Shown here piece after piece: positions 1-64,000 of a stretch of 64,000 nt of DNA; the stretch's first letter is position 1, and every line of letters begins with the position of its first letter. The position numbers and the translations under genes are program-made. The notes under the pieces were generated by a model that ran no database searches, was not told the origin of the DNA, and saw nothing but the letters and a program-made list of their open reading frames with translations. The stretch covers positions 31,538-95,537 of the forward strand of contig JAYWGM010000041.1 of assembly GCA_043778225.1 (NCBI GenBank), read 5' to 3'. The stretch is from Deinococcales bacterium (GTDB taxonomy: Bacteria; Deinococcota; Deinococci; Deinococcales; JAAFIG01).

Positions 1-928
1 AATGCGGCTGAGTCTCGAGGAAATCCGAGTCATCCACAATTTCAAGAATAACGTTGTGCATCGGGTACGGTTTACGCTGGTCTGGATGAATAATCTCGAG
101 CAAACGCGGAGTTTTGCGCTGTTTGGAATCCTTAGAAATTTGCAAAGGTGTGGTTTGTTTGGCATTGCTTGGCAAGTACGACAACAACAGCTTTATTTTC
201 TCGAGGACATCGCGGTCGTTGTTGCCTTCCAGATGACAGACCCCAGATTTAGAACTGTGGACATCTGCGCCACCGAGTTCCTCGAAGGTCACATCTTCTC
301 GAGTCACGCTTTTTATTACTTCTGGACCAGTGATAAACATATAGCTGCTGCCTCGAGCCATAACAATAAAATCGGTCAGGGCTGGGCTATAGACTGCACC
401 TCCGGCACATGGACCAAGAATCGCACTGATTTGTGGCACGACCCCACTGTAAATCGCATTGCGATAAAAAATTTCGCCGTACCCAGATAAACTGTCCACG
501 CCTTCTTGAATCCTTGCGCCAGCCGAATCATTTAAGCCAATAATCGGACAGCCAACTTTGACCGCTAAATCCATGACCTTGGTGATTTTAGCGGCGTTCA
601 TTTTGCCAAGGCTACCGCCCAACACCGTAAAATCTTGACTAAAAACACAGACTTTGCGTCCATGAACTGTACCAAAGCCTGTGACCACGCCTTCGCCCGG
701 TACATCCACACCTGCCATTAAGTGGCTCTCGAGGTGTTCGACAAAAACACTGGTTTCAACAAAACTGCCTGTGTCCAAAAGCACTTCGATTCGTTCTCGA
801 GCGGTCAGTTTACCTTGGTCGTGTTGTTTTTTTTGTTTTTCAAAACCTCCACCAAGGTGCAGGGCTTTGCGCCGTTCTTCCATCTCGGCGAGGGCGGCTT
901 GGAAAAAACCAACAGCGTTATCAGACAT
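1..928 (-). CDS. pccB: Acyl-CoA (propionyl/methylmalonyl-CoA-type) carboxylase, carboxyltransferase beta subunit; 3' end runs off the window
   Basis: Not in the ORF track; manual translation from ATG at 928: MSDNAVGFFQ...GKLTARERIEVLLD...GEGVVTGFG...SQDFTVLGGSLG...DSAGARIQEG...SGVVPQISAILGPCAGGAVYSPALTD, hallmark carboxyltransferase motifs. Start overlaps the acuC stop (TAATG). Confidence 0.88.
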   Translation of the reverse strand, partial: MSDNAVGFFQAALAEMEERRKALHLGGGFEKQKKQHDQGKLTARERIEVLLDTGSFVETSVFVEHLESHLMAGVDVPGEGVVTGFGTVHGRKVCVFSQDFTVLGGSLGKMNAAKITKVMDLAVKVGCPIIGLNDSAGARIQEGVDSLSGYGEIFYRNAIYSGVVPQISAILGPCAGGAVYSPALTDFIVMARGSSYMFITGPEVIKSVTREDVTFEELGGADVHSSKSGVCHLEGNNDRDVLEKIKLLLSYLPSNAKQTTPLQISKDSKQRKTPRLLEIIHPDQRKPYPMHNVILEIVDDSDFLETQPH

Positions 929-2058
929 TACGAAATTCTACTATTTTTCCACATCTCGAGGAGTTCTGTTACGGTTTGGGTATTGGTGGCTTCAATAAGG
1001 CTACGCCGTGGAATCTCGAGCGGCGTGTCGGTCATGAGGTGTGGCAGGATTTCGCTGCTTTGGGGTTGCCACGTCTCGAGCCATGTTTGCGGCACAGCAT
1101 TTGGCAATTGGATATGCTCGAGGGCTGCGTACAATTCTGCCCAGATTCGCGGCACAGCATGAAGCGTGGCATAACCACCGCCGCCCGTAGCAAGTATTTT
1201 TCCATTGGTGTACTGGGCTGCCAGTTGCACAATTAAGCGGTAGGCTTTGGCGTAGCCTTGGGTGGTCAGACCCAAATCTGCCAGTGGGTCAAATTCATGT
1301 GCATCTGCGCCACCTTGCAACACCAGCACATCGGGCTTAAACCATGAAAGCGCCGGCGTAAGAACCCGCTCTAATACCTCAAGAAACGACTCATCTTGGG
1401 TGTACGGCTCGAGCGGCACGTTGAGGCTGTAGCCCATGCCAGCGCCGCGTCCGAGTTCATAAGTTGCGCCAGTCCCCGGAAATAAATAGCGCCCCGTTTC
1501 GTGCAAAGAAATCGTTAAGACATTGTTTTCGCTGTAATGCAGCCATTGCACACCATCGCCGTGATGTGCGTCTATATCGAGGTACGCGACCCGTAAACCT
1601 TGCGCCGTCAAATGCCGAATCGCAATAGACAAGTCGTTGTAGACACAAAAACCACTGCCTGAAGCCAATTGCGCGTGATGCAAGCCACCAGCTAAACTCA
1701 GCACTTTTTGGGCAATGCCAGAAGCAATCAGCCGTGCGCCCTCGAGTGTGCCACCACAAACCGAAGCTGTGGCATTGTGCATTCCAGCAAAAATTGGTGT
1801 GTCGGACGTTCCAATGCCGTACTCGAGCGCATCTGGCACAGACTCAAGGTTCGAGGCTCGCATCACGCGCTGCACATAACCACGCGAATGGGTGGTCAAA
1901 ATATCTTCAAGACTGGCTGGTAAAAAATCTTTGACCAAAAGCGGCACACCAAAGCACTCAAGTAAATGCTTAACGGCCTCAGGGCGAATACTCTTGAACG
2001 GATGATGCTGCCCAAGGTCGTAAGAAAGCGTGACAGGATTAAATAAAAAGGTCGTCAT
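928..2058 (-). CDS. acuC: Acetoin utilization protein AcuC / HDAC-family Zn-dependent lysine deacetylase
   Basis: GGLHHA, SGFCVYND, YLDIDAHHGDGVQ, SLHETG, GGGGY motifs; adjacent to acuA-like gene. Confidence 0.9.
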   Translation of the reverse strand: MTTFLFNPVTLSYDLGQHHPFKSIRPEAVKHLLECFGVPLLVKDFLPASLEDILTTHSRGYVQRVMRASNLESVPDALEYGIGTSDTPIFAGMHNATASVCGGTLEGARLIASGIAQKVLSLAGGLHHAQLASGSGFCVYNDLSIAIRHLTAQGLRVAYLDIDAHHGDGVQWLHYSENNVLTISLHETGRYLFPGTGATYELGRGAGMGYSLNVPLEPYTQDESFLEVLERVLTPALSWFKPDVLVLQGGADAHEFDPLADLGLTTQGYAKAYRLIVQLAAQYTNGKILATGGGGYATLHAVPRIWAELYAALEHIQLPNAVPQTWLETWQPQSSEILPHLMTDTPLEIPRRSLIEATNTQTVTELLEMWKNSRIS

Positions 2059-2666
2059 CCGCGCAGCCCACCTTCGAGAAAACGCAAACGGTCAAATTCT
2101 GCTTTTAATTCTTCGCTTGCGCCCTCACCCACTCGAGCCATGAGGGAATTACCGGGATAGTAGGCAATTTCGGGGTCATCGGTCTTAAAAATCTGAAAGC
2201 CAACACTGCCATACATCCGCTCGAGTAATTTGCGGTAAGCATGGCTGGTCAAACCCGTGTTATCCAAATCAAAATGCCACTGGTAAATCGTGGCTATCAC
2301 AATTTTATTGTTGTACCGCCCAGTCCCAATACCAACCTCGAGCAGTGTCCGCGCCAAATGCCGCCCACGATGGGTTTTACTGGTCTCGACCGCCCCCAAC
2401 TCGAGCAAGCCAGCCACTCGAGAACCGCTCCAACGTTCAATTTCATCTGGTGGATGAAAAGTCGCATAGCCAATAATCCGATGTGCCAATTTAGCAATGC
2501 AAACGCAACTATCGTCAGAATTAGCAATGCTGACCAGCGCTTCTTTTTGCAATTCGGGTTCTCGAAAAACATTGAGGCTTTGTTCCATCTCGAGCCGCGC
2601 AATTAAATTCGGGTCGGCACAAGGCAGCACTTCGATACTGCCATACGGACTCGAGATTAGACGCAT
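2055..2666 (-). CDS. acuA: AcuA-like GNAT acetyltransferase
   Basis: IIGYATFHPPDEIERW, LLELGAVE, WHFDL, TDDPEI...NSLMARVG resemble Bacillus AcuA; coupled to acuC. Confidence 0.85.
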   Translation of the reverse strand: MRLISSPYGSIEVLPCADPNLIARLEMEQSLNVFREPELQKEALVSIANSDDSCVCIAKLAHRIIGYATFHPPDEIERWSGSRVAGLLELGAVETSKTHRGRHLARTLLEVGIGTGRYNNKIVIATIYQWHFDLDNTGLTSHAYRKLLERMYGSVGFQIFKTDDPEIAYYPGNSLMARVGEGASEELKAEFDRLRFLEGGLRG

Positions 2667-2670
2667 AAGG

Positions 2671-3498
2671 CTATTCTACTGTTTTAATTGGTCTCGAGTC
2701 GTCCGAAACCCAATCTGACCAACTGCCTGCATAGAGTTTCGCACCGTGCAGCCCACCAAGCTCGAGCGAAAGCAAATTGGCACAAGCACTGACCCCACTA
2801 CCGCAATACACAATCGTGTCCGCAGCAGTCTCGAGGTCAAAGCGTTGGCGTTGGGCGTTGGCATCTTTCCAAAAGCCATTTTCCAGAGCGCTTGCCCAGA
2901 CTATATTTTGGGCATCTGGGATATGCCCAGCTTTTTTATCGAGCGGTTCGATTTCGCCACGGTAACGTTCTGGCGCTCGAGAATCAATTAAAATTGTGCC
3001 AGTTGCTCGAGTTGCCACATCCTCGGCACTTGCTAACATCTCTGGGCGCACTCGAGGAACAAAAAGGCTTTTAGGATGTGCTGGCGTGTCAGTCTCGAGC
3101 GAACCCGTCCACGCACCAATCCCACCATCCAAAACTTTTACTTGGTCATGCCCAAGGTAACGCAGCAACCACCACAAATGCGCCGCGTAAAACCCCTGCC
3201 CAGAACTTGGGTCGTCGTAAGCCACAATTAAATGCTGGTTGCCAATGCCAAGGCTCGAGAGTCGGGCTGCCAAAATTTCTGGGTTTGGCAGAGGATGCCG
3301 CCCTCCTGTGCCATTTGGGTGTTTGGCACTCGAGAGGTCGGTTTCTAAGTCCAAAAAAATGGCGTTTGGGATATGCCCAGCAAGGTACGCCTCGAGACCT
3401 ACCGAAGGTTTGCCCAGCCAAAAACGTGTGTCCACAATCCGAATATCTGGGTTTCTAATGTTCTCGAGCAGCCAAGTTGAACTTACGAGTGGATTCAT
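2671..3498 (-). CDS. Tandem-rhodanese sulfurtransferase (SseA/TST family)
   Basis: GHIPNA, GRHPLP, active-site YCGSGVSAC, LYAGSWSDW. Confidence 0.9.
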   Translation of the reverse strand: MNPLVSSTWLLENIRNPDIRIVDTRFWLGKPSVGLEAYLAGHIPNAIFLDLETDLSSAKHPNGTGGRHPLPNPEILAARLSSLGIGNQHLIVAYDDPSSGQGFYAAHLWWLLRYLGHDQVKVLDGGIGAWTGSLETDTPAHPKSLFVPRVRPEMLASAEDVATRATGTILIDSRAPERYRGEIEPLDKKAGHIPDAQNIVWASALENGFWKDANAQRQRFDLETAADTIVYCGSGVSACANLLSLELGGLHGAKLYAGSWSDWVSDDSRPIKTVE

Positions 3499-4949
3499 GC
3501 TTTATTATGCACAATTTCTGCCCATGCCGCCAAATAATCTACCGTCCAGTGCATTAGTTTTTCGACGCTACCGACTGTAAAATACTCGTCGGGCGCATGA
3601 GCGCGGTCGCCGTGTCCCGTCCCCGCTATCGAAAACGGAATTTGCTTCCCGAGTGTGGTCAGTAAACTGGCTGGACAACAATTATTGGCAATTGCCCAAA
3701 CCGAAAGCGGTACTTGGTGGGCGGCGGCGACCACTCGAGCTGCTTGGAGCAAAGTGTCATCGGCTTCGGGCAGCGCGGCGGCGGCGCTATAACCACGCAA
3801 CTGGCGCAACTTGACCATATTGTGACCGCGCTTATTCAAATGCTCTTGCACCAAATCTGCCACCTCTTCTGGGGTCACTCCCGGCGGAAAACGAATGTCC
3901 ACTTTGGCTCGAGCCTTGCCTGGCATATTGGTGTAGTACACATCGTCTTGGTAGCCGCCTTGCACACCCTGAACATTGATTGTGGCTGCCAACATATAGT
4001 GGGCTAAATGCTCGGAGAGGCGCTTGCCACCTAAAAACTTTTTGACATTCAAGTTGTGCAACATATTGGCTTCCCACTGCGGGTTATCCAAAAATAATTG
4101 CTCGAGTTGCTGTACTTCGGGGCTATCGGGCTGGACTGGAAGCTCGAGGCGTTCGGTCAAACCATCCACAGTCAGGCGCTGCTCGTCGGTGTAGAGCGTG
4201 CCAAGGGCTCTGACCAAGCGCATTAGGGGCGCATCTATCCAAGCGCTGTTGCCCGCCCAGACGTGGCGCGAATCAGCCGTACCGCCCCATGCTCCGCCGT
4301 TGCACTCGAGGGTCGCAAAGAGTGTTCCCTTAAAAGCCCGGCGCAGCGTCATTGTGCCAGCGCTGTTTTGCTGCATACAAGGCAGCCATGCACCCTGAGC
4401 TTTCTCGAGGAGTTCGCGGTGCTGTTCGACAAAAGCCGCCATGCTGGGGCTGCCAATTTCTTCTTCGCCTTCGATTAAGTAAATTAAGTTTACTGGCATT
4501 TCTGTGCCGCTCTCGAGGATGGCAGCCACACCAAGAATACTTGCCAACACGGGTCCTTTATGGTTATTCGCGCCGCGCCCAACCACAATCTGCCCAAGGT
4601 GCGGCAATAACCCAAGGTCAGCAGCTTCAACAATCCGCGCCTCGAGTGGCGGCACAGACCATTCTTCTTCCCAAGTCGGGGTGATGTCGTACAAGCCATA
4701 AACCAGTAACCACGGTGCATTGGGGTTACTCGAGCGAACTGTCCCCATCACCATTGGATGCCCAGCCGTTGGGTAAACGGCTGCATCTGGCGCGATGCGT
4801 TGCAAAAGATTCTTGGCGTATTCCGCACCCTCGAGTATTCCCACGCCCGTATCGGAAAAACTTGGTACGCGAATCCAGTCGCGCACCGCCTCGAGTGATT
4901 CGGTGGCTCGAGACGTAATTAAATCGTGGGTGATTTTATAATCATTCAT
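3495..4949 (-). CDS. M20/M25/M40 family metallo-hydrolase (dipeptidase-like)
   Basis: YGLYD, GRGANNHKG, EGEEEIGSP, AHAPDEY; some usual metal ligands (YGHYD, DDKG) are altered. Confidence 0.8.
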   Translation of the reverse strand: MNDYKITHDLITSRATESLEAVRDWIRVPSFSDTGVGILEGAEYAKNLLQRIAPDAAVYPTAGHPMVMGTVRSSNPNAPWLLVYGLYDITPTWEEEWSVPPLEARIVEAADLGLLPHLGQIVVGRGANNHKGPVLASILGVAAILESGTEMPVNLIYLIEGEEEIGSPSMAAFVEQHRELLEKAQGAWLPCMQQNSAGTMTLRRAFKGTLFATLECNGGAWGGTADSRHVWAGNSAWIDAPLMRLVRALGTLYTDEQRLTVDGLTERLELPVQPDSPEVQQLEQLFLDNPQWEANMLHNLNVKKFLGGKRLSEHLAHYMLAATINVQGVQGGYQDDVYYTNMPGKARAKVDIRFPPGVTPEEVADLVQEHLNKRGHNMVKLRQLRGYSAAAALPEADDTLLQAARVVAAAHQVPLSVWAIANNCCPASLLTTLGKQIPFSIAGTGHGDRAHAPDEYFTVGSVEKLMHWTVDYLAAWAEIVHNKA

Positions 4950-5857
4950 TTTTTATCAATCCCTAATTGGTTGCGCCATTGTGCAATACTTTTTCCAAGT
5001 ACCTGATTTTGCAGTGTTTTGGGGTAAAAGATTGTATTAATTTGAGAGTCGTAAATACGCCAGATTTTACCAAAATTATCTGATTCTTTTTCAAAAACTG
5101 TGCCTTTCAGTTGATAGGCAACACTTTTTGTTTTGGTTTTATTCAAAGCAGCTTCGGCAGTAGGAGGAAGTTCGATTCGCCTAGCAGCCGAAACGTTACC
5201 TTGGTTAAATTCTCGTACACCACCTGCTAACCAGATGTTATCACGGCGCTGGGCTAAAGCTCGAGCATTGCCAATATAGGGTTCTAAAAGTTTTGGCGTA
5301 CCAGAAATAAGTTTGGTCATGCACCACGGAAAAAGTACCAGCAGGGAATCATCACGAATAAGATTGGGCGCAGCTTCAAAGCGAGCCGTAATGTCGTCAA
5401 TTGCAAATACAAACCATGATTTTATTTCGATAGATAAAAGAAAACGCTTATGCTGACGGTCAACCAAGTATAAATCTGGGAATTGTACTGCGTTGCGAAC
5501 AAATTCTAAATTAGGGTCGGTTGTCCAACTGCTTTTCAAAGCAGAATTCAGTTGTGTACCAATAAGCTCTTCAATACCTTGCCCAACGTAATTGTTAAAG
5601 CGATTAAGCAACCCAAGATACCCTTTGCATTGTTGAGCCAAAGTTTCTTCTTCATCATTATGGCTTGCCAAATTTGCTGTCTCCAATTCAATCGCTTCAA
5701 ACCGAGGCATTGAAATCTCGAGGTCATCATGTAAAAGCATTCCCGCCAAACCAAAAATCGCTTTTTTTATTCGTGCAGTCATGTCTGGATGGGTAGACTC
5801 GAGTAATCCAGTCGCAAAATGGTATTCGGTTTGTTGAGTCAAACTCAGTGTTTTCAT
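4946..5857 (-). CDS. Putative type II restriction endonuclease (PD-(D/E)xK)
   Basis: FPDLYL...SIEIKSW matches PD-xn-ExK; lies downstream of an HTH gene and divergent from a DNA methyltransferase; AT-rich. Confidence 0.6.
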   Translation of the reverse strand: MKTLSLTQQTEYHFATGLLESTHPDMTARIKKAIFGLAGMLLHDDLEISMPRFEAIELETANLASHNDEEETLAQQCKGYLGLLNRFNNYVGQGIEELIGTQLNSALKSSWTTDPNLEFVRNAVQFPDLYLVDRQHKRFLLSIEIKSWFVFAIDDITARFEAAPNLIRDDSLLVLFPWCMTKLISGTPKLLEPYIGNARALAQRRDNIWLAGGVREFNQGNVSAARRIELPPTAEAALNKTKTKSVAYQLKGTVFEKESDNFGKIWRIYDSQINTIFYPKTLQNQVLGKSIAQWRNQLGIDKK

Positions 5858-6099
5858 ACGATTTCCTCTATGTACTCGAGAATGTCGCTAACTTGAATGG
5901 TTTTACCAGTCAATTGCCGTAAGCCCAAAATCACAAGGGACAGGGTACTTAAATCAACTCGAGTTGGTTCTTGTCCAATCCGTACTAAACGATAAATTGT
6001 ATTTGGACGGGTTTTTTCAGCAAGGATACGGGCTAGTGCGTAAGCACTTTTTCCTTCTTGCTCGAGCAAAGAACGAAGTTTCCAACGGGTTTTTGGCAT
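5854..6099 (-). CDS. Small XRE-like HTH regulator, probable R-M controller protein
   Basis: 81 aa, KSAYALARILAEKTRPNTIYRL helix-turn-helix; ATGA-coupled to the nuclease gene. Confidence 0.7.
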   Translation of the reverse strand: MPKTRWKLRSLLEQEGKSAYALARILAEKTRPNTIYRLVRIGQEPTRVDLSTLSLVILGLRQLTGKTIQVSDILEYIEEIV

Positions 6100-6107
6100 G
6101 ATACACA

Positions 6108-6162
6108 GTAACCGACACGCTTTATCTGTTACCAGTTGCGCTATTTGTTACCATGATATGAT
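6108..6162. promoter_or_regulatory. Divergent control region of the R-M cassette: TGTTACCA direct repeats plus a -10 box for a probably leaderless MTase transcript
   Basis: TGTTACCA at 6127-6134 and 6146-6153, inverted GTAAC at 6108-6112; TATGAT at 6157-6162, 6 nt before ATG 6169. Confidence 0.45.
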
Positions 6163-6168
6163 GGTTGT

Positions 6169-7203
6169 ATGTCCGTTTCTGTGCTGACTCAAGCAATGCC
6201 AAGCCGTTTTGAACCCCAAACCATTCAAAGCGCCCAGGTGTTTTTAGCTGATGCCTTGGATGTTTATTCGCTTTGGGCAACTCCGACCATTATTTTTTCA
6301 GATGGAGCGTATGGTATCGGTGGTTTTGCTGGCGACCCCGTTCAGCCATCGGGTTTACGAGAATGGTACGAACCTCATGTGCGTCAATGGTCAGCCAAAG
6401 CCAATGGTCAAACAACCCTTTGGTTCTGGAATACCGAAGTTGGTTGGGCAACTGTTCATCCCTTGCTACTCGAGTATGGCTGGGAATACCGTGGCTGTAA
6501 TATATGGGATAAAGGCATTGGACATATTGCTGGAAATGCCAATACCAAAACCTTACGAAAATTTCCTGTTGTCACCGAAGTATGCGCTCATTACACCAAA
6601 GCAGTTCGTTTTGATTTTCAGGGACAGCAGCTTTCGATGCAGCAATGGTTACGCGCCGAGTGGTTACGGACAGGCTTACCGTTAAGTAAAACTAATCAGG
6701 CTTGTGGTGTGGTAAATGCGGCTACCCGAAAATACTTTACCAATTGCCACTTATGGTATTACCCTCCCGTAGAAATGTTTGAAAAAATTGTTGAATATGC
6801 CAATCGTTACGGAGAGCTTTCCCAACGACCCTATTTTTCAGTCAATGGTCTCGAGCCACTATCGGCTTTAGAATGGGGGCAAATGCGAGCAAAATTTAAG
6901 CTCGAGTACGGGATTACCAATGTTTGGTCTACACCACCAGTGCGTGGCACGGAACGACTCAAAAACAGTCATGGTACACTCCACGCCAATCAAAAGCCAC
7001 TTTCTTTAACTGAACGTTTAATTCTTGCAACTTCTGAACCCAACGACATCATTTGGGAACCATTCGGTGGACTTGCCACCGCAGCCCTAGCCGCAATTCT
7101 CAATGACCGTCAGTGCCTAACTGCCGAGATTTCAGAATCTACCTATAAAGACGCAATTCAAAGACTACGGCTCGAGTCAGAGCGCCTTGCTTTGAATTTC
7201 TAA
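6169..7203 (+). CDS. Site-specific DNA amino-methyltransferase (N4-C/N6-A), beta class
   Basis: N-terminal catalytic-type motif IFSDGAYG, central WDKG, C-terminal HANQKP...IIWEPFGGLAT SAM-binding motif. Confidence 0.82.
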   Translation: MSVSVLTQAMPSRFEPQTIQSAQVFLADALDVYSLWATPTIIFSDGAYGIGGFAGDPVQPSGLREWYEPHVRQWSAKANGQTTLWFWNTEVGWATVHPLLLEYGWEYRGCNIWDKGIGHIAGNANTKTLRKFPVVTEVCAHYTKAVRFDFQGQQLSMQQWLRAEWLRTGLPLSKTNQACGVVNAATRKYFTNCHLWYYPPVEMFEKIVEYANRYGELSQRPYFSVNGLEPLSALEWGQMRAKFKLEYGITNVWSTPPVRGTERLKNSHGTLHANQKPLSLTERLILATSEPNDIIWEPFGGLATAALAAILNDRQCLTAEISESTYKDAIQRLRLESERLALNF

Positions 7204-7223
7204 TCTTTGAATTTAGGTCTGGT

Positions 7224-8399
7224 TCATAACGCCTCGGCAGCCGCAAAACCAGCTTCAAGGTCTGCCCAGAGGTCTTCAGGATGCTCGAGTCCAATGCTCA
7301 GGCGAATCAAATTTTTAGGCACATCAAAACGCACAAATGGATTGAGCGAGTCGCGCCGTTGAAAGCCCAGTACCGCCGGAAAAACCAGACTCTCAAAGCC
7401 GCCCCAACTGACCCCGAGCTTAAAATACTCGAGCCGATTAATAAAGCGCTTGATTGCGTCAGTATCGGCTTTAATTTCAAAACTCAATAAGCCACTTGTG
7501 CCATCTAGCCGTGCCGCCAAGTCGCGTTGGGCAAAACTTTTTAAGCCCGGATAGTTTACTCGAGCTACCAGAGCATGAGCTTCTAAGCGCGAGGCAAACT
7601 CGAGCGCACTTTTTTGGTGGGCTGCCATCCGCAAGGGTAAGGTTCGTAAGCCGCGCAACAACAACCAAGCCTCGAATGGCGCAAGTTTCCCGCCCAGCAC
7701 CGTATACTCGAGCGCGTTGATGCGTTTAATGTCGGCACTGCGCCCGACCAGCACACCCGCCACAGTATCCGAATGTCCACCAATGTATTTGGAGGCGCTG
7801 TGCAGTACCATGTCTATGCCGTACTCGAGCGGACGCTGGAAAATCGGAGTTGCCCACGAATTGTCTATGATGGTAAAGACCCCGTGTTCTTTGGCTAAGG
7901 CTGCCACAGCACTTAAATCTTGCAAATGAAAAAGCAGACTACTTGGACTCTCGAGGTAGAGTAAACTCGCACCAGGCAAGGCTCGAGCAATCGCATCTAA
8001 GTCGCGTCCGTCTACAAACTCAACTTCGATGCCGTAGCGTGGCGCAAGTTGGGTCAGGAACTTAAAAGCATCGGGGTAACAGCCCTCGACACAAACCACC
8101 CGTGACCCTGTTTGGGTCTGTGCCAAAATGGCGGTGCTGATGGCTGCCATGCCGCTCGAGAAGGCTCGGGCTTGTTCACCACGCTCGAGTTCAGCCATTT
8201 TCTGCTCGAAGACCTCGACGCTTGGGTTGTTACCACGTGAATACAGATGATGGCTGTCCGAGTCTACAAAGGCGGATTCCATTTGCTCAAAGGATTCAAA
8301 CGTAAACAACGAAGTCTGATAAATCGGTGGGACAACCGCTCCAAACGGGTAGCTCGAGTCGTGTGCCAGAATTGTTTGTGGATGACTCGATTTAGCCAT
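7224..8399 (-). CDS. PLP-dependent trans-sulfuration family enzyme (cystathionine gamma-synthase/beta-lyase-like)
   Basis: PPIYQTSLF, YSRGNNP, FSSGMAAI, DNSWATP, HSASKYIGGHSD, GVSWGGFESL. Confidence 0.9.
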   Translation of the reverse strand: MAKSSHPQTILAHDSSYPFGAVVPPIYQTSLFTFESFEQMESAFVDSDSHHLYSRGNNPSVEVFEQKMAELERGEQARAFSSGMAAISTAILAQTQTGSRVVCVEGCYPDAFKFLTQLAPRYGIEVEFVDGRDLDAIARALPGASLLYLESPSSLLFHLQDLSAVAALAKEHGVFTIIDNSWATPIFQRPLEYGIDMVLHSASKYIGGHSDTVAGVLVGRSADIKRINALEYTVLGGKLAPFEAWLLLRGLRTLPLRMAAHQKSALEFASRLEAHALVARVNYPGLKSFAQRDLAARLDGTSGLLSFEIKADTDAIKRFINRLEYFKLGVSWGGFESLVFPAVLGFQRRDSLNPFVRFDVPKNLIRLSIGLEHPEDLWADLEAGFAAAEAL

Positions 8400-8401
8400 G
8401 T

Positions 8402-9466
8402 TTACGAGCCTGCCCCGGCAATGGGAGCGTGCAACTGACGCAACAGTGCATACTCGTCAAAGACCGTCCACTCGCGCACAACCTTACCGCCCTGCAACCA
8501 TGTGTGGGTCATCCCGAGCAAGCGTATCGGGCGACCACTAACTGGACCATACGCTCCAGGACCTTCGTGTGTACCTCGCAGTGTCCAGCGCGTCGCCACG
8601 CGCCAGCCGCGTGTTACATTACCGAGTACCGCAAGATGATCAATGGTAAGGCTCAAATCAGGAAACTGCGCCAGCAATCCCAGCACATAGCCCTCGTAAT
8701 CGCCGTGTCCGTACAGCGCCCGCCCGCCTGGAACCCAAGCAACCATGCCGACAGCAAAATGTTCGCGCACCAAGTTGATCATCCGTGCATTAAAAATGTT
8801 ATGCAGCAAAGCCCGCACAAAGCCCTCGGGGTTCTCGGAACTTGGTACATCCAGAAATGTCGGCGCAAACTGCCCAAGCCTCTGACCACTTTCGCTGGCG
8901 GGCAGCGCAGGGAGCGGCGCGGAACTCCGAGCCAGAGCCAGTGGGTCGTACCCAAGTTGGCGCAGTTCTGCACCCATGTCCGAAGCAATCCATTCCTCAT
9001 AGATGCGGTTCTCGCGTATGGCGCAGTCAGCTACCACCCACCGTCCAATGCGGCGGTTGGTGGGCGGTCCAAAATCGGTGTGACCTGTATTCACACCAAC
9101 CGTAAAAATGCGATGCGAAGTATAGAACCCACCCTGACCATCAGCGCACCAAATCACATCGTCGGCAAACGAACGGTAATCGCTAAAAGCCGCCAGCCGC
9201 TTCAAAGTTCCACGCACCACCGCCTCCGCGCCGTAAGTCAGACCGAGCGTGCTGTGCATTGTGACATTACTGGCATAATGGGTGTAGATTAAGCCCACAG
9301 CCCGTTCCTCCCAGATGCGGTGCGTGCAGCGCACAATGTAATCCACAATGTCAACATAATGCGCCTCGAAACCCTCGAGTGCTTGGTGTCGTTCTGTGCC
9401 CGTTGCCAATGCAAAATCAGAGATGTCGGGATGATTGGCAAAGTCAAAATTGATTTCGTCACTCAT
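8402..9466 (-). CDS. Tandem SnoaL/NTF2-like 'ester cyclase' protein
   Basis: YIVRCTHRIWEER, FPDLSLTIDH, RWTLRGTHEG...SGRPI, REWTVFDE; paralogue of 15855-16964. Confidence 0.75.
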   Translation of the reverse strand: MSDEINFDFANHPDISDFALATGTERHQALEGFEAHYVDIVDYIVRCTHRIWEERAVGLIYTHYASNVTMHSTLGLTYGAEAVVRGTLKRLAAFSDYRSFADDVIWCADGQGGFYTSHRIFTVGVNTGHTDFGPPTNRRIGRWVVADCAIRENRIYEEWIASDMGAELRQLGYDPLALARSSAPLPALPASESGQRLGQFAPTFLDVPSSENPEGFVRALLHNIFNARMINLVREHFAVGMVAWVPGGRALYGHGDYEGYVLGLLAQFPDLSLTIDHLAVLGNVTRGWRVATRWTLRGTHEGPGAYGPVSGRPIRLLGMTHTWLQGGKVVREWTVFDEYALLRQLHAPIAGAGS

Positions 9467-10431
9467 TTGTGGTCTCCTAAGTGAGCAAATAAATCTACGC
9501 CAAACTGCAAGAATAGATTGGGCAAATCAATAATCACCCAGTTTTCGGCTAATAAATTCTGCTCGCGCCGCCAAAAATCCATGACCCGCATACTGATTTC
9601 CTTACCCGTGGCTGGTGTTCCAAGGTACGTCCCAAGGTGGGTTGCGCCCAAACTTGGATAGCCACCCGAAGCCACATAATGCCCCTCGGCGATTAACCCA
9701 ATGCGTTTGACACTCGAGAAATTGCCGCTTCGGTCTGGGAAGGCTTGCAAAAAATGGGCTTGATGGTACTGCTCAAAACCCGCCAGACCTCTGCCTGTGC
9801 CGATACCACTGGGTCCGTACCACATCATCTCTGGAGACCAGAAACGGTTCATTCCCATCGAGGCTAAGGTTTTTTGGTCGTACTGCCCCAGACCATTTGC
9901 CATGGCAATCACCAAATCACGGCTTTGCTGACTGGCTGCTGGGTCGGTCATTTCAAAGCGCACACCATCGTGGGTGCGTGGCGCTAAGACCAGCCCCTCT
10001 GCCCCAGCCCCTTGCAAAGGCGAAAACCCAACTTGGCGCATCAGGTCTAAAAAATCGAGTAAAATATAGGCTTTGCTCACCTTCCCAGCCTCGAGTTTGT
10101 AAAATTCTCCGTAACGCAACCGTACTGCCCCTTGATTAGCTGGAATACCAAACAGGTCTTGGCTAAACGTACCAACATAATGCCCATGTGCTGCCACCAG
10201 CAAATCGCCTTTTGGGTTCTCGCCAACTAAAAAAATATCATCGTGCCGCTCTAAATCTGGCAAACTTTCTTGCAGTGGCTCGAGCCACGAAGTCTGCACG
10301 GCTTTGATGCCCACAAGGGTATTGATTGGATGTGAGACACAAAATTCAACTTCGGGGGTCAGCATTTGTTCGAGCGACTGAACTGTCAAAGAATGTAACC
10401 ATGCCCAGAGGCGCTGCTTATGATCAATCAT
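9463..10431 (-). CDS. Tandem SnoaL-like 'ester cyclase' protein
   Basis: MMWYGPSGIG, FLQAFPDR, THLGTYLGTPATGKEISMRVMDFWR, ENWVIID. Confidence 0.75.
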   Translation of the reverse strand: MIDHKQRLWAWLHSLTVQSLEQMLTPEVEFCVSHPINTLVGIKAVQTSWLEPLQESLPDLERHDDIFLVGENPKGDLLVAAHGHYVGTFSQDLFGIPANQGAVRLRYGEFYKLEAGKVSKAYILLDFLDLMRQVGFSPLQGAGAEGLVLAPRTHDGVRFEMTDPAASQQSRDLVIAMANGLGQYDQKTLASMGMNRFWSPEMMWYGPSGIGTGRGLAGFEQYHQAHFLQAFPDRSGNFSSVKRIGLIAEGHYVASGGYPSLGATHLGTYLGTPATGKEISMRVMDFWRREQNLLAENWVIIDLPNLFLQFGVDLFAHLGDHK

Positions 10432-10441
10432 TTAAGACCAC

Positions 10442-11284
10442 CTAACCCTTAACCGCTCCAGCAGTTAAGCCCTTAATCAAGAATTTTTGTAAGTACAAGA
10501 CAATAATTACCATTGGAATCGCAATGCTGATTGCTCCAGCCGCCGAAATACTCCAGTAGCGCAAATCCTCCGCCCCAAATTGTGAAATCGCCACGGGCAT
10601 GGTCACGGCGTTGGTGGCGGTTAGAATCAGGGGAATTAGAAATTCGTTGTAAGCCAGTAACATACTAAAAATACTGGCGGTGACGATGCCCGGTCCCATA
10701 ATTGGCACAATCACATACCAAAAGGCTTGAAAGCGGCTGCAACCATCCACCATCGCGCTTTCCTCGAGTGAGTCTGGAATTTCTTGGAAAAAACTGCGGA
10801 GCATCCAGATCGTAAATGGCTGGTTAATCGCCACCAGTACCAGAATCAGCAGCAGTTGGGTGTCGTGCAGACCAGTAAGGCGTGCCAAGTAATAAAACGG
10901 CAGTAAAAAAGTTAGGCGTGGCAAAGCGCGAAAAACAAAGGCAGCAAATAAAATCCAGAACCCAGCCGCACGGTTGTACCGCGCCAGTCCGTAGCCAGCA
11001 AAGCAACCAACGGTAATTGAAATGGTGACTGTGCCAAAGGTAACAATTGCACTGTTGATTAAATACTTACTAAAACCTTCTTCAATCCATAACGTTTGGT
11101 ACGCCACCAAAGTTGGCTTAAAAACCCAGACGGGCGGCAATGCAAAAGCATCCACGACTTCCTTGATGCTGATTAAAAAAGTCCAGAAGAATGGAAAAAT
11201 GGCGAGAATTGTCCAGACCGACAAAACCGCGTAAGCAATAGCAGAAAAAAGCGCTTGGCTCGAGGTGCGGCTGTGTGATTTCAT
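10442..11284 (-). CDS. Carbohydrate ABC transporter permease (MalG-like)
   Basis: Hydrophobic helices; EAA loop IPDSLEESAMVDGCS. Confidence 0.9.
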   Translation of the reverse strand: MKSHSRTSSQALFSAIAYAVLSVWTILAIFPFFWTFLISIKEVVDAFALPPVWVFKPTLVAYQTLWIEEGFSKYLINSAIVTFGTVTISITVGCFAGYGLARYNRAAGFWILFAAFVFRALPRLTFLLPFYYLARLTGLHDTQLLLILVLVAINQPFTIWMLRSFFQEIPDSLEESAMVDGCSRFQAFWYVIVPIMGPGIVTASIFSMLLAYNEFLIPLILTATNAVTMPVAISQFGAEDLRYWSISAAGAISIAIPMVIIVLYLQKFLIKGLTAGAVKG

Positions 11285-12189
11285 TTTTTCCCCACAATAT
11301 CAAAGTACGTTTGCCGCAGAAACGGGTAGAGGAGCGTGATAATCACTATCACGGCTAAGACAATCGAAGCACTGGCACGCCCAAGCAATTGTTCTTGAAA
11401 CGCCACGCTGTAGGTGTAATACATGATGGTTGCGGTGGCGTTGCCGGGTCCGCCTTGGGTCATGACCGCCACGCTATCAAAAAGCCTGTAGGCATCCATG
11501 ATGTTGACCATGCCAATAAAAATAAAAATTGGACGCAAGTACGGAATCATCACAAAACGCACCCGTTGCCACCAAGTCGCACCATCCATAATTGCCGCTT
11601 CGATGGGGTCGGCTGGCATGGCTTGTAACCCCGCGTAAAGCATCAGCATGATAAACGGCACTGCGCCCCAAATACCGTAACCAATCAGCAGCCCTCGAGC
11701 CGCCGTCGCATCGGCATACCACTGGATATTGACCCCGATGTTCGAGAGCAGCCACGTAATCACGCCTCTGTCCTTAAAAAGCCAACTGATGGCGAGTGTC
11801 CCAACGACCGGTGTAACGATGTACGGCACAAGATACAAACTGATAAAAAAGCGCTTTAGGGCTGTGATTTCGTTGAGAATTAACGCCAAGCCAAAACCCA
11901 GTAAAATCTGAATTGGAATACTGACCACCATATAAAAAAGTGTAAAACCCAAGGCAGACCAAAAACGGCTATCCTCGAGAATCCGCGTGTAATTTAAGAA
12001 GCCAATAAATTTAGGTTCGACCCCAAAATTGAAATTAAAAAAACTGAGGTAAATGGTGGTGAAAAGTGGAAAGACCATTAAAACAGTCATGACCACCACG
12101 CTTGGCGAAACAAAAGCCCAGAATTCTCGAGGTTTCAAATCATCACCTACTTTTAAGGAAGAGGGTTCTCGAGAAAGGAATGGTTTCAA
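11281..12189 (-). CDS. Carbohydrate ABC transporter permease (MalF-like)
   Basis: EAA loop PIEAAIMDGATWWQ; TQGGPGNAT. Confidence 0.9.
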   Translation of the reverse strand: MKPFLSREPSSLKVGDDLKPREFWAFVSPSVVVMTVLMVFPLFTTIYLSFFNFNFGVEPKFIGFLNYTRILEDSRFWSALGFTLFYMVVSIPIQILLGFGLALILNEITALKRFFISLYLVPYIVTPVVGTLAISWLFKDRGVITWLLSNIGVNIQWYADATAARGLLIGYGIWGAVPFIMLMLYAGLQAMPADPIEAAIMDGATWWQRVRFVMIPYLRPIFIFIGMVNIMDAYRLFDSVAVMTQGGPGNATATIMYYTYSVAFQEQLLGRASASIVLAVIVIITLLYPFLRQTYFDIVGKK

Positions 12190-12254
12190 TCACTTTCCGA
12201 TTTAGGAATGTTGGACAGTCCCTAAAAATAGACAGGAACAATTTCTAAAAAAAC

Positions 12255-12320
12255 AGGGCGGACACGGGCGACCATGCCCGCTAGGTGCGTGTTTATGGTC
12301 AAGAAAGGGTCCGCCCCTAC
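12255..12320. repeat. GTAG-family REP-like hairpin interrupted by a 36-bp micro-element
   Basis: AGGGCGGACAC...GTCCGCCCCTAC, like the uninterrupted copy at 55610-55635; insert 12269-12304 matches the insert at ~51278-51311. Confidence 0.7.
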
Positions 12321-12348
12321 GAAAATGGAACTTGGTTTTTGCTACATT

Positions 12349-13653
12349 TTATTTAATAAAACCTTGGACTCGCATTTCGTCCTCGGTCTTTTTGGCAGCC
12401 AAGTCAAGCGCCGCTTTGAGGTCGGTTTTATTGACCAGTGCAAGGCGCAATTCGTTGCCCAGAATGGTGGTGGCAATGCCTTGGTACGGCACGGCTGGGC
12501 GCAGTGCGACAGCCTGACGGGCATTGCTGGCGGCGGCGACCCATGCACGGTTTTTAGCCACCAAACTTGGATTGGTGGCAATGCTATCGCGGCTGACCAT
12601 ACCAAAATTAGCCGCGTTGGTTTGGTTACTTTTACCAAGCATTTCCATAATCACACGGAAAGCCAAATCAGCATCCACTTTGCTCGAGGCAGCGATGGCG
12701 AGCGCATCACCTTCGGCAGTGTTTGCACCAAGTCCACCAGCCACAATCTTAAAGGCTGGGGCATAGTCAATTTTACCAACCACTCGAGAAACTTTTTCGT
12801 CTTCCATGGCGGAGGCTCGAGTAATCCAGATTTTAGAAAGCGCGATGTCGCCTTGTTGCAAACCAACCATGACATCATCGTTGGAGTAATTCAGCACAGC
12901 AGGAGGCATAAACTCAAGCCATTCACGAATGGCTTGGGCAGCTTTCAGACCATTGGCATTGTTAAAAACTGGTTTACGGTTCTTATCAAACCACACGCCA
13001 CCAAGCGCCGCATAGTTGCTGTGGAATTCGCCAGCCAAACCGCCACCGCCCAAAGCCAATGCCATTGGGTACTTGGTTTTACCAGCTTTTTTGAGCGTCT
13101 CGAGTCCAGCGCTGAGTTCATCAAGGGTTTTAGCGGGTTTTAAGTTCAGTTCGGCAAAAATATCCTTGCGGAAAAACTGGACTTGGGTATTAAAGTTGAC
13201 GGGAATGGCAAATTGACGCACCCCCAAAGTGGTATTGGCAATCAATTTATCGCTGATGTCGTCGAGATTATAGGTGCGCTTATACTTGGCAATCAAAGAA
13301 TTTAAGGGCAATAACCAGCCTTTAGAACCCCAGTCTGCGACCAAGCGTGGATTGACGTGTAAAATCTGATATGGCGAGCTACCCGTTGCCAAGGCAGTAT
13401 TAACTTGGGTTTCATACTGAGCGGGTTGTAAGAAACTGGTTTTAACACTGATATTACCTTTGCTACAGGCTTCGGCAGCATTAAAGTAATACTCCATCAT
13501 TGGGAAACGAAACCCAAACACATTGATGGTTGTTGGATTGCTCGCGTCTTTTAGGGTGCAAGCGGCGGCTGTTTGCTGCGCCGAACCTAAACTGAGGGCT
13601 GCTGTAATTGCCAAGGTGCTGACTAAACCTAAACCGACCAAACGTTTTTTCAT
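12349..13653 (-). CDS. Sugar-type ABC transporter extracellular solute-binding protein
   Basis: Signal peptide MKKRLVGLGL...AQQ, FFRKDIF motif, upstream GGAGG RBS; precedes the permeases. Confidence 0.88.
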   Translation of the reverse strand: MKKRLVGLGLVSTLAITAALSLGSAQQTAAACTLKDASNPTTINVFGFRFPMMEYYFNAAEACSKGNISVKTSFLQPAQYETQVNTALATGSSPYQILHVNPRLVADWGSKGWLLPLNSLIAKYKRTYNLDDISDKLIANTTLGVRQFAIPVNFNTQVQFFRKDIFAELNLKPAKTLDELSAGLETLKKAGKTKYPMALALGGGGLAGEFHSNYAALGGVWFDKNRKPVFNNANGLKAAQAIREWLEFMPPAVLNYSNDDVMVGLQQGDIALSKIWITRASAMEDEKVSRVVGKIDYAPAFKIVAGGLGANTAEGDALAIAASSKVDADLAFRVIMEMLGKSNQTNAANFGMVSRDSIATNPSLVAKNRAWVAAASNARQAVALRPAVPYQGIATTILGNELRLALVNKTDLKAALDLAAKKTEDEMRVQGFIK

Positions 13654-13744
13654 ACATTCCTCCAACCTCTTTATCGAGGGGTAAAACCATTTGTACTAAG
13701 CCAGTTGGCTCGAGACTCAATTTGACGACTGGCTGACATTCTAA

Positions 13745-13758
13745 TGCAAGCGTATGCA
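13745..13758. promoter_or_regulatory. Putative LacI-family operator
   Basis: TGCAAGCGTATGCA with central CG; related to the palindrome at 19585-19600. Confidence 0.55.
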
Positions 13759-13773
13759 ATTTGCAAAGTACCC

Positions 13774-15051
13774 CTAAAGTAAACCCTGTTTTTTCAGGCG
13801 AATATCGCACGAAAGCGCATGACCAAACATCAATTCGGCTCGAGCCACCGCCGCCGCATGCGGCGCAACGGTGCGGCTGCCTTCTTGGGTACAACGCTGA
13901 TACGTAACCGTTTTGGTGAATTTACCAACCCACAAGCCGCCGGTGTACCGCGCCGCGCCACCGGTTGGCAGGACATGATTTGTACCAATCGCCTTATCTG
14001 AATACGCTACGGTTGCCTCGTGACCCAAAAACACCGAGCCATAATTTTGTAAGCGTGCCAAGAACCAGTCTGGGTCTTGGGTTTGCACCTCGAGATGCTC
14101 TGGAGCAAACTGGTCAGACACAAGCACCATTTCATCATCCGATTCGCAAACAATAATGCTGCCACAGTCACGCCAAGCCACTTGTGCGACATCGCGGGTA
14201 GGATAATCAACCAGAATTTTTAGCACCAATTGTTCAACCTCGAGTGCCAAAGCTCGAGAAGTCGTAATCAGTGTGGCAGGGCTGTTTAAGCCGTGTTCAG
14301 CTTGCCCCAGTAAATCTATGGCGACCACTTCAGGGTCGGCGCTCGAGTCGGCAATAATTAAAATATCGGTTGGACCCGCCAATAAATCTATGCCACAAAC
14401 CCCAAATAACTGGCGCTTAGCTTCGGCAACATAGGCATTGCCCGCCCCCACAATCATGTCTACTGGTGCTAACTCGAGTTCTGGCACACCAAACGCCATT
14501 GCCGCCATCGCTTGTACCCCACCGATGCTGTAAATTTCATCTGCGCCTGAAGTGTGCATGGTAAATAATTGGGCGGCGTAAATCCCCAAGCCGTCCTTAG
14601 GCGGCGCACTTGCCACCACCCGTTTGACACCCGCGACTTTTGGCACAACCACGGTCATGGCACTCGAGGCAATCAGCGGATAACGCCCACCGGGACTGTA
14701 ACTACCGACACTCGAGACTGGAATTTGTTTCTGCCCCAGAATAATTCCGGGATGCGTCTCGACCTCAAATTCAGTCAGGGTGGCTTTTTGCAATTCAGCA
14801 AAGCGCCTGACTTCGGTTTGTAGCCAGCCAATGTGCATTTGCCAATCTTCGGGGGTGTTCTCGAGGGCTGATTTAATATCCTCTTGCGAAACCCGAAAAC
14901 TGGGCGGCGACCATTTGTCAAAGCGTTCCGAGTAACGGCGCACCGCAGCAAGCCCTTCGGATTCAACAGCTAAAATAATTTCCGAAACGGTGTCCTTAAT
15001 TTCTCGAGCAACGGCTTTGGGTGTGGGCGGCGGTTTTTTAATGTATTCCAT
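13774..15051 (-). CDS. Histidinol dehydrogenase-family enzyme, HpsN (sulfopropanediol 3-dehydrogenase)-like subgroup
   Basis: PGGRYPL, GNAYVAEAKRQLFG, GQAEHG, GTNHVLPT, ARYTGGLWVGKF; catabolic context with SDR and LacI, no his genes nearby. Confidence 0.8.
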   Translation of the reverse strand: MEYIKKPPPTPKAVAREIKDTVSEIILAVESEGLAAVRRYSERFDKWSPPSFRVSQEDIKSALENTPEDWQMHIGWLQTEVRRFAELQKATLTEFEVETHPGIILGQKQIPVSSVGSYSPGGRYPLIASSAMTVVVPKVAGVKRVVASAPPKDGLGIYAAQLFTMHTSGADEIYSIGGVQAMAAMAFGVPELELAPVDMIVGAGNAYVAEAKRQLFGVCGIDLLAGPTDILIIADSSADPEVVAIDLLGQAEHGLNSPATLITTSRALALEVEQLVLKILVDYPTRDVAQVAWRDCGSIIVCESDDEMVLVSDQFAPEHLEVQTQDPDWFLARLQNYGSVFLGHEATVAYSDKAIGTNHVLPTGGAARYTGGLWVGKFTKTVTYQRCTQEGSRTVAPHAAAVARAELMFGHALSCDIRLKKQGLL

Positions 15052-15062
15052 GAATTCCTTAT

Positions 15063-15102
15063 GAACTCCCCCTCGCTTCGCTCGACCCCTCTTTGACGGG
15101 TG
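15063..15102. repeat. REP-like hairpin, family A (GAACTCCCCC...GACCCCTC)
   Basis: Similar to 45335-45384, 45456-45502 and 59296-59340. Confidence 0.6.
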
Positions 15103-15126
15103 CTTAGTTCAGAGGTCAAGTGTTTT

Positions 15127-15858
15127 TTACCGGGCAGTCCAACCACCATCTACGAGCAGGCTTGTACCCGTGATTAAATTGGCTTTGCTCGAGGCTAAAA
15201 ATGCAACAGCGTGCGCCACATCCTCGGGCGTACCAAGATGACCGAGTGGGATGCTCGAGACAACCATGTTTTGGAAATCTGGATTCTCGAGCATCGGACG
15301 GGTTAAATCGGTTTCAATGAAGGTTGGCGCAACACTGACCACCCGAATTTTATGCGGGGCAAGTTCGACCGCCAAGGCTTTGGTCAGACCCTCGAGGGCG
15401 TGTTTACTGGCACAATACACACTGCGGTTAGGCGCACCAACATGACCCATCTGCGAAGAAATGTTAATAATCACACCGCCATTATTTAACTCGAGCATTT
15501 TTTGCACCGCGATTTGCGTGGCAAAAAAAGTGGTTCTCAGATTCAAATTAAAAATCTGGTCAAAATGCGCCTCTGTGACCTCGAGAAACGGTTCGGGAAT
15601 GTTTGTACCAACATTATTGACCAATACATCCAGACGCGGCAAACCACCAAGCACGATTTTTAATTGCTCGAGATTTGAGGCATCGGTTTGTAGAATAAAA
15701 GTATTGCAGTTGAGGGCTTGTATTTCGGCTGCTACGGTTTCTAAAGACTCAAGATTACGCCCAATCAAAGCCACATCAAAACCATCTTTGGCAAGTTCCA
15801 AAGCACACGCCCGACCAATGCCTCGAGACGCGCCGGTAATCGCAGCAATTTTAGTCAC
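15127..15858 (-). CDS. SDR family oxidoreductase
   Basis: TGASRGIG, NNVG, YCASK, GTSLLVDGG. Confidence 0.9.
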   Translation of the reverse strand: MTKIAAITGASRGIGRACALELAKDGFDVALIGRNLESLETVAAEIQALNCNTFILQTDASNLEQLKIVLGGLPRLDVLVNNVGTNIPEPFLEVTEAHFDQIFNLNLRTTFFATQIAVQKMLELNNGGVIINISSQMGHVGAPNRSVYCASKHALEGLTKALAVELAPHKIRVVSVAPTFIETDLTRPMLENPDFQNMVVSSIPLGHLGTPEDVAHAVAFLASSKANLITGTSLLVDGGWTAR

Positions 15859-16964
15859 AGTTCACCTGCGGCTGGAGCATGGATTTGTTTAAGAAGAGCA
15901 AATTCATCAAAAACCGTGTATTCTCGAGCAACCCTACCATTCTCGAGTTCAAGGTGGCTAATGCACAAAAGTTTAATCCTTTGCCCTGTAGCATCGCCGT
16001 ACCAGCCCGTTCCGAGGTGCGTGCCTTGGAATGTCCAGCGCACGGCAATTTTGAGATTTGCGCCACTGCCAATGTAGCAAATGTGGTCTACACTGACACC
16101 AGCGTCGGGGAAGGCAGCCAGTAAACTGAGGACAAAATGTTGGTAGGCACTGATTCCCTCGAGTTTACGGGCGGTGGACACAAAAGCAGTTGGGGACTGG
16201 GTATAATAGTCTTTAACTCGGTTTAATAAGCGCCAATTCCAGATTTCTTGGAACATCGAATGCACAAAGTCGGTCACATCAAAATCGTGACTCGAGCGAA
16301 GAGGCAATTTAGGCGGAAGTTGCCCTTCGAGGCGGTCTATTTCGGGTACACCAATTTGCACTGGGCTGGTGGCATTGCGGATTGCATCGGCTTTTGCCAT
16401 GCGTTTAGCAAGGTCTATTTCGTTAAAACCAAGTTGCCGCACCAGTGCCAGTTCGTCACGCACCAACCATTCTTCGGTGATGCGATTTTGGCGCACAAAA
16501 CAATGGGCAATACCACGGCGTAAAATGCGTTTATTGGTCGGCGCTCCGTACTGGCTGTAGCCTGTGTTGCGGGCTGTCCAAGTAATGCGGTGACTCGAGT
16601 GAAAACCATCTGTTTCGTTGCCGCTCCAAATCACTTCGTCGCCGTGTAGCCTTGCATCTGGGAAGGCTGCCAAAGTTTTTAGTGTGCCTTCGACCACCGC
16701 CTCGCGCCCATAAATGGTTGCGTCGGTCATGTAAATTGGGCAGTTATGGGTGTAATGCGTATAAATTAAACCTATCGCTTTTTCTTCCCAAATTTTATGA
16801 GTACAACGAATAATATAATCCACAAAGTCTGGATAATCGGCATCAAAGCCTTGCAGTGCTTGGCGGCGCTCGAGTGGGCGGTCAGGGCTACTAAAACTCG
16901 AGATGTCGCGCCCATTCACCATAATTTGGCTGCGCTCGAGCAATTCTTGTTCTGATGGTTTCAT
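15855..16964 (-). CDS. Tandem SnoaL/NTF2-like 'ester cyclase' protein
   Basis: YIIRCTHKIWEEK, AFPDA, RWTFQGTHLG, REYTVFDE. Confidence 0.75.
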   Translation of the reverse strand: MKPSEQELLERSQIMVNGRDISSFSSPDRPLERRQALQGFDADYPDFVDYIIRCTHKIWEEKAIGLIYTHYTHNCPIYMTDATIYGREAVVEGTLKTLAAFPDARLHGDEVIWSGNETDGFHSSHRITWTARNTGYSQYGAPTNKRILRRGIAHCFVRQNRITEEWLVRDELALVRQLGFNEIDLAKRMAKADAIRNATSPVQIGVPEIDRLEGQLPPKLPLRSSHDFDVTDFVHSMFQEIWNWRLLNRVKDYYTQSPTAFVSTARKLEGISAYQHFVLSLLAAFPDAGVSVDHICYIGSGANLKIAVRWTFQGTHLGTGWYGDATGQRIKLLCISHLELENGRVAREYTVFDEFALLKQIHAPAAGEL

Positions 16965-16976
16965 GATTTCACCTTA

Positions 16977-17996
16977 TTAACCTTTTGCCCTTTTTCCCTT
17001 TTGCCCCTGCCCTTTGACACTGCCGCGTTCGATGAGCGACCCCGGAATAAAACGTAAATTGCTACCAAGTGGTGCGTTTTCGATCGCCTCGAGTAAAATC
17101 TGCAAGCTCGAATCAATCATCGTTTCAACAGGTTGGCGAATTGTGGTCAGGTTATACGCCCCCCATGCTGCCATTGGAATATCGTCAAAGCCGACGATGC
17201 TAATGTCTGTGCCGACTTTAACCCCAGCTTCCCGAGCCGCATCTATTGCGCCAATTGCGGTAATATCATTGGCGCAAAAAATAGCGTCGGGTGCGTCCGA
17301 ACGTGCCAATAAACGCTGCATGGCAGCAAAACCAGCCTCATAAGTAAAATTGCCAGTTTCGCGCTGCACGGTGTAACCAGCCTCCTCGAGCCGTGATGTA
17401 TAACTGCTTTCGCGGTCACGGTTGGTGCTGGTGTTCTCGCGCCCAGCAATGTAGGCGTAACAGCGGTGCGGGCGCTTGAGCAGGTATTCTGCAACCATCC
17501 GCCCACCACCACGGTTATCACAGCAGACAGCGCTCGAGGAGGCATCGGCGGCATAGCGATTGAACAACACCACTGGCGTACCATGGCGACTGAGGGTTTC
17601 TGCCATGTGGCTGGATAAACTCGCCGAGGCAATCAGTAAGCCGTCGCATTGGTACTCGAGAACAAGCGGCAGCAAATCGTCCACTTCGTGTTCGGCATCG
17701 GTACTAAAAAGCAGCACCCGCCAGCCCAGCGCATGAAGTTTAGAGGTCAGTTTTTCTAAGACAAACGGATAAAACGGACTGGTCATCTCGGACATCACAA
17801 TGCCAATCAAACGGCTTTGCTGGGTGCTTAAACTCCGCGCCATAGCGTTGGGGGTGTAGCCTAATTTCAGTGCCAAATGCTGGACTTTTTCACGGGTTTT
17901 GGTGGCAATCCGCACATCGTTAGACAATGCCCTCGAGACGGTACTTTGGCTAATGCCAAGTTCCTGCGCCAAATCCACACTGGTGACTCGAGCCAC
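16977..17996 (-). CDS. LacI family transcriptional regulator
   Basis: VTSVDLAQELGISQSTVSRAL, YTPNAMAR, IVGFDD, LTTIRQP. Confidence 0.93.
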   Translation of the reverse strand: MARVTSVDLAQELGISQSTVSRALSNDVRIATKTREKVQHLALKLGYTPNAMARSLSTQQSRLIGIVMSEMTSPFYPFVLEKLTSKLHALGWRVLLFSTDAEHEVDDLLPLVLEYQCDGLLIASASLSSHMAETLSRHGTPVVLFNRYAADASSSAVCCDNRGGGRMVAEYLLKRPHRCYAYIAGRENTSTNRDRESSYTSRLEEAGYTVQRETGNFTYEAGFAAMQRLLARSDAPDAIFCANDITAIGAIDAAREAGVKVGTDISIVGFDDIPMAAWGAYNLTTIRQPVETMIDSSLQILLEAIENAPLGSNLRFIPGSLIERGSVKGQGQKGKRAKG

Positions 17997-18784
17997 TAAT
18001 AACCACCCGCCTGTTTTTGACTTGAGCCGCTTCTAAACGTCTCGAGCGCAGTTTTAGCGGCAGCAGCCAGCATTCTCGAGTCGCTTGATAAAACCAGAAA
18101 ACGATAACCAATTGCTTGCATTTGCAACCCATATTCAGGGCTGCCACAAAAAATACCAACCTGCTTACCTGCGGCACGGGTTTTAGTAGCAATAGTCTCG
18201 AGAATACCCAAGAATTCTGGCGCGAGACTATCGAGTTTTGCACCGTTACCCAAAGACTGATTTAAGTCCGAAGGTCCAACAAAAATACCATCCAAGTCTG
18301 GAATCTCGAGGATACTTTCTAAATTCTCGAGACCTTGGCGGGTCTCAATCATCGCCAACGTCAAAATTGTATCGTTGGCTTGTTGTCCATATTCCGCGCC
18401 GTACACCAGTGCTGCTCGAGTTGGACCAAAACTGCGAATTCCACGCGGCGGATACCGACAAGCCGCCACAAAAGCCTGTGCCTCGAGTGCTGTATTGACC
18501 ATTGGGCAAATGATTCCCAGCGCACCAGCATCCAAGAATTTCATGATTTCGGCAGGGTCATTCCAAGCCGAACGCACAAACGGCACAGCCGCAGTTCTCG
18601 AGACTGCGCCGACCAAACCTAGAGCAGTATCCATAGCGTAAGGCGCGTGTTGATGGTCAATCACCACCGCATCAAAACCTTGTAGCGACAATAATTCTGC
18701 CACAAATGGATGTCCAAAATGCAGCCAACCCGCCGTGGCGGCGAGGTCTTTTTGCCAAATGGTTTTAATCGGATTTTTGGTCAT
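17996..18784 (-). CDS. HpcH/HpaI class II pyruvate aldolase
   Basis: IDHQH, LDAGALGIICPMVNT, MIET, GIFVGPSDL. Confidence 0.88.
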   Translation of the reverse strand: MTKNPIKTIWQKDLAATAGWLHFGHPFVAELLSLQGFDAVVIDHQHAPYAMDTALGLVGAVSRTAAVPFVRSAWNDPAEIMKFLDAGALGIICPMVNTALEAQAFVAACRYPPRGIRSFGPTRAALVYGAEYGQQANDTILTLAMIETRQGLENLESILEIPDLDGIFVGPSDLNQSLGNGAKLDSLAPEFLGILETIATKTRAAGKQVGIFCGSPEYGLQMQAIGYRFLVLSSDSRMLAAAAKTALETFRSGSSQKQAGGY

Positions 18785-18821
18785 GAGTAATTCTACTGTG
18801 TTGGGCGAGGCAAGCCTACGA

Positions 18822-19535
18822 TTATTTTTTCTTTTTGGTGACTCGAGTCTTTAAGGTTTTGGCTTTGGGACGCGCCTTTAGGCTTTTACGCACGGCTTTC
18901 TCGAGTTTTGCACCTAATTTAGCTTTACGGGCGGCGTAATCCTCGGGTTTGACCATTCTGCCACTGGCATCGGCTTTGAAACCCAGTTTGGCGGCGGCTT
19001 CTACAATGCGTTCAGACCAGTACGGGTCTTTGCTTCTGAATTGGTCATGCGGGTCAAGCACCGCAAAGCACCACGCGGGGGTATCGGAGATATTCTCAAA
19101 GCCACGCCAAAGGTGCATTGGCAACGAAATACTGTCCCACGGCTCGAGAATCGCTTCGCCTTCGGGTGCGCCTTCGGGGTCGTTGCCCCAGTAAAAACGC
19201 CAGCGCCCCGACATCACAAAAAACATTTCGCAATAATCGTGGCTGTGATACGCCGGTCCAGAATTGGGTGGGCAGCAAAGCATTCCAATTTGAAATTTGT
19301 GCGGTGCGGTAATGGCGGCTTCAAAATCCGAGTTTTCGGAGGCTGTATCGCCAATCACGGCATAGTTCATGCGCTGATGATTGGGTAGGCTCGAGTCTAT
19401 AAACATCAGTGGAATACCGTTTTTGACAAGGTTATCAAAACGCACAATTCGCGCTTCAACTTCGGCATTTTCGATGCGGTACGAACCAAGGGTTTTCTCG
19501 AGTGCAGGCTTTTTGGCGACTGTTTTTTTTGCCAT
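18822..19535 (-). CDS. Cupin domain protein
   Basis: GPAYHSHDYCEMFFVMSGRWRF and LPMHLWRGFEN cupin motifs; Lys-rich tails. Confidence 0.8.
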   Translation of the reverse strand: MAKKTVAKKPALEKTLGSYRIENAEVEARIVRFDNLVKNGIPLMFIDSSLPNHQRMNYAVIGDTASENSDFEAAITAPHKFQIGMLCCPPNSGPAYHSHDYCEMFFVMSGRWRFYWGNDPEGAPEGEAILEPWDSISLPMHLWRGFENISDTPAWCFAVLDPHDQFRSKDPYWSERIVEAAAKLGFKADASGRMVKPEDYAARKAKLGAKLEKAVRKSLKARPKAKTLKTRVTKKKK

Positions 19536-19584
19536 TGAACACATCCTTAAAAAACGTCTCGAAATGGTCTCGAGCGGCAGATAA

Positions 19585-19600
19585 TTGCATAGGTATGCAA
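19585..19600. promoter_or_regulatory. Putative LacI-family operator upstream of the first gene of the cluster
   Basis: Palindrome TTGCATA-GG-TATGCAA. Confidence 0.6.
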
Positions 19601-19638
19601 AAGATTCTGCTACGACCAGGCGGCGGCTGTCAAGCCCA

Positions 19639-20064
19639 TCATCTTTCTATCGGTTCTTGAAGGCGCAACGCTGCCTCTTGAAATGCCAAGCGTGATTGTC
19701 TGATGGTCTCGCGATGCTGTTCCGCCCAATGCCAAACACCACAAAAAGCCTCTCCAAGACTGCTTCCAAGCTCAGTCAAGCGGTATTCTACTCTGGGTGG
19801 TACAACCGCAAAAACAGTGCGGACAATCAGTCCGTCGGCTTCCATTTGGCGCAGCGTTTTGGTCAACATCTTTTGGCTGATTTCGCCAATCAATTCACCA
19901 AGGCGTGTAAATCGCAACTGACCATGTTCCTCGAGAACCTCCAAGGTCAGCATTGTCCACTTATCGGCAACTCGCTCGATGATTTCTCTAACCAATTTAT
20001 CGAGTTCGGGGTCATTGTAGTCCGGTAGATTTGTGGTTTTTTGATAGGTGCTGAGGTTTGTCAT
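19639..20064 (-). CDS. HxlR-family winged-helix regulator
   Basis: ADKWTML, ISQKMLTKTLRQMEADGLI, VPPRVEYRLT. Confidence 0.9.
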   Translation of the reverse strand: MTNLSTYQKTTNLPDYNDPELDKLVREIIERVADKWTMLTLEVLEEHGQLRFTRLGELIGEISQKMLTKTLRQMEADGLIVRTVFAVVPPRVEYRLTELGSSLGEAFCGVWHWAEQHRETIRQSRLAFQEAALRLQEPIER

Positions 20065-20158
20065 CTTTTCACTCTCTTTTGGGTAAGTATAGCACTTTTA
20101 AGTGCCTACTTCACTTTTTTCTATTTCTCTTTTACAATTACCACCGAGGTCAATACTG

Positions 20159-20923
20159 ATGAATATCCAAAACAATACAATTCTTATCACTGGTGGCGGT
20201 TCTGGTATCGGACGCGCTCTCGCCGAGGCTTTTTATGCTAATAATAACCAAGTCATTATTGTGGGTCGCCGTCAAGCCATGCTCGAAGAAACTGTTGCCG
20301 CCAACCCAGGCATGAAATTTAGGGTGCTTGACCTCGAGAGTGCCACCGCCATTCAGCAATTCGCCGAGCAAATTAAGCTCGAGTATCCAGCCTTAAATGT
20401 TGTGATTCACAATGCTGGCATCATGAAAAACGAATCGTTACAAGATGGCACACTCGAAGCTGCCGAAGCCACCATTACTACCAATCTGCTTGCGCCCATC
20501 CGCTTGAACGCTGCCTTGCTGTCCCATCTCGAGCAGCAACCACAAGCAACGATTATGACTGTTTCTTCGGGCTTGGCATTTGTGCCAATGGCGAGTACAC
20601 CAACGTATTGTGCCACCAAAGCAGCCATCCATTCTTATACGCAATCGCTGCGCTATCAGTTAAGCAATAGTTCGGTGCAGGTTCTCGAACTGATTCCACC
20701 TTATGTACAAACCGAATTACAAGGTTCACGCCAAGCAAACGATCCGCACGCCATGCCTCTGAAGGACTTTATTGCCCAAACCATGAATATCCTCAAAAAC
20801 TCGCCCGAGACGACTGAAATTTGTGTTGAACGGGTTAAGCCATTGCGTTTTGCCGAAACGAGTGGCGACTACGACACTTTTTATAAACGGTTTAACGACA
20901 CAATGGCAGCCTCAGCCCATTAA
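20159..20923 (+). CDS. SDR family oxidoreductase (DltE-like)
   Basis: NTILITGGGSGIG, VSSGLAFVP, YCATKAAIHSYT; divergent from HxlR. Confidence 0.88.
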   Translation: MNIQNNTILITGGGSGIGRALAEAFYANNNQVIIVGRRQAMLEETVAANPGMKFRVLDLESATAIQQFAEQIKLEYPALNVVIHNAGIMKNESLQDGTLEAAEATITTNLLAPIRLNAALLSHLEQQPQATIMTVSSGLAFVPMASTPTYCATKAAIHSYTQSLRYQLSNSSVQVLELIPPYVQTELQGSRQANDPHAMPLKDFIAQTMNILKNSPETTEICVERVKPLRFAETSGDYDTFYKRFNDTMAASAH

Positions 20924-20941
20924 TTCGTGCCAAGATAGGCT

Positions 20942-21664
20942 ATGTCATCCATTCCAGTTGTCTTACTGCACGGTCATACCCTCGACCGTCGAATGTGGCA
21001 GCCGCAACTCGAATTTTTTAAGCCCTGTCAAGCCCCGACTTTGCGCGGCTATGGTGGCTCGAGTCCTCCCACAACCCCGTTTTCTTTTGCCGAAGATGTC
21101 CACAATTTACTCAAGGGATACCAAAAAATTCATTTGGTCGGTTTAAGTCTGGGTGGCAATGTTGCGCTTGAAATGGCAATTCGTTACCCAGAACGAATTC
21201 AAACCCTAACCCTGCTTGACTCGAGCCTCAAGGGTTTTACGCCAGACCAAGCCCAAATTGAAGCTGGAGCAACTGTGCAAACTGCCTTTGAAAATGCTGG
21301 ACTCGAGGCAGCCAAACAAACTTGGTTGGACTTACCGCTTTTTGCCTCGGCTCGAGAAAATCCTGTACTAGAAAAGCAACTGGGGGCTTGGGTAGCCGAT
21401 TATTCGGGCTGGCATTGGGTGCAAAATATCAGCCCATCGGCAGCCATTGCCGATGTCTCGAGCCGATTAGAAGAAGTCAAAGCCAAAACCCTAATTGTGG
21501 TTGGCGCTCGAGATGTGGCTTATTTTCAGAATGTGGCACGGTACTTGCACCAAAAGATTGCTGACTCGAGACTCGAGGTTGTGGCGGGGGCTGGGCATCT
21601 GGTCAATCTCGAGCAGCCAGAAGTGGTAAACGCCTTACTCGAGTCTCATTTCTTGGCTTGGTAG
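20942..21664 (+). CDS. Alpha/beta fold hydrolase
   Basis: LLHGH, GLSLGG nucleophile elbow, AGHLVNLE. Confidence 0.88.
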   Translation: MSSIPVVLLHGHTLDRRMWQPQLEFFKPCQAPTLRGYGGSSPPTTPFSFAEDVHNLLKGYQKIHLVGLSLGGNVALEMAIRYPERIQTLTLLDSSLKGFTPDQAQIEAGATVQTAFENAGLEAAKQTWLDLPLFASARENPVLEKQLGAWVADYSGWHWVQNISPSAAIADVSSRLEEVKAKTLIVVGARDVAYFQNVARYLHQKIADSRLEVVAGAGHLVNLEQPEVVNALLESHFLAW

Positions 21665-21679
21665 AGTAGACTAGAAACC

Positions 21680-22198
21680 ATGTTGTTATCCAAAGCTGAC
21701 ATTATCTCAGCATTGACTCGTCTTGGTGAGTTTGCCGCATCAGATGGGCAACATTTGCGCTTAGTCATTGTTGGTGGGGCAGTCATGACACTCGCTTATG
21801 ATGCTCGAGACAGCACAAAAGACATAGATGCGCTTTTTCTTACACCGCCAGAAGCAAGTCAAACCCGAGCATGGGCAAGTTTGGTTGCATCTGAACTTAA
21901 TTTAGCCCAAGATTGGTTAAATGATGGAGCAAAAGGCTTTCTCAATGGTGTGACTCGAGGTGATCAACTCATCAATTCACGGGGAATAGAAGTTTGGCAA
22001 GTCGCACCTGAACAAATGTTAGCCATGAAACTGAGCGCTTGGCGAGACGATACTGATATAAATGATGTAAAACGATTATTACAAGAATTTAAGCAATCTA
22101 CACTCGAAGAAATTTGGTTATTACTCGAGCCATATTTAATTCGTGGAAAAGAACAAAAAGCTCGTTATGCTTTAGAGGATGCGTGGGCAGATGTCTGA
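21680..22198 (+). CDS. Pol-beta superfamily nucleotidyltransferase (DUF6036-like)
   Basis: IVGGAVM...STKDIDA (GG...DxD), WLND, LAMKLSAWRDDTDIND. Confidence 0.7.
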   Translation: MLLSKADIISALTRLGEFAASDGQHLRLVIVGGAVMTLAYDARDSTKDIDALFLTPPEASQTRAWASLVASELNLAQDWLNDGAKGFLNGVTRGDQLINSRGIEVWQVAPEQMLAMKLSAWRDDTDINDVKRLLQEFKQSTLEEIWLLLEPYLIRGKEQKARYALEDAWADV

Positions 22199-22544
22199 CC
22201 TTGAAATTCTGGCACAAGCCGCAGCACAACGCGACAGTTTGCAACTCAGGGCTTTGACACTCGAGTTTTTAGAAAACCATAAAACTTTCGAGCATATTGT
22301 CATGCCAAACGTTCAAGATAAAAAATTACTAGCTATTGCAGCAGGGCTACTCGAGTTATTCGCGGCTCGGCAAGGGCAGCAAGCACCGTCTTGGGTTCGT
22401 ACAATTGGCAGTACAGAACCATTTTTTTTGGTGGCAGCCGCCGAAAGAATGCCACGATTACGAGAATTATGCTTGACAGAATCACCACCAGAATTGCAAA
22501 AATACGGTTTGTATGCACCACCGAATTTTCTCGAGTTCGTGTAA
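22191..22544 (+). CDS. Hypothetical protein, probable partner (antitoxin-like) of the nucleotidyltransferase
   Basis: Overlaps the NTase stop; AAGLLELFA...APSWV...PFFL...ESPPEL motif typical of small NTase-adjacent proteins. Confidence 0.5.
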   Translation: MSDLEILAQAAAQRDSLQLRALTLEFLENHKTFEHIVMPNVQDKKLLAIAAGLLELFAARQGQQAPSWVRTIGSTEPFFLVAAAERMPRLRELCLTESPPELQKYGLYAPPNFLEFV

Positions 22545-22622
22545 AATTAGGATATAGATTAGGAATTTTGAGTTCAAAGAATCCATAAAGTTTGAATTAA
22601 CGATATGCTGTTGGTAATTATC

Positions 22623-25600
22623 ATGTCAAAGAAAAATAAGCAGCCTCGCAAATCGCAAGCTCGAAGCCTTGAAAATTCTTTACGGGTTTTTGGTATCCAT
22701 GAAAAAAGTGTCGCAGTTAAAATCAATAGTCGTACTTCCGTCATACAACGAGAGCGCAATAGCACACATACATTAGTGCGAAATGCCAAACAATATATTC
22801 GCACAGTAGTTCATCCTGATTTATATGAGCAGGTTTTAGATTGGTATCAATCAGCTTTTAGATTGCCTATAGATGAAGTGGCTATTAAAGTTCAAAAATC
22901 CATTGAACTACTTTCACCTGATACAGCATTCGGGGCATTACCACTTCGTAGTGAACTCTTTTGGGCAGCAACTATGCTGTCTAAAAGAGTTGAGCATCTT
23001 ATCAAATTCCTAAACTTGTCATCTTCATTTTCTGATGCAATTATGTCTGGTGATAAAGCTTTAGCAGAAGAGCTTCTAGTCAAGGTTGAACTAATAACAG
23101 GGCAATCTTTCTGGCTAATAGAAGCAAAATTAGCTTTCCTTCAGTTTGAATATGGACTTGAACAACAAAAAGCATATGCAAACACTTTTCAAGAATCTGC
23201 GCCTGCCAGTTTTGCGGCTTTTGTAGCCCATTATATCAGCCAACGGAATGAAGAAAGCGTTTCACCGACAAGAATGTCCACTGCATTTCGGCAAAAACTG
23301 GATTCATGGAGTATGGCATCTGATTTACGCGATTATGTCGAATATCGAGTAATAGGAGATTTACCAACTTCACGAACTTCTCTGGCTAACATTCTTGTAA
23401 TTGAAGGCGAAATGTCTATCATTGACCTATTAGACACATTTTTCCGTATTGCTACTGTACTATCAGTTGAAGGGGACGATACTGACAAAAATCTAATTGC
23501 CACAATTTTGACAAAGTTCCCCAAGCTACCAGATATTCGATTTAGCGTACTTGCCCAAGTTGTGGGTTGCTCCTATGTACCACTTCCTCCAGCAAAAACT
23601 GAACTTATTCTTGCAACTAATGCCTATTTAAGTGGTCAAATTTCTATTGCTCGAGATATATTGAATGGGTATCTACTTTCTTATCCTTCCGACGTACTAG
23701 GTTTATTTGAAGCGGCTCGAGTTGGTGTTTATTTTGACCCGCTCAAGCCTTCCAATTTACAGGAAACTATGTTGCAGTTGATGACAGATACGTTTCGGCG
23801 AGACATTGAACTGAATCTAGCACTATCAAAATTAGATAAATTATCTCGAAACTTCCGTTTTCTAAATATAGGATTACCACTACAAGCCTTAGTTCAACAG
23901 TTTGATTTTATAAATCCAAAAAAGCACAAGCAACTTGAAACCATGTTATTTATTGCTACACCTGCTATACATCCTAGTCATGCAATCGGACTGAATGGGG
24001 AAAATCGTAGCATTTTTATAAATAAATGTTCAGAACACTTTACCCAATGTTCAACGCTAGAATTTGCTCAAATTACTATTGGTCAGAAACCCCTAGGTTC
24101 TAATCTAAGTATAGACAATTACATATGGGCGCAATATCATTTTGCGCTTCAAAAGTCTGATAAAAAGGAAATAATTAATTGCCTAAATCAGCTTTCTCAA
24201 AGCTCTGATTCCATTTCAAAACGTGCTGCTATTAGTGAAAAAATTTTAGCACTTTCAGTTATGCAACAACTTGAAGAAGCGATAAAACTAATTGCCACTA
24301 CAATTGTTTCAGACCCGCTTTGTCAGCGTTCACTACCCTTACAAGCAGTATTCGCAGAGAAAACCTATTCACAGCTTGAAGTATTTCGGTTTGAACCATA
24401 TGTACATATTGGACTCATGGCGTATTTTCAACAGTCGGATGACAAAGATGCTTTTGACAGCCTCCGTTCTTTATGGGACGAGTTTATTGATTCGAGAGGT
24501 ATATTTGATTTATCTGATTTAGAGTATTACTGCGAGCAATTTTCTAAAGAAGTTACGATTTACTTTCTACGCTATGTTTGTATTGAAGACGTGATGGATA
24601 TAAGTACATTATTTTCAACCTCTATTGAAGTCAGTATTCAGCGTTCAAAAATCTGTGAGAGATTAATGGATTTAGACCCAGAAAATGCGCCCGAATACCG
24701 CCAAGAAATTGTTGAAACCTCAAAGCAAATGAAAGTCCTTGAAGGGTTGCAGCATTTTGACCAGAGTCGAGTGTACGTTAATGGAGAAGCACTATTTCGT
24801 TGGGGAAATCGAGAATTGATTGAGCCATTTGATCGCTATACTCGTCTTATTGAAGCAGGCTTAGGAGGGTCAGAAGAAGAATTTGAAGAAGCTATCAAAC
24901 AATACACGAATACTGGCAACGTATTGCCAAAAAAATTCCTTGAAATACCCACAACTGAGTCTATAGCTTTGCTGCTTGAGATGATTGATCGTTTTTGGAG
25001 TGAATATAGATACCATCCCTTGCATGGACTCGATAGCTATCTTAGTTTACGCATACGTCATGGTTCGTTATCAGGTCATTTAAGAGGACCTTTTGAACAA
25101 GATAAACTTCTTATCACAGAGGATGAATCCGAGGAAAGTCTTAATAAACTCAGATTATGGTTTGATGAAGAAGCAGAGATTAGTGAATTAAAAATTACTG
25201 AAATAATACAAATCTTCAAAAAATTTTCGGATTCTTTTCAGAAAATAATTAGTCGGTTGAATCACGACTTACTCCAAATTAGAAGTGACATTAAACCTAA
25301 TGGATTATTCCTAAATACTATTCAGGAGAATTACTTACGGTATATTAAGAAAAAAACAGACCAGCCACCGAATCTCGAAGAGTTCTTGACTGCTTGTAGC
25401 ATTGTTTTTGAGCTAGTCATTCGTGAAGCTATGACACATATACGAACTGAGCTTACTGAAAATACTATGCTTGCAGTCGAACAATGTGTTGGATGCTTTA
25501 AAGACTCACTAAATAATATACTTACGGAAAATGAGTTCAGCAGCTTACGTGCTGCTATCTCCCATAGGTTTACAGATTTTCAAACAGCTATTACGCAAGT

Positions 25601-26165
25601 TTCAGAATGGTTCAAAGGTGATGTACGAGCGTTTGCTGCTGTGAGTTTTACATTTGATGAGATACTAGATGTGGCTGTGGATGTAATTCGTCGAACACAT
25701 CGTGGTCGTAATTTCGAGTTGATTCGTAAGATTGACATTGAAGAGCGTCAAGGTATGGATGTTTTACAAGAAGTGGTAGATATTTTATTTATTGTTTTCG
25801 CCAATGCTTTGACTCATTCCAAAATTTCAGATAATTTGTGCATTGAAATACTTGCTAGTAAGGTCGAGTCTAACCATACCTTAAAAATACGAATCAGTAA
25901 TAATGTTTCGCCTGACGTAAAAACACCAGACTGTATCGAAAAACTCAACTCGATTCGCATGTCAATAGAATCAGAAGAGTATCTTGGTCATACGCATTTA
26001 GAAGGGGGTACAGGACTAAAGAAACTAAAAAAAATCGCATCTGCACACCAAAACCATAATCTTAGTTATGGTTTTGGTGATGAAAATACTTTTTTCGTGG
26101 ATCTGGAACTGGCAATGCTTAGTACCCCAGTTGCGCCAGTCGAAATCCCGAATATCGAGGTGTAA
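22623..26165 (+). CDS. dtcA: Detocs-type sensor: large helical N-terminus with C-terminal histidine-kinase-like region
   Basis: Candidate His motif SLRIRHGSL, N-box-like IVFANALTHS, G-box EGGTGLKKL; no obvious TM helices; followed by REC and REC-PNP genes. Confidence 0.78.
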   Translation: MSKKNKQPRKSQARSLENSLRVFGIHEKSVAVKINSRTSVIQRERNSTHTLVRNAKQYIRTVVHPDLYEQVLDWYQSAFRLPIDEVAIKVQKSIELLSPDTAFGALPLRSELFWAATMLSKRVEHLIKFLNLSSSFSDAIMSGDKALAEELLVKVELITGQSFWLIEAKLAFLQFEYGLEQQKAYANTFQESAPASFAAFVAHYISQRNEESVSPTRMSTAFRQKLDSWSMASDLRDYVEYRVIGDLPTSRTSLANILVIEGEMSIIDLLDTFFRIATVLSVEGDDTDKNLIATILTKFPKLPDIRFSVLAQVVGCSYVPLPPAKTELILATNAYLSGQISIARDILNGYLLSYPSDVLGLFEAARVGVYFDPLKPSNLQETMLQLMTDTFRRDIELNLALSKLDKLSRNFRFLNIGLPLQALVQQFDFINPKKHKQLETMLFIATPAIHPSHAIGLNGENRSIFINKCSEHFTQCSTLEFAQITIGQKPLGSNLSIDNYIWAQYHFALQKSDKKEIINCLNQLSQSSDSISKRAAISEKILALSVMQQLEEAIKLIATTIVSDPLCQRSLPLQAVFAEKTYSQLEVFRFEPYVHIGLMAYFQQSDDKDAFDSLRSLWDEFIDSRGIFDLSDLEYYCEQFSKEVTIYFLRYVCIEDVMDISTLFSTSIEVSIQRSKICERLMDLDPENAPEYRQEIVETSKQMKVLEGLQHFDQSRVYVNGEALFRWGNRELIEPFDRYTRLIEAGLGGSEEEFEEAIKQYTNTGNVLPKKFLEIPTTESIALLLEMIDRFWSEYRYHPLHGLDSYLSLRIRHGSLSGHLRGPFEQDKLLITEDESEESLNKLRLWFDEEAEISELKITEIIQIFKKFSDSFQKIISRLNHDLLQIRSDIKPNGLFLNTIQENYLRYIKKKTDQPPNLEEFLTACSIVFELVIREAMTHIRTELTENTMLAVEQCVGCFKDSLNNILTENEFSSLRAAISHRFTDFQTAITQVSEWFKGDVRAFAAVSFTFDEILDVAVDVIRRTHRGRNFELIRKIDIEERQGMDVLQEVVDILFIVFANALTHSKISDNLCIEILASKVESNHTLKIRISNNVSPDVKTPDCIEKLNSIRMSIESEEYLGHTHLEGGTGLKKLKKIASAHQNHNLSYGFGDENTFFVDLELAMLSTPVAPVEIPNIEV

Positions 26166-26167
26166 TC

Positions 26168-26644
26168 GTGAATCTACTTCTTGTGGAAGATGATCTACCT
26201 AAACGAATTCAGATTGCCGAATGGGTCAACGAATTCCTACCTGACGTTGTATTAACAATTGAATATTCCGTAAATGCAGCAATGCGGGCTATTAAAAATA
26301 ATCTATTTGATTTAATCATTTTAGATATGTCATTACCAACATATACACCGATGGGCAACGAATCTGGAGGAAGACCACAGGGCTTTGGGGGGCAAGAAGT
26401 TTTACGTTTATTAGACCGACGCAAGCTGTCTCCAGTCGTTGTAGTTGTGACTCAATTTCAAACATTTGGTACTGGTAGTGAGTTAGTAACTTTAGAAATG
26501 CTTGCAGAAAGTCTTAATACAGTCCATCCACAAACATTTCGCGGTATTGTGTTTTACGAAGGAGCAAATGGGTCATGGAAAAACGTACTTCACGAAAAGA
26601 TATTTAGTGCTATACAACTTGGAGAGTCAAAGAATGAAATTTAA
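26168..26644 (+). CDS. dtcB: Stand-alone response-regulator receiver (Detocs DtcB-like)
   Basis: LLVEDD, IILDMSLP (phospho-Asp), VVTQF. Confidence 0.8.
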   Translation: MNLLLVEDDLPKRIQIAEWVNEFLPDVVLTIEYSVNAAMRAIKNNLFDLIILDMSLPTYTPMGNESGGRPQGFGGQEVLRLLDRRKLSPVVVVVTQFQTFGTGSELVTLEMLAESLNTVHPQTFRGIVFYEGANGSWKNVLHEKIFSAIQLGESKNEI

Positions 26645-27854
26645 GGTTTTAGTTGTTGATGATACCTCTGCGAAGATTGCTCAAATTATTGATGTTTTAC
26701 AAATAGGCAATATAGAACGTGCCAATATTGAAACTGCTCAAACAGGTATTGAGGCACTTAGGCAACTTCAACAAAACAAGTTTGACCTTATGGTTCTTGA
26801 CCTTGCGCTACCATTTCGTGCTGAAAATCAGCCTTCTCTTAAAGGAGGAATCGAACTTATAGAGGAGTATATTAAACACAGCAAATATCATAAGCCAACA
26901 CACGTGATTGGATTAACTGCTTATGAAGACCTCAAGGATGAATCAAAAAATTATTTTGATGAGCGTTGTTGGTCATTATTAAGCTACAGTGCTACAAATC
27001 AATGGAAACGAAGACTGTCGGAGTATGTTGAATATGCAGAAAGTGCAAGTAAGAGTCTCGAAGATGCGTCTTACGTCACGGACTTGTGTATAGTGACTGC
27101 CCTCCCTACTCCAGAGTTACAAATGGTTAGGCAACTCAATTGGAATTGGTCACAGGCTTTACCAATGGACTCTACTACTATGGTGTATAGGGGGACTATT
27201 TCAATAAATGGGCAAGAGTTTACTGTTGTAGCTGCTTCAAGTTTACGAATGGGCATGGTTGAGAGTGCGCTTTTAACATCGAAACTTATTGCAAAATTTC
27301 GTCCTCAAGTCGTGGCAATGTGTGGAATTTGTGCCGGAGTTTCAAATTCAGTAAATATTGGTGATGTAATACTGGCGGATGCAACATGGGATTATCAGAG
27401 TGGTAAAAGGACAATTTCTAATTCAGGTTCGGAGTTATCTGTTGCTCCTGACATTATTTCCGTTTCCGATAATGTAATATCACGGTTTCAAGAACTTGCT
27501 AATCGCACAAATATCTGGAGTGATATTGAAAATAAATGGCTGGGCGAAAAACCAACTCATTCACTTCGTGCCAAAATTGGTCCTATTGCATCGGGGTCTT
27601 CGGTCGCAGCAGATGGGGAAACTATTGTAGAAGTTCGAGAACAACATCGTAAACTTCTTGGTATTGATATGGAAATATATGGTGTTTATGCTGCAAGTCG
27701 GGCTGCTTTAATTCCAAAACCAATGACCTTCGCTCTTAAATCCGTATGCGATTTTGCAGATGGGCAAAAAGATGATAAATTCCAAGCGTATGCTGCGTTT
27801 ACAAGCGCGAAAGCCCTAGAAGCATTGGTTGAAACATTATTGCCCTATTTGTAG
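26634..27854 (+). CDS. dtcC: Receiver domain fused to a PNP/MTA-SAH nucleosidase-fold effector (Detocs DtcC-like, predicted ATP nucleosidase)
   Basis: REC: VLVVDD, VLDLALP, GLTAY. PNP: VTAL, MGMVESA, CGICAG, IASGS, GIDMEIYG, KSVCDFAD...KDD.FQAYAA. Start reassigned to ATG 26634. Confidence 0.82.
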   Translation: MKFKVLVVDDTSAKIAQIIDVLQIGNIERANIETAQTGIEALRQLQQNKFDLMVLDLALPFRAENQPSLKGGIELIEEYIKHSKYHKPTHVIGLTAYEDLKDESKNYFDERCWSLLSYSATNQWKRRLSEYVEYAESASKSLEDASYVTDLCIVTALPTPELQMVRQLNWNWSQALPMDSTTMVYRGTISINGQEFTVVAASSLRMGMVESALLTSKLIAKFRPQVVAMCGICAGVSNSVNIGDVILADATWDYQSGKRTISNSGSELSVAPDIISVSDNVISRFQELANRTNIWSDIENKWLGEKPTHSLRAKIGPIASGSSVAADGETIVEVREQHRKLLGIDMEIYGVYAASRAALIPKPMTFALKSVCDFADGQKDDKFQAYAAFTSAKALEALVETLLPYL

Positions 27855-27966
27855 CTTATTGAACTAGCCTTCATATGTAGTTTGATGGGAATACACTGCT
27901 TCGAGTTTCGGTGCTTGAAGTATTGGCTTAAAATCTTTGTTTAGAATGTTCGAGTATACTCAAGGT

Positions 27967-28275
27967 ATGGACATCAGTACCCGTCAACCCAACCCAAACG
28001 ATTCAAAATTTGCCACTCGAGGCGAGAGGATTACATTTACCAGCCAACCGCTCGAGAAAGAAGTTCTCACCACGCAAGAAGCGGCAGACTGGTTGTGTAT
28101 ATCACGTCCGCATTTTCTGCGCTTGCTCAAGCGTGGGCGATTGCCTTTTCATAAAGTTGGTAATCAACGCCGTGTGAATTTTGCAGATGTAAAAGCCTTC
28201 CAAAAGAATCGCCGTGAAGCCGCTCTGAACGAACTAACCGCGCTCAGTCAAGAAATGGGTTTGTACAACCTCTAA
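27967..28275 (+). CDS. Excisionase-like (HTH_17) DNA-binding protein, antitoxin-type; no PIN partner
   Basis: [15 protein letters not shown]...[12 protein letters not shown]...[21 protein letters not shown] 6 nt before ATG. Confidence 0.7.
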
Positions 28276-29546
28276 CCTGCTTGAAATTTCTTTCGTAATC
28301 CCTCGAGTCTACCCTTAACTTTTTCTTCCCAACCTTCGCCTGAAGCATTGTAAAATTCGTGCTGCTCGAGTTCTAGCGGCAAGTAACTCTGCTTAAAACT
28401 GCCTTCTGGGTCGTCAAAATAATAGGCGTAGCCTTGTCCATACCCAAGGCTTTTCATGTAGCCCGTTGGTGCATTCCGCAGGTGCAAAGGCACGGCTGCG
28501 CCAGTATGTTGCTGGGCGGTCTCGAGGGCGGCTTTCCAAGCGCTGTAAATCGCATTTGATTTTGGGGCGAGGGCTAGGTAAACCACGGCTTGGGCGAGGG
28601 CTAAATCGCCTTCTGGACTGCCCAGAAATTCAGTACTGTCTCGAGCCGCGATTGCTAGGCGCAATGCTACTGGGTCTGCCAAGCCAATATCCTCGGATGC
28701 CATTCGCACCAAGCGCCGCGCCACATAGAGGCTGTCCGCGCCACCAGCAATCATTCGGGCAAGCCAGTACAACGAAGCATCCACGTGGGAGGCTCGCACC
28801 GATTTATGCAGGGCACTAATCAGGTTATAAAAATCCTCGCCATTTTTGTCCATCGCTGGGGTTTGCGCCCCGAGGGCTTCGCGGATTCCCTCGAGTGTGA
28901 TGTGGTCATCAGCTTCGGCAGCCACTTCAAGGGCAGTCAGGGCTTTTCGGGCATCGCCATCCACGGCTCGAGCAAGCGCTTCGAGTGCGTCAGGGTCGGC
29001 TTTGGCATTGGGTAAGCCTCGAGCATCAGTCAGGGCTTTGTGCAGTAAGCCCAAAATCTGGTCTGGTGGAATTGGCTCGAGTTTTAGGGTTCGGGTTCTC
29101 GAGCGCAAAGCTGGATTGACTTCAAAACTCGGATTTTCGGTGGTTGCCCCAATCAGAATTAAAAGCCCAGACTCGACGTGCGGCAGGAGTGCATCTTGTT
29201 GGGCTTTATTAAAACGGTGAATTTCGTCCAAAAACAAGACCGTGCGCTGCCCAAAGCCTCTGGCGGTTTCGGCGTGTGTCACCACATCGCGCACATCCTT
29301 GACCCCAGCATTAACAGCCGATAAACCAACAAATTGGGCGTTGGATAAACTCGAGATTAACCGCGCCAGTGTGGTTTTACCACAGCCCGGTCCGCCCCAA
29401 AGTATCAGGCTCGAGAGTTGCCCACGCTCAAGCATTTGGCGCAGGGGTTTGTTTGGGGCAGTTAAGTGTGGTTGTCCAACGACTTCATCTAAGGTGCGGG
29501 GGCGCATTCGCTCGGCAAGCGGGGCATTGGGGGCAAAGAGACTCAT
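28272..29546 (-). CDS. rarA: Replication-associated recombination protein A (AAA+)
   Basis: [57 protein letters not shown]. Confidence 0.95.
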
Positions 29547-29576
29547 GCCGAAGAGTCTAATTCAATTTCACATGGC

Positions 29577-30314
29577 TTAAAACAACAACCGCAAGCCACC
29601 CAGCAAAGCTAAACCCAAAGCAATATTATTAAAGACTTGCTGCTCGAGTTTCTGCATTGCCCAGCGCCCGATAAAAACCCCAAGCCAGACCACAGGTATG
29701 AGGTAGAGATTCAGTTCTAAACTCTGGATGTTGACTAAGCCTAAGCCCAACATAAACGGCAACTTAAAAAGATTGACCACACAAAAAAACCAAGCAGTTG
29801 TGCCGACAAATTCGTTTTTGGGTAAACGCATTGCCAGTAAATACAGCGCCATAATTGGACCAGCCGCATTGGCAATCAGGGTCGTAAAACCGGCAATAAT
29901 TCCAGCCAAGCCAGCCGCAATCGGATGCTGCACCAAGCCCAACCCTGCTTGGCTGTTGCTCGAGCGCCAAAATTGCAACCCGCACAGCACCAAAATAATC
30001 ACACCCATCAGACGTTTGACCACCGCATCATCTATTTGCCCAAGCAGCAACGCCCCAAAGACCACGCCAAGCGCCGCACTTGGAAAAATCCGCCACAGTT
30101 CGCGCCAATTGGCAGAATTGCGAAATAACAAAACCGCCACCACATCGGCAGCAATCAAAAGCGGCAAAAGCGCTCCAGTCGCAACTTTGGTGGGCAGCAC
30201 TTGAGCAAACAGCACCACCGCCATGATATTGATGCCCGGCAAACCGCCCTTGCTCGAGCCAGCCACCAATGCCCCAAGCGCCAACAGCACCCACTCGAGC
30301 CAAGTCAATTGCAT
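29577..30314 (-). CDS. Sulfite exporter TauE/SafE family membrane protein
   Basis: Hydrophobic; SKGGLPG, ANAAGPIMALY, FVGTTAWFF, NLFKLP. Confidence 0.85.
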   Translation of the reverse strand: MQLTWLEWVLLALGALVAGSSKGGLPGINIMAVVLFAQVLPTKVATGALLPLLIAADVVAVLLFRNSANWRELWRIFPSAALGVVFGALLLGQIDDAVVKRLMGVIILVLCGLQFWRSSNSQAGLGLVQHPIAAGLAGIIAGFTTLIANAAGPIMALYLLAMRLPKNEFVGTTAWFFCVVNLFKLPFMLGLGLVNIQSLELNLYLIPVVWLGVFIGRWAMQKLEQQVFNNIALGLALLGGLRLLF

Positions 30315-31306
30315 TAAAAAGTTTTCTCGTGCCAGCGCAACACACTGGCAGCCCAGGTCAGACCCGCGCCAAACGTGACCATCAGCAAATGGTCGCCGTC
30401 CTTAATTCGCCCGTCGTCTATGGCTTCGCGCATCGCCAGACCAATGCTGGCGGCACTGGTGTTGCCATAACGGTCAACATTGGCAACCACACGCTCTTCG
30501 GGCAATTTTAAGTATTCTCGAGCCGCGTCAATAATTCGGTAATTGGCTTGGTGCGGAATAAACTGGGCGATGTCCTCGAGCGTTAAACCCGCCTCGAGAA
30601 CCGCTTGTTCGGTGGCGGTGTGCATCACCCGCACGGCAAACTTAAAAACCTCGCGCCCGTTCATCGAAACAAATTCGGAAAGTGGGTTGCCATCGGGCAG
30701 GGTTTTATTGATACAGCGCATATTCAGGTGCTTGCCGCCAGCCCCATCTGTCCCCAGCACAAAACTCTTAAAGCCATAGTGGGCTGGCACAGCTTCAACA
30801 ATCCCAGCGCACGCCCCATCACCAAACAGCACCAAAGTGGTGCGGTCGGACCAATCAAGAATTTTGGTCAAGGATTCTGCGCCTATCGCCAGAACTTTTT
30901 TACGGATGCCACTTTTGGTATAAGCCGCCGCCACCGAAAGCGCATAAAGCCAGCCAGGGCAAGCCGCCAATAAATCAAAAGCCCCAGCCTCGAGACCAAA
31001 ATGATGCTGGACCAAAGCTGCTGTTTGTGGAAAAAGCGCATCTGGGGTGCTGGTCGCCACAATCACCATGTCCACACCATCCAAGACATTTGCACCATAA
31101 CGCCGCACCAAGTCCTCGACTGCGCCAATACACAAATGACTGGTGAATTCGTCGGCTCGAGCAAAACGCCGTTCTTTAATTCCAGTACGGCTCTGAATCC
31201 ACTCGTCCGACGTTTCTACCCCACGCCGCGCCAAATCGTCGTTGGTCACGATTTCTTCTGGAACATACGCGCCAAGTGCGGTTAAACCAACAAAACTCGA
31301 GTTCAT
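30314..31306 (-). CDS. fabH: 3-oxoacyl-ACP synthase III
   Basis: TSDEWIQSRTGI, AACPG, FGDGA, PHQAN, YGNTSAAS, FGAGLTW. Confidence 0.93.
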   Translation of the reverse strand: MNSSFVGLTALGAYVPEEIVTNDDLARRGVETSDEWIQSRTGIKERRFARADEFTSHLCIGAVEDLVRRYGANVLDGVDMVIVATSTPDALFPQTAALVQHHFGLEAGAFDLLAACPGWLYALSVAAAYTKSGIRKKVLAIGAESLTKILDWSDRTTLVLFGDGACAGIVEAVPAHYGFKSFVLGTDGAGGKHLNMRCINKTLPDGNPLSEFVSMNGREVFKFAVRVMHTATEQAVLEAGLTLEDIAQFIPHQANYRIIDAAREYLKLPEERVVANVDRYGNTSAASIGLAMREAIDDGRIKDGDHLLMVTFGAGLTWAASVLRWHEKTF

Positions 31307-31335
31307 GTAAGGACACAGTATACGCCCAAGGGCAA

Positions 31336-31383
31336 GGTGAAAGGGTCAAAAGGAGAAAAGGTGAAAAGGTCAAAGGGTGAAAA
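31336..31383 (+). repeat. Six tandem degenerate octamers GG(T/A)(G/C)AAA(A/G)
   Basis: GGTGAAAG GGTCAAAA GGAGAAAA GGTGAAAA GGTCAAAG GGTGAAAA, followed by a complementary TTTTGACC. Confidence 0.75.
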
Positions 31384-31451
31384 GCAAGAGTTACTTTTGA
31401 CCTTTTTGTTCCTTTGCGCTCATCACCCAAATATGAGTAGAATAAGCCCAC

Positions 31452-32204
31452 ATGGTCAAAGTCATCGCCATCGGAGACATTCACACAGACTGGGGTTTGC
31501 TTTACGGCGCACTCAAAGCCTCGTTTGCAATGGATGCTCAAGGCAACCCGACTGCGCCAGTTCTTGATGGGCGCTACAAAGTCATTTTGATGGGTGATTT
31601 GGTTCACCCCAAAACAATTGCCCGCTATGAGGAAATTACTGGGCGCGAAGGCTACGATTTCCGTGACCCCGACCACTTAAAAAGCGCTTCTCGGGCGCAG
31701 ACTCGAGAACTCTATAAAATTAAAGAATATGTCGAAAAAGCGGCTGGCAACGTTGAAATTATTTTAGGCAACCACGACGATGCTGCCCTCGAGCATAAGT
31801 TTTTACTGGGCAACGCCATGGGCGTGATTCATGCCGAATTTGACCCCAACAAAAGCGGTACGCCACTGCCCGAAGACCTACAAGACTGGATTCGTGGCTT
31901 TAAGCGCTATATTCGCATTGAAGGGATTCATTTTTCGCACGCCGGACCGCTGCCGGGGATGATGTACTTTGACGACTTTTTTTACAACGACCGTGATTCC
32001 AAGCACTGGTGGCACGAGAAACCGCACTACCTCAAAGACGCTGGGCATACCTTTGGGGTCTACGGACACACCGTCATGAAAGAGGGGATTGTGCTAAACC
32101 TCGAGTCTGGCTTTGCGATGATTGATGCCCTCGAGAAGCGCCAATACCTCGAAATGCTGATTGGCGACGACGGGCAATTTCAGGCTCGAATCGCAAATTT
32201 TTAA
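31452..32204 (+). CDS. Calcineurin-like metallophosphoesterase
   Basis: GDIH, GDLV, GNHD, SHAG, GHT motifs. Confidence 0.88.
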   Translation: MVKVIAIGDIHTDWGLLYGALKASFAMDAQGNPTAPVLDGRYKVILMGDLVHPKTIARYEEITGREGYDFRDPDHLKSASRAQTRELYKIKEYVEKAAGNVEIILGNHDDAALEHKFLLGNAMGVIHAEFDPNKSGTPLPEDLQDWIRGFKRYIRIEGIHFSHAGPLPGMMYFDDFFYNDRDSKHWWHEKPHYLKDAGHTFGVYGHTVMKEGIVLNLESGFAMIDALEKRQYLEMLIGDDGQFQARIANF

Positions 32205-32596
32205 GGCAGTACCGCAATCACTTCGACCTCGAGCCGAACTTCGGGGCTACCCAGCGAAGCCACAATTAAACCCGTGTGCGGTGGGCGGTGCAAACCAAAA
32301 AATGCCAGCCGAGCTTCGGTGACGGCTTTAGATTCGGTGCTGTCCACCAGATACGTCGTGATTTTAACTACGCTTTCCCTTGGGAAACCAGCCGCCTCGA
32401 GAACTGCTGCTAGATTCTGGTACACCTGTTTGGCTTGGGCAGCCGCATCAAAAGGCGCAACCAACACGCCGTTTGCGTCTCGAGCCACCTGACCCGCCAC
32501 GTAAAGGGTATTGCCTGCCCGCATGGCATGGTTGTACGTGGCGGGTTGGTAAATGCCTTCTGGTTGGATCATTTGATAAAAATGGGTTTGAGACAC
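32201..32596 (-). CDS. RidA/YjgF family protein
   Basis: LYVAGQV, VVKITTYL, RPPHT, LEVEVIA. Confidence 0.88.
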   Translation of the reverse strand: MSQTHFYQMIQPEGIYQPATYNHAMRAGNTLYVAGQVARDANGVLVAPFDAAAQAKQVYQNLAAVLEAAGFPRESVVKITTYLVDSTESKAVTEARLAFFGLHRPPHTGLIVASLGSPEVRLEVEVIAVLP

Positions 32597-32613
32597 GAAT
32601 AATTCCTTTCAAG

Positions 32614-33741
32614 TCACAACACGATCTCGAGAACCTTTTCAATCACATAATCGCGCTGGACTTGGCTCAGTTCTGGGCTGACTGGCAAACATAACAAGCG
32701 CTCGCAGGCGGCTTCGGCAATTGGAAATGTGCCTTTTTGCAAACCCATTTCGGCATAGGCGGGTTGCAGATGCAGGGGCGGCACATACGCCAGCGTGGTC
32801 GAAATTTCAGCCTTGAGCAGGTGTTGCTGCAAGGCATCTCGGTTGGATAGGCGAATCACATAGTTCCTAAAGGTATGAACCGCTTCTGGGCGAATGGTGG
32901 GAAGCTCGAGGTTGGTGTTGGCAAAGGCGGCTGAATAGGCTTTGGCGTGTTCTAATCGTATGGCGATGCGCTCGAGGGTTAAAGGCAATTGCACCCGTAA
33001 AAGCGCGGCTTGCAGTTCGTCGAGGCGTTCGTTGACCCCTTTGACCAAAAGGTGCTGTCCTTGGGCGGTTTTGTCGTAGACCCGCTCGCGGGGTTGTCCG
33101 TAGCCAACAAATAATTGCATTTGGTTTGCGAGTTCTGGGTTATTGGTGACACAAATTCCACCACTGCCAAAACCACCAAGGTGCTTGGTTGAAGCAAAAC
33201 TAAAACAGCCAATATCGCCCCATAAGCCCATTCCTCGAGCCTTGATGCTTGCGCCCAATGCCAAGCAAGCATCTTCAATCACCAATAAGCGGTGTTGCTT
33301 GGCAATCTGCATAATTTGGGTCATGTCGGCAGGATGCCCGTACAAATGCACGGGTAAAATCGCTTTGGTCTGCTTGGTGATGGCTGCCTCGAGCAAGTCA
33401 GGGTCGAGGTTCATGGTGTCGGCTTGCACATCCACAAAAACAGGTGTTGCGCCAACATGGTAAATCGCTGAGGCTGTTCCCGCGTCGGTGTTGGGGGCAG
33501 TGATGACCTGATTGCCTTTGCCGATGCCAAGAGCTAACAACGCAAGGCGTAAAGCTGCTGTGCCAGAATTGCAAGCCACGGCGTAACTTGCCCCGACCAG
33601 AGAAGCAAATTCTTGTTCTAGGGCTGGGACTTCTTGTCCCCAATCAGGACGACCACTCGAGAGAACACAATCAAATGCCTCTTGAAACCCGAGTTTTTGG
33701 GCGGCGTAACGTTTGGCATGGTCATACATCGGAACGTGCAT
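32614..33741 (-). CDS. DegT/DnrJ/EryC1/StrS sugar aminotransferase
   Basis: CNSGTAAL, PVHLYG, EDAC, SFASTKHLGG, RLDELQAA, LCLP. Confidence 0.88.
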   Translation of the reverse strand: MHVPMYDHAKRYAAQKLGFQEAFDCVLSSGRPDWGQEVPALEQEFASLVGASYAVACNSGTAALRLALLALGIGKGNQVITAPNTDAGTASAIYHVGATPVFVDVQADTMNLDPDLLEAAITKQTKAILPVHLYGHPADMTQIMQIAKQHRLLVIEDACLALGASIKARGMGLWGDIGCFSFASTKHLGGFGSGGICVTNNPELANQMQLFVGYGQPRERVYDKTAQGQHLLVKGVNERLDELQAALLRVQLPLTLERIAIRLEHAKAYSAAFANTNLELPTIRPEAVHTFRNYVIRLSNRDALQQHLLKAEISTTLAYVPPLHLQPAYAEMGLQKGTFPIAEAACERLLCLPVSPELSQVQRDYVIEKVLEIVL

Positions 33742-33744
33742 TTT

Positions 33745-35274
33745 TCAAACCTCAAATTTGTACAACGACTTAAATTTGGTCTCGAGATACTCGAGGTACG
33801 GCGCAGCATCAAGGGTTCGTCCTGTGGCTTTCTCGAGCAGTTCATCGGGTGAATAGGTACGTCCGTAGCGGTAAACGTGTTCGGTCAACCATTGGCGCAA
33901 AGGGGCGTACTGACCACTGCCAAGGGCTTGGTGCAAATTCGGGATTTGCTGTTCGGCACTTTCATACAACTGTGAAGCCATGATGTTGCCAATCGTGTAA
34001 CACGGAAAAGAACCGATGTTGCTGTGCGACCAATGAATGTCTTGCAGCACCCCTCGAGCATCGTCTGGTGGGCGGATACCAAGATAATCGTGCATTTTTT
34101 GATTCCAGACTTCGGGCAGGTCTTTGACCGCAACCGAGCCATCCATTAAAGCCATTTCGATTTCAACCCGCACCATAATGTGCAAGTTATAGGTCACTTC
34201 ATCGGCTTCAACTCGAATCAGGCTGGGCTTGACGGTGTTGACAGCTTCGTAAAATGTTCGACTGTCCACATCCTCGAGTTGTTTTGGGAACATTTCTTGT
34301 AAACGCCCAAACCAATGCTGCCAAAAGGCTTCGGAGCGCCCAACAATGTTTTCCCAAAGCCTCGATTGGGATTCATGAGCGCCAAAACTCACGCCACCCA
34401 CGGCGTACATCCCTTTTAAGTCGGAAGTCAGAGCGCTGCGGGTTAGTTCTGGAGAGACCGACTGCTCGTACATGGCATGACCTGCTTCGTGCAGCACACC
34501 AAAAAGCGCAGTTGGTAAAAAATTTGGATTGTAACGGGTGGTCATACGAACATCGTTGCGGGTGAACGAAATCTCAAACGGATGCAGCGATTCATCCAAA
34601 CGCCCTCGTTGCAAATCAAAACCAAATTCGGTGGCAACCTCGAGGGCAAATTGTTTTTGCAAAGAAACAGGGTAATACCGCTCGAGAAAATCGGTGCGTG
34701 GTTTTTTTGGAGCTTCGACAATGCTTTGCAGCAATGGCACAACCCGTTCTCGTAAGCCCGAAAACAAGGTTTGTAAGCGAGCCGCCGTCATGCCCGGTTC
34801 GTACAAACTCAGCATCGCATCGTAAGGATGTTCTTTGAAACCAATGGCTGAGGCAAATTCTTGATTTAAGGCAAACATTCTGGCTAAGTCAGGCGCAAAA
34901 TGGGAAAAGTCATTGCGTTCTTTGGCTTCTGCCCAAGTTTTCCCTGCTACTGAACGCAAATTTGCCAATTCTCGAGTCAGGGCTGGAGGAGTGCGCCTAA
35001 ATAAATCACTGGCTTCTCGTACCGCTTGGATACTGCGTCGTTCGGCAATACTTAAACTCGAGTTTTGCTGTTCGGCTTTCTCGAGTAACCTTTGCAAATG
35101 ATCTGAAACCAAACGCTCTTGGGCAATACCAGACAAGGTAGCGACTTGATGCCCTCGAGTGACCGTGCCACCCACAGGCATTTGGGTGCGCCCATCCCAA
35201 TTGAGAATCGAAATGGCATTTAACACATCGTTAATTTCGGCAACATACGCGCTCAGTTCGGCAAAGGCACTCAT
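33745..35274 (-). CDS. Carboxypeptidase Taq (M32)
   Basis: HPF, HEAGH, HESQS, IRVEADEVTY, QDIHW. Confidence 0.93.
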   Translation of the reverse strand: MSAFAELSAYVAEINDVLNAISILNWDGRTQMPVGGTVTRGHQVATLSGIAQERLVSDHLQRLLEKAEQQNSSLSIAERRSIQAVREASDLFRRTPPALTRELANLRSVAGKTWAEAKERNDFSHFAPDLARMFALNQEFASAIGFKEHPYDAMLSLYEPGMTAARLQTLFSGLRERVVPLLQSIVEAPKKPRTDFLERYYPVSLQKQFALEVATEFGFDLQRGRLDESLHPFEISFTRNDVRMTTRYNPNFLPTALFGVLHEAGHAMYEQSVSPELTRSALTSDLKGMYAVGGVSFGAHESQSRLWENIVGRSEAFWQHWFGRLQEMFPKQLEDVDSRTFYEAVNTVKPSLIRVEADEVTYNLHIMVRVEIEMALMDGSVAVKDLPEVWNQKMHDYLGIRPPDDARGVLQDIHWSHSNIGSFPCYTIGNIMASQLYESAEQQIPNLHQALGSGQYAPLRQWLTEHVYRYGRTYSPDELLEKATGRTLDAAPYLEYLETKFKSLYKFEV

Positions 35275-36680
35275 AACAACCCCAATTGGCGCAGTGCTTT
35301 TGCGCCGCCCTCGAGATTGCTGTGGTTCATTCCCGCGTAATTCGGACTGTAGACAATTCCTTTTGCGCCGTTGCTGTACGAAGCCAGCACACTTTGTTCA
35401 ACAATTTCTGGGGTGCAAATGGCTTGGGTGGCGCTGCTGCGCGGGGCATCCACACCAATGCCCATGTAGACTGGAACTTTGCCCTGAACGGCACGCACCG
35501 TGTCTCGAGCTTGTCCGCCGACGTAGGTGTCTGGGTTCATTCCAGTCTCGAGCAGACTGTCCCACGGAGCTTCTTGTAAACCAAGCAATTTGTACATGAT
35601 TGGGGTTAATTCTTGGGGCGTAAAATCACGTAGGATGCTCTGGTGGAGTTCGGTCATTTCTTTTTTGTAGACCCCGCCTGACTGATGCTGATAAGTAATT
35701 GGTTTGACCCAATCGGAGTACATCGTTTGTTCTTCCCATGACCATTGGGCTTTACGAATCGGATTAAAATGATTGCGATTCCAGACATTAAGCCCAAAAC
35801 TGAGATTGGGATTGCACCATTTGACGATGCCATACAATTCGCGGTCAAGGTCTTTGTTGCGCTCGAGCCAAAAGCGTTCCCAAATCAGAATTTCTGGGTT
35901 TCGCAGCAGCATCCGTAAAAATTCAATAAAAAAACCTTCCTCGCCACCCTTGCCTGCTCGAGCATTCTGAAAGTACGCATAGGCTTCGCGGTAAGCAATT
36001 AAAACCCGTTCGACATCAATGCCGCGTTGGGTGGCTTCGTATCTGGCGGCTGGACTAAAATCATTGGCGGCATTACCAGCAATTAGATTATCCAGTGGGC
36101 TGCGCCGTTCGTTGCACCACATGATGCCATCAATATCGTAATTTCTGGCATAATCCTCGAGAACCGAATGCAGCCATGTGCGGTAATGCGGATTGGAGGT
36201 GCTGGGTTCAGAACCGATTCTGCCAAACTGGTCTATCTCGAGATACTGTGGCAGGTTCGGGATTTGTACTGTGTTGGCGCTGCCGTGGTCGGCATACTTA
36301 AAAAGCGGTTCCATGACTTCGGGCATGACTTTCATACCGCGTTTATGAGCAGCTTCAATCACCATCTCGAGAATGTCCATACCAGCCATGCCGGGGTCGG
36401 TATTAGAAAAATTAGTAATGCTGGTATTTCTATAAAATTCTGGATGATGCAAAATGTACGAACCACCACGCATCTGGTCGGGTTCTTGGATGCCGTGGTC
36501 TGGGAAGCCCTCGAGTTGATGCGAAATGCGCCGCCCGACTTTTAAGCCAAGCCAAGACAGCGTACCGATTAAAAGCACGTTAATCCCAAAGCGAGTTTGT
36601 AGCGTCTCGAGGAGCGGTTCTACGCCCTCGTCAAGGAAACTGATTGGGCTGATTTGAATACCAACAAATTTATCGGTCAT
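35271..36680 (-). CDS. Hypothetical protein, glycoside-hydrolase-like TIM barrel
   Basis: AAHKRGMKV, YDIDGIMWCNER, VPVYMGIG, GAKGIVYS pattern; no signal peptide. Confidence 0.5.
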   Translation of the reverse strand: MTDKFVGIQISPISFLDEGVEPLLETLQTRFGINVLLIGTLSWLGLKVGRRISHQLEGFPDHGIQEPDQMRGGSYILHHPEFYRNTSITNFSNTDPGMAGMDILEMVIEAAHKRGMKVMPEVMEPLFKYADHGSANTVQIPNLPQYLEIDQFGRIGSEPSTSNPHYRTWLHSVLEDYARNYDIDGIMWCNERRSPLDNLIAGNAANDFSPAARYEATQRGIDVERVLIAYREAYAYFQNARAGKGGEEGFFIEFLRMLLRNPEILIWERFWLERNKDLDRELYGIVKWCNPNLSFGLNVWNRNHFNPIRKAQWSWEEQTMYSDWVKPITYQHQSGGVYKKEMTELHQSILRDFTPQELTPIMYKLLGLQEAPWDSLLETGMNPDTYVGGQARDTVRAVQGKVPVYMGIGVDAPRSSATQAICTPEIVEQSVLASYSNGAKGIVYSPNYAGMNHSNLEGGAKALRQLGLL

Positions 36681-36792
36681 AAGTTCTTCCTTGGAGTTAG
36701 CGTGAGGTTTATCCATGCACCCTGACTTCATCATCTCTGCTATTTCTGACTAAAAAGTTTATTTCTTACTTCAAGACATAGCACATGGTTTT

Positions 36793-36928
36793 AGTCCTCC
36801 CCGCGAAGCAGGGGAGGTGGCGAGCGAAGCGCGTCGGAGGGGTCTTGCACAGCGTCTACCTGTTGCAGACCCCTCCGTCACTCGTTGCACTCGCGCCACC
36901 TCCACCTACCTAACGGCAGGGGAGGACT
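36793..36928. repeat. Large composite palindrome (two inverted REP-like units, family B)
   Basis: Terminal IR AGTCCTCCCC/GGGGAGGACT; 36794-36854 recurs inverted at 51233-51329. Confidence 0.8.
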
Positions 36929-36996
36929 TTTTGCGTTGCACAAGAATTTCTTGATTAAATCGGAGTGCCTAGAGGCGTGCCTTGCCCCTAGAGTAG

Positions 36997-38184
36997 TCAT
37001 ACAAATCCCTTCCAGAATTGCTCGAGTTTATCCAATGCCCCATCCATGACTGGGCGCGGACACATCAGGCTTAGGCGCACAAAGCCCTCTGCTCCACTGC
37101 CAAAAACGATGCCCGGTCCAACTCGAACGGCGTGTTGTTCTATCAGGCTCGAGGAGAATTCCATTGAACCCATACCTGAACTGCGAATGTCTGCCATGAT
37201 GTAATAACTACCATTGGTGCGAATAAATGGTAAACCCATGCCCTCGAGTCTCGAGATTAAATAGGTTCGTCGGGCGGCATAGGTGGCGAGGCGTTCTGTC
37301 CAAGCAGTTTGGTCGCCAGTTAGGGCGGCTAATGCGCCAAGTTGGGTGGCGGTCGAGGTGCTAATCGAGTGCATATGGCGTGTTTCGGTGGCGACTTGTT
37401 TTAACCAGTTTGGCACAGCCAAATACCCAACCCGTAAGCCAGTCATGCCATACGTCTTGGAAAAACCATTGACGGTAATGGTGCGTTCAAGCATATTGGG
37501 TAATCTGGCAAAAGAAAATTGTTCTGCACCATCGTAAATGTATTTTTCGTACAGTTCATCCGAGACCACCAGAAAATTGTGTTTCTCGGCGAGTGCCGCA
37601 ATGCCCATCATGGTTTCTCGAGTCACCACTGCGCCCGTTGGATTATCGGGGCTAACCACAATCACTATCTTTGTACGCGGCGTAATGGCTGCCTCGAGCG
37701 CGAGTAAATCCCATGACCAACCAGATTCAGGAGTCACTGCGACAGTCACGGCTTTACCGCCACACAACGCCACGATGTTGTTATAGGCACTGTAATACGG
37801 ATTGGTTAGAATAACTTCGTCACCCGGATTTAAGAGCGCCGCGCACATCACATAAATCGCTTCCTGAGCGCCATTACAAACAATGATGTTATCTGAAGTG
37901 TACTCGAGCAAATTTTCTGAACGCAATTTAGCCGCAATCGCTTCACGCAAAGGTGTAATTCCATCATAAGCGGTGTACTGCAAAATGCCACTGCGTAAAC
38001 CTTCGCGCATCGCATCCAGCACAAAGTCTGGCGTGGGTAAATCTGGCGTACCAGAACCAAGATTGACCAGACCCTTAGCACTTTGTACGGCTGCAACCAT
38101 ACGCGGGTTAATCGGGTTGCCTATCGAATGCTCGAGATTAGTAGTAGCAACTCGAGCCAAGAATTTTGAGTAATCATGTGTCAT
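36997..38184 (-). CDS. Class I/II PLP aminotransferase
   Basis: GTPD, PDNPTG, SDELYE, NGFSKTYGMTGLRVG. Confidence 0.92.
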   Translation of the reverse strand: MTHDYSKFLARVATTNLEHSIGNPINPRMVAAVQSAKGLVNLGSGTPDLPTPDFVLDAMREGLRSGILQYTAYDGITPLREAIAAKLRSENLLEYTSDNIIVCNGAQEAIYVMCAALLNPGDEVILTNPYYSAYNNIVALCGGKAVTVAVTPESGWSWDLLALEAAITPRTKIVIVVSPDNPTGAVVTRETMMGIAALAEKHNFLVVSDELYEKYIYDGAEQFSFARLPNMLERTITVNGFSKTYGMTGLRVGYLAVPNWLKQVATETRHMHSISTSTATQLGALAALTGDQTAWTERLATYAARRTYLISRLEGMGLPFIRTNGSYYIMADIRSSGMGSMEFSSSLIEQHAVRVGPGIVFGSGAEGFVRLSLMCPRPVMDGALDKLEQFWKGFV

Positions 38185-39226
38185 GTCTGCCTCCAGTTAA
38201 TCCCAATTCTTTGCTGTACTCGAGTAAATCCAATGTCTGCCCACGGACTGAGCTTTCAGCACACGCCAAAGTTAGTGCCATTGTTTTAAGATGGTCGCGT
38301 CCGCTTGGGTAGGTGCTGGATTGCCCTCGGACGGCGCATAGAAAATCCTCGAGTAAGCCGCGTGTATCGTCCACAAAATCCTCTTGTGGCTCAAGCATGA
38401 TTTCTTCGGGTAGATTTGCGCCAGCTTGCCAATACTCGAGTCCACTAAAAATATCGCGTTGGAAAAGCATTCCTGTTTCGCCATCAGTGCGCCATTCAAA
38501 TTCGTTTTTGCTGTTTGTTCCCATCCACGTGCCAAAGTATTGTAGTTCAATCCCATTTTCAAACTCGAGCCAAGCTGCGACTGTCGCATCCGAGGCGTAC
38601 ATACTCCACGGTGGGTTGGTGGTGCGTCCCCAAATTTTTTTGACTTCGGAATTGTAAATGTATCTTGCTAAATCGAGGTGATGAATGCTTTGCTCGAGCA
38701 GCATTGGCTGATTCATGGTCAGTGGGTATTTATTGAGGAGCGGGCGCTGACCGTTGCGGTAACGCCAATAGTTAATGCGTCCAAAGCCGACTGTGCCTAG
38801 TTTACCGCCAACAATGTATTCGCGGCTTTTAATCGTCGTCTCGAGATAACGAAAATTCATGCCAATCCCCAGTAGAATCCCTGCTTTTTCGGCAACTTCA
38901 ACGCAGGCTAGGGCAGTAGCGGCATCCAATGCCAAGGGTTTTTCGCACAGGACTGGAATACCACGTTTGGCACAAGCGCTAATTTGCTCGAGGTGCAGAC
39001 TTGGTGGTGTGGAAAGCACCACCACATCGGGTTTATATTGCTCGAGTGCAGTTTCTAAATCGGTTAAATGTGGAAACTCGAGACTGGGTAATTTCTCTTG
39101 TAGCGTTTGCATGGCATCCATGCTTGGGTCAACACCAGCCACCAGACTCGAGCCAGTGTTCTCCACAATCACCCGCGCCCAGTGTCGCCCCCTTGTGCCA
39201 AGACCAACCAGCAATGTACGAATCAC
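38174..39226 (-). CDS. Gfo/Idh/MocA oxidoreductase
   Basis: VGLGTRG, VLCEKPLA, EQSIHHLD. Confidence 0.9.
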   Translation of the reverse strand: MIRTLLVGLGTRGRHWARVIVENTGSSLVAGVDPSMDAMQTLQEKLPSLEFPHLTDLETALEQYKPDVVVLSTPPSLHLEQISACAKRGIPVLCEKPLALDAATALACVEVAEKAGILLGIGMNFRYLETTIKSREYIVGGKLGTVGFGRINYWRYRNGQRPLLNKYPLTMNQPMLLEQSIHHLDLARYIYNSEVKKIWGRTTNPPWSMYASDATVAAWLEFENGIELQYFGTWMGTNSKNEFEWRTDGETGMLFQRDIFSGLEYWQAGANLPEEIMLEPQEDFVDDTRGLLEDFLCAVRGQSSTYPSGRDHLKTMALTLACAESSVRGQTLDLLEYSKELGLTGGRHDT

Positions 39227-40107
39227 ATGACCTCCTTGGGTGGGTAATCGAGTAAGCCTTGCTCGAGGCTGATTTTGGGTCTAAATCCGAGTTCTTTTTT
39301 AATTTTGCTCGAGTCAATCGCACCGTGGCGTGGTGGCATATTGGCTTCCCAAATCGAGGCTTTGTTCATATCGCCGTAAACAATTTGGTAACTGTTAAGT
39401 ATCCATAATCCACCGATGGTTGTACCGCCAACATTGTACAGATGGGTTTTTTTATCGCCTCGGCGTTTGGCAATCATTTGTAGTAACCTTGCTAAGTCGG
39501 TGGTATGTAAAAAATTGTATTCATCGTAACTGGAATGCGGTAAAAGTATGTTTTTTGGTCCCGAGAATTGAGCCGAAATTTGTCCAATCAGCGAAACTCC
39601 TGCTCGAGTCCCAGAAGCCTGTTCGTTAGGTCCGTACATTGCTGCCAGACGTAAAATCCATAGGGTCATGCCTTCAGGTTTGCCCAGTTCGCAGGCTTGT
39701 TCGGATAGCGTTTTCGAGAGGCTGTAGGCTTTGTCGTTGCGAACTGCGCCGCTTTCGGTAATCGGTGTGGCTTGGTCTGGTTGGTACACACCAGCCGAAC
39801 TGAGCAGCACGAAGTGTTTGACTTTGGCTGCTCGAGCCGCGAACATTGCATTGATTGTGCCTTGGACATTGACCTCGAGTAAATCGAGTTGGTCTTCTCG
39901 AGCGGCGGTGGTGCGAGCCGCCGCATGAACCAAGACAGTTGGCTGATGCTCGAGTGCAAAGGCTGTTAAGTGTTCGCGGTCAAGAACATTGAGCCTGTAT
40001 CGTGTGCTGTGAACATCACCATCCAGCACTTCAAAGCCACTTTGCTCGAGTTGTTGGGTCAGGGCTTGCCCAACAAAGCCACCTGCGCCTGTGAGTAAAA
40101 TTTTCAT
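39223..40107 (-). CDS. NAD-dependent epimerase/dehydratase
   Basis: TGAGGFVG, HAAA, SSAGVY, YSLSK. Confidence 0.88.
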   Translation of the reverse strand: MKILLTGAGGFVGQALTQQLEQSGFEVLDGDVHSTRYRLNVLDREHLTAFALEHQPTVLVHAAARTTAAREDQLDLLEVNVQGTINAMFAARAAKVKHFVLLSSAGVYQPDQATPITESGAVRNDKAYSLSKTLSEQACELGKPEGMTLWILRLAAMYGPNEQASGTRAGVSLIGQISAQFSGPKNILLPHSSYDEYNFLHTTDLARLLQMIAKRRGDKKTHLYNVGGTTIGGLWILNSYQIVYGDMNKASIWEANMPPRHGAIDSSKIKKELGFRPKISLEQGLLDYPPKEVM

Positions 40108-41477
40108 GGTCGTACAAACCTCCCGTCTCCAGCTTGTCCAGTTACAGCACCGTCAAGAAACACTGTTTTGCCATGCACGATTGTGCGTTTGACTTGTCCC
40201 TGAAAAGTTCTGCCATCAAAGAAGTAATCGTTGGCTCGAGCCAGACTGAATTCTTTGGTTTTATCCACAATTGTTGGCGCGGCTAAGTCCACCAGCATTA
40301 AATCCGCATCGGCACTAGGCAGCACAGCGCCTTTTTGTGGATAAATCCCAAAACGTTTTGCACCAGCACTCGACATCAGTTCGACAGCTCGCTCGAGACT
40401 AATTTTTTGCTGATGCACAGCGTCCAGCAGCATTGGCACAAGTTGTTCAACTCCAGGTGCGCCGGGTGGGGCAAGCCAAATATCGGTTTTGGCGCGTTCT
40501 TTTTCTTCTACCGTAAATGGCGAATGGTCGGTCGTGACACTTTGCAATGTGCCGTCGCTAATCCCTTCCCAAAGCGCGGCGTTATCCTCGAGTCGGCGCA
40601 AAGGCGGATTGATTTTGGCATAACTGCCGTACTGCTCGAGTTCAGCTTCACTAAAAAGTAAATACTGTGGGCAAGTCTCGCCGCTTATATCTTGTCCGCT
40701 TCTTTGCCATAAACGCAGCGTCTCGAGGGCGAGTTTTGAAGTCACATGGGCAATGTGCAGTTTTGCACCAACCACAGCATTCATTGTGGCAATTTTGGCA
40801 ATCGCGAGGGCTTCGACTAAGGGCGGACGGGATAACCCGTGGGTGGCTGGGTCGTTGCGGTTTGTGGCGCGAATTTGTGCCGTGTAATACTCGAGCAATG
40901 GATTAGATTCAGCATGAACCACCAGCGTTAAACCAGTTTGCTTGACCAGTTCTAGGCACTCAAGTTGCTGCCATTCCTCGGGGATGCACAGCCCGTCAAA
41001 TTCGTCCTCGCGCCCAAGGACAGCTGCCGTGGTAAAAATCTTAAAACCAATCGCACCAGCTTCTGCCATGCCGTATACCAGTTCGGGTTTGAGCATTCCT
41101 GGAGCGCCGTACAAGGCAAAATTAACCACGGCTTCACGTTCGGCTTGGACTTTTCTCGAGATCAGGATTTGGGGGGTGGCACAACACGGCTTAGAAATCG
41201 GCATTTCAAAAACCGTGGTCACGCCACCAGCCGCCGCCGCTCGAGTTTCGCTTTCCCAAGTGCCACGGGCTGGGTAAGCTGGGGCGCGAACATGAAAATG
41301 AATATCTATCGCGCCGGGCAGTAAATGCAGCCCTGTTGCTTCAATAATTTCTTTGGCTTGGGTAGCCGCATTTGGCTCAAGCAGTGCAGCAATTTTGCCA
41401 TGCTCGAGTGCCACATCAAGCCGTTTGGTGGCATTCGGGGTCACAACAGTTGCACCACGAATTAGGGTCTCAAACAT
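40104..41477 (-). CDS. Cyclic amidohydrolase (allantoinase/dihydroorotase family)
   Basis: IDIHFH, AGGVTT, HAE, HIAHV, ETCPQY, KINPPLR, TDHSP. Confidence 0.88.
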   Translation of the reverse strand: MFETLIRGATVVTPNATKRLDVALEHGKIAALLEPNAATQAKEIIEATGLHLLPGAIDIHFHVRAPAYPARGTWESETRAAAAGGVTTVFEMPISKPCCATPQILISRKVQAEREAVVNFALYGAPGMLKPELVYGMAEAGAIGFKIFTTAAVLGREDEFDGLCIPEEWQQLECLELVKQTGLTLVVHAESNPLLEYYTAQIRATNRNDPATHGLSRPPLVEALAIAKIATMNAVVGAKLHIAHVTSKLALETLRLWQRSGQDISGETCPQYLLFSEAELEQYGSYAKINPPLRRLEDNAALWEGISDGTLQSVTTDHSPFTVEEKERAKTDIWLAPPGAPGVEQLVPMLLDAVHQQKISLERAVELMSSAGAKRFGIYPQKGAVLPSADADLMLVDLAAPTIVDKTKEFSLARANDYFFDGRTFQGQVKRTIVHGKTVFLDGAVTGQAGDGRFVRP

Positions 41478-42627
41478 GGGTTGCTCCCAATTGGGCGCTC
41501 AGAAAATCGTCGAGTACCGCAAAGCACTGCTCGAGTTCAACCACCTCGACGTACTCATCAAAAGCATGAGCCACTTCGTAACTGCCGGGTCCAAAAATCA
41601 CCATGTCGCCACGCACCAGCCCAAGTAAATGCTTGGCATCTGAACCGGGTAAGTAGCCTATTGGCTCGAGTGGCGCGTTGGTGGCACGGCTCGAGCCTTC
41701 TAAAAACGCCCGCCCAAGGGTGGTCTCGAGTTTGGATTCAAACCAACTCGAGTATTGAAATTCGCTGATTTCGGCACTGGCTGGGGCTATCTCGGTGTTG
41801 GCTAAAAGCGCCTCGAGTTCTTGTTGTACAGTTTTAGGGTCTTCGCCTGGAATCATACGGCGGTCAAGCCGAATGGTGCATTGGTCGGCGACCGCATTGG
41901 CGGTGCTGCCGCCCTGAATCACGCCGACATTGCAGGTTGGCACGCCAACCAACGGGTGCGAACGCTTGGCTAACTCAAGATGATAATCCTCGAGTGCCAA
42001 TACAATTCGTGCCATCGCGTTAATCGCATTGACTCCACGGTCTGGATTGGTGGCATGAACACTATGCCCCTTGGTGGTTATCGTTGCCCGCATTACGCCT
42101 TTGTGGGCGGTTGCCACGCGGTTGGCGGTTTGTTCGCCTACCACAATTAAATCGCAGTACGGTAAGTGTCCAGATTCTGCCAGCCATTTTGTACCGAGTT
42201 GCCCACCCATTTCTTCATCGGCAGCCGCAACCAAAACCAAAGTGCCACGGTTAGCTCGAGCCGCATGATGTTTAAGTGCCAGCATCATGGCTGCCAGAGG
42301 CGCTTTATCGTCCACGCTGCCCTTGCCAAAAATTTTGCCATGCTGCTCGAGTGCTACAAATGGGTCGCTGCTCCAACGCCCAGCTTCGGTCTCGGCAACG
42401 GGTACGGTGTCCGAATGGGCGTGCAGCATCACGACTGGAAGCCCAATGCCAATAGTTGCCACCACACTCTGAACATGGGGATGCTCGAGCGGCGCGAGTA
42501 TCTGCACTGTTGCGCCAGCCGCCTTGAGCCAAGCTGCCACAAAACCCGAGATGGCACGGTTGTCGCCCGGTGGATTCGGCGAAGGAATGGCAATCAGGTT
42601 TTTGAGTAATTCAACCAATTGGCGCAT
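41470..42627 (-). CDS. M20 ArgE/DapE-like deacylase
   Basis: HSDTV, GKGSVDDK, DEE, GE, HAFDE. Confidence 0.88.
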   Translation of the reverse strand: MRQLVELLKNLIAIPSPNPPGDNRAISGFVAAWLKAAGATVQILAPLEHPHVQSVVATIGIGLPVVMLHAHSDTVPVAETEAGRWSSDPFVALEQHGKIFGKGSVDDKAPLAAMMLALKHHAARANRGTLVLVAAADEEMGGQLGTKWLAESGHLPYCDLIVVGEQTANRVATAHKGVMRATITTKGHSVHATNPDRGVNAINAMARIVLALEDYHLELAKRSHPLVGVPTCNVGVIQGGSTANAVADQCTIRLDRRMIPGEDPKTVQQELEALLANTEIAPASAEISEFQYSSWFESKLETTLGRAFLEGSSRATNAPLEPIGYLPGSDAKHLLGLVRGDMVIFGPGSYEVAHAFDEYVEVVELEQCFAVLDDFLSAQLGATHV

Positions 42628-42639
42628 GGCGCATCCTGT

Positions 42640-43617
42640 TCATGGCAGTTGTCCCTGAATTTCGGCGAAGAAACAACACCAATCGCCAACCGTTACATTT
42701 GGCAAGGCTCGCAAACCAAAAATTCTGCCATCGGCGGGTGCGGTTAAAGTCTCGAGTAAATCGCCGTAGACATCATAAATCCGTGCAATCAGATCGCCTT
42801 TTTTAATCATTTTTTTGAATTCGGCATTTTCGTCGGCTAAAAATAAACCACTGCACGGCGCAAGCAGCGCGTGTTGCACCCCAGTGAAACGCGGTTCGGC
42901 GTAGCTTGGTGTTCCGGATAGCATTTTGTAATGCTTCATGACATTCAGGGCTGCATCGGCTAGAACTCGCCCAACGCGATGAAAATCCTTGGGGCTGGTG
43001 GCACTGCGCCCACCGAGTTCGACCGTAATGCCCGTTTTGCCAGCCTCGAGCATACTCGCCATTGGATTGCCTTTGGGTAAAAAAGATTTGAGGGCTAAAT
43101 CCCAACCCATACCCATTGCCCGTGCCAATTCCTGAGATTTTGCGTCTTCGGTGGCAAAAATTGTTTCTGATAAGTACGAATGCGCCCCGCCCGAATGAAT
43201 GCTCAACTCGAGGTCAGCCACTTTTGTCATCCATTGGCTGTGGGCATAACAAATTCGTTCCGAAAAATAACCATCAGGTCTACCGGGATAAATGCGGTTC
43301 ATGTCGTAACTAAAAGTATCGAGCGGATTACCTCGAGAAGCCGCCTCAAAAGCTGGCACGTTAATCACAGGCACAAGCACCAACGAACCATGCAACTCGG
43401 CAGGATTAACTTCGCGGCGCAAAATATGACACATCAACGGACCTTCGGGTTCATCACCATGAATTGCACCATCTACCCATAAGCAGGGTCCATCGTGCGC
43501 CCCGTTCATCACAATTACTGGAATCTCGAGTGGCGTACCACCCGCCAACTTAGCCACTGGAATGACCCCAAGCGCGACGCTGCCTGCTGCTGCTTGTGCG
43601 CTACCGACTGTCAGCAT
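42640..43617 (-). CDS. Succinylglutamate desuccinylase/aspartoacylase (M14-like) deacylase
   Basis: AIHGDE, DMNRIYPG, SIHSGG, TVELGG; start reassigned to MLTVG. Confidence 0.85.
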   Translation of the reverse strand: MLTVGSAQAAAGSVALGVIPVAKLAGGTPLEIPVIVMNGAHDGPCLWVDGAIHGDEPEGPLMCHILRREVNPAELHGSLVLVPVINVPAFEAASRGNPLDTFSYDMNRIYPGRPDGYFSERICYAHSQWMTKVADLELSIHSGGAHSYLSETIFATEDAKSQELARAMGMGWDLALKSFLPKGNPMASMLEAGKTGITVELGGRSATSPKDFHRVGRVLADAALNVMKHYKMLSGTPSYAEPRFTGVQHALLAPCSGLFLADENAEFKKMIKKGDLIARIYDVYGDLLETLTAPADGRIFGLRALPNVTVGDWCCFFAEIQGQLP

Positions 43618-43628
43618 ATGAACTCCCT

Positions 43629-44102
43629 TTATATCCCCTGAACTTTTTGGTACTGCTCGAGTTCGGCTGGGGTGTAAACCTGCATAAATTCGATTTCGAT
43701 ACCACCAGCATCGTTGTCCAAAAAAGCCACATAGCCTTCTGGATGCGGATGCGAACCAAAAACCCCACAACTTTTGCAAATTCGTAAACTCGCACCATTG
43801 CTCTGAGCGTGCTGCAAAGCAATTTCAATGTTAGCGACTTCGTAACAAATATGATGCAGCCCTTCCGCACCGCGCTGGTCAATCCAAGTCGCAAAACGCC
43901 CATCAGCATCCATGCTTTCGCACAACTGATACTCGATATTGCCCAAATTAAACAACGCCACCCGATTACGAGATTTGGCATACTCGAGAATAGGGGTTTC
44001 TACAGACACATCCAAGAATCTCGAGTACGTCTCGAGGGCTTTTTTAGCATCGCGGACAGCAAATGCCATGTGTTTAATCGATTTAACTTCTGGATTGGTC
44101 AT
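43629..44102 (-). CDS. VOC family protein (methylmalonyl-CoA epimerase-like)
   Basis: KHMAFAV, EGLHHICYEV, IEFMQ. Confidence 0.8.
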   Translation of the reverse strand: MTNPEVKSIKHMAFAVRDAKKALETYSRFLDVSVETPILEYAKSRNRVALFNLGNIEYQLCESMDADGRFATWIDQRGAEGLHHICYEVANIEIALQHAQSNGASLRICKSCGVFGSHPHPEGYVAFLDNDAGGIEIEFMQVYTPAELEQYQKVQGI

Positions 44103-45274
44103 ACGCCCCCTTTTAATTTGGGTAATGCTGCCACCATTCGCATCGCCGCTTCCTCGAGCTTAGCCAAAGGTTGCAGCAACGAAATACGAATAAAATGGTC
44201 ATTGTGGTCACCAAATAATGAACCGGGAAAAATCATGATTTTGGCTTCCTCGAGTAACCGCACACAGAAGTCCTCTGCACCTAAACCCGTACTCGAGACA
44301 TTGGTGTACAAATAAAAAGCACCTTGGGGTTGTCCGTAACTCAAACCGAGATTATCCAGCACCCCACGAAAATAAGCTCGTCTCGAGCCAAAAATCTGAC
44401 GGTATTCCTCAACGCAATCTTGCGAACCGCGCAAGGCTGCCAGTGCCGCGTGTTGGGCGACAGCAGGAGCGCAAATGGTTAAACCATGATGAATTTCGTT
44501 CATGGCAATCACCAATTCTCGAGGCGCAGCAAAGTAACCAATTCGCCAGCCCGTCATGGCATAGGCTTTTGAAAAACCATTGACGGTAATCGTGCGTTCT
44601 TTCATGTTCGGTAAACTCGCCATGCTGGTCACGCTCGAGCCGTCATACACCAGCCGTTCGTAAATCTCATCAGAAACAACAATTAAATTATGTTCAATTG
44701 CCAGCGCTGCCAACTGCTCAATTTCGGCTCTGGGCGTGACTGCCCCAGTTGGATTGCTCGGGTTCATGAGGCACAAAATTCTCGAGCGTGACGTGATTTT
44801 AGCCCGCACTGCCTCGGCGGTCAGGGCAAAGTTATTGGCTTGGTAAACAGACACATCCACCACCACCCCACCCGCCAATTCAACCGCTTGATTATAAGAT
44901 GTGTAACCCGGCGAAGTACACAAAACTTCGTCACCCGCGTTCAAAAGTGCCAGCATTGTCACATAAATACCTTCCTGAGCGCCAGCCGTAACCACAATTT
45001 CATCGGGGGTGTACTGCAAATTATTCTCGAGCTTTAACTTATGACAAATTGCTTCGCGCAACTCGAGCAAACCCTGCGGCGCAGTATAATGAGTAGCCCC
45101 AGCCGCCAAGGCTTTCTGCCCCGCCTCGACAATATGAGCAGGCGTAGGCAAATCAGGATCGCCACGCCCAAGCGCAATCACCCCCTCGAGTTTAGCAGCA
45201 ATACCCAACATTTTAGTGCGAATGGATTCGTCCTTATGCACCACACGGTTAGCAAGACGATAAGAAATGTTCAC
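44099..45274 (-). CDS. Class I/II PLP aminotransferase
   Basis: GDPD, NPSNPTG, SDEIYE, NGFSKAYAMTGWRIG. Confidence 0.92.
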   Translation of the reverse strand: MNISYRLANRVVHKDESIRTKMLGIAAKLEGVIALGRGDPDLPTPAHIVEAGQKALAAGATHYTAPQGLLELREAICHKLKLENNLQYTPDEIVVTAGAQEGIYVTMLALLNAGDEVLCTSPGYTSYNQAVELAGGVVVDVSVYQANNFALTAEAVRAKITSRSRILCLMNPSNPTGAVTPRAEIEQLAALAIEHNLIVVSDEIYERLVYDGSSVTSMASLPNMKERTITVNGFSKAYAMTGWRIGYFAAPRELVIAMNEIHHGLTICAPAVAQHAALAALRGSQDCVEEYRQIFGSRRAYFRGVLDNLGLSYGQPQGAFYLYTNVSSTGLGAEDFCVRLLEEAKIMIFPGSLFGDHNDHFIRISLLQPLAKLEEAAMRMVAALPKLKGGV

Positions 45275-45334
45275 GATTAAATTGTCCTTTTCTAGCAGTA
45301 GGCTTGAAGCAAAACACGAAAAAACGTGAGCCGT

Positions 45335-45502
45335 TACGAACTCCCCCCAGCGCAGAGCGCTGACCCCCTCGAAAAGAGGGGGTTAAGGCTGTTGGGGATT
45401 TGCACCGCCCTTCCAGACTCGAGAAAGTTTTAGAAAAGCCCATAGCCTTGTCCTAAACCCCCTCTTTTTCGAGGGGGTCGCCGAAGGCGGGGGGAGTTCG
45501 TA
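45335..45502. repeat. Inverted pair of family A REP-like units (REPIN/BIME-like)
   Basis: Perfect 14-bp terminal IR TACGAACTCCCCCC/GGGGGGAGTTCGTA, each arm with an inner CCCCCTC...GAGGGGG hairpin. Confidence 0.8.
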
Positions 45503-45550
45503 GGAGCTTACTGTTCGATCCATTCAAAACCTGTTCAAACTGATGCTTAT

Positions 45551-47374
45551 TTACCGCACACCAACCGTATCCAAAAAGTTAATCAACTCGCCAATGTAGC
45601 CGTTAGCGGTGCTTTGGAATGCGCCAATCGGGTCTTGGAGTTGGTCTTGGGTGCTGACGACTCGCTTTTTGTACGAGGCATGAACGCCTCGAGTGTAGAG
45701 GTACATTAACGGTAGGTTGGTGGCGGCAGTGGTCTGAAATTGATTGTAGACGGCTTTGCGGGCTGCCAAGTCGTTGGTGCTAAGTCCTTGGCTGACCAGC
45801 TTGTCCAGCAGTACCTCAAACGATTCTGGGCGGTCTGGGGTGGCTTGTCCTGCCCGATTTAAGTTCCAGATGTGCGCTACACCATTGAGGTTGTAGAGGT
45901 TACGGCGGGTTGGTGGGTCAAAAACACCGCCAAAATCGGTGAATGAAATATCAAAGTTGCGTGTGCCGTTGGCGTTAAAGTTCCGCAGGGCTGGGTTGAT
46001 CACACTGCCGTTGTCGGCAACGGTAAAACTAGCATCAATTCCAGCTTTTTTCATGTCTTCGATGATGATTGGTGCTGCCACTTTTTGCAGAGCTTCGGTC
46101 GAGACCACCAGCGCATTCATTTTGATCGTTTGACCCTTAGAGTTGACCAAGAAACCCTGTGCGTTTTTGCGGGTAAAACCTAGCCCAGCCAGTAATTGCG
46201 CGGCTCGAGCCGGATTGTAACTAAATTTTGTTGTCCCTTCGTTAAATAAACTGTCGTTGTACCATTTGGTGTTACCACTCGAGATCGGTCCATGAAGGGG
46301 CTTACCCAAGCCACCCAGCCCAATACGAATGATGGTTTCGCGGTCGGCTAGGTGCGATAAGGCACGGCGAAAATTGGTGTTGCGGCAGAGTTGTGCCTTA
46401 AAAGCATCGGGGTTCTGGAAATTGCAAAAAAAGGTGCTGGTCACAGCTGACTGGGTGATGTTGACTTTTAATTCTGCCTCGAGCCGCCCCGCATTAACCG
46501 CTTGGCGGATGCCTTGGACTTCATCTATGGTCAGTGGCGGGAAAACATCGAGTTGTCCAGCCAAATAGCCAGCCAAACGGGCGTTGGTATCGGCGTAGTT
46601 GCGGGCGATGATGCGGTCTAGGTACGGTAATTTAGTGCCTTTTTCGTCCACCACCCAGTATTCAGGGTTACGACGCAAGGTCATTTCTTCGCCGGGCTTG
46701 TAGCTTTCGACCAAGAACGGACCTGCACCAACAATCGTTTTTGGGTCAGTCGAAACCGAGTAAGCCGCATTGACGGCTGCCGCACCACCGCGTTCAAAAA
46801 TCGGCTGCCAAACTTTTTGCGGCACAATTGGCCAACTGGCTAAATCCAAATAAGCGGCATCTATGGCATTTAGCTGCATCCGTACTGTGTCGTTGTCTAT
46901 TTTGCTCCAGACAATCGGTTTACCCGCTTGGGTAAAATTGGTGCGTTGTCTCGAGTTGACTTGGGTGTCGGCATGGAGTTTAGCACTGTAAATAATATCG
47001 TCGGCATCGAGCAGCGAACCATCCGACCATTTGATGTTACTGCGGATGTTAAATGTGATGCTCAAACCATTGACTTGGACGTTGGTACAAACATAACACT
47101 CGTTTAAGCCACTGGCGGAATTGAGTTGCACCAACTGCGGATACCACAAGTATTGAATGTACTGGTCGGACAACGACTGCACCGTAAACGGATTAAAGGT
47201 TGGCGGCAAACCAACCAAGCCATACGTCAGTGTGCCACCTTTTGGGGTTGTGCCAGCCCCACCAAAACGAGCGCTGCGAACAAGGTTTTGTCCCTGGGCT
47301 TGGCTCGAGACCGACGAAACTGCGGCTGCGATTGCGGCAATTCCGAGTGCTGCTAAAAACCATTTACTTTTCAT
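45551..47374 (-). CDS. Peptide/nickel-type (family 5) ABC substrate-binding protein
   Basis: Signal peptide MKSKWFLAALG, KWSDG, GAGPF, RNPEYW, PYLDRI, FRRALS. Confidence 0.9.
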   Translation of the reverse strand: MKSKWFLAALGIAAIAAAVSSVSSQAQGQNLVRSARFGGAGTTPKGGTLTYGLVGLPPTFNPFTVQSLSDQYIQYLWYPQLVQLNSASGLNECYVCTNVQVNGLSITFNIRSNIKWSDGSLLDADDIIYSAKLHADTQVNSRQRTNFTQAGKPIVWSKIDNDTVRMQLNAIDAAYLDLASWPIVPQKVWQPIFERGGAAAVNAAYSVSTDPKTIVGAGPFLVESYKPGEEMTLRRNPEYWVVDEKGTKLPYLDRIIARNYADTNARLAGYLAGQLDVFPPLTIDEVQGIRQAVNAGRLEAELKVNITQSAVTSTFFCNFQNPDAFKAQLCRNTNFRRALSHLADRETIIRIGLGGLGKPLHGPISSGNTKWYNDSLFNEGTTKFSYNPARAAQLLAGLGFTRKNAQGFLVNSKGQTIKMNALVVSTEALQKVAAPIIIEDMKKAGIDASFTVADNGSVINPALRNFNANGTRNFDISFTDFGGVFDPPTRRNLYNLNGVAHIWNLNRAGQATPDRPESFEVLLDKLVSQGLSTNDLAARKAVYNQFQTTAATNLPLMYLYTRGVHASYKKRVVSTQDQLQDPIGAFQSTANGYIGELINFLDTVGVR

Positions 47375-47468
47375 CCTATCCTCCATACCTTGAACGACTG
47401 ACCTTGAGACGTGATAACCGACTTTTAACCTCGCTTTCGGTGGACATGATTTGCTCGGATGGCAAGGC

Positions 47469-48632
47469 TCATCGTCGTGCCTTAGGGTCAAGGGCATCGC
47501 GTAAGCCGTCGCCAATAAAATTAAAAGCCAGCACCGCAATAAAAATAAATACACCAGGCAGCAACAACCACGGTCTCGAGCTAAAGGTCTGCATCCCGCC
47601 TTCCTGGGCGACCGCCAGCATCAGTCCCCAACTCGAGTTTGGGTCAGAAATCCCTAAACCCAAAAACGATAAACCAGATTCGGTCAGGATAAACCCGGGG
47701 ATGAGCAGACTAAAAGAAATAATCGCAAAACTGGCGGTACCAGGCAGCACATGGCGCAGAATTAAACGGGCATCGTCTGCCCCTAGCCCTCGAGCCGCCA
47801 TCACATAATCTTCTTCGCGCAGGCTGAGTACCTGACCACGCACCGCCCTTGCGACCGGACCCCAACGAATTAAGCCCAAGATTAAAATCACCACAAAATA
47901 GACCACACTCGATTTGGCATCAAGTGGAAACATGGCTCGCAGTGCCAGCAGTAAAAATAAACCCGGAATGGTCGCCAGAATCTCGACCAGCCGCATAATC
48001 AGGTCGTCCACCCACGAGCCATAAAACCCAGCCACCGCCCCCAAAATTAAGCCAACCACCAAAGAAATCGTGGCGGCAAAAATACCAATGGTCAGCGTAA
48101 TGCGTGTGCCAAATAAAATCCGCCCAAAGACATCGCGCCCAAGTTTATCCGCCCCCCAAATAAACAGCGTGGCGGGTTTTTCAACGCCAAAAAGATGCAG
48201 GTCTACTTGTGGGTCAAAGCCCGATGCCCTGCGCCACTCGACTGGAATTAAACTGATTGGAAATGGGGTGTAGGCAATACCTTTGGTAAAAAGCCGAATT
48301 GGATAGCGCTTGGTTTTATCTTGGCTGTATTCAAACTCGAGCGAATCCAAATTCAGTTGGCTCGAGACATTATAGACAAATGGCGCACTCAGACCGCCCG
48401 TATCTGGGTTAATCCAATGGATTGTGGTTGGTGGGGCATAACTGCGGTCTATTGCCCCACGAAAAAAAGATTCAGATTCGCCATATGGCGCAACAAAATC
48501 GGCTAAGGCAGCCAATACATACAAAGCAATTAGCACCCACAGCGAAAAGACCGCCAAGCCGTGTTTTTTGAACTGGGCAAGCACCACTTGTCCTCGAGAT
48601 AAAGACTGGTTTTTTTCTGAGATAACCGCCAT
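47469..48632 (-). CDS. Peptide ABC permease (OppC/DppC-like)
   Basis: GADKLGRDVFGR, EEDYVMAARGLGA, ESGLSFLGLG, GDGLRDALDP. Confidence 0.92.
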   Translation of the reverse strand: MAVISEKNQSLSRGQVVLAQFKKHGLAVFSLWVLIALYVLAALADFVAPYGESESFFRGAIDRSYAPPTTIHWINPDTGGLSAPFVYNVSSQLNLDSLEFEYSQDKTKRYPIRLFTKGIAYTPFPISLIPVEWRRASGFDPQVDLHLFGVEKPATLFIWGADKLGRDVFGRILFGTRITLTIGIFAATISLVVGLILGAVAGFYGSWVDDLIMRLVEILATIPGLFLLLALRAMFPLDAKSSVVYFVVILILGLIRWGPVARAVRGQVLSLREEDYVMAARGLGADDARLILRHVLPGTASFAIISFSLLIPGFILTESGLSFLGLGISDPNSSWGLMLAVAQEGGMQTFSSRPWLLLPGVFIFIAVLAFNFIGDGLRDALDPKARR

Positions 48633-49687
48633 CAGTTGTACCGAATCCTTGGGTCTACGACCGCCAAAAGTACATCCGAAACCAGATTGCCAATCATCAA
48701 TAAAATCGCGCTCATGACCAATAAACCCATGACCACATACAAATCTTTTTGTTGAATCGCGGTTACAAAACCGGGCGTGATTCCGGGCCAGCGATAGACA
48801 AACTCGACCAAACCAGCCCCAGTCACCAATTCGGGCAAAATTGTACCAAGCCCAGACACCACCGGTCCGATGGCATTACGAAGCACGTGCTTATACACAA
48901 TAATCCGTTCGCCTAAACCCTTGGCTCTGGCGGTTCGCACAAAGTCCTGCTGCATAAACTCGAGCATTTGTCCGCGCACCACCCGCACCAAACTCGATAA
49001 CCCCGAGGTTGTCACGACAATCGTCGGTAGCCACAAATGCCAAAGTCGGTCAGAAAGTTGTTGCAAAGGCGGTAACGAATCATAAATTTCGGTGGTTCGC
49101 ATTCCACCAACCGGAAACCACAAACCGTTCTTGAGGTCATAGGTTAAAAAATCCAGTATATCCTTGTACCACACTTCACCTCGAGCCACATCGCGCAGTC
49201 CAGCTTGGAAACTCAGCACCCCAACAATCATCAGCAGAATAAAAAAGAAATTGGGAATCGCTAAACCCATGACCGACAAAATCGAAAGCACTTTATCACC
49301 AGCGCTGTACTGCCGTGTGGCTTGGTAAACCCCAATTGGAATTGCCAAAAGGTAGGTTAAGACCAAAGAAATCAGCACCAAACTCAGGCTATTCCAGATT
49401 AAAGGCACAATAATTGCCGTGACTGGAGCGCGATAAGTAAACGATTCACCCAAATAACCCGCCGTCACAATCCCCCAAACCCAGCGTCCGTACTGCACAA
49501 TAATCGGTTGGTCAAGCCCAAAATTTTGTTTCAAGCGCTCGAGTTGCGCCGCGTCGGCATTGGGGTCAAGCGCAAAGCGGTCAGTAAAATTACCGGGGGT
49601 GAGTTGAATAATCATAAACGCCAACAAGGTTGCACCAAGAAAAGTTGGTACAAGTTGCAAAAGTCGTTTCGCCAAGTACATCAGCAC
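48632..49687 (-). CDS. Peptide ABC permease (OppB/DppB-like)
   Basis: FGLDQP, QDFVRTARAKGL, HVLRNA, DPRIR. Confidence 0.92.
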   Translation of the reverse strand: MLMYLAKRLLQLVPTFLGATLLAFMIIQLTPGNFTDRFALDPNADAAQLERLKQNFGLDQPIIVQYGRWVWGIVTAGYLGESFTYRAPVTAIIVPLIWNSLSLVLISLVLTYLLAIPIGVYQATRQYSAGDKVLSILSVMGLAIPNFFFILLMIVGVLSFQAGLRDVARGEVWYKDILDFLTYDLKNGLWFPVGGMRTTEIYDSLPPLQQLSDRLWHLWLPTIVVTTSGLSSLVRVVRGQMLEFMQQDFVRTARAKGLGERIIVYKHVLRNAIGPVVSGLGTILPELVTGAGLVEFVYRWPGITPGFVTAIQQKDLYVVMGLLVMSAILLMIGNLVSDVLLAVVDPRIRYN

Positions 49688-49703
49688 GGATTACCTCGAG
49701 TAT

Positions 49704-51083
49704 TCATGTTGTACCAAGCGCGTATTCATGAAAAATTGCGGCTGCATACTTCATGCCTTGAATAAACCGAGCCACGGGCATATTTTCGTTTGGTCCGTGC
49801 AGGTTGTTTTCGGGCGCACCAAAACCAGACAGCACTGCTGGATGGGGAATCGCCAACATGATAATGCCTTGGATACTCACGCCATGCACCACGGGCTGCA
49901 TCCCAAAAACCCGTTCGGCTGCCTTAAAGGTGGCTTGAGAAATGGCTTCACGGCTCGAGACTTTATACGGATTTTTACGGGCATTGACCAAGACCAATTC
50001 GATGTCGTCAAAACCATGTTTAATCATGTGCTGTTCGAGTTTTTTGAACTGTTCGCTCGGCTCGAGTCCAGGTGGGCAACGAAAATCCATTTTGACTGTG
50101 CCTTGGGCTGGAACAATCGTTTTTGAACCTTCACCCGCATAACCCGAGCTAAAACCACAAATGTTAGCACTTGCACCGTAATGAGCGCGTTTGAGGATTT
50201 CAAAATCATCCTCGGTTGAAAGGTGCGTTGCTCCCATTTGGCGCATAAATTCGGTACGGTCAAAATACTGCTGTTCGTCGCGCAGAAACTCGAGGTCGTA
50301 TTCGTCGGGAGGTATCAGGGTGTCGTACCAGCCTTCGACTTTAATAATGCCCGTGGCGGGGTCGGCAATGCTCGAGAGACATTCAATCAAACGCCAAGCT
50401 GGGTTACGCAGCATTTGCGCCCGCCCAGACCAAGTATCTTGTTTCAGGGTTTTACAACGCAATTCGACATATAAAATTGCCTTAATACCAAGGTGAACTT
50501 CGGGGCGTAAACTGGTGCGATTAACCCCGCCATCCAAGCCAATACTGGCATCGCAATGCAGGCGCTCTTTGTGCTTATAAACAAAATCCTCGAGATGCGG
50601 ACTGCCAATTTCTTCTTCGCCCTCGAATAAATACTGCAAACGCACCGGTGTACCACCAGCCACGGCGCGGTAGGCTTTGGCGGCTTTAACAAACGCCAGA
50701 CAACCACTTTTATTATCGGTTGCACCACGCCCATAAATAATCCCATCACGGATTTCAGCGCCCCACGGGTCAGAATCCCACAACTCGAGTGGTTCAGGCG
50801 GTTGGACATCGTAATGCCCATAGCACAACAGCGTCTTAGTATTGGGGTTACTCGAGGCTTCAGTGCCAAGCAGCACTTCGGGTCCGCCATCAGTCGGCAG
50901 AATTTCGGTGTCTTTTACACCGTCCTCGAGCATCAAATCACATAACAACCTTGCACATGGCTCGAGACCCACATTCTGAGCGCTAACCGAAGGCTGGCGC
51001 AAGAAACGCTGCAAGTCAGTGACCGCTTCGTTGGCATGGTCGTCTATGTACTTAAAGACTTGCTCGAGGATTTGTTCAGACAT
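49704..51083 (-). CDS. M20/M25/M40 dipeptidase-like hydrolase
   Basis: YGHYDVQP, GRGATDNK, EGEEEIGSP, HGPNE. Confidence 0.9.
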   Translation of the reverse strand: MSEQILEQVFKYIDDHANEAVTDLQRFLRQPSVSAQNVGLEPCARLLCDLMLEDGVKDTEILPTDGGPEVLLGTEASSNPNTKTLLCYGHYDVQPPEPLELWDSDPWGAEIRDGIIYGRGATDNKSGCLAFVKAAKAYRAVAGGTPVRLQYLFEGEEEIGSPHLEDFVYKHKERLHCDASIGLDGGVNRTSLRPEVHLGIKAILYVELRCKTLKQDTWSGRAQMLRNPAWRLIECLSSIADPATGIIKVEGWYDTLIPPDEYDLEFLRDEQQYFDRTEFMRQMGATHLSTEDDFEILKRAHYGASANICGFSSGYAGEGSKTIVPAQGTVKMDFRCPPGLEPSEQFKKLEQHMIKHGFDDIELVLVNARKNPYKVSSREAISQATFKAAERVFGMQPVVHGVSIQGIIMLAIPHPAVLSGFGAPENNLHGPNENMPVARFIQGMKYAAAIFHEYALGTT

Positions 51084-51232
51084 AAGCGCTTACCCCCAAG
51101 TTATTTGCGAGTTGGGCGAGGCGTAACTGCACACTCCAACTTAATCGAGAAATTCGTGTGCAACCAAAAAAATCCTGCCCTGCGAAGTAGGGGTCGCCGT
51201 CTAAGCGGCGGGGGTCCTGCACCAAGGACAGG

Positions 51233-51329
51233 CGCTGTGCAAGACCCCTCCGACGCGCTTCGCTCGCCACCTCCCCTTCTTGACCATAAGATGCACCTTC
51301 GGGCATGGTCGCTGCTTCGCGGGGAGGAC
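51233..51329. repeat. Family B repeat (inverted copy of 36794-36854) carrying a 36-bp insertion
   Basis: Removing 51277-51312 restores the exact 61-bp reverse complement of 36794-36854. Confidence 0.85.
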
Positions 51330-51397
51330 AAAAGCCAAGTGCCACATTGTGAAACGCAAAATTGTAGTTCTCGTTGGAGAGAATAAAACGGTAAATT

Positions 51398-53095
51398 TTA
51401 TTCATCTAACTTCACCGCCGCTTTTTGTGTGCCACCTTTTTGGCTCGAGACTAGAATATGGATTTTTGCCCCTGTTTTGGCTTTGACTAACCATTCAACA
51501 GGTCGGGCTGTCCGACCCCATTTTTCGCCCCACGGCGACCACGCATATTTGCGCCCGTTGCGTCCGGCTAAATGTCCAAGGTCGTTGCTCGAGTCGCCCA
51601 TGATTAACTCGGCATTCTCGAGGTGCAATGCGGCTTTGACGGTTTCGGCTACTTTTTTCTCGATAGCGCGGTCAGTCAGATGACTTGGCAAGTAGCCGTC
51701 GTTTCCGACAACTGCCTTAATTTTATAAAGGCTCGAGCCATCTGGGGCTGTGCCAAGGTATTCGGCGCTACTCGAGCGGACTCGAATGCGTGGGCTGGCG
51801 GCGGCGTGTTCTAGGCAAAAAAGGGTATTGTTGTGGCAAATTTCCTCGAGCAGATGTCCCGGTGGGTTTCGCAGTACCCAAATTTCGGCAAGTCCACCAA
51901 TTTCGACTTGACCAAGTTGTGGATGCTCAAAGGTTGTCCATTCGCGCCAGCCTTTGTCGCCGTGGTTCTCGATCACCCACTGCACCATTTTAATCAGGGT
52001 GTCTTCGTCTCGAGGGCGAAGGTTGTAAAAAGCGACTTTTTCGATTCCAGCCGCTTTTTCGATGTCCCAAAGTTCGGTCGCAAAAATCGGTACACCAGTC
52101 TCTTCAAACATCCAGTCTTTTAACGAACCACGTCTGGCTTTGGATTTATCGGGGGTAAAGCCCTCGTAGGTGCTGATGGTTGGATAGCCTGTGATGCTTG
52201 TGCCGACTGCGCCTAAGTCCTTGAATAGGGTTAAGTCCCTCGGACTCATGTCCACATCGTATTTGGTGGTGCTGGGGCGCAAATGCACGCCACCGTGGGT
52301 GTGAAACGAATTCATGCCGCAAATGTTTGGGTGCGCCAGAATAAAATCAATCATCGCTTTGGATTCTGGTTCAGAACCGGGGTACAAGCCAGCCCCGTAC
52401 TGTTCGGTTTCTTGCGCCCAATTGGCAGGAAATTGACGGTTGAGGTTGCCATCACGGGTGGACTCAATCTCGAGTTCGACACCATCGTAATCTGGAATCA
52501 GACCTTCGGGGTACAAACGGTAATACGTTCCACCAAATTCGCCAGGAGCGCGTTGCACCATCACCCTCGAGTCCTTATCAGATTTTTTCCATTCGCCAGC
52601 CGCGTCGGCAACCCGCATCTGGACAATAAAACCATCGTTGTTCAGGTCGGTTTGGTACAAGCCATGCCCGCGTTCGTCTTCTGTGCCGGGTACAAAACGC
52701 CCGTTGCCGCACCAACGAAACGGATGTGCCAACGAATACTCTGCGCCATCTGGGTTAAGGCGCGGCAGGATATAAAAGGTTTGTTCGTCCAAAAGCATCG
52801 TGGTTTTTTGGTCTGTGCCGTACTGCTCGAGTAAATACGAGGCAGCGTACAAGGCTGTGGCACTGGTGGTGTGTTCCTCGGCGTGAATATGGGCATCTAT
52901 GTAATAGGCGGGTTTCTCGAGGTCTGTGCCAGTGGCTTTATTAGTGATTGTTAAAAGCCAAATTTCACGCCCGAGAAAGGTTTTTCCAATGCTGGTCAGG
53001 GTCGCAAGTTCGGGGAAAGCGGCTGCTAATTGCTGCAAGAGCGCCGTCAGTTCTTCGTAGTTATAGAAACGGTTATGGGCGATGGGGGGATTCAC
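51398..53095 (-). CDS. M14 family zinc carboxypeptidase
   Basis: HIHAEE, LNPDG, NLNRQFP, SEPES, FHTHG. Confidence 0.88.
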   Translation of the reverse strand: MNPPIAHNRFYNYEELTALLQQLAAAFPELATLTSIGKTFLGREIWLLTITNKATGTDLEKPAYYIDAHIHAEEHTTSATALYAASYLLEQYGTDQKTTMLLDEQTFYILPRLNPDGAEYSLAHPFRWCGNGRFVPGTEDERGHGLYQTDLNNDGFIVQMRVADAAGEWKKSDKDSRVMVQRAPGEFGGTYYRLYPEGLIPDYDGVELEIESTRDGNLNRQFPANWAQETEQYGAGLYPGSEPESKAMIDFILAHPNICGMNSFHTHGGVHLRPSTTKYDVDMSPRDLTLFKDLGAVGTSITGYPTISTYEGFTPDKSKARRGSLKDWMFEETGVPIFATELWDIEKAAGIEKVAFYNLRPRDEDTLIKMVQWVIENHGDKGWREWTTFEHPQLGQVEIGGLAEIWVLRNPPGHLLEEICHNNTLFCLEHAAASPRIRVRSSSAEYLGTAPDGSSLYKIKAVVGNDGYLPSHLTDRAIEKKVAETVKAALHLENAELIMGDSSNDLGHLAGRNGRKYAWSPWGEKWGRTARPVEWLVKAKTGAKIHILVSSQKGGTQKAAVKLDE

Positions 53096-54339
53096 AAATG
53101 ACCTCCAGAAGATGGTCTGATTTCAAGACCATCTTTATAAACACGCAAATTACTTTTTTGTTGCAAAACACCAATATCAGTCAGTGGATTACCCTCGACC
53201 AAGACCAAATCTGCAATTTTTCGAGGCTCGAGTGTGCCAATCTCTGGCATATCCAGTAATTCAGCCGCCGTTTGGGTCGCTGCCTGAATTGCCTCGAGCG
53301 CGGTTAAGCCACCGCGCATTAAGAGTTCCATTTCATGGTGATTAGAAAGTCCGTGTGGCAACATAAAACCCGCATCTGTACCGGTCACGATTTTGACCCC
53401 TGCTTTTTTGGCTCTGGTTAAACTGTCCCACATCGCTTCACGTCCTAGCTCGAGCCAGCGAATGCTGTTGGCGTTGGCATTTTGGGCTGCCCACGAATGT
53501 TCAAAATGATTTTCTTGGACGCGCAGGGTTGGCACGTAATAACAGTTTTTTTCTGCCATTAAATCTAAGCATTGGTCATCGAGCCAGCGTCCGTGTTCGA
53601 CACTATCTAACCCAGCTTTGACCGCCATATTGACGGTTGGTCCACCCGAGGTGTGCGCCGCGACGCGCTTCTCGAGACGGTGGGCTTCATCTATCGCAGC
53701 GATGATTTCGGATTGATCCATTTCTTGTTTGTAGGGGTGCCGCCAATCACGGAATGAACCGCCACACAAATTAATTTTAATCACATCTGCGCCGCGTTTA
53801 ACTTGGGTTCGCACTCCAGCTTGCCACTCGAGCGCCCCATCACAAGGGTAGGTCATGTCGTGTAGTGCCACATGGTCGCCCCAACCGCCTTTGTCCATGT
53901 GTCCACCTGTGACCGAAAGCCCCAAACCACAAGCCCGAATCCGCGGACCTGGCACATAACCCGCGTTAATCGCCTCGCGTAAGTCAATGATTGTCCCGCC
54001 GGGGGCGTTTAAGTCGCGCACCGCAGTCACTCCCCACTCGAGCGTTTCACGGGCGTAACGGGCGGCTCTGAGTGCCAATTTGGGGTAAGACATTTCGCTG
54101 GCTTCGGCTCGAAAGGCTCGAGCTTCGATCGCGCCGCTATACGCAAGGTGAACATGGGCATCAATCAGACCGGGTAGTAAAGTCTCGCCATAAATGATGT
54201 TTGCGCCGTCGGGCAGACTGACCTCGGCGGCTCGAGCAACACTGGCAATGCGCCCGTTTTGAACTTCTAGCACAGCCTCCTCGAGCCATGAGCCATTGCC
54301 AACAATCAGGCGCTTGACCACAAAAAAGGTCTGGTTCAT
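53092..54339 (-). CDS. Metal-dependent amidohydrolase (Xaa-Pro dipeptidase-like subgroup)
   Basis: PGLIDAHVH, TGGH, IKIN, AAHT, VEHG, GTDAG. Confidence 0.9.
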   Translation of the reverse strand: MNQTFFVVKRLIVGNGSWLEEAVLEVQNGRIASVARAAEVSLPDGANIIYGETLLPGLIDAHVHLAYSGAIEARAFRAEASEMSYPKLALRAARYARETLEWGVTAVRDLNAPGGTIIDLREAINAGYVPGPRIRACGLGLSVTGGHMDKGGWGDHVALHDMTYPCDGALEWQAGVRTQVKRGADVIKINLCGGSFRDWRHPYKQEMDQSEIIAAIDEAHRLEKRVAAHTSGGPTVNMAVKAGLDSVEHGRWLDDQCLDLMAEKNCYYVPTLRVQENHFEHSWAAQNANANSIRWLELGREAMWDSLTRAKKAGVKIVTGTDAGFMLPHGLSNHHEMELLMRGGLTALEAIQAATQTAAELLDMPEIGTLEPRKIADLVLVEGNPLTDIGVLQQKSNLRVYKDGLEIRPSSGGHL

Positions 54340-55553
54340 GGGCTGACCTCGAGTCCGTCTTTGAAGACCCGCAGGTTATTTTTTTGTTGTAAAACTTTAA
54401 TATCTTCAAGTGGATTGCCATCTACCAAAAGTAAATCTGCGATTTTTCCCGCCTCGAGCGAGCCTACTTCGGGCATTTGCATCAGTTCGGCGGCGGTTTG
54501 CGTCGCTGCTTTGATTGCCTCGAGCGCACTTAAACCACCGTGCATCAAAAGTTCCAATTCTCGAGCGTTCATGCTGCCGTGTGGCAAAGTAAAACCCGCG
54601 TCTGTACCAAGCGCAATTTTCACGCCAGCCCGAAAAGCAATTTCTAAGGAAACCCATTTATCTTCGCGGGATTTCTCGAGCCATTGCCGTGTACTTAAAC
54701 TCAGATGCTCGAGTGGAAAATCAAAATTTCGTTCATTGACCAGCAGCGTTGGCACATAATACGCGCCGCGTTCTGCCATCAGGTCAGCCGTTTCTTGGTC
54801 TATCCAATGCCCATGCTCGACAGTGTTTAAGCCAAGCGCTACGGCTTTTTTGACACTTGGACCACCCGAAGTATGGGCTGCCACGGGCTTCTCGAGATGC
54901 TGGGCTTCCTGCATCACGGCAGCAATTTCTTGGTCGGTCATTTCTTGGCGATACGGCGTGTGGAGCGGGTCGCGTCTCGAGCCAACACACAAGTTAATTT
55001 TAATAAAATCTGCCCCGCGTTTGACTTGGCTTCGCGCCCCACGAATAAAACCCAGTGCGCCATCACAAGCTAAGGTTTGGTTGGTCAAATTCACATGGTC
55101 GCCCCAACCACCACTGTCCATGTGTCCGCCTGTGACCGACAAACCCAAACCGCAAGCCTTGACTCGAGAACCCAGCACATGACCAGCCTTAATTGCGTCA
55201 CGTAAATCAATAATTACGCCACCGGGGGCGTTCATGTCACGCACCGAGGTAAATCCCCACTCGAGTGTTTCCCTTGCGTGTTTAGCCGCCCTAAGCGCCA
55301 AAAGCGGGTACGAGGTTTGGCTGGCTTCGGCACGAAACGCACCTGTTTCGGGTTTGCCCGTGTATGCCAAATGCACATGGGTGTCTATTAAACCGGGCAT
55401 CAGGGTTTTGCTGCGAATGATATTTACACCATCTGGAATACTGACCTCAGCCGCTCGAGCCACCGCCGTAATCACACCATTTTCCTCGAGCAGTACCGCA
55501 TTCTCGAGAACCGATTGCCCATTGATTAGGTTTTCGCACAAAAAGGCATTCAT
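54336..55553 (-). CDS. Metal-dependent amidohydrolase, close paralogue of 53092-54339
   Basis: PGLIDTHVH, LSVTGGHMD, IKINL, AAHTSGG, VEHG, GTDAG. Confidence 0.9.
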   Translation of the reverse strand: MNAFLCENLINGQSVLENAVLLEENGVITAVARAAEVSIPDGVNIIRSKTLMPGLIDTHVHLAYTGKPETGAFRAEASQTSYPLLALRAAKHARETLEWGFTSVRDMNAPGGVIIDLRDAIKAGHVLGSRVKACGLGLSVTGGHMDSGGWGDHVNLTNQTLACDGALGFIRGARSQVKRGADFIKINLCVGSRRDPLHTPYRQEMTDQEIAAVMQEAQHLEKPVAAHTSGGPSVKKAVALGLNTVEHGHWIDQETADLMAERGAYYVPTLLVNERNFDFPLEHLSLSTRQWLEKSREDKWVSLEIAFRAGVKIALGTDAGFTLPHGSMNARELELLMHGGLSALEAIKAATQTAAELMQMPEVGSLEAGKIADLLLVDGNPLEDIKVLQQKNNLRVFKDGLEVSP

Positions 55554-55566
55554 GCTTTAGCCTCAG

Positions 55567-55635
55567 CAGGGACGATGACCAGCATCGCTCCTACGAAAAA
55601 TCCTTTCCTGTAGGGGCGAACCTTGTGTTCGCCCC
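55567..55635. repeat. Pair of GTAG-type REP-like hairpins
   Basis: ...CGATG-ACCAG-CATCGCTCCTAC and GTAGGGGCGAA-CCTTGTG-TTCGCCCC. Confidence 0.65.
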
Positions 55636-55662
55636 AAACGCCATTGGATAGCCACCAGAAAT

Positions 55663-56409
55663 TCATGTCTCCCACCCTTGTTCCCGTAAAGTTTCGGAGC
55701 GTTCCCAAGCATTGACGTACTGGTCATGGATTCCGCCTGAAGTTTGCCTTGCCAATTCAACAAAAGCTGGCGTGATTAAAATCGGGTCTTTCCAGATTTT
55801 CTTGGTCTCGAGCGAATAGGTTTGTTCACTCATGCTGGTCTGTGTTGGTACGCCCGGGGTGATGGTATTGACGGCGATACCAAAACTTTCGAGATCTTTG
55901 GCAATGGCTCGAGAAAGTCCTTCTAAACCAAATTTTGAGGCACAATAAGCAATTTCGTTGGCAAAACCCAGCACTCCAGCCCGAGAAGAAACATTGATGA
56001 TTGAACCACTTTGGGCTTTTTTCATGGCGGGCGCAAAGGCTTGGCAAGTTAAAAAAGGTCCTCGCAGGTTGATGTTGATGATTCTGTCCCAGTCCTCGAG
56101 GGTGGTTTCTTCAAGGTGCTTTTCGATAATCACACCAGCCACATTGGCTAGAATATCAATCCGCCCATGTCCAGCCAAAACCGTTTCGGACAGCCGCGCT
56201 ACACTGCTTATTTCGAGTAAATCGGTCGGCACTGTCCATGCCTCGAGTCCAGCTTGACGCAAAAACTGCATTTCGGTCTCGAGTTCTTCGGTTTGGCGGT
56301 CTGCGCCGTAGACAATTGCGCCTTCTTGGGCAAAGGCTCGAGCCACGGCGCGTCCGATGCCTCGGGCTGCGCCTGTCACAACCGCCACCTTGCCCAAAAG
56401 TCGGTTCAT
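55663..56409 (-). CDS. SDR family oxidoreductase
   Basis: TGAARGIG, NVSS, YCASK; start reassigned to MNRLLGK. Confidence 0.88.
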   Translation of the reverse strand: MNRLLGKVAVVTGAARGIGRAVARAFAQEGAIVYGADRQTEELETEMQFLRQAGLEAWTVPTDLLEISSVARLSETVLAGHGRIDILANVAGVIIEKHLEETTLEDWDRIININLRGPFLTCQAFAPAMKKAQSGSIINVSSRAGVLGFANEIAYCASKFGLEGLSRAIAKDLESFGIAVNTITPGVPTQTSMSEQTYSLETKKIWKDPILITPAFVELARQTSGGIHDQYVNAWERSETLREQGWET

Positions 56410-57173
56410 GTTGCTACCCTTCCGCCGTCTATCAGCAGTCCAATGCCAGTCGTAAAGGAACTCATTTCGGATGCCAAATACAAAACCGTGCGGGCAATCT
56501 CGAGCGGCGTTCCCATCCGCCCAATCGGCGTGTTTTCCATCCACATGGCTCGGGTGGCGGCTTGGTCGGCTGCCAAGTCTAAGTTGCGCTGGTTCATTGG
56601 GGTGTCAATTACGCCTGGACAAATCGCATTAACCCGAATGTTCTGTCTCGAGTATTCAATCGCCAAAATGCGAGTCAGCGACATAATCGCGCCTTTAGAA
56701 GCGCCATAAGAAATGTTACCGCCAACATTGGCAAATGCCGAAACCGAGGAATTATTGACAATTGTGCCACCGCCAGACTCAAGCAAAAGGGGAATGGCGT
56801 GTTTGCAACAAAAAAATGTACCTTTGAGGTTAATGCCAATCACTCGGTCAAACAGTTCTTCGCTCACGTCCACACTGGGGGTTTTGGGTTGCTCGATTCC
56901 AGCATTATTAAAAATAGTGTGCAAAGCGCCGAATTTATCTTTAGCAGTGGCAACCATATTTTTAACATCGGCTTCTTTAGAAACATCGGTGCGGACAAAA
57001 ACCGCTTTTCCACCCGCCGCCATGATTTCTGCCACAGCACTTGAGCCACCCGCCTCGTCCACATCGGCAATCACCACGCTTGCACCTTCTTGGGCAAACA
57101 GAACGGCAGTTGCTCGACCCATGCCGTTACCAGCACCAGTCACAATGGCGACTTTGTTCTCGAGCCAATTCAT
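56406..57173 (-). CDS. SDR family oxidoreductase
   Basis: TGAGNGMG, NNAG, YGASK, IDGG. Confidence 0.9.
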   Translation of the reverse strand: MNWLENKVAIVTGAGNGMGRATAVLFAQEGASVVIADVDEAGGSSAVAEIMAAGGKAVFVRTDVSKEADVKNMVATAKDKFGALHTIFNNAGIEQPKTPSVDVSEELFDRVIGINLKGTFFCCKHAIPLLLESGGGTIVNNSSVSAFANVGGNISYGASKGAIMSLTRILAIEYSRQNIRVNAICPGVIDTPMNQRNLDLAADQAATRAMWMENTPIGRMGTPLEIARTVLYLASEMSSFTTGIGLLIDGGRVAT

Positions 57174-57907
57174 GATGCCCTCGATTCGGCAAATTGCGGC
57201 ACTGCTGCCACAAAAACCCCAGCCGTGTTTTGTGCCTCAAGCGTCATGTCGGCAAGTTCCAAGTGCTTAATCACCATTTGAATGTGCCGCCGCGCAGCTT
57301 GTTCGGCAGCCTTTGGGTTTTTCGTCGCTATCGCATCAAAAATGGCATGGTGTTCGGCTCGGACATCATCTCGAGAACGGCTTGTGCCACTTTTGGGGTC
57401 GCTCATGCGGCGAATTGTATTGCGTCGGTAAACGGCTGCTAACTCAGCCGCAATTTCGCTAAAACGAATCAAGTGGCGATTACCCGCCACTTCATAAATA
57501 TGATGATGGAATTGAAGGTCGCTGACCCATAAAGCACTCGAGTCAGATTCTTGGATCGGTGTTTCCCAAGCCTTTAGGTAGGTCTCGAGTTGCTTGATGT
57601 TCGGCTGGTCAATTCTTCCAGCCGCCAGAAAAGCCGCCACGCCATCTAAGCCCATCCGACACCAGTAGAGATTGACCACATCCTCGAGTTTTAAGACACT
57701 GACTTCTAAACGTCCGTTGAAATCATCAATCAGACCACGTTCACGCAGCATTACCAGTGCATTACTGATGGGGGTACGACTGACATTGAGTTGGGCTGCC
57801 AGTTCGACCTCGACCAAGCCATCGCCGGGGTGCAGTTCGCCGTTGATGATGCGGTCACGAATGTTTTCGTAAACTTGGTCGCGCAGTGCTTTTCCTCTGG
57901 AAATCAT
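57170..57907 (-). CDS. GntR (FCD) family transcriptional regulator
   Basis: ELAAQLNVSRTPI, DLQFH, EHHAIFDAI. Confidence 0.9.
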   Translation of the reverse strand: MISRGKALRDQVYENIRDRIINGELHPGDGLVEVELAAQLNVSRTPISNALVMLRERGLIDDFNGRLEVSVLKLEDVVNLYWCRMGLDGVAAFLAAGRIDQPNIKQLETYLKAWETPIQESDSSALWVSDLQFHHHIYEVAGNRHLIRFSEIAAELAAVYRRNTIRRMSDPKSGTSRSRDDVRAEHHAIFDAIATKNPKAAEQAARRHIQMVIKHLELADMTLEAQNTAGVFVAAVPQFAESRAS

Positions 57908-57938
57908 GGACTCCTTTCAAATAATCTCTCGGCATCCC

Positions 57939-57958
57939 GAATGCTGCATGCAGCATTC
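57939..57958. promoter_or_regulatory. Perfect 20-bp palindrome, putative GntR operator
   Basis: GAATGCTGCATGCAGCATTC between divergent gntR and amidohydrolase genes. Confidence 0.6.
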
Positions 57959-58046
57959 ATGTAGAATGTGGTACAGATTAGGTGACGCGAATCCGAAAGT
58001 CAAGTCTCCCCTTCCGCCCTCATTCATGAAAAGATAAGGATGCCTT

Positions 58047-59273
58047 ATGCCCGAAGCCCCCGCTTGGAAATTCGAGAAAATCATTAAACCGATGTTCGAT
58101 ACCATTCCCAAAGCTGTTCTTTTACGTGGTCGGGTGGTCAGTTGCCACGACCAAAGCGTTCTCGAGGATGGCATGATTGAACTCGAGAACGGCACAATCA
58201 AAGCTGTCGGGAACAGCCAAGACTTTGGCTCGAGAAGTGAGGATGCCCTACAAACCAACGGCACAATTTTGCCCGGTTTAATCAATTCCCATGCTCATCT
58301 GGCTTGGGATGGAATCCACGATTTGGCGCATCAGTCGATTTACGATTCACCACAAATCAGTGCTTACAAATGCGCCAGTAATATGTTGATTAGCCTCCAA
58401 GGTGGCATCACCACGGTGCGCGACCTTGGAATGCACGATACCAATTTGTTTGCCAAACAAGCCACCGAACAAGGCATTTTCCCCGGTCCTCGAGTGCTGG
58501 CGTGTGGGGCAGCCATTGTTCAGACTGGCGGGCATACTTATTGGGCGTGCCGTGAAGCCAGTGGTGCAGACGAAATGCGCCGAGCAGTGCGTGAACAAGT
58601 GCGGGCTGGCGCAGACTTAATTAAAATTATGGCAAGCCATGACCTCAACGAATTTACCGACGAAGAACTGCGTGCCGTGATAGACGAAGCTCACCGTAAT
58701 GGCTTACCGATTACTGCCCATGCCACGTTTGAAAGTGTGATTCGCCGCGTTGCCGAATTTGGCGTGGATTGCATCGAACACGGCGGTGACATGAGCGACC
58801 AAACCATTGCCCTGATTCTCGATAAAAACATTCCGATAGTTACAACCTTTGCGCCTCTGGTGATGCAGTCGGTTGCCGAAGTTGCCCGTCAGTACAACAT
58901 CCCCGAATGGAAAATTCTCGAGCGTCAAAAAGCAGTACAAAGCGGGGTGCGTTTTGCAGGCATTGTCAAAGCTGCCCAAGCTGGCGTGACGATTGGCTTT
59001 GGCACGGATGCGGGTAGCCCTGTTGTGCCGCATTCGGTGGTTGCGCCAGAACTCGAATTTATGATTAAACTTGGGGTTAAAAAGAATCCGCTCGAGGCGC
59101 TGCAATCCGCCACCAGCGTGGCGGCTGGCATTAACCATCTGGCAGATAAAATTGGCACGCTCGAGGTTGGTAAAATTGCCGATGTGATTGTGACTCACGG
59201 TCAGCCCGACCAGAATATTGCTGACATCTCGAGGGTGCAAATGGTCTTTGTTGGCGGCGTGCGCCGCGTTTAA
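58047..59273 (+). CDS. Metal-dependent amidohydrolase (start could be 58092)
   Basis: PGLINSHAH, TGGH, IKIM, TAHA, IEHG, GTDAG. Confidence 0.88.
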   Translation: MPEAPAWKFEKIIKPMFDTIPKAVLLRGRVVSCHDQSVLEDGMIELENGTIKAVGNSQDFGSRSEDALQTNGTILPGLINSHAHLAWDGIHDLAHQSIYDSPQISAYKCASNMLISLQGGITTVRDLGMHDTNLFAKQATEQGIFPGPRVLACGAAIVQTGGHTYWACREASGADEMRRAVREQVRAGADLIKIMASHDLNEFTDEELRAVIDEAHRNGLPITAHATFESVIRRVAEFGVDCIEHGGDMSDQTIALILDKNIPIVTTFAPLVMQSVAEVARQYNIPEWKILERQKAVQSGVRFAGIVKAAQAGVTIGFGTDAGSPVVPHSVVAPELEFMIKLGVKKNPLEALQSATSVAAGINHLADKIGTLEVGKIADVIVTHGQPDQNIADISRVQMVFVGGVRRV

Positions 59274-59295
59274 GGTAGAGACAACGTAGCCTCTC

Positions 59296-59340
59296 ACGAA
59301 CTCCCCCTCGCCTTAGGCTCGACCCCTCAAAGGAGGGGTA
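59296..59340. repeat. Family A REP-like hairpin
   Basis: ACGAACTCCCCCTCG...CGACCCCTC...GAGGGG. Confidence 0.65.
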
Positions 59341-59412
59341 CTGGGTTGCTCGGTAAATAAGGTAGCTTCAAATTTATGCCTCGAGAACAGCCTCATTTAA
59401 GGAGAAAAATCT

Positions 59413-60348
59413 ATGGAACAGCGTCAATTGGGCAATTCTGGCTTAAAAGTGTCTTTGGTTGGTATTGGTTGCAATAATTTTGGTGGTCGCGCCGACGCAG
59501 CCCAGTCTAAAATTGTGATTCGTAAAGCCCTCGATTTGGGGATTACGCTGTTTGATACCGCCGATGTCTACGGTGGCAAGGGCGGCTCAGAAACAATTCT
59601 TGGCGATTACCTTGGCTCTGAACGGCAAAACATTGTCTTAGCCACCAAATTTGGCTGGGATATGTCCGAAACCGACAAAGGTGCATCGCGGCGCTATATC
59701 TTAAAAGCTGTCCATGCCAGCTTAAAACGCCTTAAAACCGATTATATCGACCTGTACCAATTGCACACCCCAGACTCGAGTACCCCAATAGCCGAAACGC
59801 TTTCAACCCTCAACGACTTGGTGCGGGCTGGCACAGTGCGCTACATCGGTTGCTCGAATCTTAAATCTTGGCAAGTGGTCGAGGCGGTCTATATTGCCAA
59901 AGAACTTGGATTGGAGCATTTTATTTCCTGTCAAGACGAATACAGCTTGGTGATGCGTGATGCCGAACGCGAATTACTGCCCGCAATGCAAAAATATGGA
60001 CTGGGTTTGCTGCCTTATTTTCCGCTTGCCAGTGGTTTACTAAGCGGCAAATACCAACGCGGTGCGCCAATGCCCGACGGCGCACGACTGACCAAATCTC
60101 AAGGGCTTGCCGACCAGTACCTGACCGAAAAAAATTGGGAAATTGTCGAAAAACTCGAGGCTTTTTGCCAAGCCAGAGGTCACACCATCCTCGAGTTGGC
60201 TTTTGGCTGGTTGGCTGCCAATTCTGTCACCTCGAGCATCATTGCTGGGGCAACCAAGCCCGAGCAACTCGAGCAGAATGTGGCGGCGGTCAATTGGAAA
60301 TTAAATCCAAGCGAACTCGGGGAGATAAAACAAATTTTAGGTAACTAA
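59413..60348 (+). CDS. Aldo/keto reductase
   Basis: LGNSGLKVS, FDTADVYG, LATKFG, DYIDLYQLH, PLASGLL. Confidence 0.93.
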   Translation: MEQRQLGNSGLKVSLVGIGCNNFGGRADAAQSKIVIRKALDLGITLFDTADVYGGKGGSETILGDYLGSERQNIVLATKFGWDMSETDKGASRRYILKAVHASLKRLKTDYIDLYQLHTPDSSTPIAETLSTLNDLVRAGTVRYIGCSNLKSWQVVEAVYIAKELGLEHFISCQDEYSLVMRDAERELLPAMQKYGLGLLPYFPLASGLLSGKYQRGAPMPDGARLTKSQGLADQYLTEKNWEIVEKLEAFCQARGHTILELAFGWLAANSVTSSIIAGATKPEQLEQNVAAVNWKLNPSELGEIKQILGN

Positions 60349-60349
60349 A

Positions 60350-61105
60350 TTAAACCAAGGTGATTTTCACACCCGCGTTTTTTAATGCCAGTTGCAAATC
60401 CTTACCAATGCTCGAGTCAATCAGCAGTTCGCTGACGGCGTTTAATTCTGCAATTTGATACGGCGAAACCGCACCAAGTTTTTCGTTGCTGGCAAGGACA
60501 ATGGTCTCCGCCGCAGACTGCATCAAAGCCCGTTTGACATAGGCTTCCTCGAGGTTGCCTGTGGTAAAGCCATGTTGGGCATGAATTGCGGTCACGCCCA
60601 TAAAGTAAGTATCTGCCCGAATACGACCAATGGCTTCTATGGCAACTGCTCCAACACAAACAATTGAGTGCTTAAAGAGTTTGCCGCCAATCAAGACCAC
60701 TTCGATGTTGGGGTGTTGTACCAGTTCGACCGCAATGCTCGGGCTGTGGGTGATGATGGTTGCCTCGAGTTCGCGTGGCAGATAACGCACCAGTTGCGTG
60801 TTGGTTGTGCCACCATCTATAAAAACCACTTGTCGGGGCTGAATCATTTGAGCGGCTTTTTGTCCAAGGGATTTTTTACTTTGACTACCGAGGTTTTCTC
60901 GAGTCGCAAAATTTGCTATGGCTGGCGAGGCTGGCAATGCCCCACCATGAACCCTTTGCAACAGCCCCTCAGCAGCAAGTTCGCGCAAATCACGACGAAT
61001 TGTATCTTCGGATAAGCCAAGTTCGGCGCTGAAATCCTTGGCAATAAATTGCCCGTTGTGGCGAAGCCGCTCGAGAATCAGTTGTTTGCGTTGCGAAGTC
61101 AGCAT
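60350..61105 (-). CDS. DeoR/GlpR family regulator
   Basis: SEDTIRRDLREL, RVHGGA, IDGGTT; start reassigned to MLTSQR (TATAAT 6 nt upstream). Confidence 0.92.
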   Translation of the reverse strand: MLTSQRKQLILERLRHNGQFIAKDFSAELGLSEDTIRRDLRELAAEGLLQRVHGGALPASPAIANFATRENLGSQSKKSLGQKAAQMIQPRQVVFIDGGTTNTQLVRYLPRELEATIITHSPSIAVELVQHPNIEVVLIGGKLFKHSIVCVGAVAIEAIGRIRADTYFMGVTAIHAQHGFTTGNLEEAYVKRALMQSAAETIVLASNEKLGAVSPYQIAELNAVSELLIDSSIGKDLQLALKNAGVKITLV

Positions 61106-61120
61106 GACGAGATTATACAA

Positions 61121-61173
61121 TGTCACGATATTGCACGTTTTTTCTTGACACTGCACGTTTATGCGTGTATGCT
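61121..61173 (+). promoter_or_regulatory. Sigma70-type promoter overlapped by TGCACGTTT direct repeats (putative DeoR sites)
   Basis: TTGACA 61145-61150, 17-bp spacer, TATGCT 61168-61173; TGCACGTTT at 61132 and 61152. Confidence 0.6.
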
Positions 61174-61201
61174 TGAGTAGCCTTTGAGGCAGGGGGTCAA
61201 A

Positions 61202-61570
61202 ATGTCTAAACCGATGCTGATTCTTGTGGCTGGCGCATACCGCTCTGGCACAGATGACAACTCCGAAAAAATGCGTGCCAATCTGGATGTTCTCGAGCAA
61301 GCTGCACTGCAACTTTTTCGGTTAGGACACATTCCAATGATTGGCGAATGGGTTGCTTTACCACTGCTCAAAGTGGCTGGTTCAACACAAGTCGGAGATG
61401 CGCTCTACGAAGAAATTGTTTATCCAGCCGCCAAACGTCTGCTTGAGCATACCCAAGCTGTACTGCGCTTACCAAGTGCTTCCAAAGGCGCAGATAATGA
61501 TGTAAAAATCGCTTTAGGACGTGGTATTCCTGTGTATTACCAACTCGAGGACGTACCAACGTTAGAATAA
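61202..61570 (+). CDS. DUF4406-like protein (nucleoside deoxyribosyltransferase-like fold)
   Basis: ILVAGAYRSGT, GHIPMIGEW, AVLRLP..SKGAD.DV..A..RGIPVY. Confidence 0.6.
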   Translation: MSKPMLILVAGAYRSGTDDNSEKMRANLDVLEQAALQLFRLGHIPMIGEWVALPLLKVAGSTQVGDALYEEIVYPAAKRLLEHTQAVLRLPSASKGADNDVKIALGRGIPVYYQLEDVPTLE

Positions 61571-61574
61571 ATAC

Positions 61575-62333
61575 ATGACTCAACTTGTCGCTCTGATTAC
61601 TGGCGCAGCCCAAGGCATTGGCAAACGTACCGCCGAGGTCTTGGCTGAACGTGGTTTTGCTTTAGTGCTGAACGACCTTCGCCCGACCGAACTCGAGCTT
61701 GGTGTACCGACCCTCGAAGCCACTGGCGATATTTCTAGCGAAGCCACAGTCAAGCGTTTTGCAGCCCAAACTTTAGAACGTTTTGGGCGAATAGATGTGC
61801 TGGTCAACAACGCTGGCATCAGTTGTATTACGCCAGCCGAGGACACGACCCTCGAGCAGTGGCAGCGCGTGATGGAGGTCAACCTGACTGCACCATTTTT
61901 ACTTTGCCGTGAATTTGGCAAAATCATGCTCAAGCAAAAAAGTGGCAGTATTATCAACATCGCCAGTGTGGCGGGGTTGCTGGGCATTAGCGACCGCAGT
62001 GCTTACAACGCCAGTAAACACGGTCTGATTGGTCTGACCCGCACTTTAGCTGCCGAATGGGGCGGGCGCGGTGTGCGGGTCAATGCTGTTTGCCCCGGCT
62101 GGGTTTTGACCGAAATGGATCATGCCGATACGGGCGTTGGCACATACACCCATGGCGACATTACTGGGCGTGTCCCAATGGGGCGTTATGCCACGCCAGA
62201 CGACATTGCTAAGGCGGTGGCATTCTTAGCCGACTCGAGCCAATCTGGGTTTATCAACGGGCAAAGTTTATCGGTAGATGGTGGCTGGGCAAATGATGGC
62301 AGTTGGGAAAGTTTAAGGCTCAAAAAGCGTTAA
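61575..62333 (+). CDS. SDR family oxidoreductase
   Basis: TGAAQGIG, NNAG, YNASK, VDGG. Confidence 0.9.
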   Translation: MTQLVALITGAAQGIGKRTAEVLAERGFALVLNDLRPTELELGVPTLEATGDISSEATVKRFAAQTLERFGRIDVLVNNAGISCITPAEDTTLEQWQRVMEVNLTAPFLLCREFGKIMLKQKSGSIINIASVAGLLGISDRSAYNASKHGLIGLTRTLAAEWGGRGVRVNAVCPGWVLTEMDHADTGVGTYTHGDITGRVPMGRYATPDDIAKAVAFLADSSQSGFINGQSLSVDGGWANDGSWESLRLKKR

Positions 62334-63547
62334 GCCACTCGAGCTTCACGCCGAATGCCGAGGGCTAAAAATCCACCAATCATGGCGGTGATTCCAGCCA
62401 CGGTAAACGCCAAGGCATAATCGCCGTAGTTGTCTCGAGCCACGCCGCCTATCCAAGCTGCCATGGCTGCGCCAAGCTGATGCGCCGCAAAAACCCAGCC
62501 GTAAACAATGCCAACATTTTGTCGCCCAAAAGTTTTGGCAACCAACATCACGGTCGGTGGCACGGTGGCAATATAATCTAAGCCAAACAGCACCGCAAAA
62601 ATGCTTAACCCGCCAAGGTCGTGCATATACGGCAAAAACAATAAGCTGATGCCACGAAAAAAGTAATAAGTCAGCAACAAACGGCGCGGGTCGTAGCGGT
62701 CGGTCAGCCAACCCGAAGCAATCGTGCCGACAAAATTAAATGCCCCCATCAAAGCCACCACCCCCGCCGCCACAGGCTGGGCTAAGCCGTGGTCCACCGC
62801 ATGAGGAATCAGGTGCTGACCAATTAAACCGTTGCTGGTTGCGCCACAAATATAAAAGGTAATTGCCAATAACCAAAAATCGGGGTGAACCAAGGCTTTT
62901 TTCATGATTCCCAAATCGGCTTTTTGTGGCTCGAGCGGCGCATTGGTTGCACCAACTGGTCGCTGCCCAACTTCGGAGGGGTCTGAACGCATCAAAAACA
63001 AGACTGGTACAAGAACAGCAATCGTAATCAGTGCCAACACCAAAGCACTCGAGCGCCAACCCATACTGACTGCCAAGGTCGTTAGAAGCGGATAAAACAC
63101 CAATTGCCCAGCGCTGGTACTTGCGCCAAAAATACCAATCACCAGTCCGCGCCGCTCGACAAACCACCTGTTGGCAATGGTTGCACCCAGCACACTGGCG
63201 ACCAAACCTGTGCCGATGCCTAGCAACAAGCCAAAAAAGAGGTTGAGCTCGAGTTGGGTCTGTAATTGGCTCGAGAGCCACATCGCTAAGGCAGTGATGA
63301 CCAAACTAACCACCGTTACTGCCCGAACCCCAAATTTTGCCATCAGAAAGCCAGAAATTGGACCACCCAAGCCAAATAAAATTAAGCCCAGTCCAGTGGC
63401 TAAAGATAAACTTGCCCTCGACCAACCAGTGTCGCGTTCCATTTCAATCAGCCATGCGCCTGGAGCGCTGCGAGCGCCAGCCGTGACCAGCAGCACCACC
63501 GCCGTGACCGCCACAACAATCCAAGCGTAAGATGAATTACTTTTCAT
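62330..63547 (-). CDS. MFS transporter
   Basis: About 12 hydrophobic segments; RWFVERRG, GWLTDRY; start reassigned to MKSNSS. Confidence 0.88.
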   Translation of the reverse strand: MKSNSSYAWIVVAVTAVVLLVTAGARSAPGAWLIEMERDTGWSRASLSLATGLGLILFGLGGPISGFLMAKFGVRAVTVVSLVITALAMWLSSQLQTQLELNLFFGLLLGIGTGLVASVLGATIANRWFVERRGLVIGIFGASTSAGQLVFYPLLTTLAVSMGWRSSALVLALITIAVLVPVLFLMRSDPSEVGQRPVGATNAPLEPQKADLGIMKKALVHPDFWLLAITFYICGATSNGLIGQHLIPHAVDHGLAQPVAAGVVALMGAFNFVGTIASGWLTDRYDPRRLLLTYYFFRGISLLFLPYMHDLGGLSIFAVLFGLDYIATVPPTVMLVAKTFGRQNVGIVYGWVFAAHQLGAAMAAWIGGVARDNYGDYALAFTVAGITAMIGGFLALGIRREARVA

Positions 63548-63634
63548 CGGTAAATCATACCGCCTTGAATTGGTACAAAAAGGTATTGCTGCAAACCCTC
63601 TAAATCCAAGCTCGATTCTGCTAAACTCGAGCCG

Positions 63635-63850
63635 ATGAAATACCTTGGCGCAATTGGTGAAGTGTTGATTATTCTCGCGCTTGGCATTGGCGTAGGTCTG
63701 GGCTTGGCGTATGGTCAACTACACTTTAAGTGGAATCCACAAGCTGTGCAAATCGGTCTGGTGGCGGTTGGTCTGGCAATAAGTATTTGGGCGTTTTATG
63801 TCTATGCAAAATCAATCAAAGAATTTCACCAATCCCTAGACGACTGGTGA
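63635..63850 (+). CDS. Small two-TM hypothetical membrane protein
   Basis: 71 aa, two hydrophobic segments, TAAACT 7 nt before ATG, downstream hairpin. Confidence 0.55.
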   Translation: MKYLGAIGEVLIILALGIGVGLGLAYGQLHFKWNPQAVQIGLVAVGLAISIWAFYVYAKSIKEFHQSLDDW

Positions 63851-63876
63851 AATTCAAATGATAACCGTGTCACTCA

Positions 63877-63906
63877 AGACCCTCGAGAAAACAACCTCGA
63901 GGGTCT
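63877..63906. terminator. 11-bp stem-loop (possible terminator, no U-tract visible)
   Basis: AGACCCTCGAG-AAAACAAC-CTCGAGGGTCT. Confidence 0.5.
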
Positions 63907-63908
63907 AA

Positions 63909-64000
63909 GAGCGTGTTTATAAAGTGGGTAAAGTCGGTCAGAATTAAGCTGTGAAACAAAAAACCTATACCAGTAGCCTTACCCGTGAACAGTTTAAGCG
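63909..64000 (+). mobile_element. Left end of an IS5-family insertion sequence with the start of its transposase (GTG at 63951)
   Basis: TAA then GAGCGTGTTTATAAAGT end; ORF MKQKTYTSSLTREQFK resembles the IS5-family Y-x-S-x-L-T/S-x-E-Q-W/F N-terminus; truncated by the window. Confidence 0.6.

Follow-up and report, generated by a model that had tools for sequence, protein, structure and literature searches.

The palindrome CTCGAG is iterated throughout the genomes of an uncultured Deinococcales family

The hexamer CTCGAG occurs 24,877 times in this Deinococcales genome (6.2/kb), ~65-fold above a site-masked model. All 19 genomes of the uncultured family carry it at 4.3–6.8/kb, and the 102 other genomes of the order reach at most 3.1/kb. 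The word was first noticed in a single stretch of 64,000 nucleotides (hereafter the window), for which an HIP-like system was proposed, and it behaves as a highly iterated palindrome would—present in all reading frames and between genes, family-wide, conserved between genomes and protected from loss. The accompanying suggestion of Deinococcota as the source also fits.

Within the window, CTCGAG is the top hexamer by about 3-fold, with 376 copies against a mean of 7.7 and a maximum of 16 in 100 dinucleotide shuffles (Table 1). A recount of the first 1,122 bp agrees with the 11 sites originally reported for ~1.12 kb (14 to 1117), and the two tandem pairs were located at 21565/21572 and 37243/37250. 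The claim of iteration across the whole window holds outside 23722–28015, which is empty. Genome-wide, the excess is 15-fold under an order 2 Markov model and 63–73-fold once the sites themselves are masked (340–395 expected). All six bases are required for it, one-mismatch neighbours reaching merely 0.5–2.5-fold expectation. The flanks show no consensus that would make a longer motif; an extension was considered and rejected, the flank effects tracking words that the genome avoids, GAGCTC and GGCC among them. Word biases of this genome are extreme more generally (GGCC at 0.01 and GATC at 0.2 of expectation). Positions 28001–48000 are identical in contigs of two public runs, barring short gaps at repeats, and so the excess is not an assembly artefact; both runs belong to one study, possibly the source of the assembly. 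An Rfam search of the window gave zero matches, and primer motifs found no 16S gene in this assembly or in the sample of the single-contig genome G013.

Table 1 Features of the window
Feature	Position	Strand	Remarks
Dispersed CTCGAG sites	14..63901	.	n=376 (5.9/kb)
CTCGAG sites of the original count	14..1122	.	11 sites
Nuclease-like ORF	4946-5857	-	Cassette 4946..7203, probable type II restriction-modification
Small HTH ORF	5854-6099	-	Same cassette, probable type II restriction-modification
N6/N4 methyltransferase	6169-7203	+	Same cassette, probable type II restriction-modification
Tandem pair CTCGAG-N-CTCGAG	21565..21577	.	7-bp spacing
PDC-M60-like candidate defence genes	22605-27854		Underlying the site desert
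Site desert	23722..28015	.	0 CTCGAG in 4.3 kb, 38% GC
Second tandem CTCGAG pair	37243..37255	.	7-bp spacing
Hairpin outside called genes	63877..63906	.	One CTCGAG per arm, about -25 kcal/mol

The 60 called genes of the window hold 216, 71 and 72 sites in the three frames, against 25.0, 5.5 and 4.7 in synonymous-codon shuffles (n=200; maxima 36, 12 and 10). The remaining 17 fall outside any called gene; several of these probably belong to genes truncated at the edges of the window. The same holds for the whole genome (13,595, 4,480 and 4,513 sites versus about 1,710, 385 and 307 in 10 shuffles), where intergenic density is 5.9/kb. At the protein level, the Leu-Glu dipeptide is over-represented 2.3-fold in the proteome. 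CTC GAG spells 13,564 of the 19,611 Leu-Glu pairs, yet outside Leu-Glu CTC accounts for 9% of Leu codons and GAG for 22% of Glu codons. A side effect of codon choice and neighbour-dependent composition, with which the extreme word biases would agree, has next to no probability left: besides the codon frequencies, TCGA drops to 0.82 of expectation when CTCGAG sites are masked, and in every frame the excess withstands codon shuffling. This explanation is refuted for the present genome. The original prediction had argued that codon or amino-acid bias alone is insufficient, to be refuted by a codon-preserving shuffle or by confinement to a single frame; that refutation fails because all three frames exceed the shuffles, and the CTCGAG excess in this genome is confirmed.

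CTCGAG is also kept over evolutionary time. In three between-genome comparisons at 78% identity, 649/974, 183/322 and 221/359 sites are retained, and the median hexamer retention in the same comparisons is 29–30%. Synonymous transitions that destroy a site number 32 in 1,317 versus 1,393 in 13,284 for neutral ones, a ratio of 0.23 (interval 0.16–0.32), and a further comparison gives 3/236 site-destroying versus 1,068/18,045 neutral changes. Suppression of loss is seen for all four change types and protects every tested position to a like degree, with sites retained even within locally variable protein stretches. Gain appears faster, with weak support (7/55 versus 4.3 expected).

The density climbs with gene GC, from 0.5/kb at 32% GC to 7.9/kb at 54%, and CTCGAG deserts are mostly low-GC. 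That of the window lies inside a foreign defence island and marks recently acquired DNA. The word is present in 10 of 43 type I-E CRISPR spacers, where 7.3 would be expected at host density and 0.27 by base composition; invaders therefore carry it too. A repeat search found no phages of the family, and no prophage was seen among 141 proteins from 10 low-GC contigs. In a triple-site scan of viral contigs for spacer targets, with 80 of at least 131 stretches analysed, none matched proteins or spacers of this genome; the densest of those analysed came from high-GC contigs in which TCGA is generally in excess.

Repair or gene conversion biased towards the word could in principle produce this pattern without benefit to the cell, the copy with the intact word winning whenever two copies differ through replication error or recombination between chromosome copies, in any intracellular DNA, phage included. 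Such a process predicts suppressed loss, CTCGAG in spacers, even density across genes and intergenic DNA, and amino-acid changes that serve no evident function; moreover, Deinococcota are commonly polyploid. We nevertheless judge it unlikely. The uniform protection of tested positions is unlike Vsr-type repair, which acts on one mismatch, and the transition neighbours of CTCGAG are about 2-fold enriched rather than depleted. Beside conserved sites, four-fold-site divergence is unchanged (partly saturated, at 49% diverged), leaving no repair shadow. One-step multi-base conversion was sought without support: three-mismatch counterparts in close pairs show no depletion and sit in diverged patches, as do their controls. 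The same three observations leave the original suggestion of a repair that converts near-matches unsupported—near-matches not depleted, positions alike protected and flanking synonymous divergence not lowered.

Methylation, as proposed for HIP1, would act through an unrecognised orphan methyltransferase or an ancestral XhoI-type orphan since lost. Active orphan m6A CTCGAG methyltransferases are described for Marinithermus and two Meiothermus species (Blow et al. 2016, PMC4752239, in part), the same word in the same order, and 9 of the 121 genomes of the order encode an XhoI-type methyltransferase. In the family, whose genomes are just 57–94% complete, XhoI-type methyltransferases, TaqI-like enzymes and the XhoI nuclease (PF04555; 6/121 in the order) are each found in 0/19, using XhoI-type and TaqI-type query families taken from genomes G030 and G025. 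TaqI-like enzymes occur in other Deinococcales, and TaqI_C is present in 6/19 family genomes. Among methyltransferases of five Pfam families, none is shared by this genome and all five relatives compared; G013 has five matches, none close to those found here. A motif scan for more gave 16 ORFs, the additional ones being tRNA/rRNA-type or unrelated. Individual candidates fare no better. The probable type II restriction-modification cassette of the window is patchy in the family, its methyltransferase having a homologue in just 1/5 relatives tested, and is therefore not the cause; an orphan beta-class enzyme (contig C101), with close homologues in 3/18 relatives, was likewise rejected. Within genus g13, presence of the XhoI-type enzyme does not track density, which is 2.2–2.4/kb in three genomes with it and 1.4–3.0/kb in five where it was not found. 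Loss of CTCGAG is still suppressed in recent lineages, and the excess is therefore no relic; nor is there the C-to-T excess at CTCGAG expected for 5mC. The methylation-coupled branch of the original prediction, with its XhoI/PaeR7I- or TaqI-like methyltransferase, is not supported, and we regard a methylation link as improbable.

CTCGAG is under-dispersed at 50–500 bp (variance/mean 0.80–0.88) and closely spaced pairs are depleted, least so at 7 bp, where they are hardly reduced. Inverted 6-mer repeats generally fall to 0.55–0.65 of plateau at 8–11 bp, with the same relief at 7 bp. Ordinary hairpin avoidance explains much of the close-pair deficit, and this matching pattern weakens a protein-footprint reading. 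A residual deficit beyond the hairpin control extends to about 60 bp; between genes, the deficit is weak. Sites in intergenic hairpins, as originally described, came down to one clear case with two sites (Table 1), the remaining intergenic sites of the window folding weakly. A nucleoid protein coating the chromosome at CTCGAG, with a structural benefit, would account for the even density and under-dispersion, the residual deficit is compatible with its footprint, and HIP1 has been tied to chromosome structure (PMC5861425, in part). We assign it a low probability, similar to that of methylation. The least depleted spacing, 7 bp, is also the closest non-overlapping one, unlike a steric footprint; no short-range period was seen; and a simple periodogram over 800 of 5,085 kb of G013 gave no 8–120 kb period above control words (best power 6.0 versus 4.5–10.2), by a method that differs from that of Xu et al. 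The chromosome-organising role raised in the original prediction is weakened, since CTCGAG is as frequent in spacers as in the host and these searches showed no period.

We tentatively favour, at slightly less than an even chance, the reading that intact CTCGAG serves as a self-tag, recognized by some protein, that promotes DNA uptake, recombination or survival. The word would be maintained by a weak force, with a population-scaled strength of about 2.4–3, acting at every intact copy in duplex DNA. A candidate sequence-specific protein, probably no classical methyltransferase, would bind it, and DNA bearing it may gain an edge in uptake, in post-uptake recombination or in escape from intracellular degradation. 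Selection or molecular drive would accumulate sites up to the point where constraints on proteins, and the shrinking gain from each further site nearby, halted the process, and phages and plasmids of the host would be under the same pressure. ComEC is found in 18/19 family genomes; this genome also encodes ComEA, DprA and pilin-like genes, and its competence genes are intact. These genes are non-discriminating because 10/14 control genomes without the excess have them too. Four close relatives share alleles in a mosaic pattern, judged by eye. HIP1 is reported to raise transformation (10.1101/2024.09.10.611283, in part), and in Haemophilus a second uptake sequence within 100 bp adds nothing (PMC7811141, in part). 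Against a tag, CTCGAG in invader DNA is not obviously explained by uptake bias, the search for spacer targets had no success, one site per 160 bp far exceeds the need for kilobase-fragment uptake, and a candidate reader protein was not found. The binding or uptake signal of the original prediction is the best remaining candidate. A bolder version, independent of methylation, in which a new reader makes any cellular DNA need CTCGAG every 100–200 bp for uptake, recombination or sparing, seems rather unlikely.

The closest known system is HIP1 (GCGATCGC) of cyanobacteria with its alternates, for example GGCGCC (Elhai 2015, PMC4390886; Xu et al. 2018, PMC5861425). Both are palindromes in tens-fold excess, in all frames and intergenic DNA, conserved beyond codon needs and of unexplained cause; CTCGAG differs in phylum, in the word itself and in its want of flank extension. 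It is denser (6,200 per Mb, where Elhai tabulates 300–2,700 per Mb for HIP1) and less GC-rich (67% versus 75–100% in the alternate HIPs of section 3.1; PMC4390886). According to Elhai, nearly every HIP has a cognate methyltransferase; no conserved one was found for CTCGAG. HIP1 has a 10–90 kb periodicity; the simple periodogram saw no long-range period of CTCGAG in the G013 sample. Uptake sequences are a second comparison. CTCGAG is a 6-bp palindrome without flank consensus, unlike known uptake sequences, which are non-palindromic, 9–10 bp long and flanked by a consensus. Those of Pasteurellaceae and Neisseriaceae (PMC7811141, in part) resemble it in building up by point mutation, being scarce in new DNA, exerting pressure on proteins and adding little as close pairs; they occur about once per kb versus 6 per kb here. 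The Marinithermus and Meiothermus case differs in that XhoI-type and TaqI-type enzymes were not found in any of the 19 family genomes searched. In Nocardia, CTCGAG clusters at the replication origin, enriched alongside an orphan methyltransferase (Blow et al. 2016, PMC4752239, in part), a local cluster as opposed to the genome-wide excess within genes seen here.

Our literature search found no published account of this CTCGAG excess. HIP1 has gone unexplained for 30 years, the main ideas being methyltransferases, chromosome structure and DNA uptake. A second HIP-like case, in another phylum, 2–20 times denser and apparently without a cognate methylase, separates those ideas; its presence in invader DNA and lack of a visible period likewise bear on them. 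It also reveals a force at the DNA level that can double the frequency of a dipeptide proteome-wide. Deinococcales genomes with 2–3 sites/kb, in which 58% of 101 sampled Leu-Glu pairs are CTCGAG, come from families having cultured members and provide a handle at the bench. If the bolder, methylation-independent self-tag is real, it would have rewritten about 11,000 dipeptides across the proteins and forced mobile elements into mimicry, the inverse of restriction, and HIP-like behaviour would have arisen independently with methylases unnecessary.

CTCGAG occurs 376 times in the window (5.9/kb), with 7.7 expected from dinucleotide shuffles (largest of 100 shuffles, 16). The positions that the original prediction gave for the 11 early sites and for the two tandem pairs match the sequence, and its claim of an excess in all frames beyond codon bias is borne out: window genes carry 216/71/72 sites by frame, against 25/5.5/4.7 in 200 synonymous shuffles. 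The sole gap lies over low-GC genes resembling the PDC-M60 candidate defence system. Here the PDC-M60A match is 1,186 aa long, the PDC-M60C match joins response-regulator and nucleoside-phosphorylase domains, a small response regulator sits between them and a DUF6036 nucleotidyltransferase-like gene lies directly upstream. The probable restriction-modification cassette combines an unusual methyltransferase, lacking a PADLOC match at 1e-20, with a nuclease-like ORF that has no Pfam family. Public-run contigs end at the hairpin repeat, for which an Rfam search gave no match. In the catabolic clusters, a sugar ABC transporter accompanies three tandem-SnoaL genes, and an oligopeptide transporter is surrounded by many amidohydrolases and M20/M14 peptidases.

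Features located in the window and on other contigs (C19, C80, C86) of the same genome, G000
Feature	Coordinates	Content	Remark
PDC-M60A + PDC-M60C island	window 22605-27854	three genes, low GC	PADLOC match
CTCGAG gap	window 23722-28015
Type II restriction-modification cassette, probable	window 4946-7203		weak PF01555 match for methyltransferase
Intergenic repeat with long hairpin	window 36713-36990		many copies in G000 and relatives
Catabolic clusters, long	window 7224-19544; 36997-61312
Type I-E CRISPR array	C80:17-2691	43 spacers
Pilin-like cluster	C86:6151-11597	four genes (5.4 kb)	9 CTCGAG, far under genome mean
tRNA or tRNA-like gene cluster	C19: about 9900-12800		4 of the 6 CTCGAG in tRNA calls

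The whole assembly (4.03 Mb, 107 contigs, 89% complete) contains 24,877 sites, each contig having 4.0–10.6/kb. Site-masked Markov models expect 340–395, a 63–73-fold excess that upholds the prediction on this measure too. Our gene calls (3,720 ORFs of at least 80 aa) hold 13,595/4,480/4,513 sites by frame against about 1,710/385/307 expected (10 shuffles); intergenic DNA has 5.9/kb, and the density profile shows neither rise nor dip near the starts and stops of genes. With sites masked, TCGA falls to 0.82 of expectation and the nine one-mismatch classes stand at 0.5–2.5 (transitions about 2); the word is therefore exactly six bases. CTC accounts for 9% of Leu codons not preceding Glu and GAG for 22% of Glu codons not following Leu; 13,564 of 19,611 Leu-Glu pairs are spelled CTC GAG. 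The dipeptide Leu-Glu is itself 2.31-fold over expectation (Glu-Leu, 0.97), and 1.0 in 80 loci from other phyla. Density climbs with gene GC from 0.5 to 7.9/kb, and tRNA genes are poor in the word (6 in 5.7 kb). Palindromes other than CTCGAG are for the most part strongly avoided; of the 64 palindromic hexamers about half fall below 0.1 of expectation, and GGCC occurs 131 times in 4 Mb.

Ribosomal protein S15 matches Thermus ribosome structures before any others, and the way the order divides into families probably points to Deinococcales. All 19 genomes of the family carry 4.3–6.8 CTCGAG/kb, and the other genomes of the order reach at most 3.1/kb (n=102; raw densities, without GC correction). 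Genus g13, outside the family, has 1.4–3.0/kb; the Deinococcus-like genus g7 does the opposite of its neighbours, with 0.01–0.27/kb in all 26 sampled genomes. G013, from a different genus of the family (60% GC; 800 of 5,085 kb), shows 4.6/kb and a Leu-Glu ratio of 2.17. Full-text literature searching, which reached only a minority of subscription journals, turned up nothing published on an excess of CTCGAG in Deinococcota. Delaye and Moya (2011) reportedly surveyed the cyanobacterial palindrome HIP1 across prokaryotes, which may bear on novelty.

Sites are strongly retained. Between G000 and its relative G003 (245 orthologues, 78% identity, from 397 kb of G003's 4.5 Mb), retention by frame is 67/57/62% against 29–30% for the median hexamer (ranks 20/922, 26/890 and 12/906), and retained sites sit in protein stretches more variable than average. 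Among G001, G003, G004 and G005 (88–93% identical; about 30–55 kb coding DNA per pair), site-destroying synonymous transitions number 32/1,317 against 1,393/13,284 neutral (ratio 0.23) and, in a second set, 3/236 against 1,068/18,045 (0.21), the trials being lineage-by-position units that are not independent. Suppression extends to each of the four changes (C>T, G>A, T>C and A>G). Mere site creation without protection is ruled out. Gains are 7/55 against 4.3 expected, with a weak-to-strong subset at 2.6-fold (interval 1.0–5.1). Scaled strength is near 2.4 from the loss ratio of 0.23 and about 3–3.7 from codon ratios (22–42-fold). These data fit selection and biased conversion alike, and do not separate the two. 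We consider maintenance by biased repair or conversion unlikely. Four-fold-site divergence next to conserved sites is 0.98–1.05 of the gene mean, leaving no repair shadow.

The original prediction also proposed a methylation-linked system, for which the active orphan m6A CTCGAG enzymes of Marinithermus and two Meiothermus species, tabulated by Blow et al. 2016 (PMC4752239), are a genuine lead. We drew two candidate families from elsewhere in the order: an M.TaqI homologue from G025 (17/121 genomes) and an orphan from G030 (9/121), probably CTCGAG-specific because its G031 homologue sits directly ahead of an XhoI-family nuclease. Neither was found in the family genomes (0/19), nor was the XhoI nuclease (6/121 genomes of the order); TaqI_C occurs in 6/19. 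Searching four Pfam families revealed no methyltransferase common to G000 and five relatives, the single-contig G013 having five matches to methyltransferase families and G000 about 25 such genes, mostly adjoining nucleases. Within g13, density does not track the XhoI-type enzyme. With the XhoI-type and TaqI-type enzymes in 0/19 family genomes and none shared by G000 and the five relatives, the methylation link finds no backing here. A CTCGAG methyltransferase may be of a new type or lie on unassembled DNA; we consider maintenance by such an unrecognised methylase improbable. Separately, all 16 sampled genomes of genus g9 encode an M.TaqI homologue (L224–L239; 53–58% to the G025 protein), a constancy unusual for a restriction methylase. 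CTCGAG behaves like a highly iterated palindrome (HIP), but we do not count it as one in Elhai's sense (PMC4390886), because our search for the cognate methyltransferase came up empty. Related literature comprises PMC4390886, PMC5861425, PMC13756078, PMC4752239, PMC7811141 and 10.1101/2024.09.10.611283; PMC3903499 concerns the honey bee and is irrelevant.

Close pairs are depleted: pair correlation is 0.31 at 6–11 bp, 0.46 at 12–17, 0.73 at 18–23 and about 1.04 past 90 bp. Control words lack this dip, and G013 reproduces it. Across synonymous opportunities with amino acids fixed, sites 7 bp apart stand at a ratio of 0.80; this falls to 0.27–0.49 at 8–13 and returns to about 0.9 at 30–60 and 0.97 at 91–120. 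Sites private to different genomes show no mutual avoidance; therefore the effect acts in cis. GC-matched inverted 6-mer repeats also fall below their own plateau (0.87 at 7 bp, 0.55–0.65 at 8–11, 0.84 at 12–17), so hairpin avoidance accounts for the sharp part of the deficit. This control, with an intergenic deficit at 8–11 bp only (0.6), weakens a protein footprint as the cause. A word-specific residual persists, about 0.7 up to 23 bp and 0.9 up to 60 bp. No period stands out at 8–120 kb (G013, 800 of 5,085 kb) or at short range. A nucleoid coat at CTCGAG sites would be a further means of maintenance, though hardly a probable one.

Ten of the 43 CRISPR spacers hold CTCGAG, equal to host density (GGCC, 1; GATC, 0), and 42 have no second match in G000. 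Because a search for the targets of the 43 found none, we infer, rather than observe, a phage origin. Viral contig IMGVR_UViG_3300029258_003487 (L343/L344; 68% GC) carries 7 CTCGAG per kb atop a general TCGA excess. ComEC is present in 18/19 family genomes, and ComEA, DprA and pilin-like genes in G000; competence genes are widespread and hence do not discriminate.

Whole-word specificity, equal protection of the tested positions, the failure to find a writer, the missing repair shadow, CTCGAG in invaders and diminishing returns lead us to favour, tentatively, a CTCGAG-binding protein as the best fit. This candidate would bind the intact duplex word, and DNA bearing CTCGAG would be favoured by it.
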